DNA of 64,000 nt. Origin: Candidatus Poribacteria bacterium (lineage in GTDB: Bacteria > Poribacteria > WGA-4E > WGA-3G). Made by a program: the position numbers and the translations under genes. Every line of letters starts with the position of its first letter. Positions within the stretch are counted from its first letter, which is position 1. The notes beneath the pieces are model-generated. The model worked only from the letters and a program-made list of their open reading frames with translations, did no database searches and had not been told where the DNA came from. The stretch spans positions 3,616,001-3,680,000 of the forward strand of contig CBDANF010000003.1 of assembly GCA_965197475.1 (NCBI GenBank), written 5' to 3'. Below, piece by piece: positions 1 through 64,000 of the stretch.

Positions 1-402
1 CGCAACAGTTTTCTTCCTCAAGGCAATGCTGTAATTACGACAGGAGGTAACTTACTCGTAAGTAAAGTTATTCATGCCGTAGGTCCCATTTTCGCTGGTG
101 GGGGACAAGATGAAGCAAATGTGCTTGCCCTTTGCTACAAAAATAGCCTTCACCTTGCAGTAGAAAACGGAATCAGGTCTATCGCTTTCCCAGCTATTAG
201 TACAGGTAATTTTGGCTTTCCAATTGAAAAAGCAACACCTATTGCCCTAAAAGCCGTGAAAGAATTTGTTGAACACGCACATCAGAATAACGAAATGGTA
301 CCAGAACGTATCCAGTTTGTCTTGTTTGATGAAGAAGCTTATAACTGTTATGTCAAGGAGTTTGCCAATCTTGGTTTTGGTTTATCTTGTCTAATCGGGT
401 AA
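1..402 (+). CDS. Macro domain protein (ADP-ribose binding/hydrolase), 5'-truncated by window edge
   Basis: Frame open from base 1: GNAVITTGGNL..VIHAVGP and SIAFPAISTGNFGFP are macrodomain motifs. Confidence 0.9.
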   Translation, partial: RNSFLPQGNAVITTGGNLLVSKVIHAVGPIFAGGGQDEANVLALCYKNSLHLAVENGIRSIAFPAISTGNFGFPIEKATPIALKAVKEFVEHAHQNNEMVPERIQFVLFDEEAYNCYVKEFANLGFGLSCLIG

Positions 403-461
403 CTACCACTTAGTAGTGGTTCATTCCCGGTCTTTGTGATACTTAAAAGTAAGGAGAACTA

Positions 462-1649
462 ATGATTTCACTATCACAACGAAGTCTAAACGTAACACCA
501 TCATCCACCTTAGCCATCACCGCTAAAATTAACGCCCTGATCGCTGATGGCGTAGATGTCGTCAAATTCGGAGCAGGCGAACCCGATTTTGATACACCTG
601 ATTATATCAAAGCCGCCGCTGTTGCTGCACTTGATGCTGGCTTTACGAAATACACACCCGTTCCCGGTATTCCCGAACTACGGGAGGCAATCGTGGACAA
701 ATTCAAAAAAGACAACGGACTGGATTATACTGCATCTCAAGTCATTGTTTCCTGTGGGGCAAAACACACCCTCTATAACATCATGCAAGCGATCTGCGAT
801 CCGGGCGATGAGGTCATCTTCGCCGCACCGTATTGGGTGAGCTATCCACAGCAGATTAAGTTAGCAGGTGCTGTCCCACGTGTGATTGAAACCACAGCCG
901 AACAAAACTTCTGCATGCAACCCGAACAAGTTGAAGCAGCGATAACACCAAAAACAAAAGCGATTCTGATTAACAGTCCAAGCAATCCTACTGGTACCAC
1001 TTATGATGTGGAAACGCTCAAGCAGATAGCAGCCCTCGCAGTGAAACATCAGGTCTATCTCATCTCCGATGAAATCTATGAAGCACTGCTTTATGACGGT
1101 GCGACACATCAGAGTCCCGCATCATTCAACGAAGAGACGAAAGCGATTACCTTTGTCGTCAACGGGGTCTCCAAAGCCTATTCCATGACAGGATGGCGCA
1201 TCGGGTATACTGCTGGTCCCGAAGATGCGGTTTCAGCGATGTCTCGCATTCAGTCACACAGCACCTCAAATCCGACCTCCATTGCCCAGAAAGCAGCAGT
1301 AGCTGCACTCAACGAACCGCAAGATGCCGTTGAGGAGATGCGTCAAGCATTTGAAGAACGCCGCGATGTTATCTGTGAACGTTTTGATGAGATTGACAGA
1401 GTCAGTTATGTCAAACCGCAAGGCGCGTTCTACATCTTTCCCGATTTTTCTGAACACTACGGCAGAACGTTTGATGGTAAAAAGATCGAAGGGTCAATGG
1501 ACATAACCGATTATCTGCTCGGTTCAGCAGGTGTTGGCGTTGTGCCGGGTAACGGATTCGGTGCGGATAACAATTTGCGGCTCTCCTTTGCTACATCTTT
1601 GATGGAGATTCATCGTGGATTAGATCGAATTAAAAAGGCGTTGGAATAG
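462..1649 (+). CDS. aspC: Aspartate aminotransferase (class I/II PLP-dependent)
   Basis: GAGEPDF, NSPSNPTG, SDEIY, SKAYSMTGWRIG motifs; AAGGAG RBS. Confidence 0.9.
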   Translation: MISLSQRSLNVTPSSTLAITAKINALIADGVDVVKFGAGEPDFDTPDYIKAAAVAALDAGFTKYTPVPGIPELREAIVDKFKKDNGLDYTASQVIVSCGAKHTLYNIMQAICDPGDEVIFAAPYWVSYPQQIKLAGAVPRVIETTAEQNFCMQPEQVEAAITPKTKAILINSPSNPTGTTYDVETLKQIAALAVKHQVYLISDEIYEALLYDGATHQSPASFNEETKAITFVVNGVSKAYSMTGWRIGYTAGPEDAVSAMSRIQSHSTSNPTSIAQKAAVAALNEPQDAVEEMRQAFEERRDVICERFDEIDRVSYVKPQGAFYIFPDFSEHYGRTFDGKKIEGSMDITDYLLGSAGVGVVPGNGFGADNNLRLSFATSLMEIHRGLDRIKKALE

Positions 1650-1706
1650 GGTCGACATTTATAATAAACAATAAAGTACCTACCGAAAAAGAAAGGAGAT
1701 ATTATC

Positions 1707-3425
1707 GTGGCACAACAGACACAACCTAATCTTGTCTTTGTTATCACCGATGACCAAGGCTACGGCGATTTGGGATGTACCGGAAACCCCGTTATCAACA
1801 CCCCGAATTTAGACGCACTCGCAGGAGAGAGCATGCAACTGCGGAACCTGCATGTTGGGCCTACCTGTTCCCCGACGCGCGCAGGTATCATGACCGGTAG
1901 ATACTGCAACTCAGCAGGTGTGTGGCATACTATCGGAGGCAGATCGCTGCTCCGCAGCGATGAGGTCACGATAGCAGATATCTTCAGACGCAACGGCTAT
2001 AAAACCGGCATGTTCGGTAAATGGCATCTTGGCGATAACTACCCGTTCCGTCCGCACGACCGTGGCTTTGAAGAAGCACTTTATCACGGAGGCGGTGGTA
2101 TCAGCCAAACCCTCGACTATTGGGGTAACGACTATTTTGACGATACCTATTTTAGCAACGGTTCTGAACAGCCGTTTGAGGGGTATTGCACCGATGTTTG
2201 GTTTCAAGAGGGGATGAAGTTTATTGAGAGGAATCGGAATCGTCCATTTTTCTGCTATATTCCAACCAATGCACCGCACGGTCCGTTCCGCGTTCCTGAT
2301 GCCTATAGTGAGGTTTACCGAAGGAAAGGGGAACCGGAAGCGCGTGCCTGTTTCTATGGCATGATTACCAATATAGACGATAACATGGCGCGACTCCGAC
2401 ACCACCTTAAAGTACTTGGACTTGAGGAAAATACTATTCTAATCTTTATGACCGACAACGGTTCTGCCGCAGGATGCGACTTAGATGGACAACAGTTCGT
2501 CAAGTCAGGATACAATGCCGGGATGCGTGGCAAAAAAGGTTCACCTTATGAGGGTGGACATCGCGTGCCGCTCTTTATGCATTGGCCCGGCGGAGGTTTC
2601 TCACAAAAGAAAGAGGTAGACGAACTCACAGCCAACATTGACCTACTTCCGACGTTAATTGACCTCTGCGATTTAGAGATGTCAGATACCTCCCGTTTCC
2701 ACGGCACCAGCATCTCACCGTTACTGCAAGATAAACTTGTGGAATGGGAAGATCGGGTAATCGTTACAGATTCGCAGCGTGTTGAAAATCCGATTAAGTG
2801 GAAACATAGTGCGACGATGTCACAAAGATGGCGACTCATCAATGGCACCGAACTTTACGACATCCAAGCAGATCCCGGACAACGAGAGGATATCGCTGAT
2901 GCACATCCCGAAGTTGTTGCGGAACTACGTGAACATTATGAAGCATGGTGGACGTTAGTTTCGGAACGATTTGATGAGGAGTGTCCGATTGTGGTCGGCA
3001 CACAAAATGAACAGGTTGCGTGCATAACAACACACGATTGGCACGGTAATGGAAATGCTTGGAATCAAGGATCTATACGGAACGGGATGGAATGCAACGG
3101 TTATTGGGCAGTTGAAATTCCTGAAGATGGTGCGTATAGTTTTGAGTTGCGCCGCTGGCCCCGTGAGGAAAACAGGGCAATCACGGAAGGGATCCCGGGT
3201 GAAAACATTGACCTTTATAACGGTGGCCGCGCATTAGATTTGAAAACCGCACAAATTCGTATCAACGATCAGTCGGCAACGCAAGCTATTAAACCTGATG
3301 CAGTAGGTGTAACGTTTACGTTCAATCTTAAAGCGGGACAGACACGCCTCCACACACAATTCTCTGATGAAACGGGAGAATTATCGCTTGGCGCGTATTA
3401 TGTCTATGTCAAACGGGTGATTTAA
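1707..3425 (+). CDS. Arylsulfatase (formylglycine-dependent)
   Basis: TDDQG, CSPTR (CxPxR), GKWHLG, TDNG motifs. Confidence 0.92.
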   Translation: MAQQTQPNLVFVITDDQGYGDLGCTGNPVINTPNLDALAGESMQLRNLHVGPTCSPTRAGIMTGRYCNSAGVWHTIGGRSLLRSDEVTIADIFRRNGYKTGMFGKWHLGDNYPFRPHDRGFEEALYHGGGGISQTLDYWGNDYFDDTYFSNGSEQPFEGYCTDVWFQEGMKFIERNRNRPFFCYIPTNAPHGPFRVPDAYSEVYRRKGEPEARACFYGMITNIDDNMARLRHHLKVLGLEENTILIFMTDNGSAAGCDLDGQQFVKSGYNAGMRGKKGSPYEGGHRVPLFMHWPGGGFSQKKEVDELTANIDLLPTLIDLCDLEMSDTSRFHGTSISPLLQDKLVEWEDRVIVTDSQRVENPIKWKHSATMSQRWRLINGTELYDIQADPGQREDIADAHPEVVAELREHYEAWWTLVSERFDEECPIVVGTQNEQVACITTHDWHGNGNAWNQGSIRNGMECNGYWAVEIPEDGAYSFELRRWPREENRAITEGIPGENIDLYNGGRALDLKTAQIRINDQSATQAIKPDAVGVTFTFNLKAGQTRLHTQFSDETGELSLGAYYVYVKRVI

Positions 3426-3493
3426 GATACGGTTTGTTACCCGTCAAACAACACAAAATTACTTTAAACTGTAGATGCCTCTAACATTCACAG

Positions 3494-3517
3494 GTAGGCG
3501 CGCTTTGTAAGCGCGCC
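3494..3517 (+). repeat. REP-like palindrome GTAGGCGCGCTTTGTAAGCGCGC
   Basis: GTAG-led hairpin; copies at ~5662, ~10432 and a partial copy at ~30487, all intergenic. Confidence 0.75.
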
Positions 3518-3556
3518 AATCAAATATATCATTAATTATAAAATCTACAATAATTA

Positions 3557-4311
3557 CTATTGATGCTTCAGTTTTCCCCATACCGTAGGAAGTTTACCTG
3601 CAGGTTCCACAGCAAAAGCAGTATGGTGGATACCGTTATTCATAATACTCTGATCTCTTCTTTAGAGAGGGCATCGTTAAACAGTCCAACCTCGTCCATA
3701 ATACATGCAGACTTGAAGCTAGCCCCTTTGTCAGTGGCAAGCCATGCGGTCTGATCCTGGTCTTGAAGTTGGAACTTTGGCACCGGTTGCGAGACTTTCT
3801 CTTCGCCATTAACGTAAATCTTTGCTGTAGTTCCATCGTAAGTGTTCGCAACGTGATACCATGTCCCTGCTTTGACGGTTACACCGCTGCTAACGTTCCA
3901 GTTATTGCTCCAACTACGTAGGACATTTGGACTTTCTTTATAAGGCACATAGCGGTTGTTGCTCTGATCATGTATAGAAAAATAGTTTTGCTGTTCCGCG
4001 AGATTGGTAAACTGAATCCATAGGATAAAACTCATCTTATCGGTTACGACTCCTTTACCGAACGGAATTGTAACAGTACCACCTCTCTTAATATCAAGCG
4101 CGCCATCAACTTTCCCATCAACCCAATCTGATTGTGTGATTGTGCCATCATACCCATTTCCTGATGCGTCTTCAGCAACATCGCCTTTGCCTTCGTCAAG
4201 TAGCCAGATACCGACGATCTTCTCAGGATTGATCTGAGCATCATTATAACCGACAAACACGCCTAATGCCAGTATCGCACAGAGAAATGTAATAATAACC
4301 TTTATACGCAT
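3557..4311 (-). pseudogene. Secreted LamG-like jellyroll protein with a frameshift near the C-terminus
   Basis: Signal peptide, GIWLLDEGKG..EDASGNG, WYHVA..YDG..KIYVNG, DEV.LFN; 1-nt shift at ~3650, alternate frame continues SIMNNGIHHTAFAVEPAGKLPTVWGKLKHQ* ending at 3557. Confidence 0.8.
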
Positions 4312-4448
4312 GTGTTGCTCCTTGTTTGAAAATATGTTTTAATTATATGTTGTTTTTGTTACATTTGCAAGTTAATTGAAGGCATAATTGTTGGTATTGG
4401 TGCTACTTTTAGTCTCACAAACCAAAAACCATTTATCAATCATATAAT

Positions 4449-4477
4449 TTGCTTTTATTATGCATTCAACGTATAAT
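4449..4477 (+). promoter_or_regulatory. Sigma70-like promoter
   Basis: TTGCTT-17bp-TATAAT upstream of the 4553 ORF. Confidence 0.55.
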
Positions 4478-4552
4478 AGCGAATAAGACGCTAATGGAAG
4501 TTCTTCCAGGAACGTGTAGAATTTGGAATTATATTGAACTAAGGAGAATAGT

Positions 4553-5590
4553 ATGTATAAGTGTGCAATTTTAGGGTGTCGTGGACGTGCCCGCGCTCAC
4601 GCCCGTGCTTATGATAATGTTAAAGGTGGAAAACTCGCCGCTATCTGTGATATGAAGGAAGACTTACTGAACGGGTTCGGCGACGAATTTGATATAGATG
4701 CCCGCTACACTGATTTTGATGAAATGCTTTCCAAGGAAAAACCCGATCTGTTACACATTGTAACCGCACCGGTTTTACGCGGTACCAACGAACGGATTCG
4801 GTATCCACTGCTGAATCAGGCTTCAGAGCACGGTGTCCCTGCTATAGTTATTGAGAAACCGATTGCGGTTGAAAGCGAAGACTGGCGACAAATCTACGAA
4901 CTCGCCCATCGCACTAAGACGAAGATTGCTATCAATACACAACTGAATTTCCACCCCAAAAATCTTGAGTTAAAACGGGACGTATCAGAAGGCAAAATAG
5001 GTGCAATTAAATTTATTGAGGCGAGCGCGCGGAACCCACCCGTAGATCAAGCACCACACGTGCTGCAGTTAGTCTCCTCCTATATTGACAACTCCCAACC
5101 GGTGAAAGTGATGGGGCAAATCGCAGGTGCTGGGAATCTGGACGGAGCACAACCTTCACCCGCGAACGCTACTGGATTAGTCACTTATGAAAACGGTGTC
5201 CAAGTCTCAGTTGCTTTCGGACCTGAGATGGCACCACGTGTGAATCCCGGAACAGGCAGTAGCCGACATAAGCGCGTCTGTGTCTTTGGCGAAAAAGGCT
5301 TTGTACACTGGCGTTTTGAGAGTTGGGAACGTTACACGCCAGAAGGCGGTTATGAAGGTGGTAACCTGAGTTACGGTGACCAAAATGCTGTCGCTCAAAC
5401 CAATTTGACAGAGGCTATGTTTGACTGGCTTGACGATGAAAGCAAGGTGCATCCGACACACCTACCTCAATCTCTGGCGGAATTCAATCTGCTCCTCGGT
5501 ATCTATTATAGCGGTTTGACTAACACCGTTATTGAATTGCCTTTTGATCCACCTGATGGGTTGATGGACATGTTCAGAGAACATCTTTAA
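4553..5590 (+). CDS. Gfo/Idh/MocA family oxidoreductase
   Basis: N-terminal Rossmann-like AILGCRG, AICD, EKP motif. Confidence 0.85.
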   Translation: MYKCAILGCRGRARAHARAYDNVKGGKLAAICDMKEDLLNGFGDEFDIDARYTDFDEMLSKEKPDLLHIVTAPVLRGTNERIRYPLLNQASEHGVPAIVIEKPIAVESEDWRQIYELAHRTKTKIAINTQLNFHPKNLELKRDVSEGKIGAIKFIEASARNPPVDQAPHVLQLVSSYIDNSQPVKVMGQIAGAGNLDGAQPSPANATGLVTYENGVQVSVAFGPEMAPRVNPGTGSSRHKRVCVFGEKGFVHWRFESWERYTPEGGYEGGNLSYGDQNAVAQTNLTEAMFDWLDDESKVHPTHLPQSLAEFNLLLGIYYSGLTNTVIELPFDPPDGLMDMFREHL

Positions 5591-5742
5591 AACAATTGGC
5601 ACACGCCGTCAAATGCGCGTGTAGTATTTGACACTTTGTAAGCACTTCTATTATGCTGCTTGTAGGCGCGCTTTGTAAGCGCGCTCATATTCCTATAGGC
5701 GCACTTACAAGCGCGATCTTCGTAGAAAAGGAACGAATTCCC

Positions 5743-6897
5743 GTGAATGACATCATCTACATGGATAACCATGCGACAACACCTATTGCTTCAGAAGTGT
5801 TAGATGCAATGCTGCCGTATTTAACCACACACTTCGGTAATGCTGCCAGCACACATCCTTACGGCATTGCGGCGAAGGATTCAGTGGATAAGTCACGGCA
5901 TCAAGTTGCAAACCTGCTGGGTTGCTCATCAGAGGAGATAATCTTCACAAGTGGGGCAACAGAATCGGATAACCTTGCCATCAGAGGTGCTGCCTATGCT
6001 CATAAAGATAAAGGAAACCACATCATCACCAGCACTGCTGAACATCACGCGATCCTTGATACATGCCACGCCTTAGACGCAGAAGGTTTTGAAACCACTT
6101 ATCTGCCGGTTGATAGATACGGGATGGTAAACCCTGATGACGTGGAAGCCGCCATTACACCGAAAACCATTTTGATGAGTTTCATGTACGCAAATAACGA
6201 GGTGGGCACTATTAATCCGATCCGTGAAATCGCTGCTATCGCTTCCAAACACGGCGTGCTGTTTCACTCAGATGCAGTGCAAGGTATCGGCAAACTTGAA
6301 TCGAATATGGATATGTTGGGACTTGATATGGCATCAATAACCGCGCATAAGATTTACGGACCGAAAGGCATTGGGGCACTTTATATGCAAGGTGGTAATC
6401 ATCTTTCACCGCTTTTCTATGGGGGCGGTCAGGAGAGTGGTATCCGCCCGGGCACACTGAATGTGGCAGGAATTGTCGGTTTGGGTGCAGCGTGTGAGGC
6501 GTGCCAAACTGCAATGGATATGAAAACAGAGGAAAAAGTAGTTGAACCTTTGCGCGATACACTCCATCAGAGATTAGCAGCGCAGTTAACGGATATTCAT
6601 CTTAATGGTCATCCTGAAAAACGTTTGTTGGGGAACTTGAATCTCTGTTTTGCGGGTGTGCAAAGTCATGCACTCTTGATGGGTCTAAAAAGTGTTGCGG
6701 TATCAACAGGTTCGGCATGTGATTCCGAATCTGTTACGCCATCGCACGTTTTAGTTGCAATGGGAGTTCCAAATGAATTGGCGGTAACTGCTATCCGTTT
6801 CGGTTTGGGGCGTTACAACACAGCAGAAGAGGTTGAAATCGTCTCCGATGAGGTCATAAAAACGGTTAATCGGTTACGTGCCTTAGCACCCGAATAG
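5743..6897 (+). CDS. iscS: Cysteine desulfurase (IscS/NifS family)
   Basis: YMDNHATTP, FTSGATE, AHKIYGPKG, STGSAC; likely GTG start at 5743 because the ORF-track extension runs through REP repeats. Confidence 0.88.
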   Translation: MNDIIYMDNHATTPIASEVLDAMLPYLTTHFGNAASTHPYGIAAKDSVDKSRHQVANLLGCSSEEIIFTSGATESDNLAIRGAAYAHKDKGNHIITSTAEHHAILDTCHALDAEGFETTYLPVDRYGMVNPDDVEAAITPKTILMSFMYANNEVGTINPIREIAAIASKHGVLFHSDAVQGIGKLESNMDMLGLDMASITAHKIYGPKGIGALYMQGGNHLSPLFYGGGQESGIRPGTLNVAGIVGLGAACEACQTAMDMKTEEKVVEPLRDTLHQRLAAQLTDIHLNGHPEKRLLGNLNLCFAGVQSHALLMGLKSVAVSTGSACDSESVTPSHVLVAMGVPNELAVTAIRFGLGRYNTAEEVEIVSDEVIKTVNRLRALAPE

Positions 6898-7018
6898 CAA
6901 GACGTTATACGATGTTGCAATCACTCTGAAAATGTGTTATTCTTTCAATTAACAGATTACAAGGTTGAGTACAACGGACAGACCACATATCGCGAAACCT
7001 ATAACATAGGAAACACTC

Positions 7019-7617
7019 ATGTCATCAATTGCAGCCCAAACCTATCTGACTCCCAAGGAATATATCGCTTTAGAACGGAAGGCGACACTCAAAAGCGAAT
7101 ACTTGAGCGGAGAGATCGTCGCTATGTCCGGAGCGAGCGTCGCGCACAATCTTATCACGATGAATACTGCAACCGGACTCTACAACCGATTGACAGAGCG
7201 GGGATGTGGAGTTTTTGCCAGCGATATGCGCGTCGGAATCGGTGCAGGAACTTCTTACTTTTATCCAGATATTACTGTTGTCTGTGATAAACCACGCTTT
7301 GAAGATAATGAATTCGACACGCTTATCAATCCTATAGTTGTCATAGAGGTGCTTTCCCAATCAACCGAGGCGTATGACAAAGGTGAGAAATTCAGGCATT
7401 ATCAGCAATTAGCATCATTGCAAGAATACGTACTTATTCACAGGATCAGGTCTCGATTGAACATAATTTTCGTGAAGATAATCGGTGGGTGTCAAATAAA
7501 TTGACTTCGCTTGAGGATTTACTCCTACTTGTATCAGTTGATGCCGAACTCCCTCTACAGCAAATTTACAGATTTGTCGCAATTGAAGATTCTCCACGAA
7601 TCACAAGCCGCACGTAA
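7019..7617 (+). pseudogene. Uma2/DUF820 family endonuclease, frameshifted
   Basis: EYLSGEIVAMSGAS, YPDI.VVC, IEVLS.ST, EYVLI; 1-nt loss at ~7438, other frame continues SQDQVSIEH...ELPLQQIY to TAA 7617. Confidence 0.8.
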
Positions 7618-7676
7618 AAGTTGTTACGTCAGCATTATAAAACATAAATAGAAGTGCAAGGTGCCTTACCCTACAA

Positions 7677-8573
7677 CTATTCTGATGAAAGTTTCATAAT
7701 CGCAATCCCTTGTTCGCCCGCCACAGAATAGAGAAGCCACGTTTCCCCATCCTCACAATAGATATCCGGGTCACGCAGTTGATGCACCCGTTCCCTGTCA
7801 AGTCCATTCGTTGAAGGGACAATCGGGATATCCACACCCTCAAAATCATATTTTGGAGCGATAACCTCTATCGGCAGGGATGGATGCCAATCATTCCAAT
7901 CTTCTGTAAGTTTCACTGTGCTTTTTAAAATCCGCTCCGGGGTTCCATCATAAAGCGAATAATAAACAGTTAAGGTATCTCCCACAAGACGGTTCGCTGT
8001 ATGGCGCGGAGTGCCGTCTCTGCCTTTACCCGGTTCCCCAGGAAAGAGGGGAGCGTCGCGTCTTTCAAATACAGTCGTCCATTCAGCAGTTTTTCCGCGA
8101 TTCAGCATGTTGTGATTCGTTGCATAAGGAAGACCTTTCCACCAAAAAACACGGAAATAGGGGCCCTGCTGCTTTTCTAATGTTTCAGATGCTGTGTAAT
8201 ATATACCATCAAGAGAGGTTGCCCAACAAGTCGCCTGTCCACCGCGATAATTTCCGTGAAAATACATGATAAAGCGGCGGTTTTCCTTGTCTATATGGAC
8301 ATCTGGCGACGCGATGTGATCGCATCCCTTAAAGACTGTGTTATCACGATGTAGTGTGCCAGGACGGTAGACAGTATAAGGACCTTCGATCTCATCAGCA
8401 TAAGCTAAGCGGATGTAAGCACCGCGATGGTGTGCAAAATAGAGATAGTATTTACCCAGAGGGTTCTCTACCCATTCTGGCACGCGAACAAGCGACGGTC
8501 CATTGATATTGGAGAATCCGTGCTCTCTATCAATATCGGACATATCTGGATGAATAAGCAGTGTACGTTCCAT
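7677..8573 (-). CDS. Putative beta-propeller glycoside hydrolase-like protein
   Basis: NGPS, YYLYFAHH, HIASPDV, LRDPDIY, WLLYSVAGE blade-like motifs. Confidence 0.55.
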   Translation of the reverse strand: MERTLLIHPDMSDIDREHGFSNINGPSLVRVPEWVENPLGKYYLYFAHHRGAYIRLAYADEIEGPYTVYRPGTLHRDNTVFKGCDHIASPDVHIDKENRRFIMYFHGNYRGGQATCWATSLDGIYYTASETLEKQQGPYFRVFWWKGLPYATNHNMLNRGKTAEWTTVFERRDAPLFPGEPGKGRDGTPRHTANRLVGDTLTVYYSLYDGTPERILKSTVKLTEDWNDWHPSLPIEVIAPKYDFEGVDIPIVPSTNGLDRERVHQLRDPDIYCEDGETWLLYSVAGEQGIAIMKLSSE

Positions 8574-8600
8574 AAATTCCTCTTATAATACAATGATTCC

Positions 8601-9416
8601 CTAACTGTGTGCCTGAAACCGATATACCTCTTGTGCGTCTTCGGACATGTTCGCCCATATCTCTTCTGAAACTCGTGCGTTGAATATGTTTGGCGCATCG
8701 GGTGAATGATGAAACCTTCGGAAATAGACCAGCGCGAGCATGTGACGGGGAGTTTGTGACCGGTTCGGCGTTGCCCGGTGCCAGCACCGCATATCCCTCA
8801 CTACGACAGAGCCTGCGGGCATCACTAACTGAAATGAGGGGAGTTGTGCCGCACGAGCCTCCTCACAAACGTTGTAGGGTGTATTGCGTACTGCTGCATC
8901 ATCAACGATTAGATGTGACCCGGGCCAAACCTCTGTTGCTCCGTTTTCCACCGTGAAATCTACGAGCGGGATATTGACAACGATTGTTGAAACCGGCAGC
9001 GCGAACGGCAATTCTGGGAAGAGTTGACCGGAATCTCGATGAATCCATTGTATCTCGGAGCCGGGGGCAGTTGAGTTGCATCCGTAGGGCAAATACGCGA
9101 AAATCTTCTCACCCATCGCAGCTTTCATTATCGGCATTGCAAAGGGGTTGTCAATGATACGCGCATCCATGAACGGCATTTTTAACATCGGGTGGGTACC
9201 GTTATGTGCCTCTTCTCCCATATCAAGTACTGCTTGCATCACGACGTTTACCTCTTCTATCCAATCGCGCGGGAGCACATCCTCAATGACAACTAATCCC
9301 GTCTCGCGTAAAAGGCGCGCGGCAGCATCAATGTTCTCTGGCATAAGTTTACTTTCAGCGCGTTCCTGCGGGGAGAGTTCTAATTTAGGGATAATGATTG
9401 TTGTTTCTGCGTTCAC
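8601..9416 (-). CDS. Phytanoyl-CoA dioxygenase (PhyH) family Fe/2OG enzyme
   Basis: HRD triad start, NGATEVWPGSH, WHR..PNRS. Confidence 0.9.
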   Translation of the reverse strand: MNAETTIIIPKLELSPQERAESKLMPENIDAAARLLRETGLVVIEDVLPRDWIEEVNVVMQAVLDMGEEAHNGTHPMLKMPFMDARIIDNPFAMPIMKAAMGEKIFAYLPYGCNSTAPGSEIQWIHRDSGQLFPELPFALPVSTIVVNIPLVDFTVENGATEVWPGSHLIVDDAAVRNTPYNVCEEARAAQLPSFQLVMPAGSVVVRDMRCWHRATPNRSQTPRHMLALVYFRRFHHSPDAPNIFNARVSEEIWANMSEDAQEVYRFQAHS

Positions 9417-9419
9417 GAA

Positions 9420-10184
9420 CTATACCTGCCTTTCCGATAGTTTCAACGCTTCGCGAACCGCCTCGCGAACAATATTACAGGTTTTCACTGCATGCTCTGC
9501 ATTTTCAGCTGTTGCTGACTTTCCGGGGTAACGAAATTCCACAGCGTATGGTGCAATAATCGAAAGATCAGTCTGCCAATCATGCCAACTCGGAATAGTT
9601 GGAAGAATCAAACCTAACAATCCTAACAAATCATGTGATTTCGGAAAAGGGATATTTGCCTCTTGAATCCATGCCTTTAAATACTTTTCTATACACTGTT
9701 GCGCATGGAAGCAAATGAGATCAAAATCTGGCGATGTCACTTGCTTATGCAACGCTATCGCAGTATAGTCTCTTTCAGCTTTCTGTGCCCACTCAAGTGT
9801 TAATGGATTCATAGCGTACTTTTCCTTATTGGGTGTTCCTTTGCGATCTGTCTTATTGTAGGAAAATCCTACGGATTCATAAAGCACTTCACCTTTTTCG
9901 GTGATCTCGCGCAGAAACCAGTCGTTATGAGAAATGCGATAAGCGATCTCTTCTGATGAGCGTACCAACAAATCCATACTGAAACGGCGCGGGATACGCT
10001 GCCAAATCTCCGCCGCTTGACGGCTTGTCTCCGATTCTGGGATATCCATCACTACCAGCAAATCAATATCCGAGTCTTCCGTAGGTGTCCCATACGCATA
10101 AGAACCAAACAGAATGATCTGAAGCGGCGAGAATTCGCGTACGATGTCGTCACATGTGGCTTGAATGTCCTTTTGGGTAACCAT
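9420..10184 (-). CDS. Fused minimal nucleotidyltransferase + HEPN domain protein
   Basis: LFGSYAYG..DSDIDLLV (MNT) then FHAQQCIEKYLKA..PKSHDL..RYP (HEPN) in one frame. Confidence 0.85.
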   Translation of the reverse strand: MVTQKDIQATCDDIVREFSPLQIILFGSYAYGTPTEDSDIDLLVVMDIPESETSRQAAEIWQRIPRRFSMDLLVRSSEEIAYRISHNDWFLREITEKGEVLYESVGFSYNKTDRKGTPNKEKYAMNPLTLEWAQKAERDYTAIALHKQVTSPDFDLICFHAQQCIEKYLKAWIQEANIPFPKSHDLLGLLGLILPTIPSWHDWQTDLSIIAPYAVEFRYPGKSATAENAEHAVKTCNIVREAVREALKLSERQV

Positions 10185-10405
10185 GACCAGTACTCCTTTT
10201 TGAAAGTATAGCATGGAACGTAACGGATGTCAATGTGGGATATCATCCACTCAGGGCTATTTAGTTTCGATTTTTCTTGTAGTATTTATCACAAATGTTA
10301 TTTTATATTATATGCAGATGTAGCGTGATTTTTCTCGCTACATCTGCTATATTTCACCTTAAAAAACCAACTCTTTGAGATGAACCATGACAAAAATATC
10401 CTCTT

Positions 10406-10496
10406 ATACCAAATTAACTTGATCCCACTCGGTAGGCGCGCTTTGTCCGCGCGCAGTCTGCCCAGAAAAATAAGACTAATCCCGTTAATTTGGTAT
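10406..10496. repeat. Small MITE-like element enclosing a REP hairpin
   Basis: ATACCAAATTAAC ... GTTAATTTGGTAT perfect 13-bp inverted repeats. Confidence 0.55.
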
Positions 10497-10743
10497 TACC
10501 ACTTGATTGAAATATTAGCAGAAGCGTCAAACCACGCAATAAAAGACAAACGACATCCGTTGGTGTCAATCCTTGCGCTTGTTGCCTCGGTTTGATGTAC
10601 GGTCATAAAAGCTGGACATCCATCGCAACCTGGGTGCTTTAAACTCGCAAAAGCACTTGGTTTCACATATAAAAAAACGTCTTGCGCTGCAACCCTCCCA
10701 CAAGAATAAATTGACTACAGACTGCTGAAAGCCGATAGCCATC

Positions 10744-12238
10744 CTACACTTCGCTTCTGATAAAAATAAGAACTATCCCCATGAACAAGATAAGGTTACA
10801 TATCAGAAGTAGAAACATATCCGGTAATGCCCGTTTTACATTCGTCAATACATCCCGTCTCTCGAAAGCGAATTCCGGAAGGGTACTCCAATTTACCGCG
10901 CCTTTATCAGCGACAAACCATTGCCGGGACGCGAATGCATCTTTTGCGTAGAAATAATCAATCAAAGTTTTTCGGTAACGTCGTCCTGTCTCAAAAAAAT
11001 CTCTGAGTCCCAGCAAGTCTGTGCCTGCCCATGCTTGCGTTGCATCATCATAAATACCTACGGGTGAGAATTTCAACAATATACTATCAATTGTAGCTTG
11101 TTGAACGAAAATGTCATCAAGTGCCTGCTTCTGGATGCGCCACGCCTTATCTGCGGTGCGGATAGCTAGCGGCTCAACAAAATTATAATATCTCTTCGCG
11201 ATGGGGACGTAATGCTCAAATTCCGGAGGGATTTCTGAAATAAGGCTCATATTTTCGAGGTAAGGGGACAAGGTTACTGGATCGACGGACGCTTCGGTAT
11301 AAAGCCCCAAAACCTCGCTAAGCTGCGATTTCTCCTCGGCGACCCCTTCGTTTTCAAGGAACTTTTGTCGCTTTCTTTCATATTCATCCAAAATCTTTTG
11401 AATTTGATTCTCAGCTGTCTTTGTACGTGCCTGAATATCGCCTCCCGAGTTAACCGTGGCCCGAATTAGGTTCGGATACACAAGTATCAGAAAACCCCAT
11501 ACGAACATGGCGAGCATTAACGCTGTACCTGTTCTACGCGTCACTACGGAAATTAGCAACCCGATGAGGTAAAATATGGATAGGTAAGCAAACGATGTGA
11601 AAACAATTCCCCCGATTCGAAGGAAATCAGCAGACGACAACGGAATAGAACGGATTAACAATAGTAGTGCGAAGAGTAAACTTAGTATCAGCGGCACTAA
11701 CAGACATACCATCGCGCTGACATATTTGGCAAGGAGAATGTCCCCGCGTCGGATAGGTTGTGCCAAAACAAGACGTAAGGTGCCGCGCTCGCGCTCCCCC
11801 CGCAATAGCGTCATAAGCAAATATTAAGCCCATCAAGCTGAGGATTACCTCAAAGATATAGGCAATATCGATCGAAGAAAAAAACGCGATAAATGGGTTG
11901 TCTGTACCATGCTTTTGGGCATCCCATAGGGACGACACAAATCCGTGATAGATGCCAACAAGGTTTCCTAAGCGTTTATCTAATCCGACATTGAAAATAC
12001 TCAAGGGATTCGGAGCGCGGTCAACAAACAGGTACATCGTAGAATAGGTTTTTGCCTTCCATAATTCCTCATAATGTGTTTTGACAGCATCATTGTAACT
12101 CTCCAACCGCTGTTCGTAATCTTGGATGAGCACAGCGGTGTTCGCGACAACAAGCAACAGTGTGATGAGTAACACCGCGGCAAAACGGAAGGTCATCAGA
12201 TTGTCAAGAAGTTCTCGTCGAATGAGTGTTGTTAACAT
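10744..12238 (-). pseudogene. ABC-2 type transporter permease, frameshifted in a G6 run
   Basis: MLTTLIRRELLDNL..YDAIAG / GERERGTLRLVLAQP..KY; one extra G at 11796-11801 splits the two ORFs. Confidence 0.8.
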
Positions 12239-12367
12239 AAAGATATCCGCACACAAGCTCCGTAAAGATCGGCACAGCGTTTGGGTCCATCGGTTTCTGA
12301 GACAATCCTTCTTTTACTGGATAGATATGTAAACTTTCGGGTCGCTCTGATCTTCCGTTCTTACGGA

Positions 12368-13462
12368 CTAATAATCTGCGACCGAACCATCGGTTAAACG
12401 ACTATTGGGCCAGTTAAACCATCTTCCTTGATTACTGACCTCAACAACCTTAGTTTCATCTACTTCAACGCCTAAACCTGGACCTTCAGGTAGTGAAACG
12501 TACCCTTCATCGTCCATCTCCCACGTTTTATGTGCGACTCCAGCCGGAAGCACGTTCTCATAGCCTTCGTGGATCAGGAAAAACGGTACCGAGGCGGATA
12601 GATGAAAACTTGCGGTGAGACCGAGATAGGACATTGTGCAGTGCGGTGCTATGGGCACGTGGTGTGCTTCTGCAAGCGCAGCGACCTTCTTGACTTGGGT
12701 GATGCCACCCCCATGTCCAACATCGGGTTGAAGGATGTCAATTACTTGCGCTTCAAGAATCTCTCGCACTTCCCATATTGTGCGATCACGTTCGCCAGTT
12801 GCTAACGGCACAGGGACGGATTCTCGGACCTTGCGCATAACTTCAATGTTTCCCGGCACCCATGCTTCTTCTAAAAAGAGCAGATCATCAGGTTTGAGAT
12901 GTCCTGCAAATTGTTTGAGGATAGGCGGCGGCAAGCAGCTGTGCGCATCGAACATAACAGCCCCATCAGTGCCGACTTTCTCTCGTGTGTCGTGAACTCT
13001 TTGCACCATATTCGCAATCTCATCGGGCGTGCCAGCGAACGGCTTTGAACCACCCGGTCCCGTTTTAATCGCTTTTGGACTCGGATACTTCCAAATTTTA
13101 TCCCGACAGGGACCACCCAGTAGGCGATAGACGGGCACACCCCACAGTTTTCCAGCAATATCCCACAATGCCATATCAATAGCAGAAATAGTGTGCACCA
13201 TCAATCCACCACCGCGGATATTGCGGTGTGCGCGAAATAGCCGTTGCCAGTGATGTTCAATACGCGTCGGGTTTTCACCGATAATTAGTTTGGACAAAGA
13301 ACGTGCCAATTCACAGGTGACGGTCGTCTCCATATTGTTGATCTCACCCCACCCGGTAACGTCCATGTTGGTTTCAATCTTGATGTATGCTTTCTCACCC
13401 ATCGGGTAAGCTTCAAGGTTTGTCACTCGAATCTGTGATCCTTTATCTTCATAGTCTGCCAT
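12368..13462 (-). CDS. Mandelate racemase/galactonate dehydratase family enolase
   Basis: GWGE, SAIDMALWDIAGK..GVPVYRLLGG, FDAH, LEE, ATGER, QPD. Confidence 0.9.
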   Translation of the reverse strand: MADYEDKGSQIRVTNLEAYPMGEKAYIKIETNMDVTGWGEINNMETTVTCELARSLSKLIIGENPTRIEHHWQRLFRAHRNIRGGGLMVHTISAIDMALWDIAGKLWGVPVYRLLGGPCRDKIWKYPSPKAIKTGPGGSKPFAGTPDEIANMVQRVHDTREKVGTDGAVMFDAHSCLPPPILKQFAGHLKPDDLLFLEEAWVPGNIEVMRKVRESVPVPLATGERDRTIWEVREILEAQVIDILQPDVGHGGGITQVKKVAALAEAHHVPIAPHCTMSYLGLTASFHLSASVPFFLIHEGYENVLPAGVAHKTWEMDDEGYVSLPEGPGLGVEVDETKVVEVSNQGRWFNWPNSRLTDGSVADY

Positions 13463-13642
13463 TACGATAATCTCCCTTCTTTTTGTTATGTTTTAGTTTT
13501 TCATAATTCCTGAAGTTTGTCAAACCTTTTCATACGCACAAAGATGAGGTGGAAATGAAATTTTGTTGACGAAAACAACAGAAATTGATACATTATACTT
13601 ATATGACCGAATGTTGAACCCAAATCAAAGGAAACCAAGATT

Positions 13643-14710
13643 ATGGCAACAGATCAAACATATCGTATCGGAATCATCGGCTGCGGCGGAATGGGCAGGT
13701 CCCATTCCAGATCATGGCAAAAACAACCGAATGCTGAGATCGTGGCAGCGATGGATATCTACGAAGAATCCGTAAAACGTGTCGCGGATGAATTTGATGT
13801 ACCGGCTATCTACACCGATGTTGATGAGATGTTAGCAAAAGAGGATTTGGACATCGTCAGTATCACGACGTGGCAGGGACCGCGTGCTGAAGCTACGGTT
13901 GCTGCAGCGAACGCTGGCGTAAAAGGTATCATCGGTGAAAAACCGATGTCCGTTTCACTTGGGCAGGCAGATGATATGCTTGCCGCATGTGAACAGAACA
14001 ATGTCAAACTTGTCATCGGCCACCAGGGCAGGTACAGTCCTGTGAATACAGAAATTCGCAGACTTGTCGCGACAGGTGCAATTGGCAAACCGACAACGCT
14101 TCATCATCGCGCGAAATCGAACGCGGGTCTACTTAATACGGGCACTCACGCCATTGATGGTTGGCGTTACCTATTGTCCGATCCAGAGACGTTGTGGGTT
14201 ATCGGGCAAACAGCGCGTACTACTGACCGATGGGAACGCCGCACGATCTGTGAAGACCTCTGTATGGGATTAGTTTGCTTTGAAGGGGGCGCACGCGCTA
14301 TCTACGAAGGCGATCTACCCGATCCATCTGTGTCTATGCCAAGAATTTCTGGCACAGAGGGGCTAATTCGCAACGGCGATAACGGAACAGTCCTGCTCCA
14401 AAACGGAGATGCCAAAGGTTGGCAGACAATTACGCCTCCATCGCAACCCAAAAATCAGTTCCAAGAACTAATTGAGTGGATAGAGGGCAAAATACCGACC
14501 CACCGCGGCAGAGGAGAACAAGCTCGATACACAATTGAAATTATGATGGCAATTTATGAATCTTTACGCATTAAGAATGTCGTCAACATGCCGCTTGAAA
14601 CCAAAGAATTGCCGCTTGAATTGATGGTTAATGATGGCACGCTCCCTGTTCTTGAGGAGGGACGTTACGATCTACGTACACCGTTTGAAGGACAAACCCG
14701 AAAAAAATAA
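13643..14710 (+). CDS. Gfo/Idh/MocA family oxidoreductase
   Basis: IGIIGCGGMG, EKP, GTHAID. Confidence 0.9.
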   Translation: MATDQTYRIGIIGCGGMGRSHSRSWQKQPNAEIVAAMDIYEESVKRVADEFDVPAIYTDVDEMLAKEDLDIVSITTWQGPRAEATVAAANAGVKGIIGEKPMSVSLGQADDMLAACEQNNVKLVIGHQGRYSPVNTEIRRLVATGAIGKPTTLHHRAKSNAGLLNTGTHAIDGWRYLLSDPETLWVIGQTARTTDRWERRTICEDLCMGLVCFEGGARAIYEGDLPDPSVSMPRISGTEGLIRNGDNGTVLLQNGDAKGWQTITPPSQPKNQFQELIEWIEGKIPTHRGRGEQARYTIEIMMAIYESLRIKNVVNMPLETKELPLELMVNDGTLPVLEEGRYDLRTPFEGQTRKK

Positions 14711-14731
14711 CTCGCCTCTTTCTTGCAGAAG

Positions 14732-14769
14732 TGTTTTGAAACCCCGGTTGTAGACGGGGTTTCAAAACA
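14732..14769. terminator. Strong hairpin (terminator or repeat)
   Basis: TGTTTTGAAACCCCG...CGGGGTTTCAAAACA 15-bp stem just after the stop codon. Confidence 0.55.
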
Positions 14770-14953
14770 TGCAGTGCAGTAATTTTATCTTCGCGTTATA
14801 CTACCACATCCTAAACATGAGGTTTCCGTAAAACAGTAGTACTTTTTTGTAAATCATCCTAATTAAAATTTTTTCATACTATGCACCCTTTCCGACCTAA
14901 TACTGTGTCTTTAATTATGAAAGGTATAATATACCACTTTTTAGGAGGAATTC

Positions 14954-15462
14954 ATGTCAACCTTTTGGCATGAGCTCTGTTTAGTATGAAAACCAGATTT
15001 TACCGCAAAAAACGCCGATTTGGCAGTTGTGGCCGCATTGGGAGGATTTATCGTGATGCCGATGTTTCCACTCTTTTTTGAGGAACACGGGATCCGCCTC
15101 AGTATTGTCACACTTGTCATCACACTTTGGGATTCTTGTCCCTAAAAGAACTTGACACACAAGAGGAGCCACAACGTGTTGAGGAAACCTCGTCTGTTTT
15201 TCACAAACCAAAACGCAAGAAAAACAAGCGGAAACTTATCACTGCAGCGATTCTCGTTTTGATAAGTGGGGTTCTTCTGTTCGGTGCAATCAAAATTATT
15301 GATGCCACGCAGACAGACACAACCTCCTGCCCTGAATGGACACGGAAAGACTGTATTAAGGAGGAACAGCAACCGCCTTGTCCAGAACAGAAATTGCCTT
15401 GCCCGCTGAATACAGCAGAGCAAGGTGAACAACCGTCCAAGAAGGAGAAAACTCATGAATAG
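14954..15462 (+). CDS. Cassette gene A: small membrane protein (basic patch, TM, Cys/Pro tail); 5' part frameshifted
   Basis: KRKLITAAILVLISGVLLFGAIK homologous to the 54105 and 56016 ORFs; AGGAGG-ATG at 14954 with hydrophobic segments in shifted frames before 15127. Confidence 0.65.
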
Positions 15463-16462
15463 GAATATGGTCCGAGGAAGTATTGTCCTCATCGTTTTAA
15501 TCGGTATCGCAATCGTGTTCTTGTTGATAGACAAAGACACCGAAACGATAACAGTCTATAACCCACCATCAGAAGAAGTCTTCCAAAAAAAGATACGGGA
15601 TGATTTGGCAGCAAAAGACGTGGTCAAACCACCTCCCCCTGGCGAAACGGAGGATAGCGGGTATTGGCACGGCGACCACTGGCATGAAACTTCGCCCGGT
15701 AAACCAGAGACGGAGGATACGCCAGGTGAAGCTGTGAAATCTTCCGTTAATGTACCCTACCCTCGCGGACAAACATCCTCAAACCCACTTTTGGCAGATG
15801 GCGTTCCCGAACACCTCAAATGTCCCCCTAAGTGGATTGGTGTTCAAGGTGACGACCTCTCTGAGGTGGAAAAAGAGGAGGTAAGAACCATATTCCGTGA
15901 AATAATAGAAAAATATAATCCCAAGCGACCTCTCGCCGATATCTGGTCGGCATTTATTGAAGCAGAAAAGTTCTATTATGCAAATAATGTTATTAGTACC
16001 CACACCAAAGGCAGCGACGGTCTTATTCCCATTGATTACACCCCTATCGGTCCGGCAACAGAGCGAGTGGACTGGATGCTGCAACATGCCCTTGATTATC
16101 CTGAGATAGTAGAACTTAGTTTCAAAAAGGACTACTTGTTTGATGATGTGCGGCTCGTGGAGATTGGTAGAGAACATCCAGATTGGAACAAGATTACGCT
16201 CCCAGACAGACGCACGTTCCGCGAAAAATCAGGCTACTACTATGAGTTCACATACTACGAAGGCAAGGGGCACCCAGACCCTAATGATCCGCATATCCAC
16301 GGATATAACGGGACGCTGCGGACAATTCGGACTGGGCATTCTGGTAAAGATGCAACCCTCGTCAAGATCCACCTAAACGATACTTCCGATGAAGAACTTG
16401 AAGCGTTGAGTGGGTGGGATTTTAACATTAACCCTTATACACAGGAGGCAATTCGAAAATGA
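15455..16462 (+). CDS. Cassette gene B: N-anchored membrane protein with KPPPPGETEDSGYWHGDHWH motif
   Basis: AAGGAG RBS, N-terminal TM, motif shared with the 52541 and 54518 ORFs; overlaps both neighbours. Confidence 0.8.
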   Translation: MNRNMVRGSIVLIVLIGIAIVFLLIDKDTETITVYNPPSEEVFQKKIRDDLAAKDVVKPPPPGETEDSGYWHGDHWHETSPGKPETEDTPGEAVKSSVNVPYPRGQTSSNPLLADGVPEHLKCPPKWIGVQGDDLSEVEKEEVRTIFREIIEKYNPKRPLADIWSAFIEAEKFYYANNVISTHTKGSDGLIPIDYTPIGPATERVDWMLQHALDYPEIVELSFKKDYLFDDVRLVEIGREHPDWNKITLPDRRTFREKSGYYYEFTYYEGKGHPDPNDPHIHGYNGTLRTIRTGHSGKDATLVKIHLNDTSDEELEALSGWDFNINPYTQEAIRK

Positions 16463-16690
16463 AAAAACTTTTTATATTTCTATTAGCAGCCTTTATGCTA
16501 ATGGTTCCGACACTTCACATACAAGCACAACAACAGAAAGTCATATTACACAGTTGGAGTGAACCGGAACCCGACAAAGCTGTTCATCCTTTAGATGATA
16601 ATAATGACGATGCTGATAAACCTTTTGCAATTCAGAGCATCAAATATGCGGAACGTGGTTATTGTTCCGGTTGCGAAGTTTACTATCTTA

Positions 16691-17597
16691 TAGTAAATCC
16701 CGTAATTACTTATACACTTTTATAATATCATCAATAGAAGTCTGAGCATTGTATTGACGTATCCGCTTGATGTTGGCGAAATCCTTCTCAATCGGATTCA
16801 ACTCCGGTGAATACGGTGGTAAAAACAACAAACTCGCACCGCAATCCCGGATCAATGCCGCCGTCTGTGAACCTTTGTGGAAAGACGCATTATCCATAAT
16901 CACAACATGGCTATCGTCAAGCAATGGACACAACATTTCCGAAAGCCAACTGTTGAAGGCGATCACATCGCAACTGCCCTTGAAAAGCACAGGTGCTGTG
17001 AAACATCCATCAAGCCGTGCCGCAATCAGCGTCGTGGTGGTATACCGATGGCTTGGCACTTTATCTTCAACACGGACACCTTTCGGGGCATAAGCATACC
17101 GACGGAAAGTGGTTTCAGTGAAACCACTTTCGTCAAGATAAACCGGTTTTTTGCCATGCTCGTGTGTCTCTTGTTGAAGTGCCGAAAGATACTCTTGGCG
17201 TTTTATCGGACACTGTTCTTTGTAGGTCGTTGTCTTTTTTTCGCGTAATATTGAGTTTTGAGAAGGCATAAAAGATGCCGTTTGTTGAAACACCGAAGTG
17301 TTTGGCACGTTCGGCGAGTGTGGAATCTGGGAAATCGGCAACATGTTGCTGAAGTGCGTCATAATCAATATCTCGGGGACCTTTGGGTCCCGGTTTTTCA
17401 CAGGCGAAGGGGTCTTCTGCTTCCAACCAGTTATAGATCGTTCTTCTTGAGACACGAAAAGTGCGTTCTGCGGCGGCTTTACTGCCACCATTATTGATGA
17501 AATCAAGCACGCGTTTGCGTCCATCTGTTGAATATGCCATAATCATAAAGGCTAACATAAATCACAGAAAATGTAAACTTATTTTCAGGATCTACTA
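16691..17597 (-). mobile_element. IS630 family insertion sequence
   Basis: Imperfect TIRs TAGTAAATCC/TAGTAGATCC, TA duplication, HTH ORF + DDE ORF (YLDESG, MDNASFH, LPPYSPELNPIE) joined at an A7G slippery site ~17234-17241. Confidence 0.92.
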
Positions 17598-18237
17598 TAA
17601 TAGCACGGCAACAGTAAGCATATCTGCAGTCCCCATGACTAACATTGAAGGTAGAAATGTGAACTATGATGCGGAAGGTTGGGCTTGGCTTACAGGGGAC
17701 GGTGCTGTTCTTGATGCTCCCTCTGGTGATGGCATAAACAGAGAAAATGAAGAATCGTCACCGGATGGCCCCTATAAGTATGATAAGTTAAAAAGAACCA
17801 AGAATACTGACAATAATAGGTCAACGACAACAGCAAAAACTGTGTTCAAAAGACATGCTGTCTTTTTAGGTAGTGCTTTCTTGGAAGACGAGAGGCAGCG
17901 TAATTTTGACCTCTATGAAACGGCTGGTAAGAATGGTACTCATCCTATCTCCCCAACTTCCCTAAATGCGAATCCATGGGCGAAAGGGAGACTTGACACA
18001 GATTCCAACAGTTCTCTAAATTCTACCATACGGGTAATGAGGAGTGAGACACCTAGCTGCAGTAGTTCAGGAGCAAATCATACATGTAGGAAAGACACCA
18101 CTCAAGCCAATTCAGGTAATGATAACAGTGAATTTGTCGATAATACTAGCAACTGCACTTACTGTTCAAATGGATGCTTCCTTTGTACTATAACTGGACC
18201 CTGCGGACATACCTACTCGGATGTGACAGCATCACAG

Positions 18238-18684
18238 CACACACTCCAAGCTAGTTGCTCCGAAACAGATGAAAACGGGAATACTTGCACGGTGACAAAC
18301 TTCTATGCTTGTGAATCGCACACGCATCAATACACCTCGCTTATCACGGGTGCTTGTGGGGTGCATACCGGCATCGCCTCAAGTGATGCAAGCAACCACG
18401 CTTATACAGTGGGTGGCTGTACGCATTCCTACTATATGTGTCAAGCAAGCGGCCATGAATGGGGCACCGCGCCGTGTGGTGATGCAACACACGTAGGGTA
18501 TTTGTGTCAAATCGCTGCCTCTGATCACGAGTGGGTATATGAGATTTGTCCATCCATGCATGCACATTATGAATGTGATGGCGCAGATCATTCATTACAA
18601 GCGAGTTGTTCAGAAACGAATGTGAACGGCGATAGTTGTACGGTCACTAACTTCTATGCGTGTCAGTCGCACACGCACCAATAC
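18238..18684 (+). repeat. Two copies of a 32-aa Cys/His repeat
   Basis: HTLQASCSETDENGNTCTVTNFYACESHTHQY (18238-18333) vs HSLQASCSETNVNGDSCTVTNFYACQSHTHQY (18589-18684), 26/32 identical. Confidence 0.9.
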
Positions 18685-19116
18685 CTTATAACTTGTGGGA
18701 ACACCAGAACCGGTCCTGAGACTTGTGATGGCGGTTCGGTGACAAGCAGCACACAACATCGAGCAACCTGCACACACGGACACTCTTACTGGAACTGCAA
18801 CCCCTGGCATCGCCACTACCACAAAGAGCGAACCTGCACTGCCTGCAATGTGCGTTACTATCGATGTCTGCGAGAGTCTTGTATTGCTGGCGGACTACAT
18901 AAATGGTAGGGATTCTCCGCTAAATCTCTCATCAACCTCTATTAAAAAACTGGCAGGTCCCCTTTAGCGGTGTCTGTCTTTCTTTTCGTCAAAACCTCCA
19001 CTGCGCTGACATAAAATCATATCCCCAACACACGTGATTTATGAATCCCTTTCTTTAATAATTAGAACTGTGGTATAATTGTTACCAACGGACAATATTG
19101 AATTGGAGGCTATGGA

Positions 19117-20289
19117 TTGTTAAAAGTATCAAAGTTTGGTGGGAGTTCCCTCGCAACGGGCGAGCAGGTTCACCGAGTTTGTGACATCATCACAACCGAC
19201 TCCACATGGCGGTTAATTGTCGTATCAGCACCCGGAAACGCCACAGTCAAGACATAAAAGTAACCGACCTGCTGATTGCAGCCGCATCGGAAAGACTAAT
19301 GGGAAAAATCGGTGCATCGGAATGTGCTGAGGCAATTGAACGTTACAGGAATATCGCTTCTGAATTGGAACTCCCCGCCGAGGTTATTGAACCTATCGCA
19401 AAAGACTTGACTCAACGTTTAGAAAACAGCACAACCGATGCTGATCTCTATATGGATACAAGAAGGCAGGCGGAGAGGATAATTGTGCCTGTCTAATTGC
19501 GCAGGTGTTGCAAGCACGCGGCGTAGAAGCACACTACGTGAATCCGAAGGACGCTGGCTTACTACTGTCCGACGAACCGGGCAGTGCGCAAGTTCTTCCT
19601 GAGGCATATAACCGCCTGTGAAGTCTAAGCGAACGTTCCGGTATCACGATCTTCCCAGGCTTTTTCGGATATTCAAAAGAAGGCAATATTGTAACCTTTT
19701 CTCGTGGGGGATCAGATATTACCGGTGCTATTCTCGCTAGTGCTGTTCGGGCAGAAGTCTATGAGAACTTCACAGATGTTGACTCAGTGTTCGCTGCAAA
19801 TCCTTCTATTGTGCCGAATCCTGCCCCGATTGCGGAACTAACCTACCGTGAGATGCGCGAACTTTCTTACGCCGGTTTTTCAGTATTTCACGATGAGGCA
19901 CTTGAACCTGTGTATCGCGCAATGGTGCCTGTCCACATCCGAAATACGCACAATCCAAAATCTGCTGGCACATTGATTGTTCCGCACTGCAACTCAAGGA
20001 AAATCCCTGTTGTGGGTATTGCCGCGATGAGCAATGTCTGTTGTGTCTACCTTAGCAAGTATCTGATGAACCGACAGATAGGGTTGTCGGTGAAGGTATG
20101 CGGCACACTGTCGGTATAGCCTCACGAGCAACAAGTGCATTAGCAAGTGCGAAAGTAAATATAGAAATTATCAACCAAGGTTCAAATGAGGTTAGCATGA
20201 TGTTTGGCGTAAAATCAACAGATATGGACATTGCAGTTCAAGCACTCTATGAGGAATTTTTCAATGGTAATAACAGCTCAACCGAATGA
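19117..20289 (+). pseudogene. lysC: Aspartate kinase pseudogene
   Basis: KVSKFGGSS, VVSAPG, FSRGGSDITG, TYREMRELSYAGFSVFH, VGEGMR..EIINQGS; several frameshifts, an in-frame TGA at ~19619 and an ACT-region deletion. Confidence 0.85.
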
Positions 20290-20604
20290 ATTATCTGCTG
20301 GCAAACTCACAGAAACGCATATCAAACAAGCAGTTGAAGCGATTAGCGTTGATGGGTATGTTGTCATAGAGAACATTATTAACGATGAGCATCTGGATAT
20401 ATTACGAGAACGGATGGATGCCGATTCGCAAATCCTGATTAAAGCGAAAAAATGGGGTGGTGCAGGGATGCTCAAAGGGCATCTCCAGCAGGGACCGCCT
20501 CCGTTTGCTCCATATATCTTTAGTGACATCGTTGCGAACCCTTACGTCGTTCAGGTGACGAAGGAACTGCTCGGTCCAGGCGTTTACAATAATTTTTATA
20601 ACGG
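20264..20604 (+). pseudogene. PhyH family dioxygenase, truncated by IS
   Basis: AVEAISVDGYVVIEN..HLQQGPPP..ANP..ELLG, similar to the 8601 ORF N-terminus; cut at the IS982 left end. Confidence 0.75.
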
Positions 20605-21614
20605 TAACGTGAGTTTGATAATTAAAAACTGGTAAATAGAGAACCCCTTTGTTATTATGAAGTATATCAAATACGGACAAAGGAGTTCTCTGATGGATAT
20701 CATAACACTTTTCTGTGAAATTGACGACTTTTTTCTTGCGTCCGAACAATATCAAGCACAACACCAGTTACCGGAAATCCCCGGAACAAGCAATACCCGT
20801 GGCAGACTTCGGTGTCTTCATCCGAGCGAAGTCATGACGATACTTGTGCATTTTCATCAGAAGCAGTATAAAAATCTTAAAGCCTATTATCAGGATTATG
20901 TTTGCTGCCAGTTGCGTTGGGCGTTTCCAAAACTTGTCAGCTATAGTCGTTTTGTGCAGCTCTCACAAGAGGTATTGGTTCCGTTGTCTATTTTTCTGAA
21001 CACCCGTTTCGGTGAATGTCGTGGGATTTCCTTCATAGACTCAACACCCCTTCCGGTCTGCCACAATCGTCGGATTTCAACGCATCGCGTCTTCGCTGAG
21101 TGTGCGGGTCGTGCTAAAACTTCTATGGGATGGTTCTATGGGTTCAAACTACATGTCGTCATCAACGACCAAGGTGAACTGTTGTCCGCTATGGTGGCAC
21201 GGGAAACGTAGATGACAGGCAACCCGTGCTACAGTTGTGTCGTGGGCTCTTTGGCAAACTATTTGCCGATAAAGGATATATCGCCAAAAATCTGCGGGAG
21301 AGACTCCAAGAAGAAGGCGTGTCCCTCATTTACAAAGTGCGTCCGAATATGAAACCTGAACCTTTGTCTGATGCAGCACTCTTGAAGAAACGGATGCTCG
21401 TTGAGTCCGTAAATAAAGAACTCAAAAGTCAGACAGAGGGACAACACACACGACATAGAAGTCCTGTTAACTTTCAAGTGAACACAGTTGCTGCCTTGAT
21501 CGCTTATACCTGTCTGAAGAAGAAACCTTCACTCAAACATAAAGAACTTCAGGAAAAAGACTGTCAGTTGCCAATGATATGTAACTTCTAAAAATATTTA
21601 TCAAACTCACGTTA
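20605..21614 (+). mobile_element. IS982 family insertion sequence, frameshifted transposase
   Basis: Inverted repeats TAACGTGAGTTTGATAA / TTATCAAACTCACGTTA; LFCEIDDF, FIDSTPL.VC, GWFYGFKLH, ADKGY, HTRHRS; 1-nt shift at ~21200. Confidence 0.9.
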
Positions 21615-21736
21615 GAAAAGGTAGAATACGCGTGTGGTATTCTGCATGATATTGAACTTAAAAAGTCGTCATTTCGGTATTTTAACCCTAAATCCCCTTA
21701 TCAAGGGGACTTTTGTTTGAACCTATTGCGTAAGTC

Positions 21737-21962
21737 CAGGGCTATTTAGTTTTAAGAATTATCAGTTAATGAGTGTTACTGGTAGTTTATTTCGCAGGTC
21801 GGATAGAGCGGTAGCGAAACCCGACAGGACCTAAACGTGTCCAAATCAACGCCAAATGCGCGTATGGCATTTGGCGGGTTTCGCAAGCTCTACCCGACCT
21901 AAAGGTGGTTTATATAGAAATGTGAAAAATATAGCAGAAAAACCGAAAACTAAATAACCCTG
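21737..21962. mobile_element. MITE with CAGGG-type terminal inverted repeats
   Basis: CAGGGCTATTTAGTTTT ... AAAACTAAATAACCCTG, internal REP-like hairpins; solo ends at ~10252 and ~37405. Confidence 0.7.
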
Positions 21963-22138
21963 CCGTATGTAACAATATCTTGACTTTTAATATCAGATGT
22001 GTTAAAGTACATCTGTTTGAATGGAATACCCTCAAACCCCATGCAATGCGACTGACCAAGACTTACGTAAATCCGGCAGCTCCAATAAAAGTAGTTCTAC
22101 TGGTGAAACTAAACATTACATGAGACAAAAAGGAAATT

Positions 22139-25100
22139 ATGTCAATAACCGATTTTTTTCGTGGAAAGGTCCTACTAATTACTGGCGGGACTGCCTTCCT
22201 CGGGCAGCCGATGCTTGCCAAAATTCTAACTTCCCTTCCAGATGTAAAAAAAATATACCTCCTCATCAGAAGCCGGGTTGAGTCGAACGGTAAAGTTACC
22301 TCTGCCCAAGAACGTTTTGAAAATGAACTGTTAACTTCCGATGTTTTTGATGCATTACGTCGGTTGCACGGCACACAGTTTAAGACATGGGTTATGGATA
22401 AAGTTACTGCGGTTGAAGGCGAACTGATGGATGAACGTCTCGGCTTTAGTGATGCGGACTACCAACGTCTTCAGAATGAGATAGACGTTTTTATTAATAT
22501 CGCAGGACTCGTTGACTTTGACCCTCCTTTTGATGCCTCGCTAAAAGGTAACACACTCGCCGCCAAACATGTTGTCACGTTCGCAAAGGGTTGTGCTAAT
22601 GTAGTTTTTCTTCATGTTTCAACAGCTTACGTCTGCGGTGATACACCTGGGCGAGTGGCAGAGGAACTTCACCTACCTTACGAAGAATACGCGCAACAAC
22701 ATAATGAAAAAACCGGAACAGCAATTCCACCAACACTCTCGGAAGAAATTGACTATCTGCTCGCGTTGAGCCAGTCTATTCGCGATGAAGCTGAGGCACC
22801 CGTGCAGACAGCGCGTTTTCAACAGATAGCGCAAAAACAATTACAGGCAAACAAGCGTGGGAGTCGGAAAAACTTAGAGGTGCTTGTTGAAAAAGCTAGA
22901 GCAGAATGGCTTGAGGCGCGTCTGGTTGAAGCAGGACTTGAACACGCGCGTTCACGCGGATGGAACGATACTTATACCTACATGAAATTCCTTGCTGAAC
23001 AAGTAATCATGGAATTACGTGGTGACCTTCCTACTGCGATTGTTCGCCCTTCAATTATTGAAAGTAGTGTTGCTGAGCCCCACCCTGGGTGGCTCGGTAA
23101 GTATCGGATGTCCGAACCGCTTATTGTCGGTTTTGCGAAGGGGCGTATCCCCGATTTTCCAGCTGACCCAGATATTATATTGGATATTATTCCCGTTGAT
23201 TTCGTCGTGAATGCAATGTTAGCCGCTGCCGAAGCAATAGCGAATAGTGGTGGAATTGAGGTTTACCATGTTGCAACTGGCACCCAGAATCCGCTATATT
23301 TTCGTGGCATTGTTGATGCAACTTATGGCTATTTTACTGAAAATCCTATGATGGAAAATGGAAAACCGGTTCCAGTCCCCGTGTGGCAGTTTCCCAGTCT
23401 GGAGTTATTCGAAAAGAAAGTAGATGGCAAAATGCGCATGCTTGATCGCACAATTAAGGCACTCGCGCTATTGCCGATGAAATCAGCAAAACGACAACGT
23501 AGAAGACTCATTCTAAGACAGAGTGCCATAAAAGCTCTATTGCATTACATTCGAATTTACGCGCCTTATACCCGAACAAACTTTGAATTTGAAACGGAAA
23601 AGATGCAGAGGCTTTACGACGGACTATCACCTGAAGAGCAGCAACGCTTCAGCTTTGATGTTTCTCAAATTCATTGGAAGCAGTATTTTCAGGAGATTCA
23701 CATTCCCGGCATCAAGCGACATGTGCTAAAACTTGAGGACAGCACATCTGACACACAAAAAGTGGAGGAAGTTTCCGACTCTTCAAAAAATCGAAAAACA
23801 CCGTCTCAAGAGGAAGCGAACGAGTCTCCTTCCCCAGCTCCAAATCCGATAGACAGTATCTCTCCCCGAACGATCATAGATTTAATTGAAATTCAGGCAA
23901 AACGTATTCCCGAAAAAATTGCCCTTCAGATGGTAAACGATGGAGAATGGGAGCGTTATACCTACGCTGAAACCTATACGCGTTCACGCCAAGTTGCGTT
24001 CCAATTATGGAAAAGCGGATTACGTAAAGAGGATCGAGTTGTTTTAGTCTCAGAAAACCAACCAGAATGGTGTATTGCTTACCTCGCCGCCTCGCAAATC
24101 GGTGTTGCGGTTGTCCCTCTTGACGCGCAGACCCCTACACGCGAAATATTAGCAATTGCTGAGTTCACCGATGCGAAAGCAATCCTTGCATCCGATGCTG
24201 TTTTAACTCAGTCATCTGCACTGTTGACTGATGCAAAAGTTCCGTTGCAGAATATTAATAGGTTTAACGAAGTGATTGATTCTGATGAAGATATCCCAGA
24301 GGATTTTCCAAACGTAGAGGTTTCACCAGATACCGTCGCATCTATTATTTTCACGATGGGAACAACTGTAGACGCGAAAGGTGCAATGCTGACTCATGGC
24401 GGATTTATCTCAAACGTTAAAGCCGTTGCAAAGGCACTGCCTCCGACAGATTCGGAACGTATCTTGTCAGCACTCCCACTGTATCATGCACTGAGTTTTT
24501 CATGTAGTCTGCTAATGGCACTTTATAGTGGCACCACTGCTACTTATGTCAATGCTTTTCGCCCGACAACACTTTTGAAAACGATGCGTGAGGATAAGAC
24601 CACAGCATTTATCAGTGTGCCGCGACTTTTTCAGATGCTTCAAAGCACTATTGAGCGACAGGCATCGCGCAAAGACACACCAGGAGAAACCTTAGCCGAA
24701 AAGGCACAAGCAGTTATGGGGGGTCATATTCGCGTCCTTGTCAGCGGTGGTGCTGCTCTCGCCGATGCAATTTATGACGGGTTCCAAAAATTTGGTATGA
24801 CACTTTATCAAGGCTATGGAATGACTGAAACAGCACCTGTTTTGAGTGTCAATCCTTATCTCAATAGCAAACGTGGGTCTGTCGGACCGGCTGTGGAAGG
24901 CGTAGAATTTCAGATTGTAAATCCGAATTGCGATGGTATCGGTGAGATTATTGCCAAGGGTCCCAGTAATATGAAAGGGTACTATCAAAATCCACAAGCC
25001 ACCGAGAAAGCTATCCGCGATGGTTGGCTCTATACTGGCGATCTTGGATATATTGATGGGGAGGGTTATCTCTATATCACAGGACATTGTAAGGATGTTA

Positions 25101-26413
25101 TCGTTCCCGCCTCTGGCAAAAATGTTTACCCTATTGAATTGGAGGCACTTTATCAGGACAGTCCTGCTATTGCTGAGATGTGTGTCGTTGGAATTCCTGA
25201 TGAAGACGGTTCGGATGTTGCTATCCATGCGGTGATTGTTCCCGCAGAAAGCAACGAGAAAACTACGGCAGAAATTCAGGACCACCTGCAGAAAACAGCA
25301 AAACAGCTGCCAAGTTACCAACAATTTCACAAATCGCATCTGTTTCAGGACGTTTTACCGAAAACCGAGAACGGAACAATTGACAGAAAACGGGTTAAAG
25401 AGCAGTTAGAGGCGTATCTCGTTAATGAACAAGTCTCAGTTATGGATGAATCTGACTGTCAGCAAAGTAAGAATATCCCAGAAGATATTTTAATGCCACT
25501 TGCGCGGTTAGCACGCATGCCCGCGAATAAGATTCGCAGAGAAAACCGTTTGGATACTGATCTTGGGCTTGATTCGCTTACGCGGCTTGACCTGCTAATG
25601 CTCCTTGAATCTCAACTGGGTCAAACGATTCCTGATGCGATGGTTGCCAATTTGCAGACGGTCAACGATGTTGTTGAGTTAACGCTGGCTTTTGAAAAAA
25701 CGGATCCTATACAATCCACCGAAGCATCAGAAAAACTTTTAGAGCTGCGACAAAAACCGCATTGGTATGCGCGCGCTTTCCGTGGTGCTATCCGAAGCCT
25801 GTATCAACAACGTTTTTCGTTTGAGTGTTTCGGTTTGGAGAATATTCCTATAGGAAAACCTTATATCATCACGCCTAATCATACAAGCCATTTAGATACG
25901 TTGACAGTTATTACGGCTTTAGGACATGAATCGCACCGATTGTGGACGCTTGCTGCGCGGGACTATTGGTTCGGTAATCGGTTCCAAGGATGGTTTGCAC
26001 ACAATTGCCTTAATGCACTTCCTATAGAACGTGACGGCAATTTCACGCAGTTCTTACAGGATTTACGGATGGCTAACGAAGTGATGGAACAGAACAATGG
26101 GTTGCTGATTTTTCCAGAAGGTACGCGTTCACTTGATGGGAAACTGCAGCCTTTCAAACCGGGGATTCTTAGCCTATTGGTTTATGGACAACAAGTGCCT
26201 ATTATACCTACTTACATTGAAGGCGCATTTGAAGTCCTACCGAAGGGACAGAACCTTCCGAAAAAACATCCGATTCGGATTGTTTTTGGGAAACCGCTTC
26301 TATTTGAAGTTTCACAAAAACCGGAGGAGATCACGGAAAATTCAGAGATATACCAGAAATTTTTGACTGAACTTGAAAACCGTGTTGCCGAACTCGGTGA
26401 GACACTACGTTAG
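22139..26413 (+). CDS. Multidomain lipid synthase: fatty acyl reductase + adenylation + ACP + PlsC acyltransferase (ElbD-like)
   Basis: ITGGTAFLG, HVSTAYV, YTYMK, IVRPSII, PVDFVVN; QGYGMTET, TGDLG; LGLDSL; NHTSHLD, FPEGTRS. Confidence 0.88.
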   Translation: MSITDFFRGKVLLITGGTAFLGQPMLAKILTSLPDVKKIYLLIRSRVESNGKVTSAQERFENELLTSDVFDALRRLHGTQFKTWVMDKVTAVEGELMDERLGFSDADYQRLQNEIDVFINIAGLVDFDPPFDASLKGNTLAAKHVVTFAKGCANVVFLHVSTAYVCGDTPGRVAEELHLPYEEYAQQHNEKTGTAIPPTLSEEIDYLLALSQSIRDEAEAPVQTARFQQIAQKQLQANKRGSRKNLEVLVEKARAEWLEARLVEAGLEHARSRGWNDTYTYMKFLAEQVIMELRGDLPTAIVRPSIIESSVAEPHPGWLGKYRMSEPLIVGFAKGRIPDFPADPDIILDIIPVDFVVNAMLAAAEAIANSGGIEVYHVATGTQNPLYFRGIVDATYGYFTENPMMENGKPVPVPVWQFPSLELFEKKVDGKMRMLDRTIKALALLPMKSAKRQRRRLILRQSAIKALLHYIRIYAPYTRTNFEFETEKMQRLYDGLSPEEQQRFSFDVSQIHWKQYFQEIHIPGIKRHVLKLEDSTSDTQKVEEVSDSSKNRKTPSQEEANESPSPAPNPIDSISPRTIIDLIEIQAKRIPEKIALQMVNDGEWERYTYAETYTRSRQVAFQLWKSGLRKEDRVVLVSENQPEWCIAYLAASQIGVAVVPLDAQTPTREILAIAEFTDAKAILASDAVLTQSSALLTDAKVPLQNINRFNEVIDSDEDIPEDFPNVEVSPDTVASIIFTMGTTVDAKGAMLTHGGFISNVKAVAKALPPTDSERILSALPLYHALSFSCSLLMALYSGTTATYVNAFRPTTLLKTMREDKTTAFISVPRLFQMLQSTIERQASRKDTPGETLAEKAQAVMGGHIRVLVSGGAALADAIYDGFQKFGMTLYQGYGMTETAPVLSVNPYLNSKRGSVGPAVEGVEFQIVNPNCDGIGEIIAKGPSNMKGYYQNPQATEKAIRDGWLYTGDLGYIDGEGYLYITGHCKDVIVPASGKNVYPIELEALYQDSPAIAEMCVVGIPDEDGSDVAIHAVIVPAESNEKTTAEIQDHLQKTAKQLPSYQQFHKSHLFQDVLPKTENGTIDRKRVKEQLEAYLVNEQVSVMDESDCQQSKNIPEDILMPLARLARMPANKIRRENRLDTDLGLDSLTRLDLLMLLESQLGQTIPDAMVANLQTVNDVVELTLAFEKTDPIQSTEASEKLLELRQKPHWYARAFRGAIRSLYQQRFSFECFGLENIPIGKPYIITPNHTSHLDTLTVITALGHESHRLWTLAARDYWFGNRFQGWFAHNCLNALPIERDGNFTQFLQDLRMANEVMEQNNGLLIFPEGTRSLDGKLQPFKPGILSLLVYGQQVPIIPTYIEGAFEVLPKGQNLPKKHPIRIVFGKPLLFEVSQKPEEITENSEIYQKFLTELENRVAELGETLR

Positions 26414-26421
26414 GGTTTAAA

Positions 26422-27108
26422 ATGGAATCGCTTCAGAAAAAAGCTATTGCGTTTTTTGATGTAGATGGCACGTTACTGAGTTCGACCATCGTGCATTGCT
26501 ACATCTGGTTACGTACTTCTTCGCTGTCACCGATCATGAAATTATTGTGGATCATCGGTTTTCTACCGAAGGTCGTGTATTATCTAATTTTAGATCGGAT
26601 TAGTAGAGAAAGGTTTAATCGGGTCTTCTATCAAAATTATCGTGGCATGGATGCGGCGGCGGTAAAGGCATTAGCAACTGAAATGTTCGGAAGCTACCTC
26701 CGTAAGAAGATATTTCCCGAAGCCATATCGCAAATAGAGGAGCATAAAGCGCAAGGGGATCAAGTTGTTCTTCTAACAGGTTCACTTGATTTTATTGTCC
26801 GACCAATTGCAGCGTATTTCGGAGTGGATTCTATTTTAGCACCTGAACTTAAAGAACAAGATGGAAAGTTTACCGGTGAACTGACAGATGAACCGCTTAT
26901 CGGAGAGCAAAAGGCAATTGTGTTGAAAAAGTTCGCTGGGCAAGCAGAAATACCGCTTGATATCTGTTATGCCTATAGTGACAGCAAATCCGATCTGCCG
27001 ATGTTAGATTGTGTAGGCAATCCGATTGCTGTAAATCCAAGTAAGGCACTACGCAAACATGCACTTGAGACAAATTGGGAAATTCACGAATGGATGCAAG
27101 CGTCATAA
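26422..27108 (+). CDS. HAD-IB family phosphatase
   Basis: FFDVDGTL, LTGS, AYSDSKSDLPML..VGNP.AVNP. Confidence 0.9.
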   Translation: MESLQKKAIAFFDVDGTLLSSTIVHCYIWLRTSSLSPIMKLLWIIGFLPKVVYYLILDRISRERFNRVFYQNYRGMDAAAVKALATEMFGSYLRKKIFPEAISQIEEHKAQGDQVVLLTGSLDFIVRPIAAYFGVDSILAPELKEQDGKFTGELTDEPLIGEQKAIVLKKFAGQAEIPLDICYAYSDSKSDLPMLDCVGNPIAVNPSKALRKHALETNWEIHEWMQAS

Positions 27109-27188
27109 ATTTCAAAATCGGTTGCATTTTGTATCCAAGAAGATTGGAATTATTTAGTAAAGACGACTTGTAGAAATCCATAATTTAG

Positions 27189-27407
27189 ATGAGGAAAACA
27201 ATGGAAGTTAAACGTTATTTTGAATCAATGTCCGAACCCAATGACACTATGTTTATTGAATTCTCTGATATGTACCGCTTCACACGCCGTGGTGAAGATT
27301 GGGAAAAATTCCGACAAGATATAATTGAAGTTCTTGAACAGACTATTTCTGAAGAACTCTCCAAAGAATTTGCAGAAGCCACAGCGGACTGGGTTACAGA
27401 GAATTAG
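27189..27407 (+). CDS. Small acidic hypothetical protein
   Basis: 72-aa ORF with plausible composition; GAGG precedes a second ATG. Confidence 0.55.
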   Translation: MRKTMEVKRYFESMSEPNDTMFIEFSDMYRFTRRGEDWEKFRQDIIEVLEQTISEELSKEFAEATADWVTEN

Positions 27408-27422
27408 GATTATTGGAACAGT

Positions 27423-30368
27423 ATGCTACACGAAGACACTATTACCGCTAAACTTGTTGACATACTTGAAACGATGCGTACTGAGTGGGACGTAGAACCA
27501 CAGAATACGCAAACGTTCCTCCGAGAAGGTGAACGGCCGGATCTTACCGTTAAAGAGAATGGGCGCGATCCTGTTGTTATAGAGGTAAAAATAGATAAAC
27601 CTAACACTCCAGACCTTAGCGGTGAAGCACAAGCGAGAAAACACTTAGGTAAACAACTTACATCTTACGAACGTGTAGCCACTGCAATGGCACTAAGATT
27701 GCCACATCGGTTACGAGGAATACCACATCGCGAGTTGGAAGATAAATTACGCAACGCCGATGACCTCTATTATGTTCTGCTCAGCGGTGATACCCCCGAG
27801 GATGTCCACCGCTTTCCGAATGACGGGTGGATTAAAGCAAGTTTAACGGATGTCGCCACAGCAATTTGCATAGGTGCTATTCCTATCTCAAAGGTTACCA
27901 AAGCCGCTTATGATTTAGAACATGGTGTGAATGAAACCGCACTACTCTTAGAAGCAGCGATACATGAACGCCCGGAGATTGGACGACAGATTGAAGAAAT
28001 TCTCCATCAAGAAGCATGCGAACAAACCTCCCGGATGGCGATGTTAATCATTACAAACGCTTTTGTATTTCAGAGTTCACTTGCACGCAGCCCCGGCCTG
28101 GAAACCGTCCCATCTCTCAGTCAACTTCGTGCACTCAACGAAAGGTTGAAGTCTACGCAAATCTTGGAGGCATGGGACCAAATTCGTCATGTAAATTATC
28201 GTCCAATTTTTGATGTTGCTTCTAAACTCGTTGATATGTTAGCTTCAGATGATAGATTAGTAGGGCGGGTTTTGTATCTCTTACGAAACACAGCACAGAA
28301 ATTGGTAGATAGAGGACTTGCTCAGGTGCATGAATTGGCAGGGATTGTGTTTCAACGCTTAACTGTTGACCGGAAGTTTATTAAAACATATTACACGCGC
28401 CCCGAATCTGTAGCATTGCTTGCAGCACTCGTTTTACCTGATGACATCTTGATGAATGGTGATTGTGAAACTATAAGAAAGTCTTTATCCGAACTCAAGG
28501 TAGCAGATTTTGCCTGTGGTACCGGTGCTTTATTAAATGGGGTTTACCAGCGAATATTGACACTATATGAACAGACAAATGGAAATGGGCGAGACATTCA
28601 TCAGCACATGGTCGAAAACAACCTCGTTGGGTGTGATATTATGCCAAATGCCAGCCACCTCACCGCCGCACTGATTGCAAGCAATTTTCCCGATGTAAAG
28701 ATTGGAAAAACGCGTATTGACGTCATGGAATACGGCACCAAACGTTCAGATGGACTATACGCATTAGGAACATTGGATTGGATTGAAGATCCGGAGGGGG
28801 TACTGCCATTGGACTTAATAAATACGCAGAGAGTACAAGGGGGAGCCTCCCAAGACGACACGCCACAACAAGAATTCCGACATGAGGAAATGGATGTAGT
28901 GGTTGATAATCCACCTTTCACACGGGCAGGTGCTGACAATAATGCCGCTGACCCTGATATTCCTAAAACTCTCTTTGGAGATAGAGATCCGACCATAGCA
29001 GCGGAAATGAAACGCAGGCTTCGAAACATCAAGGATTCAATCGGAAATAGCGGTCATCTTGCTTCCTACTTTGTTGACTTAGCAGACAAAGCACTTAAAC
29101 CAAATGGGCAGAGTGTGATGGGGTTCGTTCTTCCAATCATTGTACTGACTTCTCCAGACTGGGAAAAAGCACGAAACCTGTGGACACAAAAATACAATGA
29201 TGTGGTAGTTATTACCATTGCGGCCTCAAAAATCGAAGACTGTGCATTTTCCGCGGACACAAGTATGGCTGAGTGTCTCGTCGTGGCCCGCAAGGGAAAA
29301 TCAGAAAATACAGGCCGTGGTACGTTTGTCTGTCTTCATCAAAGACCAGATAGTCATTTAGAGGCATTTGAGATGGCAAAGGGTATCCAACGTCTTCAAA
29401 AAGTCAGATGTTTGGAAGATCCTCCGATTGGTGGAAACCCTATCAAAGTTGGAAATAGAGAAATTGGACAAGCTTTAAATTGTTCATTACAAGATGTATG
29501 GGCAGCTTCACGGATTAAGGAATTCGCTCTGATTCAATGTGCTCATCACCTAGCAAATGGACATATCTGGTTACCTCAGCAACAAGAGAAACTTGAAATT
29601 CCCATGACTTCTGTAGGCGAGATTGCGACAATCCACTCCTATGATCATCGAAAGAATTCAGACGGACCATTCGATATAGAAGAGGAAACATCTGATACAG
29701 ACTTATATCCCGGCCTATGGCATGTCAATTCTGAGCACCAACGTACGTTGTTGGTTTCCCCGGATTGCCACGCTATTATTCGTTCTAATTCTTGGGACAG
29801 AGCGCAACAAGTCCTGGGAAAAAGTAGTCGTGTTCACCATAATGCAGCCTTACACTTTAATGTAAATTCTTTAGCAGTACTCTTTACAGAAAGCCCTACT
29901 ATTGGAGTCAATTTACTTCCTACTGTTAAATTTGATCATGTATTGTATGACTATGTTTGGAGTTTGTGGAGTAATTCAACTTTGGGAATGTTGTGTTATT
30001 GGATGCATTCTGCCAAACGACAGGCAGGACGGGGATGGATCAGACTGAAAGCTCTGAGTTCCATGCCAACACTAGATGTGCAGCAATTGGATGAAGCAGC
30101 TTTACAAAACGCTAAAGGTATCTTTGATGAGATAAAGCATAAAAAGATGCTTCCGTTTAACCAGATGTATGAAGATAAGGTGCGTCATGAACTTGATCGC
30201 CGCTTGTTGTCTGAGGTACTTGGCTTCAGTGAGGAGAGGCATCCGGAGGTTCATGAAGGGGTTCGGATTCTTCAGGAGCGTTTGTGTGCGGAGCCAAGCA
30301 TACATGGCGGTAAGAAGTCAAAGGTTGTATTGCCTGATTGTGATCTCACAATCTCCGATAATCCTTGA
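27423..30368 (+). CDS. Type IIG-like restriction-modification protein (nuclease + amino-methyltransferase + TRD)
   Basis: N-terminal PD..IEVK; YYT.P, DFACGTGALL (motif I), NPPF (motif IV). Confidence 0.8.
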   Translation: MLHEDTITAKLVDILETMRTEWDVEPQNTQTFLREGERPDLTVKENGRDPVVIEVKIDKPNTPDLSGEAQARKHLGKQLTSYERVATAMALRLPHRLRGIPHRELEDKLRNADDLYYVLLSGDTPEDVHRFPNDGWIKASLTDVATAICIGAIPISKVTKAAYDLEHGVNETALLLEAAIHERPEIGRQIEEILHQEACEQTSRMAMLIITNAFVFQSSLARSPGLETVPSLSQLRALNERLKSTQILEAWDQIRHVNYRPIFDVASKLVDMLASDDRLVGRVLYLLRNTAQKLVDRGLAQVHELAGIVFQRLTVDRKFIKTYYTRPESVALLAALVLPDDILMNGDCETIRKSLSELKVADFACGTGALLNGVYQRILTLYEQTNGNGRDIHQHMVENNLVGCDIMPNASHLTAALIASNFPDVKIGKTRIDVMEYGTKRSDGLYALGTLDWIEDPEGVLPLDLINTQRVQGGASQDDTPQQEFRHEEMDVVVDNPPFTRAGADNNAADPDIPKTLFGDRDPTIAAEMKRRLRNIKDSIGNSGHLASYFVDLADKALKPNGQSVMGFVLPIIVLTSPDWEKARNLWTQKYNDVVVITIAASKIEDCAFSADTSMAECLVVARKGKSENTGRGTFVCLHQRPDSHLEAFEMAKGIQRLQKVRCLEDPPIGGNPIKVGNREIGQALNCSLQDVWAASRIKEFALIQCAHHLANGHIWLPQQQEKLEIPMTSVGEIATIHSYDHRKNSDGPFDIEEETSDTDLYPGLWHVNSEHQRTLLVSPDCHAIIRSNSWDRAQQVLGKSSRVHHNAALHFNVNSLAVLFTESPTIGVNLLPTVKFDHVLYDYVWSLWSNSTLGMLCYWMHSAKRQAGRGWIRLKALSSMPTLDVQQLDEAALQNAKGIFDEIKHKKMLPFNQMYEDKVRHELDRRLLSEVLGFSEERHPEVHEGVRILQERLCAEPSIHGGKKSKVVLPDCDLTISDNP

Positions 30369-30591
30369 CAGATGGGTTTTGTTAAGGTTAAAATAGGGCT
30401 TATAGTGAAATATAAAAATATGTTTACACACATGGTAGCAGGCACGCTCCGTGGGTTTCTGTCCGCACATTTAGTATTGGTTTGATGCTTTGTAAGCGCG
30501 CTGAATAACATGTAAAGTTAATTGTAAAATCTACTATAATGCCAGTTTATGAACAAAAGTATAAAACGGATTTAATCATAAAAAGAATATA

Positions 30592-32484
30592 ATGAATACA
30601 TTTTACGTCACCACCCCCATCTACTACGTCAACGGTGAACCACACGCAGGACACGCCTATACCACTATCGCAGCCGATGTTTTGGCACGTTATCACCGCC
30701 TCAAGGGTGATGAAGTATTCTTCCTTACTGGCGTTGATGAACATGCTGTCAATGTGTATAACGCTGCGAAAGAGGAAGGTGTCTCTCCGCAAGCTTTCTG
30801 CGACAAGATGGCACCGATTTTTATCAAACTGTGGGAACATCTGAATATCTCGAACGATATTTTCTTGCGCACAACAAGCGATATACACAAGCGCGGTGCA
30901 CAGAAATTCCTGAATGTGCTCTATGAGAGTGGTGATGTGTATAAAGGCACCTACGAAGGATTTTATTGTCTCTCATGTGAAGAGTTCTTTCCAGAAAAAG
31001 AGCTGACAGATGAGAAAATCTGCCCTGATCATAAAATACCTCTGCAGTGGTTAGAAGAAGAGAACTATTTCTTTAGGCTCTCCAAGTATCAGGATCGACT
31101 ACTTGCGCATATTCGCGAGAATCCGGATTTTGTTTACCCCGCAACTCGGCGCAATGAGTTAGTAAACTTCCTGGAATCCGGGTTACAAGATGTCAGTATT
31201 TCCCGTTCCTCCCTATCATGGGGAATTCCGTTTCCATTTGATCCAGAGCATATTATCTACATCTGGATAGAGGCTTTGAGTAACTATATGACCGCACTTG
31301 GTTATGAAACCGAAAGTGAGCGTTACCAAACGTTTTGGCCCGCTGATGTTCACATGATGGCGAAGGACATCACCCGTTTTCACGCGTTGCTTTGGCCTGC
31401 GATGTTGATGTCTGCCAACTTACCACTTCCGAAGCAGATCGTCGGACACGGTTGGTTGACGAAGGATGGCGAGGCGTTGAGTAAAACGCGTGGTATCGTC
31501 ATCGATATGGATGCCGACATTGCGACTTATGGTGTGGACGCGTTCCGTTATTATCTGCTGCGCGAGTTTAGCTTTGGGAACGATGGTGACTACCGTCCTG
31601 CTCGTTTGCATGAACGCTACAATGCAGACCTTGCAAACGATTTAGGTAATCTGCTGAATCGTGTCCTCGGGTTGGTCAATAAAAACTTTGATGGGATACC
31701 AGCACCGACAACCCCAGGTGAATTTGACAATGAGGTTGCGACGATGGCGCAAGAAACGTTTGATAATGTAGAGGCGTATATGGTGTCGTTTGCATTCGAC
31801 AGCGCATTGGAGACTATCTGGGAGTTTGTGCGACGCATCAACCGCTATGTGCAACAGACCGAAGTCTGGACCCTTGCGAAGCCAGAGACAAAACCGAGAA
31901 TGGGAACTATTCTTTACAATAGTTTAGAAGCATTGCGATTCATCTCTGTGCTGGTATCACCGTTTATTCCGGATACTGCTGAGAAAATTCAAAAACAGAT
32001 CGGTTTAACGAAATTCGATACTGTTGCAGAGTGGGGGCGTTTGCCTGTGGATATAAAGGTCAGCAGAGGTGAACCCATCTTCCCGCGTATTGATCTGAAA
32101 AAAGAAAAAGCACCGCAGCCAAAAACAGCTAAACCCAAACAGAAGTCGGAAGATAAAACGACTGAGCTTGTCTCCTTTGCCGAATTCCAAAAACTGGATT
32201 TGCGGGTTGGGCGCATCATCGCAGTTGACCCAATTGAAGGTGCTGACCGCCTATTCAAAATGCAGGTAGACCTCGGCACAGAGAAACGGCAAGTGGTCGC
32301 AGGAATTGCAGAGCACTATAAGCCAGATACCTTGATCGGCAAACAGGTAATTGTTGTGGTTAATTTAGAACCCGCTACGATTCGCAATGTTGAATCACAC
32401 GGCATGATTCTTGCGGCGAGCAGTGATTCCGTGGTATTGATAACTCCTGAAACCGAAGTTCCACTTGGAACACAAGTAAAGTAA
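30592..32484 (+). CDS. metG: Methionine--tRNA ligase
   Basis: TTPIYYVN..HAGH, LTGVDEH, KDITRFH, ALSKT, C-terminal OB tRNA-binding domain. Confidence 0.96.
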   Translation: MNTFYVTTPIYYVNGEPHAGHAYTTIAADVLARYHRLKGDEVFFLTGVDEHAVNVYNAAKEEGVSPQAFCDKMAPIFIKLWEHLNISNDIFLRTTSDIHKRGAQKFLNVLYESGDVYKGTYEGFYCLSCEEFFPEKELTDEKICPDHKIPLQWLEEENYFFRLSKYQDRLLAHIRENPDFVYPATRRNELVNFLESGLQDVSISRSSLSWGIPFPFDPEHIIYIWIEALSNYMTALGYETESERYQTFWPADVHMMAKDITRFHALLWPAMLMSANLPLPKQIVGHGWLTKDGEALSKTRGIVIDMDADIATYGVDAFRYYLLREFSFGNDGDYRPARLHERYNADLANDLGNLLNRVLGLVNKNFDGIPAPTTPGEFDNEVATMAQETFDNVEAYMVSFAFDSALETIWEFVRRINRYVQQTEVWTLAKPETKPRMGTILYNSLEALRFISVLVSPFIPDTAEKIQKQIGLTKFDTVAEWGRLPVDIKVSRGEPIFPRIDLKKEKAPQPKTAKPKQKSEDKTTELVSFAEFQKLDLRVGRIIAVDPIEGADRLFKMQVDLGTEKRQVVAGIAEHYKPDTLIGKQVIVVVNLEPATIRNVESHGMILAASSDSVVLITPETEVPLGTQVK

Positions 32485-32515
32485 TAAGCATACTACCTCT
32501 GTCGTAACTCCCAAA

Positions 32516-35500
32516 ATGAGAGATATAGAAGCCATCCTTAAAACCCGTATTCAGAACGATGAGGCAGCCACCTTTGTAGTTGTTGTGCCGACCGATGCTG
32601 CGCGCTTGAAACGCCAACGCGAGTTGATTGCGTATCATCCAAATCGGGCGGTTGCCAATTTGCAGGTGTATACCAGCGAAGATTTTGTCCAAAGGTTATA
32701 CAATCAAGTTCGTCCATCAAGACAACACATTTCATCAGGACTTCAAAACCTCTGGCTTCACGAAATAGCAGACCCGGACTCAGCCAATACTGGTACCTAC
32801 CGATATAATGCATTTCGTCCAATTGAAAACAGTGCTGTTCCTGATAGCACACTCTCCCTTATCGCGAACACGATAAATCACCTTAGGGATCAAGGCGAGA
32901 GCAAACCAAACTTTGATGCAGACAATAGAACCAAGACCGATCTTATTCACATTTATAACGAATATGAGGCAAAACTCAAAAATCGATGGATAGATGAGAA
33001 GGGAAAACATCTGTACCTCGCGAACAATTTCAAGGCAGAATTCATCAAAAGAGCGTTTCCCCATACCGACTTTGTTGTTGTTGAAGGGTTCACGGTACTT
33101 TCAAAAGCAGACATAAAACTTTTAAAACGCATTGCTGAAATGTCTGAGATAGAGATGTGGTTCCGCACTGATTGCGTTGAGGATAATGAGGACCTCTATA
33201 AAAATATAATTGACCTCGTCTCGCAATTTAGAGCCGCGAAAGCCTGCATTGATACGGCGTATGAACGCGATGCTAACCGACACCGGCATTTCGCAGAAAA
33301 TCTGTTCCGCACGAATACTATCTCGGATCACAGAATTGATCTAACAGAAAACATTAAAGTTTTGGAACCGACCGACCGATCCGAAGAGGTAGAAGAGATT
33401 GCATGTCTAATCCAGCAACATGTATCGGATGGGGATTGTAACTTTGGAGATATCTGTGTAGCCTATTATAGCTTGGGTCAATATCAACAGCGCATCGCCG
33501 AGATTTTTCCTGCTTACGACATTCCCTATTTGCTTTCAGAAAGCATTCCGTTGACAAAATCAGAGGTCGTCAAAGCAATCTTTTCTCGACTTTCATCAAA
33601 CCGAGAATCTATAGGCGATGTCTATTTCTCTGATGTTGAACCTGTATCAGACACCAACCAAACAGGCACAGGTCAACTTGATCCAGAAGCATTTCAGGGA
33701 TATGTTGATGGCTTTCTCAAAGAGGGCGAAGTCCTCCAACACATTCTAAACCCGATGCTTTCAAAAAATCGTGAAATCGTTGAAGGTGAGGTAAACGCAT
33801 ATCATCAATTCACTGAAATCGTCCAAGAACTTTGTGCTGTGTTAAGGGAAGGGGAGGAGTCATATCGTCTTGATAATTTTATTAAAAAACTTCACTATAT
33901 TGCAAGGCATACACACTATCAAAGCAGGGCACGGGCAAAAGGTGAAACTGTCAGGATTGTCCCACTCAGCGAACTAAGAAGTTTAGAGTTTGATACTGTC
34001 TTTTTAGGCGATTTCGTAGACGGTGGGTTTCCACAAACGTATCGTCCTGATCCGCTGCTACCAGAAATCCCATATCGTACTGAGGATGAACAACTGCACG
34101 ATAATCGATTGTTATTCTATCGGGTTCTCAAATCTTTTCGGGAACGGCTGTATCTACTTGCACCGAAACGCGAAGGTGTATCTGAACTAATTCCCTCTTT
34201 ATTCAAAATACAATTAGAGGCAATTGCCAAGATCGGAACGGACGAAATTGCAAATCTTATGTCAAAGAGTATACCCGGTTTCCTCAGTGCGTACGGCAAT
34301 CATGTATGGTCAGCAGAAAAGCCGTCCCAAGATGAATTTCCTCGTAATCTTGAAAATATGCGTTCCTTAATTGATCATGTCGTTTCAGTTGAAAAGAGTC
34401 GTGAGGAAACACACGATAAATCGGCGTATGAAGGAATTTTGACTGTAGAAGAACTCACTTCCGAGAGTCAGTCTGATTTGAAAACACATCGCAATGAACC
34501 TTATTCGGTCACAGATTTAGAGACTTATGCTAAATGTCCCTTTCAGTACTTTGTTGCCAAAGTGCTGAAGTCTAAAATCAAAGAGGACGAGCTTGAGGAT
34601 GAACTGTCCAGTCAAGAAAAAGGAGAGTTGGTACATCAAATCCTTTGCACCTTCTATATGGAACGAAGGGAGCGAGGAGATGTTCCCATTAGAAAATGTA
34701 ATGATGAAGTTTTTGAAGAAGCAAAACGACAATTAGATGAAGTGCTACACTCCAAATCTGAGGAAAAACGCACTCCACGTTCGGATGTCAGTGAAGACAA
34801 TCTTTTTTGGAAAACAGATATAGATAAACTGCGCGCATCACTACATAAATGGCTGGAAGCGGAGCGTGCCTATGATCTACATGTTCTGCCAAGCTTTTTT
34901 GAGGTTAATATTGGACGAACAGGTGAATCTGGGGATCCGAAACTTAGTCATTCTGAACCGATTCTCATTGGCAACGTGCTTATGAAAGGCAGAATAGATC
35001 GTATTGATATGGGTGAAGGGAGCTTTAATATTATTGATTATAAGACGGGAAGTTCCACGATTAGAATATCCGAGATTCTTAATGGGCGAAGTCTCCAGCT
35101 GTCCATCTATTTACAAATCGCAAAGAAACTATTAGATGAAAAAGGGATAACCGGATTAGAACCAACATCTGGACTCTATCACAAAATCAGGTTGGATGAA
35201 TGCACAGTTGAACTTGGCATCGGGGTAGAATCATTGAATGATATTGCTTACAGAACTTTCAACGGTAACGAATGGAAACAGGCGAATAAAAGTGGGCAGT
35301 TATTAAACGACGAACTTTTTGACGTACGACTTGCGCGCGTTAATGGTTATGTTCAACAGTATGTTAACAGTATTGCTAACGGTAACTTTCCCCTCATCAC
35401 GTGTGTTGATTCATTTGTAGATTCGGAAGAGGAAGGTGCCGCACCTATCACTCCTAAAGATATTACCCAACCGTGTAATTATTGTGCTTACAAACGAGTT

Positions 35501-35545
35501 TGCCGTGTCGGTGCATTTGCTGAGGCATCCCAAACAGACGTATAA
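32516..35545 (+). CDS. AddB/RexB-like PD-(D/E)XK nuclease
   Basis: CPFQYF, G.LVH.IL, GRIDRID..IIDYKTG, LQLSIY, CNYCAYKRVC. Confidence 0.8.
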   Translation: MRDIEAILKTRIQNDEAATFVVVVPTDAARLKRQRELIAYHPNRAVANLQVYTSEDFVQRLYNQVRPSRQHISSGLQNLWLHEIADPDSANTGTYRYNAFRPIENSAVPDSTLSLIANTINHLRDQGESKPNFDADNRTKTDLIHIYNEYEAKLKNRWIDEKGKHLYLANNFKAEFIKRAFPHTDFVVVEGFTVLSKADIKLLKRIAEMSEIEMWFRTDCVEDNEDLYKNIIDLVSQFRAAKACIDTAYERDANRHRHFAENLFRTNTISDHRIDLTENIKVLEPTDRSEEVEEIACLIQQHVSDGDCNFGDICVAYYSLGQYQQRIAEIFPAYDIPYLLSESIPLTKSEVVKAIFSRLSSNRESIGDVYFSDVEPVSDTNQTGTGQLDPEAFQGYVDGFLKEGEVLQHILNPMLSKNREIVEGEVNAYHQFTEIVQELCAVLREGEESYRLDNFIKKLHYIARHTHYQSRARAKGETVRIVPLSELRSLEFDTVFLGDFVDGGFPQTYRPDPLLPEIPYRTEDEQLHDNRLLFYRVLKSFRERLYLLAPKREGVSELIPSLFKIQLEAIAKIGTDEIANLMSKSIPGFLSAYGNHVWSAEKPSQDEFPRNLENMRSLIDHVVSVEKSREETHDKSAYEGILTVEELTSESQSDLKTHRNEPYSVTDLETYAKCPFQYFVAKVLKSKIKEDELEDELSSQEKGELVHQILCTFYMERRERGDVPIRKCNDEVFEEAKRQLDEVLHSKSEEKRTPRSDVSEDNLFWKTDIDKLRASLHKWLEAERAYDLHVLPSFFEVNIGRTGESGDPKLSHSEPILIGNVLMKGRIDRIDMGEGSFNIIDYKTGSSTIRISEILNGRSLQLSIYLQIAKKLLDEKGITGLEPTSGLYHKIRLDECTVELGIGVESLNDIAYRTFNGNEWKQANKSGQLLNDELFDVRLARVNGYVQQYVNSIANGNFPLITCVDSFVDSEEEGAAPITPKDITQPCNYCAYKRVCRVGAFAEASQTDV

Positions 35546-35623
35546 TTTTCGTTTCAGTAGAAATTTTCTGTCTTTCCTTTCTAACCCAGTCTAAATTCGG
35601 TGTTTTTACGCTGATCAAAAAAC

Positions 35624-35652
35624 TTGCATGCTTTCCATAATTCTGTTATACT
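35624..35652 (+). promoter_or_regulatory. Sigma70-like promoter of sod
   Basis: TTGCAT-17bp-TATACT with TG extension. Confidence 0.6.
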
Positions 35653-35688
35653 TTTTTATGACCTAAATTTTGAAGGAGGCTATTTTAA

Positions 35689-36297
35689 ATGGCACACACA
35701 TTACCAGAACTCCCTTATGCACATGATGCTTTGGAACCGTATATTGACGCACAAACGATGGAAATCCATCATGGCAAACACCATCAAGGTTATGTAAACA
35801 ATCTGAATGCTGCATTAGAAGGTCATGACGACCTTGCTAAATTAGATGTTAAAGAACTACTTAGTAATATTGATCAAGTACCAGAAGACATTCGTCAGGC
35901 AGTCATCAACAACGGTGGTGGGCATGCAAACCATTCGCTTTTCTGGTCCATTATGAGTCCCAACGGTGGTGAACCCAGCAGTGGTGAAGTCGGAGAAGCG
36001 ATAAAATCTGCCTTTGGATCGCTTGATGCTGCGAATGAAGAATTCATAACTACTGCAACCAAACGTTTCGGTTCTGGTTGGGCATGGCTTGTTATTGGCG
36101 ATAATGGATTGGAAATTTACTCCACAGCAAATCAAGATAGTCCAATTATGCAGGGGCATACGCCTATTCTCGGAATTGATGTCTGGGAACACGCGTACTA
36201 TCTGAACTATCAGAACCGTCGTCCAGACTACGTTGAGGCGTGGAAAAATGTCGTCAACTGGAGCAAGGTTAACGAACTCTATTTGGCAAACGCCTAA
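35689..36297 (+). CDS. sodA: Mn/Fe superoxide dismutase
   Basis: [34 protein letters not shown]. Confidence 0.95.
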
Positions 36298-36527
36298 AAT
36301 CCGATTTGGCGTATTTGTAGGGGCGGTTTCCAATCTGCCCCTATTTCCTAAATAGCAGACACACGCCGCCGAGTTTCCATTCCGTACAAACAAAAGATTC
36401 TCCCAGTAACTGCGTTTAGAAAACCGAAGCTGAAACGCGCTACGCCGAATCACATTTTACTAAATCATCTAACGAAGATTTAATGATGTTATAACCAATT
36501 TAAGTTCCTATGTAGGAGAAAACGCCA

Positions 36528-37337
36528 ATGAAAAGATTATTTTGTTTTGTATCAATTATCGCGCTAACTTTCGTGAGTTACAGTTTCGGACAGGATGTCG
36601 CTGTCGTTTACGATGTAAAAATGGAAAACGGCAATGGCTTAGGTATTCAAAATGCGAAACAGTTAGCAGACCTCATTGTAGAAAAACTTAAAGATAAAAA
36701 ACTCACTGCGGAAATTGTTGGTGCTGACGGTTTAGTAGAATATATGGATGCGAACCCGAAAGGTATCTATATTATCACCCAAGGAAATACACCTGAAACA
36801 ATATTTCAGAATAAGGGGAAAGACGATCTCATTCATTCTTGGTTAAGGGAAGGTGGTATCGGTGGATTCATAGGAGATTTTCCGTTCTACTATTATTGGG
36901 ATTTTGATGCTAATGCACGAGTTGCCCCAGCGGAGGTAGGACAGCAAAGCGTATTCGGTGTTCAGGTCACACAAGCACAGGACCCGGCAATTACAGTTAC
37001 ACCGACAGACCTTGGTAAGTAGTACATACCTTCACTTAAACAATGGACATCAAACCGAGCTGTTGGTATCGATATTTTAGAACAAAACGATTTTGAGTTT
37101 GAAAGTTATGCAGATAACGGCGCAAATGCTGATCCAATCGCTTACAGAACAGAAGATATGAAGGGATGGTTTATCAATTTCCATACCTCTTGCTGCGGCA
37201 CTGTGATACCAGGAAACGAACAAGTCGCAACCGAATATGCAGAACTCATTTCAAATCGCTTTGCAACGGAATCACAATCGGTTGACCCAACAGGGAAAGT
37301 CAGCGTTGTTTGGGGGCAGTTAAAATCTCTACGATAG
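36528..37337 (+). pseudogene. Secreted protein with in-frame TAG and C-terminal WGxLK tail
   Basis: Signal peptide; TAG at 37020-37022, then the same frame stays open to SVDPTGKVSVVWGQLKSLR*. Confidence 0.8.
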
Positions 37338-37719
37338 TCAACCTATCATCCGTAGTCCCGATATTTCGATTGAGACTGCGGACGTGAAATTGACAAGCAG
37401 GTACTAGGGCTATTTAATTTAACGTTACACCCCGCCCTAAAGGACGGGGATTCTAGGTATCATGCATAACATTATATTCAGCAAGAAAGACGTTAACGAT
37501 AGGTGGGCATCCCATACGTTTTTGCTTTGCACTTGCTTTATCTGATTACTCCAATCAAATCACAATTGTCCAAAACACACGTTGCTGTATAGTACCACAC
37601 AACGTGTGAAATGTCAAGTCGGCAAAACACGTGTATCTGTGGTTCTGTTACGTCCTGTTATATTTAAGAATAAAACGCCTCCGATGTGTTGGGCGGTCAG
37701 GGGCGTTTTTTGCTTGGAC

Positions 37720-37756
37720 TTGACAAACGGGTATGAAATACTTATACTGTACCCGT
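37720..37756 (+). promoter_or_regulatory. Strong promoter with overlapping inverted-repeat operator
   Basis: TTGACA-17bp-TATACT; ACGGGTA...TACCCGT. Confidence 0.6.
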
Positions 37757-37820
37757 AAATCAATTTTGCAAAAAGCGGGAAATTCTTTCGTGCCGCTGTT
37801 CTAAGGAAGGAAACAATCTT

Positions 37821-38806
37821 GGCTCATGTAAAAAGTAAGTGCTATTTTTTCAAAGTTATGTTAGCGTGTTACCTATGGACTTTCCAATACAATCTCTCCT
37901 GGATGAAGAAAAAACTCAAGCGTGGGTGTTGGATCATTTCCACCCTCAAGGGCTGTGTTGCCCAAAATGCCAAGCGAGCGTGGCGGAGGCACGCAAGTTC
38001 CGTCCGACTGAAACAAGTGGTCTACAAGTGTATCGCTGCAAACACTGTGAGAGCATCTACAACCTCTATACCGGGACGGTCTTTGCTGGCACGCAGTTTC
38101 GTCCCTCACAGGTCGTTCTGCTTTTGCGCGGTGTCTGTCAAGGTGTTTCAAGTGCACAACTCGGGTGTGAACTGGGTCTAAGTCGTCAAACCGTTCTTTC
38201 TATAAGACGTAAACTCCAAACTTCGGCAGAGCAGATACAACCCGAAGCTGCTTTACCTGATGCTGAAGTCGAAACAGATGAGATGTTTCAAAACGCCGGT
38301 GAAAAAGGCGATAAGCACGTTGATGCTTCGGATCCGCCGCGTCGGCGTGGCAATAAACGCAGGGGACATGGGACTTATGACAATGATCGTCCGCCTATTG
38401 TTGGGACGAAAGGTCGCGAAAGCGGTCTCCTGAGATTACGTGTTGTGCGGCACACCGATTCTGCGACGCTTTCAACACACGTTCATCAGTGGACGTTGCC
38501 GACTTCAACGGTGTATACGGATGGTTGGCGTGGCTATAACCGTATTCAGCGCGCCCGTGAGATTGTTCTCCATAAGGATGGCGAGTAGGCAAGAGACGCA
38601 GACGGTGATGGTCTTTACGAGATCCATACAAGGACGATTGAAGGTGCCTGGACGACGCTGCGAAACTTCCTTCGTCCCTTTCGTGGCGTTCATAAAAAGT
38701 TCCTCGCCGGTTACGTCGCAATCTGTGAGTTCGTCATGAATCTAAAAGCTGTCAGTGTTGATTTTATAGCAAAACTCGTCAAAAGCACTTACTCTTGACA
38801 TGAGCG
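37821..38806 (+). mobile_element. IS1595 family insertion sequence with nonsense mutation
   Basis: TIRs GGCTCATGTAAAAAGTAAGTGC / GCACTTACTCTTGACATGAGCG; CPKC..CKHC zinc ribbon, ETDE, YTDGW; GE*ARDADGDG. Confidence 0.9.
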
Positions 38807-38928
38807 AATACTGTTTGATCTATACTGTCTTTTATACTATACTTTATATTAGACATTATAACTAATTAGTTGTCCGTTTGGTTAGTCTCTATTATACTTA
38901 TTACAATCGGACAATAGGAGGCTAACTC

Positions 38929-39831
38929 ATGATAAGTTTTCAAGAACTAAGGGACAAACCTGATACGCTCCTGTCCCTCACCGGATATACCTTAGAAGAT
39001 TGGACTGAACTATCACCTTATTTTACTAAATGTTTTTTAGAGTATGTTCAAACACATACCCTTGCAGGAAAACCGCGCAAAAAACGGAGATATAAACCGT
39101 ATAAAAATAGTCGTTTTGATACACCTGAAGATATGTTGCTATTTATACTGATTTACCTTCGTGAAGCACCGAAACAAGTGCTATTCGGTGCGCTCTTTGG
39201 CATGTCTCAACCTCTTGCTAATAGATGGATTCACTTGCTTTTATCGATATTGAACAAAGCATTAGCAGAACTTGGAGAGTTGCCATCTCGGGAAACAGAC
39301 CCCGCACCTATATGTGCTCCATCAAAAGTATCAACTCAAAATCAAGAAGGAGAACATTTTTTTCATGATAGCACCGAACGCCCTATACGACGCCCAAAAG
39401 ACCTGTCAACTCAAAAGGCGTATTATAGTGGTAAAAAGAAATGCCATACAGTGAAAAATAATCTGATTATCAATGAGGCCTGCAAAGTCGTCCTATTGAC
39501 ACCTTCTTTTGAAGGAAGACACCATGACAAACACATAGCCGATATGGTGGGCTATTGTGTGCCACAGGGTAGCACATTGTCCCAAGATACCGGTTTTCAG
39601 GGTTTCGTTCTCCCGGATATAAACATCATTCAACCGAAGAAAGGTTATGGAGATTCACAGCCCAATGCTATCCAACGCACATTCAACACATTACGAAAAG
39701 CAGTTCCAAGTGTCTTGGAATGTATCAAAATCATCTATTCTGTTGCGCGAAGATATCCGAATCATCACCTCAGCAACGTCATCCCCAATTCGTATTCCGG
39801 TCTACGGCTACATCCGCGCAGACCAATCTAA
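38929..39831 (+). mobile_element. HTH_Tnp_4/DDE_Tnp_4 (IS5-like) transposase, C-terminally truncated
   Basis: LLFILIYL..LFGMSQP.ANRWIH, DSTERPI.RP, YYSGKKKCHTVKN, QDTGFQG; sequence diverges after QPKK. Confidence 0.8.
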
Positions 39832-39966
39832 TACCCTATCACTGCCACAGGAAAGGGAGTAGGGCTATCGCTTAATGTTCAGCATTACATTTGATTTTTA
39901 ATACGAAGTTTAAAACAGACACGGTTTGATTGATGTCTGTTGAATTATGACGAATACGCGATAATT

Positions 39967-40182
39967 CTAACGCTGTTTTTCAATAAGTCTTCCAACGAAA
40001 AAGACAATAATACCGAGTGCCAAGAAACCCATCTCAACACCCATTGCTTTAGCTGCACTATACTCAAAAGGATTTACAAGGCCCAAAAAGAGGGCAGCAC
40101 CCAAGCAGACTATACCCATAAGTTCTAAAGTTTTTCCGATATAATACACCTGTTCCCCATTTTTAGGGACAAATTCCAGCAT
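39967..40182 (-). CDS. Small two-TM membrane protein
   Basis: Two hydrophobic helices in 71 aa. Confidence 0.55.
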   Translation of the reverse strand: MLEFVPKNGEQVYYIGKTLELMGIVCLGAALFLGLVNPFEYSAAKAMGVEMGFLALGIIVFFVGRLIEKQR

Positions 40183-40225
40183 TTTTAGCGGTGTGCTAAT
40201 GTTGAAATTTGTCCTGATATGTTAT

Positions 40226-40930
40226 TTAGTAGAGTCTTTTGATTTGCCCCCATCGGATCAATTTTTGCTGCGCATTAGGATTTATTTTCGCTGTGAAAAC
40301 GATATCAGGAAGCATGTTGTCCTGTTCTGTATAGCCTTCTGGTCCCCAAGCGATTTTATTTTGTAATTGGCCATTATCAACGTCATTATAGGCTATACTA
40401 AAACCGATAGTATTACCTTTACTTGCGATGTCTCCAAGCCGAAAACTTAGTTCACACGTTTGACCATCATTTCCCCAAGCGACTGATGCTAAAGGTGATT
40501 TCAGAACGCCTTCCTCTATTCCTATCGGAATTTCATAGCGATAGAGGTTATCCTTACGCTGGTAGTGAAATTGATCAATATAGAGGATAAGTCGATCTTC
40601 CCTAAGAAGTTTAGATTGATATTTTTCAAACTGATCGTCTTGTATTTTGATGGCGACATATAGGAATCCGCCACGCCAGACTGCTTTGAAGGATCCGGTG
40701 AAATCATCGGATTCCATCCATTGATGTCCGGCCATGATCTCTCGGTTGAGTTTGCCAGGTAACGCTTCTTCCCACACGGGGTCATCAAGATATCCATCAA
40801 CGATAGGTGCGACAGAAACAAGTTCCGCGTTATATTGAAAATTTTGAAGATTTTCGTCTTTAAGATGCCCTAACGTATAAGATACCACTGTCAGTAATAG
40901 TACACCGGCCAAAAGAATCTGTTTACGCAC
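40226..40930 (-). CDS. Secreted CBM9-like sugar-binding protein with WGQIK tail
   Basis: Signal peptide, APIVDGYLDDPVW, W..LYVA..IQDD, IGFSIAYNDVD; AGGAGG RBS. Confidence 0.7.
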   Translation of the reverse strand: MRKQILLAGVLLLTVVSYTLGHLKDENLQNFQYNAELVSVAPIVDGYLDDPVWEEALPGKLNREIMAGHQWMESDDFTGSFKAVWRGGFLYVAIKIQDDQFEKYQSKLLREDRLILYIDQFHYQRKDNLYRYEIPIGIEEGVLKSPLASVAWGNDGQTCELSFRLGDIASKGNTIGFSIAYNDVDNGQLQNKIAWGPEGYTEQDNMLPDIVFTAKINPNAQQKLIRWGQIKRLY

Positions 40931-41233
40931 TCCATGAATCCTCCTTTGGACATGATTGGAATTTAGTATATCATAGTCAATTTAACTCTGTCAACTGAAA
41001 TTAATTTCAGCGCAAACCTTTAATTCTGGCAAACATTCTTATGGGAGGGCTTTGTAAGTCCAGTAATTTCTCATCCAATTGGTTGGGGGATCCACTGTGT
41101 CCTGCCGAATCAACGCTAAACGTGCTTGTGGTACTCGGGTTTAAGCAACATACCGGCTTTGACTTTTTGGCTAAGTTGAAACAACACGAATTCAGTTAGA
41201 TTGGGACTTCTATAGGATTTTTTCAAAATTCAG

Positions 41234-41262
41234 TTGATATTAAGTTAAAAGTATGTTATAAT
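41234..41262 (+). promoter_or_regulatory. Sigma70-like promoter upstream of ftsH
   Basis: TTGATA-17bp-TATAAT with TG extension. Confidence 0.6.
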
Positions 41263-41547
41263 TTACCCATAAAGTTTTAAATATATTTTCAAAAAACAAA
41301 CGCGGAACAGCAGATTACGACAAAAGTTGTTGAACGTATTCAATTTCAGTGCTTGTCCTGAATGCGTGCCATAATCTGCAGCATCGTTCTAAATCTGATA
41401 AATTTTAAAAATAACGTGAGTTTGATAGTAAGTGCGGTTAGGAAACCGCACCTAATAGCGTAGTTTTGTGGGTAAAGTTCACTGAAATGGTGAATTATGT
41501 TCAAATTTACCATTAATTAAACTTACGTTAAAATAGAAACGAGGCGA

Positions 41548-43449
41548 TTGGTTGTGAACAAGAACACAAAAAACATGTTTGTGTGGTTTATTTTGGGGTT
41601 GGTTGTTGTTGTTGCTATCTACCAGCTTATCAACCGGAGTGACCAAGTTCATCAGTTGGCAACATCTGACTTTCATCGCTACATAACGGAGAAAAAGAAC
41701 TTCTTCGAAGGTTACCTAATTCTTGATGACGAATGGATTGAAGGTAAGTTTCGAGAGAATTATGTGGAAAAGGTTAGAGAAGAGCTGGAGAATGAAAAAA
41801 CGGTATTCCCGCCAAAATGGAAGGGAGAATTTAAAACAAGTCGTGATACAAATGATGAATACAACATCCAAGAAAAACTTGATGAGTATCGGATTCCTTA
41901 CGATGTTGATCCTGCCTCTAATTTTCCTGAATGGCTGCTCGTTTTCGGTACGACAATAGTGCCGTTATTGATATTCTTAGGTCTGATGATTTTCCTTTCT
42001 CGCCAGATGCAAGGGAGTGGAAACCGCGCACTCTCTTTTGGTAAAAGCCGCGCGAGGCTCCATACTGAAAATGAAAAGAAAGTTACCTTTGAAGATGTCG
42101 CAGGTGTAGACGAAGCAAAAGATGCACTTGAAGAGGTTATCGAATTCCTTAAAGCACCTAAAAAGTTTGAACGCCTCGGTGGAACAATTCCCAAAGGTGT
42201 GTTGTTAGTCGGTCCTCCCGGGACTGGTAAAACAATGCTGGCGCAAGCTGTCGCAGGTGAAGCAGATGTGCCATTTTTTAGCATAAGCGGTTCCGACTTT
42301 GTAGAAATGTTTGTCGGTGTAGGAGCATCTCGCGTACGAGACCTATTTGATGAAGGAAAGAAAAACGCTCCGTGCATTATCTTTATTGATGAACTTGATG
42401 CGGTCGGTCGCCATCGAGGTGCCGGAATTGGTGGTGGGCACGATGAACGTGAGCAAACTTTAAATGCACTGCTTGTTCAAATGCAAGGGTTTGAGACATC
42501 TGAAGGCGTTATTTTGATTGCAGCGACAAACCGTCCGGATGTTCTTGACCCTGCCCTATTACGGCCCGGTAGATTCGACCGTCAAATCATCGTTGATTTG
42601 CCTGATGTTCGCGGTAGACAAGCTATTCTCACTGTTCATACAAAAGAACCCTATAAAATTTCGGAGGATGTCAATTTAGAGATATTAGCAAAAGCGACAC
42701 CAGGATTTTCTGGAGCAGACCTGAAAAATATGGCGAATGAAGCCGCCCTGCTTGCGGCGAGACAAGATAAAGAAATGATTGACATGAGCTGCTTTGACGA
42801 AGCGAAAGACCGCGTCTTGATGGGACCCGAACGCCGTAGTTTGGTCATTAGTGAGGAAGAAAGACGCATCACTGCCTATCATGAAGCGGGGCATGCGCTT
42901 ATGTTGCATTTCGTGCCAGAAAGCGACCCTAACTATAAATGTACAATTGTGCCACGCGGTAGAGCACTCGGTGTAACCGCTATGCTCCCACTTGAAGAAC
43001 GGCATAATCTAAATAAGAAGAGGCTCCTCGCGCATATTATCTTCGCGCTCGGTGGCCGTGTTGCTGAAGAAATTATCTTCCACGAGCAGACGACTGGCGC
43101 GCAAAACGATTTTGAACAAGCAACCCGCCTTGCCCGCCGAATGGTCACCCAATGGGGTATGAGTCCAATGGGACCGTTGACTTTTGGCAGAAGAGATGAA
43201 CAGATCTTCCTCGGCAAGGAACTGGCAGTTCATCAAGATTACAGTGAACAGACCGCGATTGCAATTGATAAAGCAGTTTACGACATTGTAATGGAGTGTT
43301 ACGATAAGGCGAGAGAAATTATAGAGACAAACCTTGAGGGCTTGAAGCTGCTCGCAGATGCTCTCTTAGAACGAGAAACATTAATCACCGAAGAGATTGA
43401 AGAGATCCTCGGTCCCCGGCCACAGTTGCCAGCTAAAATCCTCACATGA
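41548..43449 (+). CDS. ftsH: ATP-dependent zinc metalloprotease FtsH
   Basis: Two TMs, [35 protein letters not shown]. Confidence 0.97.
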
Positions 43450-44273
43450 ACTGCCGAGGTAAACAACTTGCTTTTGGCGGCAGCACCCATATTATGGGTG
43501 CCTTAAACGTTACCCCCGATTCATTTTCCGATGGCGGTGCCTACTTGGATGTGAACACCGCTATTGCACATGCTAAAACGATGGTCGCAGAGGGGGCAAC
43601 CATGATTGATATCGGAGGCGAGTCGTCTCGTCCAGGTGCAGAACCGGTGCCAGCAGACGTAGAATTAGATCGGGTATTACCAGTTATCCGTGCACTCATT
43701 TCTGAACAACTGGACGTTCTACTTTCCATTGATACCACAAAAGCAGTTGTGGCACAACACGCCCTTGAAGTTGGGGCACATATCATCAACGATATTACAG
43801 CACTTCGCGGGGATACCGCAATGGCACAAGTCGCAGCAGAAATGGAAGCGGGTGTTATTCTGATGCACATGAAAGGAACACCGCGCACTATGCAACGCGC
43901 ACCTCAGTATAAAGATGTTGTGAAAGAAGTTTACGAGGCGTTAGGGAATTGGATTAACAATGCTACGCAAAACGGTATTGACCCTAATCGAGTGATTATA
44001 GACCCAGGCATCGGATTTGGTAAAACTATCAAACAGAACCTACAAATCTTAAAATGTCTGGATGTATTCAAACGTCTAAATAAACCGATATTACTTGGCA
44101 CATCTCGGAAATCGTTTATTGGTAACCTGTTAAATCTTCCTGTAACTGAAAGGGTTGAAGGCACTCTTGCTACGGTGTGTTGGGCTATCGCACATGGCGC
44201 AGATATTGTACGCGTTCATGATGTGAAGGCTACAGTCCGCGCAGCACAGATGACAGATATTCTTTGTCGGTAA
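43446..44273 (+). CDS. folP: Dihydropteroate synthase
   Basis: NVTPDSFSDG, DIGGESSRPG, DPGIGFGK, SRKS, RVHDV. Confidence 0.97.
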   Translation: MNCRGKQLAFGGSTHIMGALNVTPDSFSDGGAYLDVNTAIAHAKTMVAEGATMIDIGGESSRPGAEPVPADVELDRVLPVIRALISEQLDVLLSIDTTKAVVAQHALEVGAHIINDITALRGDTAMAQVAAEMEAGVILMHMKGTPRTMQRAPQYKDVVKEVYEALGNWINNATQNGIDPNRVIIDPGIGFGKTIKQNLQILKCLDVFKRLNKPILLGTSRKSFIGNLLNLPVTERVEGTLATVCWAIAHGADIVRVHDVKATVRAAQMTDILCR

Positions 44274-44280
44274 AGGGAAA

Positions 44281-44676
44281 TTGATGCTCCAACAGAAAAT
44301 CCAAGGGATCGGGATAGATATTATTGAGGTTGAACGGATTAAACGCCTCTCTCTTCGGTGGGGGAGTAAGTTTGAGCATCGTGTCTATACGCCGCAGGAA
44401 CTTACCTATTGCGGAAAAACACCGACTCGTTACGCGAGGCTCGCCGCTCGGTTTGCTGCGAAGGAGGCAACACTGAAAGCACTCGGTACTGGCTTAACGG
44501 TTGGAATGTATTGGCAGGATGTAGAAATATGCGCGGATGCTGTTGGAAAACCATCACTCGTCTTACACGGGCAAGTGAAGGAATATGCCGCAGAACTCGG
44601 TGTTGTTACGACCTTTGTCAGTCTGTCACATGCCGTTGATTACGCTGTCGCACAGGTAACACTTTGTTCTACTTAG
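44281..44676 (+). CDS. acpS: Holo-ACP synthase
   Basis: GIGIDIIE, RFAAKEA.LKALG, SLSH. Confidence 0.95.
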   Translation: MMLQQKIQGIGIDIIEVERIKRLSLRWGSKFEHRVYTPQELTYCGKTPTRYARLAARFAAKEATLKALGTGLTVGMYWQDVEICADAVGKPSLVLHGQVKEYAAELGVVTTFVSLSHAVDYAVAQVTLCST

Positions 44677-44837
44677 AAGGACAAGGTTAATATTGACACA
44701 ACTATAACGTGAGTTCGAAATAAGGAATCAAGTGTAGTGAATCAACGCCGAATGCGCGTATGGCATTCATCGGGGTTAGAGACCTCTCCCACAAGAGCGT
44801 TCGAGAAAAGGTGGCAACTTGAGTTATTCTTGCAAAA

Positions 44838-46028
44838 GTGATGTCCCTACACATAATCTTTGGAATAAAGAAAGTGAAAAGAAAATTAGATTTTTTGCCC
44901 AATTGGATTGTGTCCTCACATTTTTTACAAATTTCGTTGTTGGTTTGTATATTTTTCCTTGTCTTCTGTTTTACCGTTTCGGATGGGATTACCTCAGAGA
45001 CGAACACAACAGCAGAAGCAGACAGGTTTCTTAAACAGCTGCTTGGTGCCGAACATCGTGGCATGGGTGGTAGTTTTGTTGGAGCGACCGGTGGTGCAAA
45101 TGCTCTCGGTAACAACCCTGCTGGTATCAGTGTCCCTGGAGGAAACCGGTTTGTAATTCACATGACCCGTTTCCCACACACTATAGCCCTACTTTCCAAA
45201 CCGAATTTCAATGTGAATTACGAAGATTATAGCCGGTATGAACAACGTGCCTCTGGCATTGAAGCATTGAATTGGGCGTTTCCAATAGGCAAGTTCGGCA
45301 CGATAGGTGTCGCGCTATCCACAGCACATGAGGGGCCTTTTCGCCGCGTTAATCATCAAGGAAAAGCACTTAACAATTTCCCAGAAAATAATCTTGCTGT
45401 TGGGCTCGGTTACGGTTTAAATACCTTGGAAGGCACCGTTGTGGGGTTTGATGTCAGGTGGTTACGTTCTAAAGTTACCGATGTATCGGGGGCAGAGCAT
45501 TTCGGCCGTGGTTACGCCTATAATGTTGGAATTATTCAAAAAGTTGGGAATGCTGTTCAGGTAGGCGTTGTCATACGTAATTTAAGTAATGGTTTGTCGT
45601 TTGTTGATCCTGCTATTCCAGATAAAATTCGCCGTGATGTCATTGCCGGTATAACGTATCAACGCGAAATTTCAAACTTTGCCCTACGTGTGGGATTAGA
45701 TATTCACCCCCCTTTTAGTGATGGTGTCCGAACCAACCTCGGTGCTGAGGTTTGGTATCGCAACTGCGTTGGCGGTAGAATCGGATATCTCAGGGATACA
45801 GAAAAGCGTTACGCCTCAGTTTTTCTTTTAGAAGAAGCTATGCTTGAGATGGAAGAGCGGAATTGGAAAGCGGAAGGTCTCTGCTTAGGATTTGGCGTGC
45901 GGGTCGCAAACATAACACTAAACGCAGCTTATACCCCCCAGTTCAAACCGACTGTGTCTGAGGATGAACGTATACACATTGTCCAAGGCACTTCTGTTTA
46001 CACCTTTTCAATCGGGCAGGATTTTTAA
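44838..46028 (+). CDS. Outer-membrane beta-barrel, PorV/UPF0164-like
   Basis: RGMGGSF..ALGNNPAG N-terminal motif, alternating beta strands, GAEVWY..RIGY, terminal Phe; start uncertain. Confidence 0.6.
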   Translation: MMSLHIIFGIKKVKRKLDFLPNWIVSSHFLQISLLVCIFFLVFCFTVSDGITSETNTTAEADRFLKQLLGAEHRGMGGSFVGATGGANALGNNPAGISVPGGNRFVIHMTRFPHTIALLSKPNFNVNYEDYSRYEQRASGIEALNWAFPIGKFGTIGVALSTAHEGPFRRVNHQGKALNNFPENNLAVGLGYGLNTLEGTVVGFDVRWLRSKVTDVSGAEHFGRGYAYNVGIIQKVGNAVQVGVVIRNLSNGLSFVDPAIPDKIRRDVIAGITYQREISNFALRVGLDIHPPFSDGVRTNLGAEVWYRNCVGGRIGYLRDTEKRYASVFLLEEAMLEMEERNWKAEGLCLGFGVRVANITLNAAYTPQFKPTVSEDERIHIVQGTSVYTFSIGQDF

Positions 46029-46555
46029 ATTTCCTATGATGTGTTTAGATGATGTGTTTAGACTACCCTGAACACGTAATCCTAAATACATCCTTCATCT
46101 GAATACTCTGAAAATTTCAAAAACGAAATAAGAAATCAAGTGTAGATTGGGTAGAAGCACAGCGAAACCCATAGGTGTCAATGTTAAGTTAGGTTCAGTA
46201 GTGGAAAATGGATATTTCCGATGCCATTATTTCTTGTGGAAGGCTTTCTAATCCCGATATGTAATCAATCCGAATCAACGTCAAATGCGCGTATAGCATT
46301 TGACGGGGTTGAAAACCCCTCCCACAATATAAAAGGCGCGTGAATTGCGCGACTACAAACGCTGCTAATCCCAAAATTCGCGTAATCTGTGTAAATCCTT
46401 GATTCAGAGAAAATTAAGTGCTTAAATTGACACATAAGGCTTTCAAATTGTTCTACCCGCAGCGTGCCATACGCGCACGCTGTGTTGATTTGGACGGATG
46501 CCATAAGCGCGTTCGGCGTTGATTCCCTACTTTAGTTGAATTCACGTTATAAATT

Positions 46556-47158
46556 ATGTCAGGCGAGTACCAAACAATTGTCGGAATTGCTACTGCTAAA
46601 CATGTGGTGAAAAAATCGAGGTTTTTTGGAGAGGCATCGGCAGTAAATAGCCGCGCTGAAGTTAAAGCGTTTGTTGCGGATGTCCGATCACGGATTCGTC
46701 AAGCCACCCACTACTGTTATGCTTATAGTCTCGGCAGTAGTGACGACAAGTTGGAATATGCTACAGATGCGGGTGAACCGACAAATGCTGCGGGTCCCCC
46801 TATTCTCGCTGCGATTCGCGCCACCGGATTATCTAATACCACAATTGTTGTTGCACGGTATTACGGTGGTATCAACCTTGGAATTGGTGGGTTAATTCGA
46901 GCTTACGGCGCATGTGCACGGGCATGCCTCGAAAACGCAACTTTAGAAACCCGTACCTTTTATCACGATTTACACGTAAAGGTCCCTTACGCCCATATAG
47001 GTACAGTTGTCACACTATGTAAACGTTTAGGAGGTCAAGTAATAAACATTGAGTATGATCCAAACCCAATTATCGCAATTCGGATTCAACAAAAAGTGCT
47101 GGAAACTTTCCAAGCACAACTTCAAAGCATTGGAATTAGAAATACAGGTTTACAGTGA
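46556..47158 (+). CDS. yigZ: YigZ/IMPACT family protein
   Basis: KKSRF, ATHYCYAY, DAGEP..AG, VARYYGGINLGIGGLIRAY. Confidence 0.92.
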   Translation: MSGEYQTIVGIATAKHVVKKSRFFGEASAVNSRAEVKAFVADVRSRIRQATHYCYAYSLGSSDDKLEYATDAGEPTNAAGPPILAAIRATGLSNTTIVVARYYGGINLGIGGLIRAYGACARACLENATLETRTFYHDLHVKVPYAHIGTVVTLCKRLGGQVINIEYDPNPIIAIRIQQKVLETFQAQLQSIGIRNTGLQ

Positions 47159-47185
47159 TATTATAACTTGTAGGAGGAATGCACG

Positions 47186-47617
47186 TTGAGCACAGTGAAA
47201 TATACTACAACACATGAATGGATTGAAGTTGTTGACACAGACGGAACTATTGGCATCACAGAACGCGCCCAGCTCATGTACGGCGAGGTTATTTTTGTTG
47301 ATGTGTCCCCTGAGCAAGAATGCGAACAAGGTGAAATTATTGGTAGAATTGAAACTGAAACCGGAGGAAACTTTTATCTTTATGCCCCTGTTGCTGGAGA
47401 GATTTACGAAGTCAATTCAGCACTTGAAGAAGACATTGAACTCATCAATAGTGTGCCAGAAGGTGATGGCTGGATTTGCAAAATCTACATTGATAATCTC
47501 AGTGAACTGGACTCACTTTTGAGTTTAGAGGAATATGAAGACTACGAAGAAGATGAACTTGATGAAGGTGAGTACTTGCCAGAAACCGATTTTTACGAAA
47601 ATATTGATGACTATTGA
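47186..47617 (+). CDS. Glycine cleavage H-like protein lacking the lipoyl lysine
   Basis: YTTTHEWI, IGIT, YAPVAGEI.EVN, N..P.GDGW; ESVK replaced by ETET; acidic tail. Confidence 0.8.
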   Translation: MSTVKYTTTHEWIEVVDTDGTIGITERAQLMYGEVIFVDVSPEQECEQGEIIGRIETETGGNFYLYAPVAGEIYEVNSALEEDIELINSVPEGDGWICKIYIDNLSELDSLLSLEEYEDYEEDELDEGEYLPETDFYENIDDY

Positions 47618-48555
47618 TCACCTTTGGAAGTTATAAAAATACGTCGAACAAGACGCAGCTTCGGTACTGGAATAATAGTCTCTACCTGATACCCTAAATC
47701 AGAAAGCGGTTGACTGAGGTCGCGGGTATCAATAAATCCTGCTTTTGGTGCACAGATGTGCAGGTTTTCCAGAATCTCTGCGGCTGCAGCGGTATCTTTC
47801 ACAAGACTTATACCGTAAGGAAGATCAGTGGCAACTGCATCAAACCGCCCCTGTATCGTCCGAGCATCTTCTAATTGCACGTTAGCCGTGAGGCCAAAAT
47901 GTTTGAGGTTTTTGGTCGTGGCACCGACCATGCGCGGATTGATATCATAACCGGTTGCCCGAAGTCCATTATGTGCAGCCGACAAGACAATCGTGCCAGT
48001 ACCACAACATGGGTCAAGAAGATGTTCACCCGGAGAAGCCACAAGGTTTACGAGCGCGAGGGCTAACCTTGCAGGAAGTGAACTGGAGGTCACGTGCGGA
48101 CGCTGATCGTGTGTAACCCACATCCCATCGGATTCGGAGCGAAGGCGACCAAACCAAATTTTGTCGGGTGTGATGACGGTTAGAAAGACGACTCTCGGAG
48201 ACGACAAATTCGGTTTACCGCCAATAACGCCGCCTATCTGACTCGCCAACGTCATTGAGTTAAGATTTAGACTGTGAGGCTTTTTAACAACTGATACCCG
48301 AAAGTCGTCTGCATGTAAACCTGCAGAACGGATGTTCACGCAAAGTTCGGTGATACTTGCAGTTTCAAAGAGAATTTCAGTACAACTTTTGAGGTAAGCA
48401 CCCCGGCGCACATCAATACACGTGTCCGAAATCGTAATACCGTACGCATCCGGTACCGCACCCGTTAATGCAACTGATTCTGCGGATGCAAGTTCGGTAA
48501 GTTGAGAAGGAATTGCCATTAGGTAAAGATATTTTTGTGCTGCCATGTTTATCAT
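47611..48555 (-). CDS. SAM-dependent RNA methyltransferase (Trm11-like)
   Basis: SSLPARLA.ALVNL, LLDPCCGTGT, GYDIN, TDLPYG. Confidence 0.8.
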   Translation of the reverse strand: MINMAAQKYLYLMAIPSQLTELASAESVALTGAVPDAYGITISDTCIDVRRGAYLKSCTEILFETASITELCVNIRSAGLHADDFRVSVVKKPHSLNLNSMTLASQIGGVIGGKPNLSSPRVVFLTVITPDKIWFGRLRSESDGMWVTHDQRPHVTSSSLPARLALALVNLVASPGEHLLDPCCGTGTIVLSAAHNGLRATGYDINPRMVGATTKNLKHFGLTANVQLEDARTIQGRFDAVATDLPYGISLVKDTAAAAEILENLHICAPKAGFIDTRDLSQPLSDLGYQVETIIPVPKLRLVRRIFITSKGDQ

Positions 48556-48603
48556 GATACCACAAACTTCGCGGAAATAACAAAGTTAGAAAGGAAACAT
48601 TTG

Positions 48604-49440
48604 ATGCCAGAGACAGAGAAAATTCGGATAGGCCATAGTCCAGATTCCGATGATGCCTTTATGTTCTACGCCCTTGCAAAAGGACTTATTCCAACTGGGC
48701 CCTATGAAATTGTCCACGTTATAGAAGACATTGAAACCCTGAATCGACGTGCATTGGCAGCAGAACTTGAAGTTACAGCGATTTCTGTCCATGCTTATGC
48801 TTATGTTGCAAATGATTACGCACTTATGCCTTGCGGCGCAAGTATTGGAGATAAGTATGGTCCCCTTGTCGTTTCGAAAGCACCGATGGAATCTCTTACC
48901 GGTAAACGTATCGCTATACCGGGCGAGATGACCACAGCCTATTTGACAATGAAACTCTATCAACCCGATGTTGAAGTAGAAACATACCGCTTTGATCAGA
49001 TTATTGAGGCAGTGCAGCAAGGTGAAGTTGACGCAGGACTTATCATCCATGAGGGACAACTCACTTACGCGCGCGAAGGACTTCATAAAATAGTTGATTT
49101 AGGAGAATGGTGGTATGAGGAAACTGGATTGCCTTTACCTCTCGGTGCAAACGTTATCCGCCGCAATCTCGGTTCTGAGAAAATCCGATCCGTAACTTCC
49201 CTTATAAAGCAGAGTATTCAATATTCACTTGAACATCGCGAACGTGGACTTGAATATGCAATGACCTACGCTCGAGACATGGAAACCGACCTCGCGGACA
49301 AGTTTGTCGGAATGTATGTTAATGATTATACACTGGATTATGGGGAGAGTGGGAGGACAGCAGTACAGGAACTGCTCAACCGTGGGCACGAAGCTGGCGT
49401 GATTGCTAATCAAGTGGATGCCGACTTTGTTGCTGTTTGA
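48604..49440 (+). CDS. mqnD: 1,4-dihydroxy-6-naphthoate synthase (futalosine pathway)
   Basis: GHSPDSDDAFMF, DIETLN, IPG..TTA, IIHEGQ, DLGEWW...TGLPLPLG, MYVN. Confidence 0.9.
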   Translation: MPETEKIRIGHSPDSDDAFMFYALAKGLIPTGPYEIVHVIEDIETLNRRALAAELEVTAISVHAYAYVANDYALMPCGASIGDKYGPLVVSKAPMESLTGKRIAIPGEMTTAYLTMKLYQPDVEVETYRFDQIIEAVQQGEVDAGLIIHEGQLTYAREGLHKIVDLGEWWYEETGLPLPLGANVIRRNLGSEKIRSVTSLIKQSIQYSLEHRERGLEYAMTYARDMETDLADKFVGMYVNDYTLDYGESGRTAVQELLNRGHEAGVIANQVDADFVAV

Positions 49441-49496
49441 AATGTGTGTTGTCATTCCGACAGAAATTAATCTTTTCACTACCCAAAGGTCCTGCT

Positions 49497-49700
49497 ATGG
49501 ACACAAAACGCCGCAGAAGTTTTCAGTTAGAAGATGCCAAAGGTAATAAACTTGCGACAGGTGTTATCTATGATGAGGGCAATGTTCAGGTGTTGTGGCG
49601 TGTAGATTGCGGTTACACGGCTGAACAGTATGCATCTCTTAATCCTATCTTAGATTTGATGCCGGGAGTAGTTGTGCTTCGTCTCCAAGATACCGAGTGA
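49497..49700 (+). CDS. Small hypothetical protein
   Basis: AAGG RBS before MDTKRRRSF; plausible composition. Confidence 0.5.
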   Translation: MDTKRRRSFQLEDAKGNKLATGVIYDEGNVQVLWRVDCGYTAEQYASLNPILDLMPGVVVLRLQDTE

Positions 49701-49791
49701 TACCCAATTAACCCGATTTGTAGTGCAAGGTCTCTGGATTCTCCTCACAATGCTGACTTTTTCACAAAACTTCTAAGCAAGTTAATTGATA

Positions 49792-50265
49792 TTAGAAAAA
49801 CTGCAGCCTGCCGCCATGCAGGACTATGTCTTTTCCTGCTTCATGCAGTGTAACACGTTTTGATTGAATCTCTTTTACACGTACATCGTCAAGGGTGTCC
49901 CCGACTTTGACAGTATGCAACCGATTTGAACGCCGCTCCAATATAAACGCCTTTGAATCTGCTGTGTTCTGGGAAACTGCTGTGCCGATGAGGGTATAGT
50001 CCGGCTGTTTTCTGGGCGGTTGCCAACCGAGTGGACGGAAGATGTTGGTGTCTATGATGAGTTGGTAGAACGCGTCAGGGTTTTCTGCAGTTGTGTTGGA
50101 ATTGACAGCGTTTACCTTCGGTTGTTCCACATTTGCTATTACATCTTTTTGATGCGGAATTTCAGTTGCGGGTGCCAATTTTGGTGCATGTTGCAGATAT
50201 AGAATGATACCAGCAGTGAGGAGTAACGGGATGATAAGACCTATTATGAAGGATTTTACTTTCAT
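49792..50265 (-). CDS. Membrane protein with GspC/PilP-like domain
   Basis: AAGGAG RBS, N-terminal TM, NIFRPLG, YTLIGT..AFI..VKVGD.L..VKEI...VTL. Confidence 0.6.
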   Translation of the reverse strand: MKVKSFIIGLIIPLLLTAGIILYLQHAPKLAPATEIPHQKDVIANVEQPKVNAVNSNTTAENPDAFYQLIIDTNIFRPLGWQPPRKQPDYTLIGTAVSQNTADSKAFILERRSNRLHTVKVGDTLDDVRVKEIQSKRVTLHEAGKDIVLHGGRLQFF

Positions 50266-50355
50266 TAAGTGCTCCTTTACAAAAAACAGGCAGATACCCA
50301 AAAGAATATCTGCCTGTCAGTTCCAAGACACGCCCCTTTCTAATCTAAAGGACAA

Positions 50356-52524
50356 CTACTCAACCGACACGTAGTCAGATAAATAATCCGGATCGCCCCA
50401 CGCATCACCATTCCACGGATACACACGCGCAGTGATCTTATAGCTGCCACTCGCAGCGTCAGTAGGGAACGTGTAAGGCAACGTTAATGATGTTGCCGTG
50501 GTGCTGCCAGAGAACCATCCGATTGTTGTGCCATAGGTACTTGTATCACCCGGCGTACGCACAAACAGATGCGCCCCATAAATAGGTAACTCACATGTGA
50601 CAACCGGAGACAAAGAATCACCCGCACTATAGCTGCTTGAACCGACGACGGACAAACTGGGAGCAAAACTCAGCACAGGTGTCGGACTTGACACCGTCAC
50701 GTAGTCGGATAAATAATCTGGATCGCCATACGTACTCCCCTCCCACGGATACACACGCGCCGTAATCTTATACTCGCCACCTGGAGCGGTATCGGGGAAC
50801 GTGTAAGGCAGCGTCAATGTCGTTGTGGTGGTGGTGCCAGGGAACCATCCTATTTGTGTGCCATAGGTGCTTAAGTCCCCCGGCGTACGCACGAACAGAT
50901 GCGCCCCATAAATAGGTGCCTCACAGGTGACAACAGCAGATAAAGCATCACCCGGAAGATAGCTGTCCGAGGTGATAGATAAAGTGGGAGCAAAACTCGG
51001 CGCAGCTGGACAGATACACCACCGATGCCCACACAGTCCATTGGTATTGAAATCTGAAGGGGATCCACACGTGCCGGTGTCCGTGCAGTAGTCATTGACA
51101 GCATTGTAATCGCATCCATGATCAAGACTGATGCCGGTGTTCGTACTTATGGGATTGACAACATTGTTCTCATCTTCTTCCTCGTTAACAACTACAGGTT
51201 CCGCGTCAATGCCAGGCATTGGCGCGAAGTGTGGACGCGTCGTGGCATAATCTTCCAAATGATGTGTATAATATTTGTCTCGCGGCGTGTCAATCAAAAA
51301 CCACATGTAGCAGTCCCTCTCCTTCTCATCCTCCGCATTTTCTCCATCATCTTCATCTTCGTCATCATCTGTAGGACAATGCCCCAGATTGACACAGTGG
51401 CCTATCTCGTGTGCCAATATATTCGGTATCAAAGCCTCTTTGTCATCTGCAAAATGCGTATCCAATGTTGTTGTATAGACGATTGCCTCTGACTGATAAC
51501 TAGGTGCCGCTTTAGAAGAGGCATAACCTAATTTAAACCTATTGTTAGCTGATGGGATTATGTCGGCACTTGTTATAACATCAATCGCCCAGACCTGTTT
51601 ATACCCTTCCAAGTCTTCATTGTTGTAGTTGACATAACGACTGTCATCAGCGTCATCACCTTCCTTTGGCCCATCGGGATTTCTGACGCATTCCGATGAG
51701 AGGATATGACACGAGTGTTTTGGGAGATCATTTGCATTGCCACACCCATCTTCAGCAAGACTATCTTCTATAATCGCGAAAAAATCTTTTTGCGATGGAG
51801 AACACCGGAAGTGATGTATATCAATGACATTGTCCTCTTCATCTCTCGTCAACTTTTCAGAAAAACCGCGATATTCTGCGATTATAGAAAGTCCGTCTCC
51901 CTTATATCGATTGTTATCGGCATCCACACGCTCCGCATCTTTCGTAATATCTGCTTTTTGCGCAGCGTTGCAATTCGTATCTTCCCAAGCATCCGCAATC
52001 TTGTTTTTAGGGGTGGTATCTCGCGGTATGCGTAGTGCTTTTGTATCATCCTTTATTGAACTTGATGTGGAAACATCCAAGATACCAAAAGCAGCGGTAT
52101 CAAAACAACTGACAGCGAGTAAATAGTAGAACGTCTTTACATTCCCATCGTTCTCTGGTGGAATCCATATCTCGAATTGCCCGTTTTCTTCATCCCAATC
52201 TGTTCGCCTTTCTTCTGAACTGGTATCGGGTTTTTGCGCGGACAATAACAACTGAAGATCAGCATCCATGTTATCCCCGTAGTTTCCACAGACACCTTGA
52301 TAGATTGATACATCCGAAAGACCCGCATAAAGCCATCCACCAGAGAAATGGGGTGTAACTGTTACGTCTATATATATCGCAACATCAGACTTCCATTCCG
52401 GCAGCCAACTTGGATCGGCTTGTTCAAGTTTGCTGATAGTAACTTTCCCAACGTTTGAGATACCTGTACTACCGAAAAACAGAAGAAAAATGAGTAAACT
52501 GATGACAAAAAACGTGTTCTTCAT
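50356..52524 (-). CDS. Cassette gene C: secreted metzincin-like protease with Cys-rich linker and two Ig-like repeats
   Basis: Signal peptide MKNTFFVISLL, HEIGHCVNLGH + CYM, Cys cluster GCDYN..CGHRWCIC, two ~105-aa repeats. Confidence 0.75.
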   Translation of the reverse strand: MKNTFFVISLLIFLLFFGSTGISNVGKVTISKLEQADPSWLPEWKSDVAIYIDVTVTPHFSGGWLYAGLSDVSIYQGVCGNYGDNMDADLQLLLSAQKPDTSSEERRTDWDEENGQFEIWIPPENDGNVKTFYYLLAVSCFDTAAFGILDVSTSSSIKDDTKALRIPRDTTPKNKIADAWEDTNCNAAQKADITKDAERVDADNNRYKGDGLSIIAEYRGFSEKLTRDEEDNVIDIHHFRCSPSQKDFFAIIEDSLAEDGCGNANDLPKHSCHILSSECVRNPDGPKEGDDADDSRYVNYNNEDLEGYKQVWAIDVITSADIIPSANNRFKLGYASSKAAPSYQSEAIVYTTTLDTHFADDKEALIPNILAHEIGHCVNLGHCPTDDDEDEDDGENAEDEKERDCYMWFLIDTPRDKYYTHHLEDYATTRPHFAPMPGIDAEPVVVNEEEDENNVVNPISTNTGISLDHGCDYNAVNDYCTDTGTCGSPSDFNTNGLCGHRWCICPAAPSFAPTLSITSDSYLPGDALSAVVTCEAPIYGAHLFVRTPGDLSTYGTQIGWFPGTTTTTTLTLPYTFPDTAPGGEYKITARVYPWEGSTYGDPDYLSDYVTVSSPTPVLSFAPSLSVVGSSSYSAGDSLSPVVTCELPIYGAHLFVRTPGDTSTYGTTIGWFSGSTTATSLTLPYTFPTDAASGSYKITARVYPWNGDAWGDPDYLSDYVSVE
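50359..50999 (-). repeat. Tandem ~105-aa beta-rich domain repeat
   Basis: SFAP..VVTCE.PIYGAHLFVRTPGD.STYGT.IGWF..LTLPYTFP..YKITARVYPW..GDPDYLSDYV twice. Confidence 0.9.
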
Positions 52525-52540
52525 AATAGTCTCCTTATCT

Positions 52541-54091
52541 TCACTTTTTAGGGCGTTTTGCTTCAAGAAGCCGCTGCACCTGTGCGGCGACATCTGGGTC
52601 ATTTTTTTGAAGATGTTTTATCCCCTCTTTGGCACCGTAGCGTTCCATCGTTTCAAAAGCTCGGATGATACGTTCGAGGTCAAACTGTGCTTCCCCACCT
52701 TTTAGATATATCTCCATCTCCTTCATCAGGAAGTTATTCGTATCAATAGGAGATGCAGCGTTTTCAATGCTTTCCACCCATTCAAAAAAATCGTTGAATT
52801 CCTTGTTGCGTGTTATTTCTTCAAGTTTCTTGAATTCCTCGCGTGCCTTTTTGGCAGCTGCTGCCCTTGTGGCCTCAGGATCCACCGTGTCCTGTTTTAG
52901 TGGCAGCGACGGGGAGTCATCAGACCAGTGGGGGGTGTCCTCAGGGAACGTTTCGGGGATTGAGGTGCTGTTGTCCACATCAAATGGATTCCCCATATCG
53001 TGGGGCACACTGACATCGAATTTCTCCTCCGCAATTGGGAGAATATAAGGCGTGCCAGCTTCAATCGCTTTAATATGAGATTTAGGCTTCCAATGCCCCG
53101 TCTTCTTATACGCACGCTTGTGGTAAACCCAAGCTGTCTTGTAGTCACCTATACGTTCATACGCTTCACCTAATATATGATTGCTCATCACGGGATAGTC
53201 CCCATGCGGCTCATCCAACTTCGCTGCCAACTTGAGATACGGGATCGCCTCCTCCGGTTGGTCTCTCCACAGGCGATTCCCTAAATGAACGTAGATGTGA
53301 CGCCGCACGGGGATCGCTTCTTCAAGCACTGAATGGACAATATGCTGCGAATACGGATCCCTCTGTAGCAACTCACGATACAGGGAGACCGCACGGGAAG
53401 CGTCTTGATCGGTATCCGCAAGAAACAACTTCGCCTCAAAGTGCTCAGGACTATCCGAAGCTGTTTCCGAAAGAACTCGTTCAGCATGGGCGCGAAGGAG
53501 ATCGTACGATCTTGTATTTGGATGGAACGTAATTTGTTCGTGCACCACTTTCAGATGTTTAAAAGCACTCACGGTATCTAGGCGCGCTAAGAGTGCCGGA
53601 CTATAGTTGCCATGTTTTTCATAAAAACGGACCGCAGACTCCATGTCCATATCGCCTACTGTCAGTTGAAGCACTTTCTCAGAATATTCTTCTCGCGTTA
53701 TTTCATCAGCTTCCATCATTTTACGCCACTCACGCTTCTGTTTCAGTTGTCCGACTGTATACAGGATAGGCTGGGGACTGATAACACCACAGCCGAGCCG
53801 GCTCATTATACTCTCCTTACGAACAGGGGTAGGTACGGGAGATGTTTTGTGCCACACCCCGTTGCGCCAATGTCCGCTTTCTGTGGTTTCGCCAGGTGGA
53901 GGTGGTTTAACTCCTCGTTTTGAGGATTGTGATACACGGGGTCCCTGCTGATTCGGTTCCGCAGAGGGGGTGTGCTGCGCGGTTTCTGTGTCCTGTTGTG
54001 GTTTCCCACGTTGTATCAAAATCACCGTGCTAATACCGATACCGATAAGGATACCGAGTATCCAATACGCGTTGTTTCTAAAGAATCTCAT
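52541..54091 (-). CDS. Cassette gene B: membrane-anchored TPR-like protein with KPPPPGET..GHWRNGVWH motif
   Basis: N-terminal TM, LG..L...EEAIPYLK.A, LGEAYERIGDYKTAW; C-terminus shared with the 54518 ORF. Confidence 0.85.
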   Translation of the reverse strand: MRFFRNNAYWILGILIGIGISTVILIQRGKPQQDTETAQHTPSAEPNQQGPRVSQSSKRGVKPPPPGETTESGHWRNGVWHKTSPVPTPVRKESIMSRLGCGVISPQPILYTVGQLKQKREWRKMMEADEITREEYSEKVLQLTVGDMDMESAVRFYEKHGNYSPALLARLDTVSAFKHLKVVHEQITFHPNTRSYDLLRAHAERVLSETASDSPEHFEAKLFLADTDQDASRAVSLYRELLQRDPYSQHIVHSVLEEAIPVRRHIYVHLGNRLWRDQPEEAIPYLKLAAKLDEPHGDYPVMSNHILGEAYERIGDYKTAWVYHKRAYKKTGHWKPKSHIKAIEAGTPYILPIAEEKFDVSVPHDMGNPFDVDNSTSIPETFPEDTPHWSDDSPSLPLKQDTVDPEATRAAAAKKAREEFKKLEEITRNKEFNDFFEWVESIENAASPIDTNNFLMKEMEIYLKGGEAQFDLERIIRAFETMERYGAKEGIKHLQKNDPDVAAQVQRLLEAKRPKK

Positions 54092-54104
54092 GTCCGTTCC
54101 TCCT

Positions 54105-54371
54105 CTATTTCCCTGCTTCGCGCGTGCAAGGCGGTCCGATTGATTTTGGACAAGGCGTTTCCTGTTTTTCCAATATGATACTGTCAGATCGGGGTTGTTC
54201 TATGCAGTCAAGTTTATCCATCTGTGTTGCGCGTGTCATTTTAATAGCACCGGTCAGAATAACCCCGCTAATCAAAATGAGAACTACTGCAGTGATGAGT
54301 CTCCGCCTGTTTTTCCGGTATGCAGCCATGGCTGCCACGTCAACTTTTGTAGTTAATAACTTCGTTTTCAC
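54105..54371 (-). CDS. Cassette gene A: small membrane protein
   Basis: GGAGG RBS + GTG; RRRLITAVVLILISGVILTGAIK; Cys/Pro tail. Confidence 0.75.
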   Translation of the reverse strand: MKTKLLTTKVDVAAMAAYRKNRRRLITAVVLILISGVILTGAIKMTRATQMDKLDCIEQPRSDSIILEKQETPCPKSIGPPCTREAGK

Positions 54372-54387
54372 AATTGTATATCCTCCA

Positions 54388-54504
54388 TTAAAATATGTCA
54401 AGCCAAATTAACGTAATGAGTTTTCCCTCCGAAATGCAGGGTATGCCAAGAAGTACACAGCAGAGGCAGAATATGCTGACAAAAAGGAATGTTCTGTTTT
54501 TCAT
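54388..54504 (-). pseudogene. Signal-peptide stub of a lost cassette gene C
   Basis: AAGGAG RBS, MKNRTFLFVSIFCLCCVLLGIPCISEG, then runs into the duplicated segment and stops (38 aa). Confidence 0.7.
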
Positions 54505-54517
54505 AAAAGTGTCTCCT

Positions 54518-56002
54518 TTACTTTTTTGGGTGCGGTAGACGTTTTTCAGCGAGGAGGCGTTGCACCTGCTTCGCGACCTCGGGATCGTTCTTCTGGAGAT
54601 GTTTTATTCCTTCTTCAGAACCGTAGCGTTCTAAGGTCTCAAAGGCACGGACAATACGGTCCGGTTCAAATTGGGCTTGCCCACCTTTGAGGAAGGCCTC
54701 CATCTCCTTCATTAGAAAGTTATTGGAATCCATAGGCGTATCTGCGTTCATGATTGTTTCTGCCCATTGCAGAAAATCGTTGAGCTCCTTTTGTAAGAGT
54801 TCTTGATTTTTCAGGAACTCTTCGTGTGCCTGTTTTGCGGCGGCAGCTGCGCGATCACGGTCGGAGTCTACTGTCTTGTGTTCAGATCCAAACTGAGGTG
54901 AGGTTTCTTTGAACCACGCGGTATCATCACGCGATGTTTCTGAGACAGTGCCAGTGTCTTGTGGAAAAGCATCTTGCACCTCAGGCAGTTTGCCGGTGTT
55001 TTCAAGGCGTTTTTCTTTAAGCTGGGGCAACGGTTGAATCCTGGGTCTTCCAGCTTCAATTGCTTCAATATAACCATCTAAAAGCGGACCATGCAGATAG
55101 GTTTGTGCCTTCTTAAGATATACCCAAGCAGTTTTGTAGTCCCCTAATCGCTGATATGCTCTTCCTAACGCAGCAAGTCCTGCTGAGGGGTCCATGCGGT
55201 TTGCACGCTTCAGGTGGTAAATTGCCTCTACCGGATGATCCATAGCGAGGTTAACCCCCAAACCGGTTAAGGCACCGATTGAATCCGGGAAGTCTCTCAG
55301 TATTTCTCGGAACTCCGCTGCTGACCGTGCATCGTCTGGACCTCTGTAGACGAGGTAAAGACGCCCTTCAAGGAAATCGGGGTTTTCATCTATGGCACGT
55401 TGCGCATATTCACGGGCACGTTCTCTAACATACGATCCCGACGGAAAAGTCCTAAGTACTTTAAAGGCACTTGCGGTATCCAGTCCTTCTGTCAAAATGT
55501 TAATCACTTCTTGACGTTTTCCTAAAATCCATGCTTCCAGACTTACGTCAACGTCGGGGACGATAGACATCTCCTCTCCAATTTGGTGAATAAGATCTAT
55601 TTTTTCTTGTGGGACACCAAGTTCTGACATAATCTCTGTGGAAGTTCTTCTCTCGTAGTCAGGTCTATGTGGATGGTGTTTCCATTGCTTTAGTGTTGGG
55701 AGGTCCGTATCCGTTTTTGATGGAGAACGGGTTGTTTTTAGAACCGCCCTTGGGGGTTTTCTCTTTGCAGGAGCGGCATACGATGTTTTGTGCCAATGGT
55801 CACCATGCCAATAACCCGTTTCCTCTGTCTCTCCGGGCGGTGGGGGTTTTTTCGCATCCGGTGTGTGATCGGCAATATCAGGTATGTTTTGGACAGCTTC
55901 CACCACCTGTTGTTGTCCGCGTTGTACCAAAATCACGGTGCTAATACCGATACCGATAAGGATACCGAGTATCCAATACGCGTTGTTTCTAAAAAATTTC
56001 AT
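54518..56002 (-). CDS. Cassette gene B: membrane-anchored TPR-like protein with KPPPPGETEETGYWHGDHWH motif
   Basis: GAGGAGG RBS, MKFFRNNAYW TM, EAIYHLKRA, LGRAYQRLGDYKTAW. Confidence 0.85.
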   Translation of the reverse strand: MKFFRNNAYWILGILIGIGISTVILVQRGQQQVVEAVQNIPDIADHTPDAKKPPPPGETEETGYWHGDHWHKTSYAAPAKRKPPRAVLKTTRSPSKTDTDLPTLKQWKHHPHRPDYERRTSTEIMSELGVPQEKIDLIHQIGEEMSIVPDVDVSLEAWILGKRQEVINILTEGLDTASAFKVLRTFPSGSYVRERAREYAQRAIDENPDFLEGRLYLVYRGPDDARSAAEFREILRDFPDSIGALTGLGVNLAMDHPVEAIYHLKRANRMDPSAGLAALGRAYQRLGDYKTAWVYLKKAQTYLHGPLLDGYIEAIEAGRPRIQPLPQLKEKRLENTGKLPEVQDAFPQDTGTVSETSRDDTAWFKETSPQFGSEHKTVDSDRDRAAAAAKQAHEEFLKNQELLQKELNDFLQWAETIMNADTPMDSNNFLMKEMEAFLKGGQAQFEPDRIVRAFETLERYGSEEGIKHLQKNDPEVAKQVQRLLAEKRLPHPKK

Positions 56003-56015
56003 GTCCGTTCCTCCT

Positions 56016-56282
56016 CTATTTCCCTGCTTCGCGCGTGCAAGGCGGTCCGATTGATTTTGGACAAGGCGTTTCCTGTTTTTCCAATATAATACTGTCAGAT
56101 CGGGGTTGTTCTGTGCAGTCAAGTTTATCCATCTGTGTTGCGCGTGTCATTTTAATAGCACCAGACAGAATAACCCCGCTAATCAAAATGAGAACTACTG
56201 CAGTGATGAGTCTCTGCCTGTTTTTCCGGTATGCAGCCATGGCTGCCACGTCAACTTTTGTAGTTAATAACTTCGTTTTCAC
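56016..56282 (-). CDS. Cassette gene A: small membrane protein
   Basis: Differs from the 54105 copy at 3 residues. Confidence 0.75.
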   Translation of the reverse strand: MKTKLLTTKVDVAAMAAYRKNRQRLITAVVLILISGVILSGAIKMTRATQMDKLDCTEQPRSDSIILEKQETPCPKSIGPPCTREAGK

Positions 56283-56818
56283 AATTGTATATCCTCCATT
56301 AAAATATGTCAAGCCAAATTAACGTACAGCAAATGCAACAACAAAAGCCCGCGACGAGACACTCCGTGTGAAACAGCGCGCGCGTGCGGGCGCGAAAATA
56401 TCGCAGCTGCTAACATCTGCGATAAGACTTTGTGAAGTAATAAAATTAACGAACGTGAAGTGGAGGGGGGGTATTAACTTATAGTTAAAATTCGCCAACC
56501 GACGTATGCTGCGTGAGCAAATCCTGCTCAGGTGGTAGGCATCCAGCGTGGTCACTTTCTGATTGTGGTATTCATATCTCGGTTTTTCATTGTTAAATCC
56601 CCTTTTTGCAAAATAGGTTAATGCGGTGCAACTTTATGTTAGACGCGCATAATTTCCATATTCACCCAATTCAACGTTATATATTGCAAGCTAGGTTACA
56701 GAAAATTTCAACTTTTTTCTAAAAATTCGCAAAAATTTAGATATTTACACCAATTTTCCCATGAAAATACTCGTAAGACTCGGGTTTGCCAATTTTCCAT
56801 TGTAGAAAACATGGGTGT

Positions 56819-57691
56819 TTAACGAAGTCTCCGATCAGCTAACTTGATGACCTGTCCGCTTTCCTGTGCAATATACATATAACCGAGTCCATCTAATGTT
56901 ACACCTTCTTGGTCATCCCCTGGCAATAGATAGCGATGGAGGAGAGTGCCATCTCGTTTGAGTTCGACCAAAAGGTTTGTTGTATCACTAATTAACACAA
57001 GAAAATCTGCTTGTGTATCGTAGGCAAGTCCAGAAATATCAATAAAATCCATCTCAAAAAAACGGATGATAGTCCCTTCCGCTACTTCTGTTTCAGGGGC
57101 ACTAAGCGGCACGACCACTTCACATACAACTGAAGGTTCACCGCTCGGTTTGAGATTAGCGGATTGATTACCGATCCAGAAAGTACCGCCTTCCGGATGT
57201 GAAAGGTCTGGGACAAATGCGATCGCTTCCATTCCCATGCCGCCCTTTTTCAAGAGTGTTTTGCCTTCAAAAGAACGGTTGATTTTATATTCCCGTTGAA
57301 CCGTGAGTGTCTGTGGATTAATTTCCAAGATGGCTTCATCATCTTCAACAGCAGCATAAAGCTGTCCGGTTGTAGGGTTAGTCGTAATTCCTTCAAGGTC
57401 ACGCCCTTGAAGATCCTTTGTTTGAACAACTTTTCCATCGGTGCAGATTTCATGGATATATCCTTCATCGTCTACAACGAACAGAGTCCGTCGTATTGGA
57501 TGATAGGTTACACCGGAAGGTTCCGCAATTGGTGCTTCGCTAATATTGCCTACCCACGTATACGGAAGTTCAATTGGTATAGAGGCAGCTCTTTTTTTCT
57601 TCTCTGAGTCCTCCATCTTAATGAGAAAGTAGACCATGAAAGCACTAACACCCAGAAAGCCGATCAGGACAAGAATTTTGTTATAGCGCAT
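56819..57691 (-). CDS. SdiA-regulated (YjiK-like) beta-propeller protein
   Basis: EPSGVTYHP..TLFVVDD, DLEGIT, DISGLAYD, QEGVTLD..YIAQE; N-terminal TM. Confidence 0.8.
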   Translation of the reverse strand: MRYNKILVLIGFLGVSAFMVYFLIKMEDSEKKKRAASIPIELPYTWVGNISEAPIAEPSGVTYHPIRRTLFVVDDEGYIHEICTDGKVVQTKDLQGRDLEGITTNPTTGQLYAAVEDDEAILEINPQTLTVQREYKINRSFEGKTLLKKGGMGMEAIAFVPDLSHPEGGTFWIGNQSANLKPSGEPSVVCEVVVPLSAPETEVAEGTIIRFFEMDFIDISGLAYDTQADFLVLISDTTNLLVELKRDGTLLHRYLLPGDDQEGVTLDGLGYMYIAQESGQVIKLADRRLR

Positions 57692-57902
57692 CGGTGTTAT
57701 CCCAAGTCTTTGAGCAGAAAATCTGTCAAAATATGTATAGGAGCAAGTTACAAGCCAAGTGTTTGTCAAGTATAAGACGGACGAAAAATAAAAACCTTTC
57801 TGATAATTGTGAAAGCACTTTTTAATGAACATTATGTTTGCAAAAAACTACCATATTTTTTATAGGATGTCAAGTGCAAAATGACACTAGTTTTCTTTTT
57901 CC

Positions 57903-57931
57903 TTGACAAACCTTTAATTCAATGATATAAT
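57903..57931 (+). promoter_or_regulatory. Consensus sigma70 promoter
   Basis: Exact TTGACA-17bp-TATAAT. Confidence 0.8.
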
Positions 57932-57991
57932 AAATTATTAAACCAGCATACAATATATAATATATAATGACCTTCAGCGAAGGGCAAAAAA

Positions 57992-59407
57992 ATGGCGAAC
58001 ATGTCAAGGTTAGTCGTTGAAGTCTTTGAACACGTCAATTATCAAGGACGCAAGATAACCCTCATAGAATCCATCCCAAATACTGGTGAGATAGGTGCCC
58101 AAGACGTTATCTCTTCTATTAAGATATACAAGGGACCTGGCTTCAGCGCATCTCTTAACTACAAAGCAATTTTTCATGAGCATGCAAATTTTCAAGGAAG
58201 ACGATTGGTCTTAGCACCAGGATTCTACCCGAACATCCATGAAATACCTTACAATTTCGGTGATGCGATTACCTCAATAAGTTTTAGTCCAGCCGCACAT
58301 CCGACACCACCGGAGTATGGTGCAGTTCCTGTTATCATAGAGGTGTTTCGAGATATAGATTTCAGTGGTCAGCGAAGCGTTATCATGCGTGATGTCAGTT
58401 CAATGTTTGAAATCGGTATGAATGATATGATCTCTTCTGTCCGTATTCAGCGCGGTCCGAGTTTCCCCTTCAGTGGGTGTCATATCATCTTTTACGAACA
58501 TGTGAATTTCGAAGGGCGTAGGATAAACATAGACTTGAACTCTCGTGAATTTCAGAAGTCAATCAGGAATCTTCGCTCCCTACCCCATTCACAATCGTTT
58601 TCTGATATTATGTCCTCCATAAAGATAGTGCCGTTAGGAGTCTTTCGCGTGCTAATCGTTGTTGGTGATAATCTAACAGGTGAACCTGCCGTTTTAGAAT
58701 CTTTTACTACGCTTGAAGGTTTAGAATTTCAATATACAACAGTCCATATTAACGATAATCCCGACAACCGAGGTGATCCAAAGAATGCTGTCAAACTTTC
58801 CCACATTTCCCTCTTTGATTACGACATCATTTGGTTCACTTGGTTTGCCACCGGGCATGACGGAGAGTATTTCGTTGAAGATGCTGATGATGACATCAGA
58901 GACTTCGTCAGGAAAGGCGGTATCGTGTGGACATCCGCTATGGATAACAATATCGTGCCTCCCGATGGTGTCCATGCATCTGAACCTGCATGGCGTGGGG
59001 ACTGGCTACCTGTAAATCGTCATCCTATTGATGTTGTTGGAGCTGAAGATTCCAACGTAACTATTACCGAGGATGGACAAAAAACAGGTATGTTTACTTG
59101 GCCCCATAAGATCAACGTTGATAATTTGGTGACGGACGACCATTGGGTTACCAATGACCCAAGTTACCGCAAGTTGGTAGTCAGAGAAGATAATGGCACC
59201 CCCATCAGCATCCAGTTGCAGTGGGGTGAGGGATACTACGTTGGCTTTGCCGTAGATACGCGAGATGCCCATCGCACGGCGGTCGCCAAACCTTTGATTG
59301 AAAATACCCTCTGTTATTTAGCAAGCCTTGCTTGGCAAACCTCTCCACGCCAACCACTCAAGGGACGTTATAGGACAAACCAAAGCGGTGACATAATCTT
59401 CCAATAG
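57992..59407 (+). CDS. Beta/gamma-crystallin (Greek key) repeat protein with C-terminal alpha/beta domain
   Basis: Four motifs FEHVNYQGR/FHEHANFQGR/FRDIDFSGQ/YEHVNFEGR, each followed by D..SS(I/V) or a close variant. Confidence 0.8.
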   Translation: MANMSRLVVEVFEHVNYQGRKITLIESIPNTGEIGAQDVISSIKIYKGPGFSASLNYKAIFHEHANFQGRRLVLAPGFYPNIHEIPYNFGDAITSISFSPAAHPTPPEYGAVPVIIEVFRDIDFSGQRSVIMRDVSSMFEIGMNDMISSVRIQRGPSFPFSGCHIIFYEHVNFEGRRINIDLNSREFQKSIRNLRSLPHSQSFSDIMSSIKIVPLGVFRVLIVVGDNLTGEPAVLESFTTLEGLEFQYTTVHINDNPDNRGDPKNAVKLSHISLFDYDIIWFTWFATGHDGEYFVEDADDDIRDFVRKGGIVWTSAMDNNIVPPDGVHASEPAWRGDWLPVNRHPIDVVGAEDSNVTITEDGQKTGMFTWPHKINVDNLVTDDHWVTNDPSYRKLVVREDNGTPISIQLQWGEGYYVGFAVDTRDAHRTAVAKPLIENTLCYLASLAWQTSPRQPLKGRYRTNQSGDIIFQ

Positions 59408-59446
59408 AAACAATTTCTGAAAGTGATGTTATATTTATAGGAGAAA

Positions 59447-61744
59447 GTGATGCGTTTTATTCTTGTTGTTGTCTTCTTAATCGCCGTTGCTATTGCTGTT
59501 GGATGGTTTACCTTCAGTTTCTTTGATGACGTTACACAAACAATCCGGGTGATGATAGTTGTCTCCGCCATCCTGATCGCAATTTTGGTTGTGTTGGCTA
59601 CCACAGTTATCCGCTATAGGATACCGAAGGCGGATGTTGCACTTGTCAGAACAGGTGGTGCCAGGGAAAAGATCCGTATTACCAGTGGTCTCTGGGTTAA
59701 CACAATTATCCATGAAATCAAAGAGATGTCCCTCAACACTATGCGAATTGAAGTTCTTCGGGAACAATCTGATTCTTTGATTACCAACAACTTCAACCGG
59801 GCCGATGTTGAAGTCGTCTTCTATATTAAGGTTAATCCAGATGAGGAAGAGATATTAAAAGCCGCCCAAGCCCTCGGTGACAAATCAATGACACCGGAAA
59901 CAGTCCGTGAGTTAATTGAGCCGATGTTGGATGGTGCCTTAAGAAGCGTTGCTGCCGACAGTGAAATTCAGGACCTCCTTCAAAAACGCATTGAATTCGC
60001 TGATAATGTTCAAGAGGCTTGTGGAGAAAATCTGAGACTCCATAACGGCTTGACACTTGATACCGTTTCCATTATCAGGGTCGATCAAACACCCATTGAC
60101 ATGCTAAATCCTGAGAATCGATTTGACGCTGTTGGTATCCGAGAAATCATTGAAATCACTGCCGAGCAAGAACGGGATAAAGAAGCTGCCATAAAAGCGA
60201 AAGAAGCTGCCATAAAAGATATTGAGGTTGAGCGGACAATTCGGATACTTAGAGCAGAACAGGAACAAGCATGGGCAGAAGCTGATCAACAGCGAAATAT
60301 CATTATCTACGATGCGGAGCGTGAAGCTGAAACTATTAAATATCAGTTTGAGATGCAACAAAGTATTCAAGAGCGCGAATACGAAATGAAACAAGAAGTT
60401 GAGCGTGCCCGTATTGCACAGGAACAGATTGTACAAGAACGGGAAATCGAAATGAACCGTGATGTTGAATTCGAACGCGTTGCAGCAGAGCAAATTGTCC
60501 AAGAACGAGAAATTGAGAAAAACCTTATTGTTGAAACAAGGCAGATTGAACAAACCAAAGTTGTCCAACTTGCCGAGATTGAGCAGCATCTCACTGTTCA
60601 AATGGAAAAAATTGAACAGGAACAGACAATTGCGGTTCGCGAGATAGAAAAAGAATTGTTCGTAGAGAAAGCACGTATCGCTCAGGAAGAGGGTGTGATG
60701 TTGCGAGATATTGAGCGAGACTTGACCGTGCAAACCGCTAAGTTCGCACAAGAACAACAAGTGCAACAACGCGAGATTGAAAAGAACCTCGTTGTTGAAA
60801 CCGCACAGATTGACCAAAACAAACATGTTGAACTTGCAGAAATCGCTAAGACATTAAACGTTGAAGTCAGCAAGATAAGTATGGAACAACAGGTACAAGA
60901 ACGTGATATAGAAAAAGAGTTGTTCGTAGAAAAGGCGCGCATCGCTCAGGAAGAGGGCGTTATGTTGCGAGATGTTGAGCGAGACTTGACCGTGCAAACC
61001 GCTAAGTTCGCACAAGAACAACAAGTGCAACAACGCGAGATTGAGAAAAACCTTGTTGTTGAAACCGCACAGATTGACCAAAACAAACATGTTGAACTCA
61101 CCGAAATTGCCAAGATGTTGTCGGTCGAACAATCCCGCATCAACCAAGAATTACGAGTCGCTCTCACTGACGAAGATAGGAAGATTGACGTTGCCAACAA
61201 ACAGCAGCTTACCGCACTGGCGGAGAAAGAGAAACTGGTTGCTGAGGCAGAACGCGTCGGTGCTGAAGTCAATGTTACCGCCACCGAACAGGTGAAAGAA
61301 GCTGAATGGCAACGTGATGTGGCAATCATTGGTGCCGAAGCACAAGCACAGCCGATTGAACGTCTCGCTGATGCTGTGTTGTCGGAAGCCCGTGCGAAAG
61401 CACAGGGTGAAATGGCAGAATACGAAGCCCGTAATGTCGCTGAACAACGTGTTCTCGTTCAAGAAGCTATCCTTGAACTGATTGATGAAGCACCAGAGAT
61501 TGTTGAACAACTGATGCGTCCGGTAGAGAAAATTGATAGTATCAAAATACTTGATATGGGTAATAATGACGGCAAAGGCGGCATCAACCGAAGCAGCATG
61601 GGACGGCTTGCGAATGCGTTGCTTGACACAGGTGCGATTTCACCGATGCTTAAGGAACTCTTTAACTTTGCCGATGTAGATGCCGAACAGGTAACAGACA
61701 AAATCGCAGAATATCTTGCCGACCTTGTAAACCGCCCAAGTTAA
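59447..61744 (+). CDS. Flotillin/SPFH domain protein with expanded coiled-coil repeats
   Basis: Two TMs, ALVRTG, FYIKV..AAQALG, GALRSVAA, N.FDAVG, PVEKIDSIKI. Confidence 0.88.
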   Translation: MMRFILVVVFLIAVAIAVGWFTFSFFDDVTQTIRVMIVVSAILIAILVVLATTVIRYRIPKADVALVRTGGAREKIRITSGLWVNTIIHEIKEMSLNTMRIEVLREQSDSLITNNFNRADVEVVFYIKVNPDEEEILKAAQALGDKSMTPETVRELIEPMLDGALRSVAADSEIQDLLQKRIEFADNVQEACGENLRLHNGLTLDTVSIIRVDQTPIDMLNPENRFDAVGIREIIEITAEQERDKEAAIKAKEAAIKDIEVERTIRILRAEQEQAWAEADQQRNIIIYDAEREAETIKYQFEMQQSIQEREYEMKQEVERARIAQEQIVQEREIEMNRDVEFERVAAEQIVQEREIEKNLIVETRQIEQTKVVQLAEIEQHLTVQMEKIEQEQTIAVREIEKELFVEKARIAQEEGVMLRDIERDLTVQTAKFAQEQQVQQREIEKNLVVETAQIDQNKHVELAEIAKTLNVEVSKISMEQQVQERDIEKELFVEKARIAQEEGVMLRDVERDLTVQTAKFAQEQQVQQREIEKNLVVETAQIDQNKHVELTEIAKMLSVEQSRINQELRVALTDEDRKIDVANKQQLTALAEKEKLVAEAERVGAEVNVTATEQVKEAEWQRDVAIIGAEAQAQPIERLADAVLSEARAKAQGEMAEYEARNVAEQRVLVQEAILELIDEAPEIVEQLMRPVEKIDSIKILDMGNNDGKGGINRSSMGRLANALLDTGAISPMLKELFNFADVDAEQVTDKIAEYLADLVNRPS
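60641..61110 (+). repeat. 88-aa (264 bp) internal duplication built from 22-aa units
   Basis: IEKELFVEKARIAQEEGVMLRD.ERDLTVQTAKFAQEQQVQQREIEKNLVVETAQIDQNKHVEL twice, offset 264 nt. Confidence 0.9.
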
Positions 61745-61860
61745 CAGGTTAGTTTTAAGTTTCAGCTGCGGAGTGTCCGCCCATTAACATTGCAAATAAC
61801 ACGCCTTCGGCGTTCAGGTTGCATCAGTATGCAAATTGATGAAACGAAAGCCGGTAAACC

Positions 61861-63183
61861 ATGCGCCATCAGAGACTTCCCACCAGACAGAAACGTATCA
61901 AAACACAAAGGTGCCGGACATGCCGTTCTAATAATGGAAAGCGCGCATGTCCGGCTCTCAGTGGCATGATAATTTGCCCGGGATGTTGTAGTGCTAAACG
62001 CGCGAAAATACCTGGATGCGACCATCACTGTAAATATTATAGTCCGCTCATCGTAAGAAGCCGAAAAGTTACCCCTCCCGAATTTCCACTTCACCTTTGC
62101 CTTGTCAGTCGTTCACGAGATACCGGCATGCTCATTGTCGTCGGCACTCGCAAACGACCTGATGGAAATCTAAAAGCGATGTTCCTTCTGCTGGACCTCT
62201 GGAAGAAAGGGGTCCGAGACTGCTTCTACGATGCGAACCTCTCTGAAAAACAGTTTGAACGCGCATGTCAACGGTTCGGAAGTAGTTATATTGAATCGGA
62301 GCAAACACTCCCAGAAGAAGAGAAAGAAAAGGAAGAAGCCGATCAAGAAAAAAGAAAGGAAAGGGATGAATTAATTCGTGTCCCAAGAAACACTCTTATT
62401 ATTGAAGCAGAATCCGCGATACATTTTGATAATAGGGTGAAGATTGTGGAAAACGAAGAAGCATCTAACGGAAAAGCGATTGACAGCGCGAGAGGTGCTC
62501 GCGGCACCTATGAAATCTACATCCCGAAAACCGGTAAATGGTATGTTTGGATCCGCACCCACTATAAAGCGAGCAATCAGGATTCATACTGGATCGGTAT
62601 TGAAGATGCAGAACCATTTCCTTGGGATGAAGAAGGGGGACCCAACGCGATCAAAATTTGGGCAGTACCCGGCGACACCTCCAAATGGAACCGCTGGCTG
62701 TGGGATACCGCAACGCACCCGCTCGATAAATCTATCCCTGGTTACTTCCGCATCAAACGCAAAGGCTACTACCGTCTCTGGTCAAAAGGTAGAGAACCAG
62801 GCGCGTGGTTAGATCAAATTTTGCTCACACGTTCCCGTCGATTCAACCCAGAAACCGCGTCCGAAGGAAAACCGATCCCAGTCCACACAGTACCGCATCC
62901 CTATGAACCGGCAACCTTTGACGAATGCCAAAAATTAATTCGCCATGCAGTTGAGATTTCAAAAGCTGTTGAGACCGAATTTCCATGGGAGTTTAAATAC
63001 TGGCTCCGCGATATCTGGGGTGATATCAGAAGATTTGCCGAACTTGAAGGTTCACTCTACAAATGCCATAAATGTGAAGAAAATTTGCCGGACCAAGCAG
63101 TTGATCTGATCAAACAACACGCCCACTCTGATGACATCCAATTCTATATCTTATGCAGGAAATGTGGTGGTGAATTTGATTGA
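61861..63183 (+). CDS. Cys-rich zinc-binding protein with an inserted carbohydrate-binding-like domain
   Basis: N-terminal CRTC..CPA..ICPGCC..C..C, C-terminal CHKC..CRKC; central IEAE..WYVWIR..DSYW..REPGAWLDQILLT. Confidence 0.6.
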   Translation: MRHQRLPTRQKRIKTQRCRTCRSNNGKRACPALSGMIICPGCCSAKRAKIPGCDHHCKYYSPLIVRSRKVTPPEFPLHLCLVSRSRDTGMLIVVGTRKRPDGNLKAMFLLLDLWKKGVRDCFYDANLSEKQFERACQRFGSSYIESEQTLPEEEKEKEEADQEKRKERDELIRVPRNTLIIEAESAIHFDNRVKIVENEEASNGKAIDSARGARGTYEIYIPKTGKWYVWIRTHYKASNQDSYWIGIEDAEPFPWDEEGGPNAIKIWAVPGDTSKWNRWLWDTATHPLDKSIPGYFRIKRKGYYRLWSKGREPGAWLDQILLTRSRRFNPETASEGKPIPVHTVPHPYEPATFDECQKLIRHAVEISKAVETEFPWEFKYWLRDIWGDIRRFAELEGSLYKCHKCEENLPDQAVDLIKQHAHSDDIQFYILCRKCGGEFD

Positions 63184-64000
63184 CAAGCCCTTTGCATCTC
63201 TGGTGTTTTGCTTGGGGTGTTTCCTCATATTTACAACACTCAGTTTTGCTGCGCCTCCCAATCCCTATCTCTATTTTGACATTGACCCAACTACCGGAGA
63301 ATTGAAGCCAAAGCCCTCCGCTGGACATAATTCTGAACTCGGTGTCTCAAGATACTTACAAGCGTTGGATGGATGCTGCTTAGCAAGAGAGCAGAGCATC
63401 CTACAACCGGATGGTATTGAATATGTCCTCGCTCTTAAAATTGATTTCAGCGACCAACCCGGTAAAAGAACCAGCGCAGAATTCAATGAATATCTGTTTG
63501 CTGAAACAGGGGTTTCCCTAAAAACCTACTTTCGCGAAAACTCATATCACCAGATGGATGTACAGCCGGGACCAGTTGGCGGTGTTCTGCCAGCAGGTAA
63601 CAAATGGATTCGCGCGCAGAAACCGATGCGTTATTATGGGGAAGGAGTGAGAAATGTCACACGTTATCGGGAACTAATTGCTGAGGCGTGTCGCGCTGTA
63701 GACGCAACCGTCGATTTTTCAAAGTACGATCGCGATAAAGACGGAATCGTAGACCACCTTTTTATCATTCATGCAGGCAATGACGAAGCAACCACTGAAG
63801 AGGATGACGATATCTGGTCAATCCTAACACCAAGTGTCAATGTTATTATTGATGGTGTTCGAGTTGATACTGCCATTGTTGTCGCCGAAGAACCGGGCTT
63901 TGATAAACCCCACTTGGGCATCTACTTTCATGAATTCTTCCACGACTTCGGTGCGCCAGATGTCTACGGGTTAAACTTTACAGATGCACGTGATCATAAG
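63170..64000 (+). CDS. M6 family (immune inhibitor A-like) metalloprotease, 3'-truncated by window edge
   Basis: Signal peptide, IDFSD, SLKTYFRENSY, VDFSKYDRDKDGIVDHLFIIHAG, HEFFHDFGAPDVY. Confidence 0.88.
   Translation, partial: MNLIDKPFASLVFCLGCFLIFTTLSFAAPPNPYLYFDIDPTTGELKPKPSAGHNSELGVSRYLQALDGCCLAREQSILQPDGIEYVLALKIDFSDQPGKRTSAEFNEYLFAETGVSLKTYFRENSYHQMDVQPGPVGGVLPAGNKWIRAQKPMRYYGEGVRNVTRYRELIAEACRAVDATVDFSKYDRDKDGIVDHLFIIHAGNDEATTEEDDDIWSILTPSVNVIIDGVRVDTAIVVAEEPGFDKPHLGIYFHEFFHDFGAPDVYGLNFTDARDHK

What the first reader, a model, noticed from the sequence alone, without database searches (positions are those of the whole stretch)
14954..56326. Recurring three-gene cassette: membrane partner A, PPPGET/WH-motif protein B, variable secreted protein C
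Seen: the same gene order occurs at 14954-18909 (+), 56282-54388 (-) and 54371-50356 (-). A is a small protein with a basic patch, the TM LITA..L.LISGV.L.GAIK and a Cys/Pro tail. B is N-anchored, carries KPPPPGET..GxWxxxxWH and has a variable body. C is a signal-peptide protein whose body is unrelated between copies (Cys/His repeats vs metalloprotease). Genes overlap or lie within about 20 bp. Inference: a polymorphic surface or secretion module (effector with cognate chaperone, anchor or immunity protein), possibly for host or competitor interaction. I recognise no named system with this layout.
Basis: partly seen in the sequence, partly recalled or inferred. Interest (0 to 1): 0.82.

Follow-up and report, generated by a model that had tools for sequence, protein, structure and literature searches.

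The report
Poribacterial membrane-anchor and secreted-protein gene cassette
A sponge-symbiont (Poribacteria) genome carries repeated small operons that pair membrane-anchored proteins of unknown family with variable exported proteins, probably a lineage-specific protein-export module, though its function is untested.

Summary
The window holds three A-B pairs, not three A-B-C trios. Copy 2 has no C gene. Copy 1's A shows two frameshifts, and a 907-bp IS630 element splits its C.

All named relatives come from Candidatus Poribacteria. In 8 of 8 A-headed cassettes fetched from 5 other Poribacteria genomes, an N-anchored B-like gene follows A. In 7 of those 8, a signal-peptide gene follows. The reverse link does not hold. 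A is rare (19 protein clusters). The B motif sits just behind an N-terminal anchor in about 145 of 153 clusters with many different bodies.

The C proteins are mosaics of shared modules, not unrelated proteins. B-body type tracks C type. All four protease-type cassettes end with a fourth gene, D. Its model matches the secretin-binding HR domain of GspC/PilP.

Best reading (confidence 0.4): B is a membrane-tethered periplasmic partner of the exported C, like the type II secretion chaperones LipB and CpaB. D links to a secretin, and A is an accessory protein. No binding or secretion was shown. Neither A, the motif nor the B1 body matches any Pfam, NCBIfam or PDB family.

The parts
14987..15133 (+). 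A1, N-terminal part (two hydrophobic segments of the long A form), out of frame with the rest of A1
   Evidence: Frame translation. DNA alignment to the intact L001 A shows a +1 and a -1 indel in homopolymer runs. A-family HMM hit at 14999-15133, E = 4e-16.
15127..15462 (+). A1, C-terminal part: basic patch, transmembrane segment LITAAILVLISGVLLFGAIK, and Cys/Pro tail
   Evidence: ORF; alignment; HMM E = 2e-54.
15455..16462 (+). B1: N-terminal anchor, KPPPPGET..GYWHGDHWH motif, and a 230-aa body of unknown fold (an alternative GTG start lies at 15425)
   Evidence: 113 homolog clusters. AF2 model with pLDDT 80.9 and no PDB fold match.
16459..16690 (+). C1, 5' piece with signal peptide (MKKLFIFLLAAFMLMVPTLHIQA)
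16691..17597 (-). IS630-family insertion sequence interrupting C1. The transposase lies in two overlapping frames (17558-17133 and 17524-16706).
   Evidence: Pfam HTH_Tnp_IS630 5.5e-29 and DDE_3 2.4e-30. Inverted ends and TA flanks.
17600..18909 (+). C1, 3' piece: Cys/His-rich protein (28 Cys and 25 His in 436 aa) with an internal repeat ..LQASCSET..CTVTNFYAC.SHTHQY
   Evidence: In frame with the 5' piece once the IS is removed.
56016..56282 (-). A2 (88 aa, short one-segment form; GTG start with GGAGGA 9 nt upstream)
54518..56002 (-). B2: anchor, motif, TPR region and conserved C-terminal helical domain (494 aa). No C gene follows.
   Evidence: Pfam TPR hits; PDB TPR matches to the family profile.
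54105..54371 (-). A3 (88 aa), differing from A2 at 3 of 98 aligned positions
52541..54091 (-). B3: anchor, degenerate motif (KPPPPGETTESGHWRNGVWH), TPR region and C-terminal domain (516 aa)
50356..52524 (-). C3: signal peptide, metzincin-like domain (HEIGHCVNLGH), a Cys-rich module, and two C-terminal repeats (722 aa)
   Evidence: Weak archaemetzincin and Reprolysin_5 hits, below their cut-offs.
50285..50318 (-). Terminator-like hairpin (15 pairs, then a T-rich tail) between C3 and D
   Evidence: a pattern match only.
49792..50265 (-). D: N-anchored protein of 157 aa with a GspC/PilP-type HR domain
   Evidence: Pfam T2SSC 24.2 bits (cut-off 27). NCBIfam GspC_delta E = 3e-7. The top 10 Foldseek matches to its AF2 model are all LspC, GspC, PulC, PilP or GspB. 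Orthologs follow C in L002, L006 and L007.
55906..56326 (-). Conserved 5' block of cassette 2 (44 nt upstream, A2, and the first 32 codons of B2)
   Evidence: blastn: 424 aligned positions, 96.7% identical to 53992-54415.
53992..54415 (-). Conserved 5' block of cassette 3

Best explanation
This is a Poribacteria-specific envelope operon built from four kinds of gene.
- A is a small inner-membrane protein (one or three hydrophobic segments) whose Cys/Pro tail probably faces the periplasm.
- One to three B proteins follow. Each is held in the inner membrane by an N-terminal helix. After about 30 residues comes the PPPPGET..G.WHGD.WH beta-hairpin motif, then a variable periplasmic body (TPR plus a helical domain, or the B1 fold).
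- C is exported through Sec. It is a mosaic built from a shared pool of modules: a metzincin-like protease, Cys-rich modules, Cys/His repeats and Ig/PKD-like repeats.
- D, found in the protease-type cassettes, is an anchored GspC/PilP-type HR-domain protein.

Proposed mechanism (inferred). After Sec export, the cognate B holds or matures C at the periplasmic face of the inner membrane. This is what the membrane-bound type II secretion chaperones LipB/Lif and CpaB do for LipA and CpaA. Where D is present, its HR domain couples the cassette to a secretin for passage across the outer membrane. A is an accessory partner of B's anchor, inherited together with it.

The block 'A plus the start of B' acts as a conserved recombination handle. 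Behind it, the B body and C are exchanged as a cognate pair.

Shown: gene order, its conservation, the anchors and signal peptides, the mosaicism, the fold of D, and the shared 5' blocks. Inferred: every physical interaction, the topology, and secretion itself.
For: 1. A is followed by a B-like gene in every case examined. The window has 3 of 3. The fetched loci give 8 of 8 A-headed cassettes (7 loci in 5 Poribacteria genomes). The gap runs from an 8-nt overlap to 33 nt in 7 of them and is 165 nt in L002. One more pair carries consecutive NCBI locus tags, OXM61_04260 and OXM61_04265.
2. A protein with a Sec-type signal peptide follows in 7 of those 8 cassettes and in 2 of 3 window cassettes.
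3. B-body type goes with C type across genomes. The B1-type body precedes a C1-type Cys/His protein in 2 of 2 cases (window, L001). TPR-type B precedes the C3-type protease in 4 of 4 (window, L002, L006, L007).
4. D follows all 4 of 4 C3-type cassettes and none of the others.
5. The confident part of the D model (pLDDT 86-89 over residues 90-150) matches GspC in the ETEC GspC-GspD complex (3oss_C; target TM-score 0.82, rmsd 2.8). It also matches the PulC HR domain (target TM-score 0.75), LspC and PilP. All top 10 hits are of this kind.
6. PMC4713064 (passages read) defines a type II secretion chaperone by four features. It is encoded next to and co-regulated with its effector. It has an N-terminal transmembrane domain. 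Its C-terminus is exposed to the periplasm. It is required for secretion. B meets the adjacency part of the first feature and the second. CpaA, the client of CpaB, is likewise a metallopeptidase.
7. Tandem cassettes share a conserved 5' block and then diverge: 424 nt at 96.7% in the window and 691 nt at 88% in L003.
8. B has only 5-10 cytoplasmic residues, so it cannot signal into the cell.
Against: - No interaction is shown.
- B has no sequence or fold similarity to Lif or CpaB. Pfam and NCBIfam give only TPR hits. The B1 model has no PDB match (best Foldseek E = 1.6).
- The motif-bearing B superfamily is much larger than A: 153 clusters at 50% identity and 113 B1-type clusters, against 19 A clusters and 7 genomic A loci. 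At least six NCBI Poribacteria MAGs have B1-type proteins but no A hit. A therefore cannot be essential to B.
- What lies downstream of the A-less majority of B genes was never seen.
- Cassette 2 has no C. L004 has an A but no recognisable B or C.
- D scores below the curated cut-offs (24.2 against 27; 30.5 against 150), lacks the PDZ or coiled-coil end of canonical GspC, and is separated from C3 by a terminator-like hairpin.
- No secretin or gsp gene is in the window.
- The loci were fetched by using A, so the linkage counts outside the window are biased towards A.
Confidence: 0.4

Rival explanations
1. There is no functional coupling. The cassettes are tandem arrays of independently acting envelope or surface proteins. 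These would be anchored TPR 'eukaryotic-like' proteins and secreted proteases or adhesins used on the sponge host matrix. They cluster only because duplication and recombination in a variable, IS-rich region keep them together.
For: - B-type proteins mostly occur without A.
- Array composition varies: one to three B genes, with C or D present or absent.
- IS630 elements sit in or beside C genes in 3 cassettes: window C1, the L007 C, and the second L003 C.
- TPR proteins are listed among the eukaryotic-like proteins of sponge symbionts (listing and abstract starts only).
Against: - Overlapping or closely spaced genes suggest co-translation.
- The order A, B, C, D is kept across 5 genomes and at different chromosomal sites.
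- B-body type tracks C type in 6 of 6 cases.
Confidence: 0.22
2. The anchor plus the PPPPGET/WH hairpin is an N-terminal sorting or processing signal. A shared Poribacteria machinery recognises it, and a protease may release the variable body. B proteins would then be cargo themselves, and A would modulate that step for a subset.
For: - The motif lies at a fixed distance (about residues 40-95) behind an N-terminal hydrophobic segment in about 145 of 153 clusters. The listing shows 150 of these. Among the 144 newly returned proteins, the 8 with five to seven matched stretches are repeat proteins of other kinds.
- Lengths run from 78 to 565 aa. 123 of the 144 newly returned proteins have no Pfam domain at E <= 1e-4.
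- This 'conserved tag plus anything' layout resembles known sorting signals (recalled, not tested here).
Against: - No candidate sorting enzyme is linked to it in the window or in the loci.
- No cleavage evidence exists.
- In the B1 model the motif is a moderately confident hairpin (block pLDDT 71-82) rather than a disordered linker.
Confidence: 0.15
3. This is a polymorphic effector-immunity module for competition between bacteria. C would be a secreted toxin and B (or A) the membrane-tethered protector of the producer's own envelope.
For: - The conserved handle with swappable B body plus C resembles the layout of polymorphic toxin loci.
- The C proteins are mosaic.
- C3 carries a protease motif.
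Against: - No known toxin or immunity domain was found in Pfam, NCBIfam or PADLOC.
- The variable downstream gene is a large exported protein, not a small immunity protein.
- No delivery system for contact-dependent killing is nearby.
Confidence: 0.1
4. This is a metal-handling module. The His/Trp hairpin of B and the Cys tail of A would bind Zn or Cu and load it onto the Cys/His-rich or zinc-protease C proteins.
For: - The motif often reads HWHGDHWH or HWHGDEWH..PH.
- A's tail has 3-4 conserved Cys.
- C1 has 28 Cys and 25 His in 436 aa, and C3 has a zinc-protease motif.
- A resemblance to the streptococcal histidine-triad motif HxxHxH is recalled, not tested.
Against: - Only W, W and the last H are invariant in the 7 aligned motifs. 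B3 reads GHWRNGVWH.
- 8 hits that matched only the hairpin part of the profile are GYWKNG-type repeat proteins, so the hairpin may be purely structural.
- No Pfam metal-binding family matched.
Confidence: 0.08

Closest known systems
Membrane-bound type II secretion chaperones (LipB/Lif with lipase LipA; CpaB with metallopeptidase CpaA), as defined in PMC4713064
   Same: B is encoded next to its presumed client on the same strand, often overlapping it. It has a single N-terminal hydrophobic anchor, with the rest predicted to be periplasmic. The client is Sec-exported, and in one cassette type it is a metalloprotease.
   Different: B has no sequence or fold similarity to Lif or CpaB. It carries an extra conserved juxtamembrane motif. 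Up to three B genes can precede one C. An additional small membrane protein, A, is present. Requirement for secretion is untested.
GspC / PulC / LspC HR domain, and PilP and GspB (secretin-N0-binding domains of type II secretion and type IV pilus machines)
   Same: D has an N-terminal anchor, a linker and a six-stranded domain. That domain superposes on GspC-HR, PulC-HR and PilP (target TM-score up to 0.82). Sequence hits to T2SSC and GspC_delta are weak but consistent in 4 of 4 orthologs.
   Different: D is 152-158 aa and ends right after the HR domain, with no PDZ or coiled coil. It scores below the curated family cut-offs. It lies behind a secreted-protease gene rather than in a gsp or pil operon.
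Polymorphic toxin loci (CDI, Rhs and similar; compared from general knowledge)
   Same: A conserved 5' part is followed by a sharply diverging 3' part plus a matching downstream gene. Tandem copies share the 5' block at high DNA identity.
   Different: No toxin or immunity domains are present. The variable downstream gene is a large exported protein. The conserved part is a membrane anchor, not a delivery domain.
TPR 'eukaryotic-like proteins' of sponge symbionts
   Same: B2 and B3 contain 3-4 TPR repeats and come from a sponge-symbiont phylum.
   Different: The TPR region is only about 100 of about 500 residues. The proteins are membrane-anchored and sit in a conserved operon. B1-type bodies have no TPR.

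Membership tests
Type II secretion membrane-bound chaperone (working definition of PMC4713064) | Encoded adjacent to, and in the same operon as, a secreted effector | tested here: met
   B1 and C1 overlap by 4 nt and B3 and C3 by 18 nt. The same order holds in 7 of 8 fetched cassettes. Co-transcription itself was not measured.
Type II secretion membrane-bound chaperone (working definition of PMC4713064) | Single N-terminal transmembrane helix with the C-terminal part in the periplasm | tested here: inconclusive
   A hydrophobic N-terminal segment is present. The AF2 model has a helix at residues 3-28. Orientation is inferred only from the positive residues before the helix.
Type II secretion membrane-bound chaperone (working definition of PMC4713064) | [quoted passage not shown] | not testable with these tools
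   This needs genetics or heterologous expression.
Type II secretion membrane-bound chaperone (working definition of PMC4713064) | Homology to Lif (lipase chaperone) or CpaB | tested here: not met
   No such Pfam or NCBIfam hit for B1, B2 or B3. The only CpaB hit was for D, at E = 0.043 over its anchor. The B1 model has no PDB fold match. The published class is not defined by homology.
GspC/PilP HR-domain proteins (for D) | HR-domain fold | tested here: met
   The top 10 Foldseek matches are LspC, a PilP chain of the type IVa pilus machine model (3jc8), GspC, PilP, GspC-HR, PulC-HR and GspB, with probability 0.99-1.00. 3oss_C gives target TM-score 0.82 and rmsd 2.8. The model has pLDDT 86-89 over residues 90-150 but only 66.7 overall, from a 4-row alignment.
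GspC/PilP HR-domain proteins (for D) | Score above the curated family cut-off (Pfam T2SSC 27 bits; NCBIfam GspC_delta 150 bits) | tested here: not met
   T2SSC scores are 24.2, 20.3, 18.8 and 17.6 bits for the four orthologs. GspC_delta scores 30.5 bits.
GspC/PilP HR-domain proteins (for D) | PDZ or coiled-coil domain after the HR domain (canonical GspC), or a lipobox (PilP), and placement in a gsp or pil operon | tested here: not met
   D ends about 7 residues after the last strand. It has a plain hydrophobic N-terminus. No gsp or pil genes are in the window or the loci.
Metzincin-type zinc metalloprotease (for C3) | HExxHxxxxxH zinc-binding motif | tested here: met
   The motif is HEIGHCVNLGH. 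HEI.H.VNL is kept in 4 of 4 family members, and one of them has D in place of the third H.
Metzincin-type zinc metalloprotease (for C3) | Significant match to a curated protease family | tested here: not met
   Archaemetzincin 20.9 bits (cut-off 145). Reprolysin_5 13.6 bits (cut-off 27). PDB archaemetzincin E = 0.33.
Polymorphic toxin-immunity systems | Recognisable toxin domain and a small cognate immunity gene downstream | tested here: not met
   No toxin or immunity family was found. The downstream genes encode 226-753-aa signal-peptide proteins.
TPR repeat proteins (for B2 and B3) | TPR repeats | tested here: met
   TPR_14 scores 26.7 bits for B3 (cut-off 23.5). The family profile matches designed and natural TPR structures over positions about 190-310, down to E = 1.5e-86.
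IS630 family insertion sequence (element in C1) | HTH_Tnp_IS630 plus DDE_3 transposase, terminal inverted repeats and TA target duplication | tested here: met

The most novel reading that the evidence does not exclude
The cassette is a previously undescribed, recombination-driven export module. A conserved handle (A, B's anchor and the PPPPGET/WH hairpin) docks at a fixed site in the envelope. The B body and its cognate C protein are swapped behind it as a pair. A private GspC-like protein (D) plugs particular cargoes into a secretin. The PPPPGET/WH module, present in about 145 protein clusters with many bodies, would then be a new lineage-wide envelope-targeting domain of Poribacteria.
Probability: 0.2. 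Interest if true: 0.75.

Novelty: new variant of a known kind. Interest (0 to 1): 0.52.

Why it matters
Poribacteria are uncultivated, abundant sponge symbionts. How they export proteins into the host matrix is essentially unknown.

This cassette gives a concrete, testable set of candidates:
- a secreted metzincin-like protease and Cys-rich proteins;
- their likely membrane-tethered helpers;
- a GspC/PilP-like link to a secretin.

It also defines three protein families with no curated annotation: the A family, the anchor-plus-PPPPGET/WH module, and the confidently modelled B1 body that has no PDB match.

If the chaperone reading holds, substrate-specific type II secretion chaperones would extend well beyond Proteobacteria, and in a polymorphic, cassette-like form.

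Tried and rejected
- **Complex prediction of C3 (23-520) with B3 (55-516), using own alignments.** Score 0.02 against a mark of 0.32. The verdict was 'no answer', so it counts neither for nor against binding. It used the only complex job, so A:B was not tested.
- **Sequence searches of PDB with C3, C1 and B1.** No significant match. Profile searches with the D, C3-family and B1-family alignments also gave nothing significant.
- **Foldseek of the B1 model against PDB.** Best E = 1.6.
- **ESM Atlas look-alikes for B1 and C1.** No usable hit.
- **PADLOC defence families for 12 cassette proteins.** Only one weak hit (JukA, E = 0.0034), which I disregarded.
- **Full-text search for PPPGET, PPPPGET, HWHGDEWH and WHGDHWH.** One unrelated food-peptide paper.
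- **Search for 'Poribacteria' plus 'type II secretion'.** 8 papers, none about this cassette, judging by title and abstract start.
- **The listing of cluster members for locus tags of the paralogs in this genome.** The database was switched off, so adjacency of the other A and B paralogs on the 4,167,388-bp contig stayed unchecked.
- **Anti-sigma or signalling role.** Rejected. B has almost no cytoplasmic part. A sigma-factor region-4 gene is next to A in only 1 of 7 loci (L004), and an HTH_3 gene in 1 of 7 (L001).
- **RiPP precursor idea for A.** Not pursued, because no modifying-enzyme family is in the cassettes.
- **Promoter-like TTGACA-17-TACAAT sites in front of A2 and A3.** They overlap the Shine-Dalgarno site and start codon, so I give them no weight.


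Full report
**What is in the window**

The window (44.7% G+C) comes from a Candidatus Poribacteria genome. Every relative of A or B that carries a source name is called Candidatus Poribacteria. All 7 fetched loci are Poribacteria MAGs. The surroundings are ordinary chromosome with several insertion sequences: sulfatase, GFO/IDH/MocA oxidoreductases, metG, ftsH, folP and sodA.

- the A transmembrane pattern;
- PPPGE[TS];
- G.W....WH.

HMMs built from relatives score the three A genes at E = 1e-36 to 1e-54 and the three motifs at about 1e-20. The recurrence is real.

**Corrected anatomy**

Cassette 1 (+ strand):
- A1 is 15127-15462. Its family's N-terminal part lies at 14987-15133 in another frame. 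The cause is one 1-nt insertion and one 1-nt deletion in homopolymer runs relative to the intact L001 gene. Related long single-chromosome MAGs also show frame breaks in B genes, so assembly error is as likely as decay.
- B1 is 15455-16462.
- C1 is 16459-16690 plus 17600-18909. A 907-bp IS630-family element with TA flanks splits it. Without the element the frame runs 513 codons with no stop.

Cassettes 2 and 3 (- strand), in order:
- A2 (56282-56016)
- B2 (56002-54518)
- A3 (54371-54105)
- B3 (54091-52541)
- C3 (52524-50356)
- a terminator-like hairpin
- D (50265-49792)

No C gene follows B2. A2 and A3, together with the first 32 codons of B2 and B3, lie in a 424-nt block that is 96.7% identical. 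The rest of B is at most 75% identical over 237 nt.

**The protein families**

*A.* This family is rare. There are 19 clusters in 5.8 billion proteins. The scan of one genome per species found 7 loci in 5 genomes: 38 pattern matches, of which 7 were confirmed.
- Long forms (145-195 aa) have three hydrophobic segments. Short forms (67-88 aa) keep only the last one.
- All members share a basic patch, the segment LITA..L.L.SGV.L.G.IK, the sequence IDATQTD, and a tail with 3-4 conserved Cys, often in CP pairs.

*B.* This is defined by its front end, not its body.
- The B2/B3 type is anchor, TPR region and a conserved helical C-terminal domain. It has 49 clusters, and 15 of them carry the motif by regular expression.
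- The B1 type has 113 clusters, and 59 carry the motif by regular expression.
- A 41-column profile of the motif alone, run over 1.84 billion representatives, finds 153 clusters at E <= 0.001. In nearly all of them the motif sits at residues about 40-95 behind an N-terminal hydrophobic segment. Lengths run from 78 to 565 aa.
- Of the 144 newly returned proteins, 123 have no Pfam domain at E <= 1e-4 and 15 have TPR hits. 8 hits with five to seven matched stretches are unrelated GYWKNG-type repeat proteins.
- The B1 AF2 model (80-row alignment, pLDDT 80.9) shows the anchor helix and the motif as a beta-hairpin (residues 69-78). It also shows a confident alpha/beta body that has no PDB fold match.

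*C.* All C proteins begin with Sec-type signal peptides. They are mosaics rather than unrelated proteins.
- C3 is 62% identical to the L006 C protein and about 32% to those of L002 and L007.
- These four share HEI.H.VNL.HCP and one to three copies of a Cys module (..YGCDYNAE.DYCTDTGTC....G.CGHRWC.CPAA). The L005 C protein also carries the Cys module.
- The L002 C protein ends with C1-type Cys/His repeats.
- The L001 C pieces match C1.
- C3's terminal repeats match parts of the L005 C protein and the second L003 C protein.

- It is a 157-aa anchored protein.
- Four orthologs all give weak T2SSC hits (24.2 to 17.6 bits against a cut-off of 27). The window copy hits NCBIfam GspC_delta at E = 3e-7.
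- In its AF2 model the six-stranded domain has pLDDT 86-89.
- All top 10 Foldseek matches are secretin-binding HR domains: LspC, GspC in the GspC-GspD complex (target TM-score 0.82), PulC, PilP and GspB.

**Conservation of the arrangement**

The 7 loci hold 8 A-headed cassettes, because L003 has two in tandem.
- In 8 of 8, an N-anchored gene follows A. The spacing runs from an 8-nt overlap to 33 nt in 7 cassettes and is 165 nt in L002.
- In 4 of 8 (L001, both L003 cassettes, L006), a B gene in the cassette carries an HMM-detectable motif. L005 and L007 have degenerate versions.
- In 7 of 8, a signal-peptide gene follows. The exception is L004.
- D follows all 4 C3-type cassettes (window, L002, L006, L007) and no others.
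- L006 is syntenic with window cassettes 2 and 3. It keeps a 34-codon remnant of A between its two B genes.
- L002, L005 and L007 carry the cassette at a different site, just upstream of rpsL-rpsG-fusA.
- Consecutive NCBI locus tags link one more A-B pair.
- B-body type goes with C type in 6 of 6 informative cassettes.
- The two L003 cassettes share 691 nt at 88% (upstream region, A, and about 90 codons of B), then diverge completely in B body and C. This repeats the pattern seen in the window.

**Limits of the linkage**

The loci were fetched by using A, so they cannot show how often B occurs without A. The cluster counts do bear on this:
- 153 motif clusters, 113 B1-type and 49 B2-type clusters, against 19 A clusters.
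- No contig length is shared between most B hits and the A hits.
- At least six NCBI MAGs have B1-type proteins but no A hit.

A is always linked to B, while B is mostly not linked to A. What lies downstream of the A-less B genes is unknown.

**Mechanism**

The best-supported reading is an export module.
- B has 5-10 cytoplasmic residues, one helix, and a periplasm-sized body.
- C is Sec-exported and immediately downstream, often overlapping B.
- D has the fold that type II secretion and type IV pilus machines use to contact the secretin.

The closest described concept is the membrane-bound type II secretion chaperone. LipB acts on LipA and CpaB acts on the metallopeptidase CpaA. PMC4713064 defines the class by four features:
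- adjacency to the effector;
- an N-terminal transmembrane domain;
- a periplasmic C-terminus;
- a requirement for secretion (passages read).

B meets the first two. The third is inferred and the fourth is untestable here. B is not homologous to Lif or CpaB.

A is best seen as an accessory membrane partner inherited together with B's anchor, in three matching A and B-anchor classes. It is not essential to B-type proteins in general.

I put 0.4 on this mechanism. The descriptive statement, that this is a conserved Poribacteria cassette, is much firmer.

The rivals are:
- mere co-location of independent surface proteins;
- the motif as a sorting or processing tag;
- an effector-immunity pair;
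- metal handling.

**Novelty and verdict**

None of the following has a curated family or a solved relative:
- the A family;
- the anchor-plus-motif module;
- the B1 body;
- the Cys modules.

Four full-text searches found no paper on the motif or the cassette. At the system level it looks like a new variant of chaperone-assisted, secretin-dependent export, with a polymorphic handle-and-cargo layout.

The finding is real and moderately interesting (0.52). The trio is not a fixed unit, one copy is damaged, and the function rests on inference.

Noticed in passing
window 16691-17597; L007 13332-14458; L003 14038-15164: IS630-family elements sit inside or directly against C genes in three separate cassettes. 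Window C1 is split, the L007 C gene is split, and an element abuts the end of the second L003 C gene. This could be target preference for TA-rich sequence, or tolerance of C loss.
   Followed up: partly
window 14987-15133; L006 10233-11533 and 11650-13283: Frame breaks in A1 lie at homopolymer runs, and both L006 B genes also show frame breaks. In single-contig MAG assemblies this may reflect sequencing error rather than pseudogenes.
   Followed up: partly
L002, L005, L007 (about 6000-18500): In three genomes the cassette lies between a folA-like and amidohydrolase-like gene set and the rpsL-rpsG-fusA-tuf operon. This is a different site from either window cassette.
   Followed up: no
window 22139-26413: A 1424-aa fusion protein with fatty-acyl reductase (NAD_binding_4, Sterile), AMP-binding, carrier-protein and acyltransferase domains, followed by a HAD hydrolase. 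This is an unusual one-polypeptide lipid-building layout.
   Followed up: no
window 20657-21591; 37839-38588; 38929-39831: Three further transposase genes are present: a DDE_Tnp_1_3 type split into two frames, an IS1595-like type, and a DDE_Tnp_4 type. A fragment of an aspartokinase-like gene lies at 19787-20119, next to cassette 1.
   Followed up: no
window 9420-10214 and 7019-7504: A fused nucleotidyltransferase-HEPN protein (264 aa) and a Uma2-family endonuclease-like gene.
   Followed up: no
window 56819-57832 and 57992-59407: Next to cassette 2 lie an anchored SdiA-regulated/phytase-like beta-propeller protein and a 471-aa protein with beta/gamma-crystallin domains. Both are probably envelope or secreted proteins.
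   Followed up: no
L001 13265-17337: Directly after the L001 cassette come an outer-membrane efflux protein, a HlyD-type adaptor and an ABC ATPase (a tripartite exporter). This is not seen at the other loci.
   Followed up: no
L004 9454-9906: A sigma-70 region-4 protein lies just upstream of A in L004, the one locus where A is not followed by a recognisable B or C.
   Followed up: no
window 56284-56312 and 54373-54401 (- strand): Identical 11-of-12 matches to TTGACA-17-TACAAT lie in front of A2 and A3. They overlap the GGAGGA ribosome-binding site and end 2 nt before the GTG start, so they may be coincidental.
   Followed up: partly
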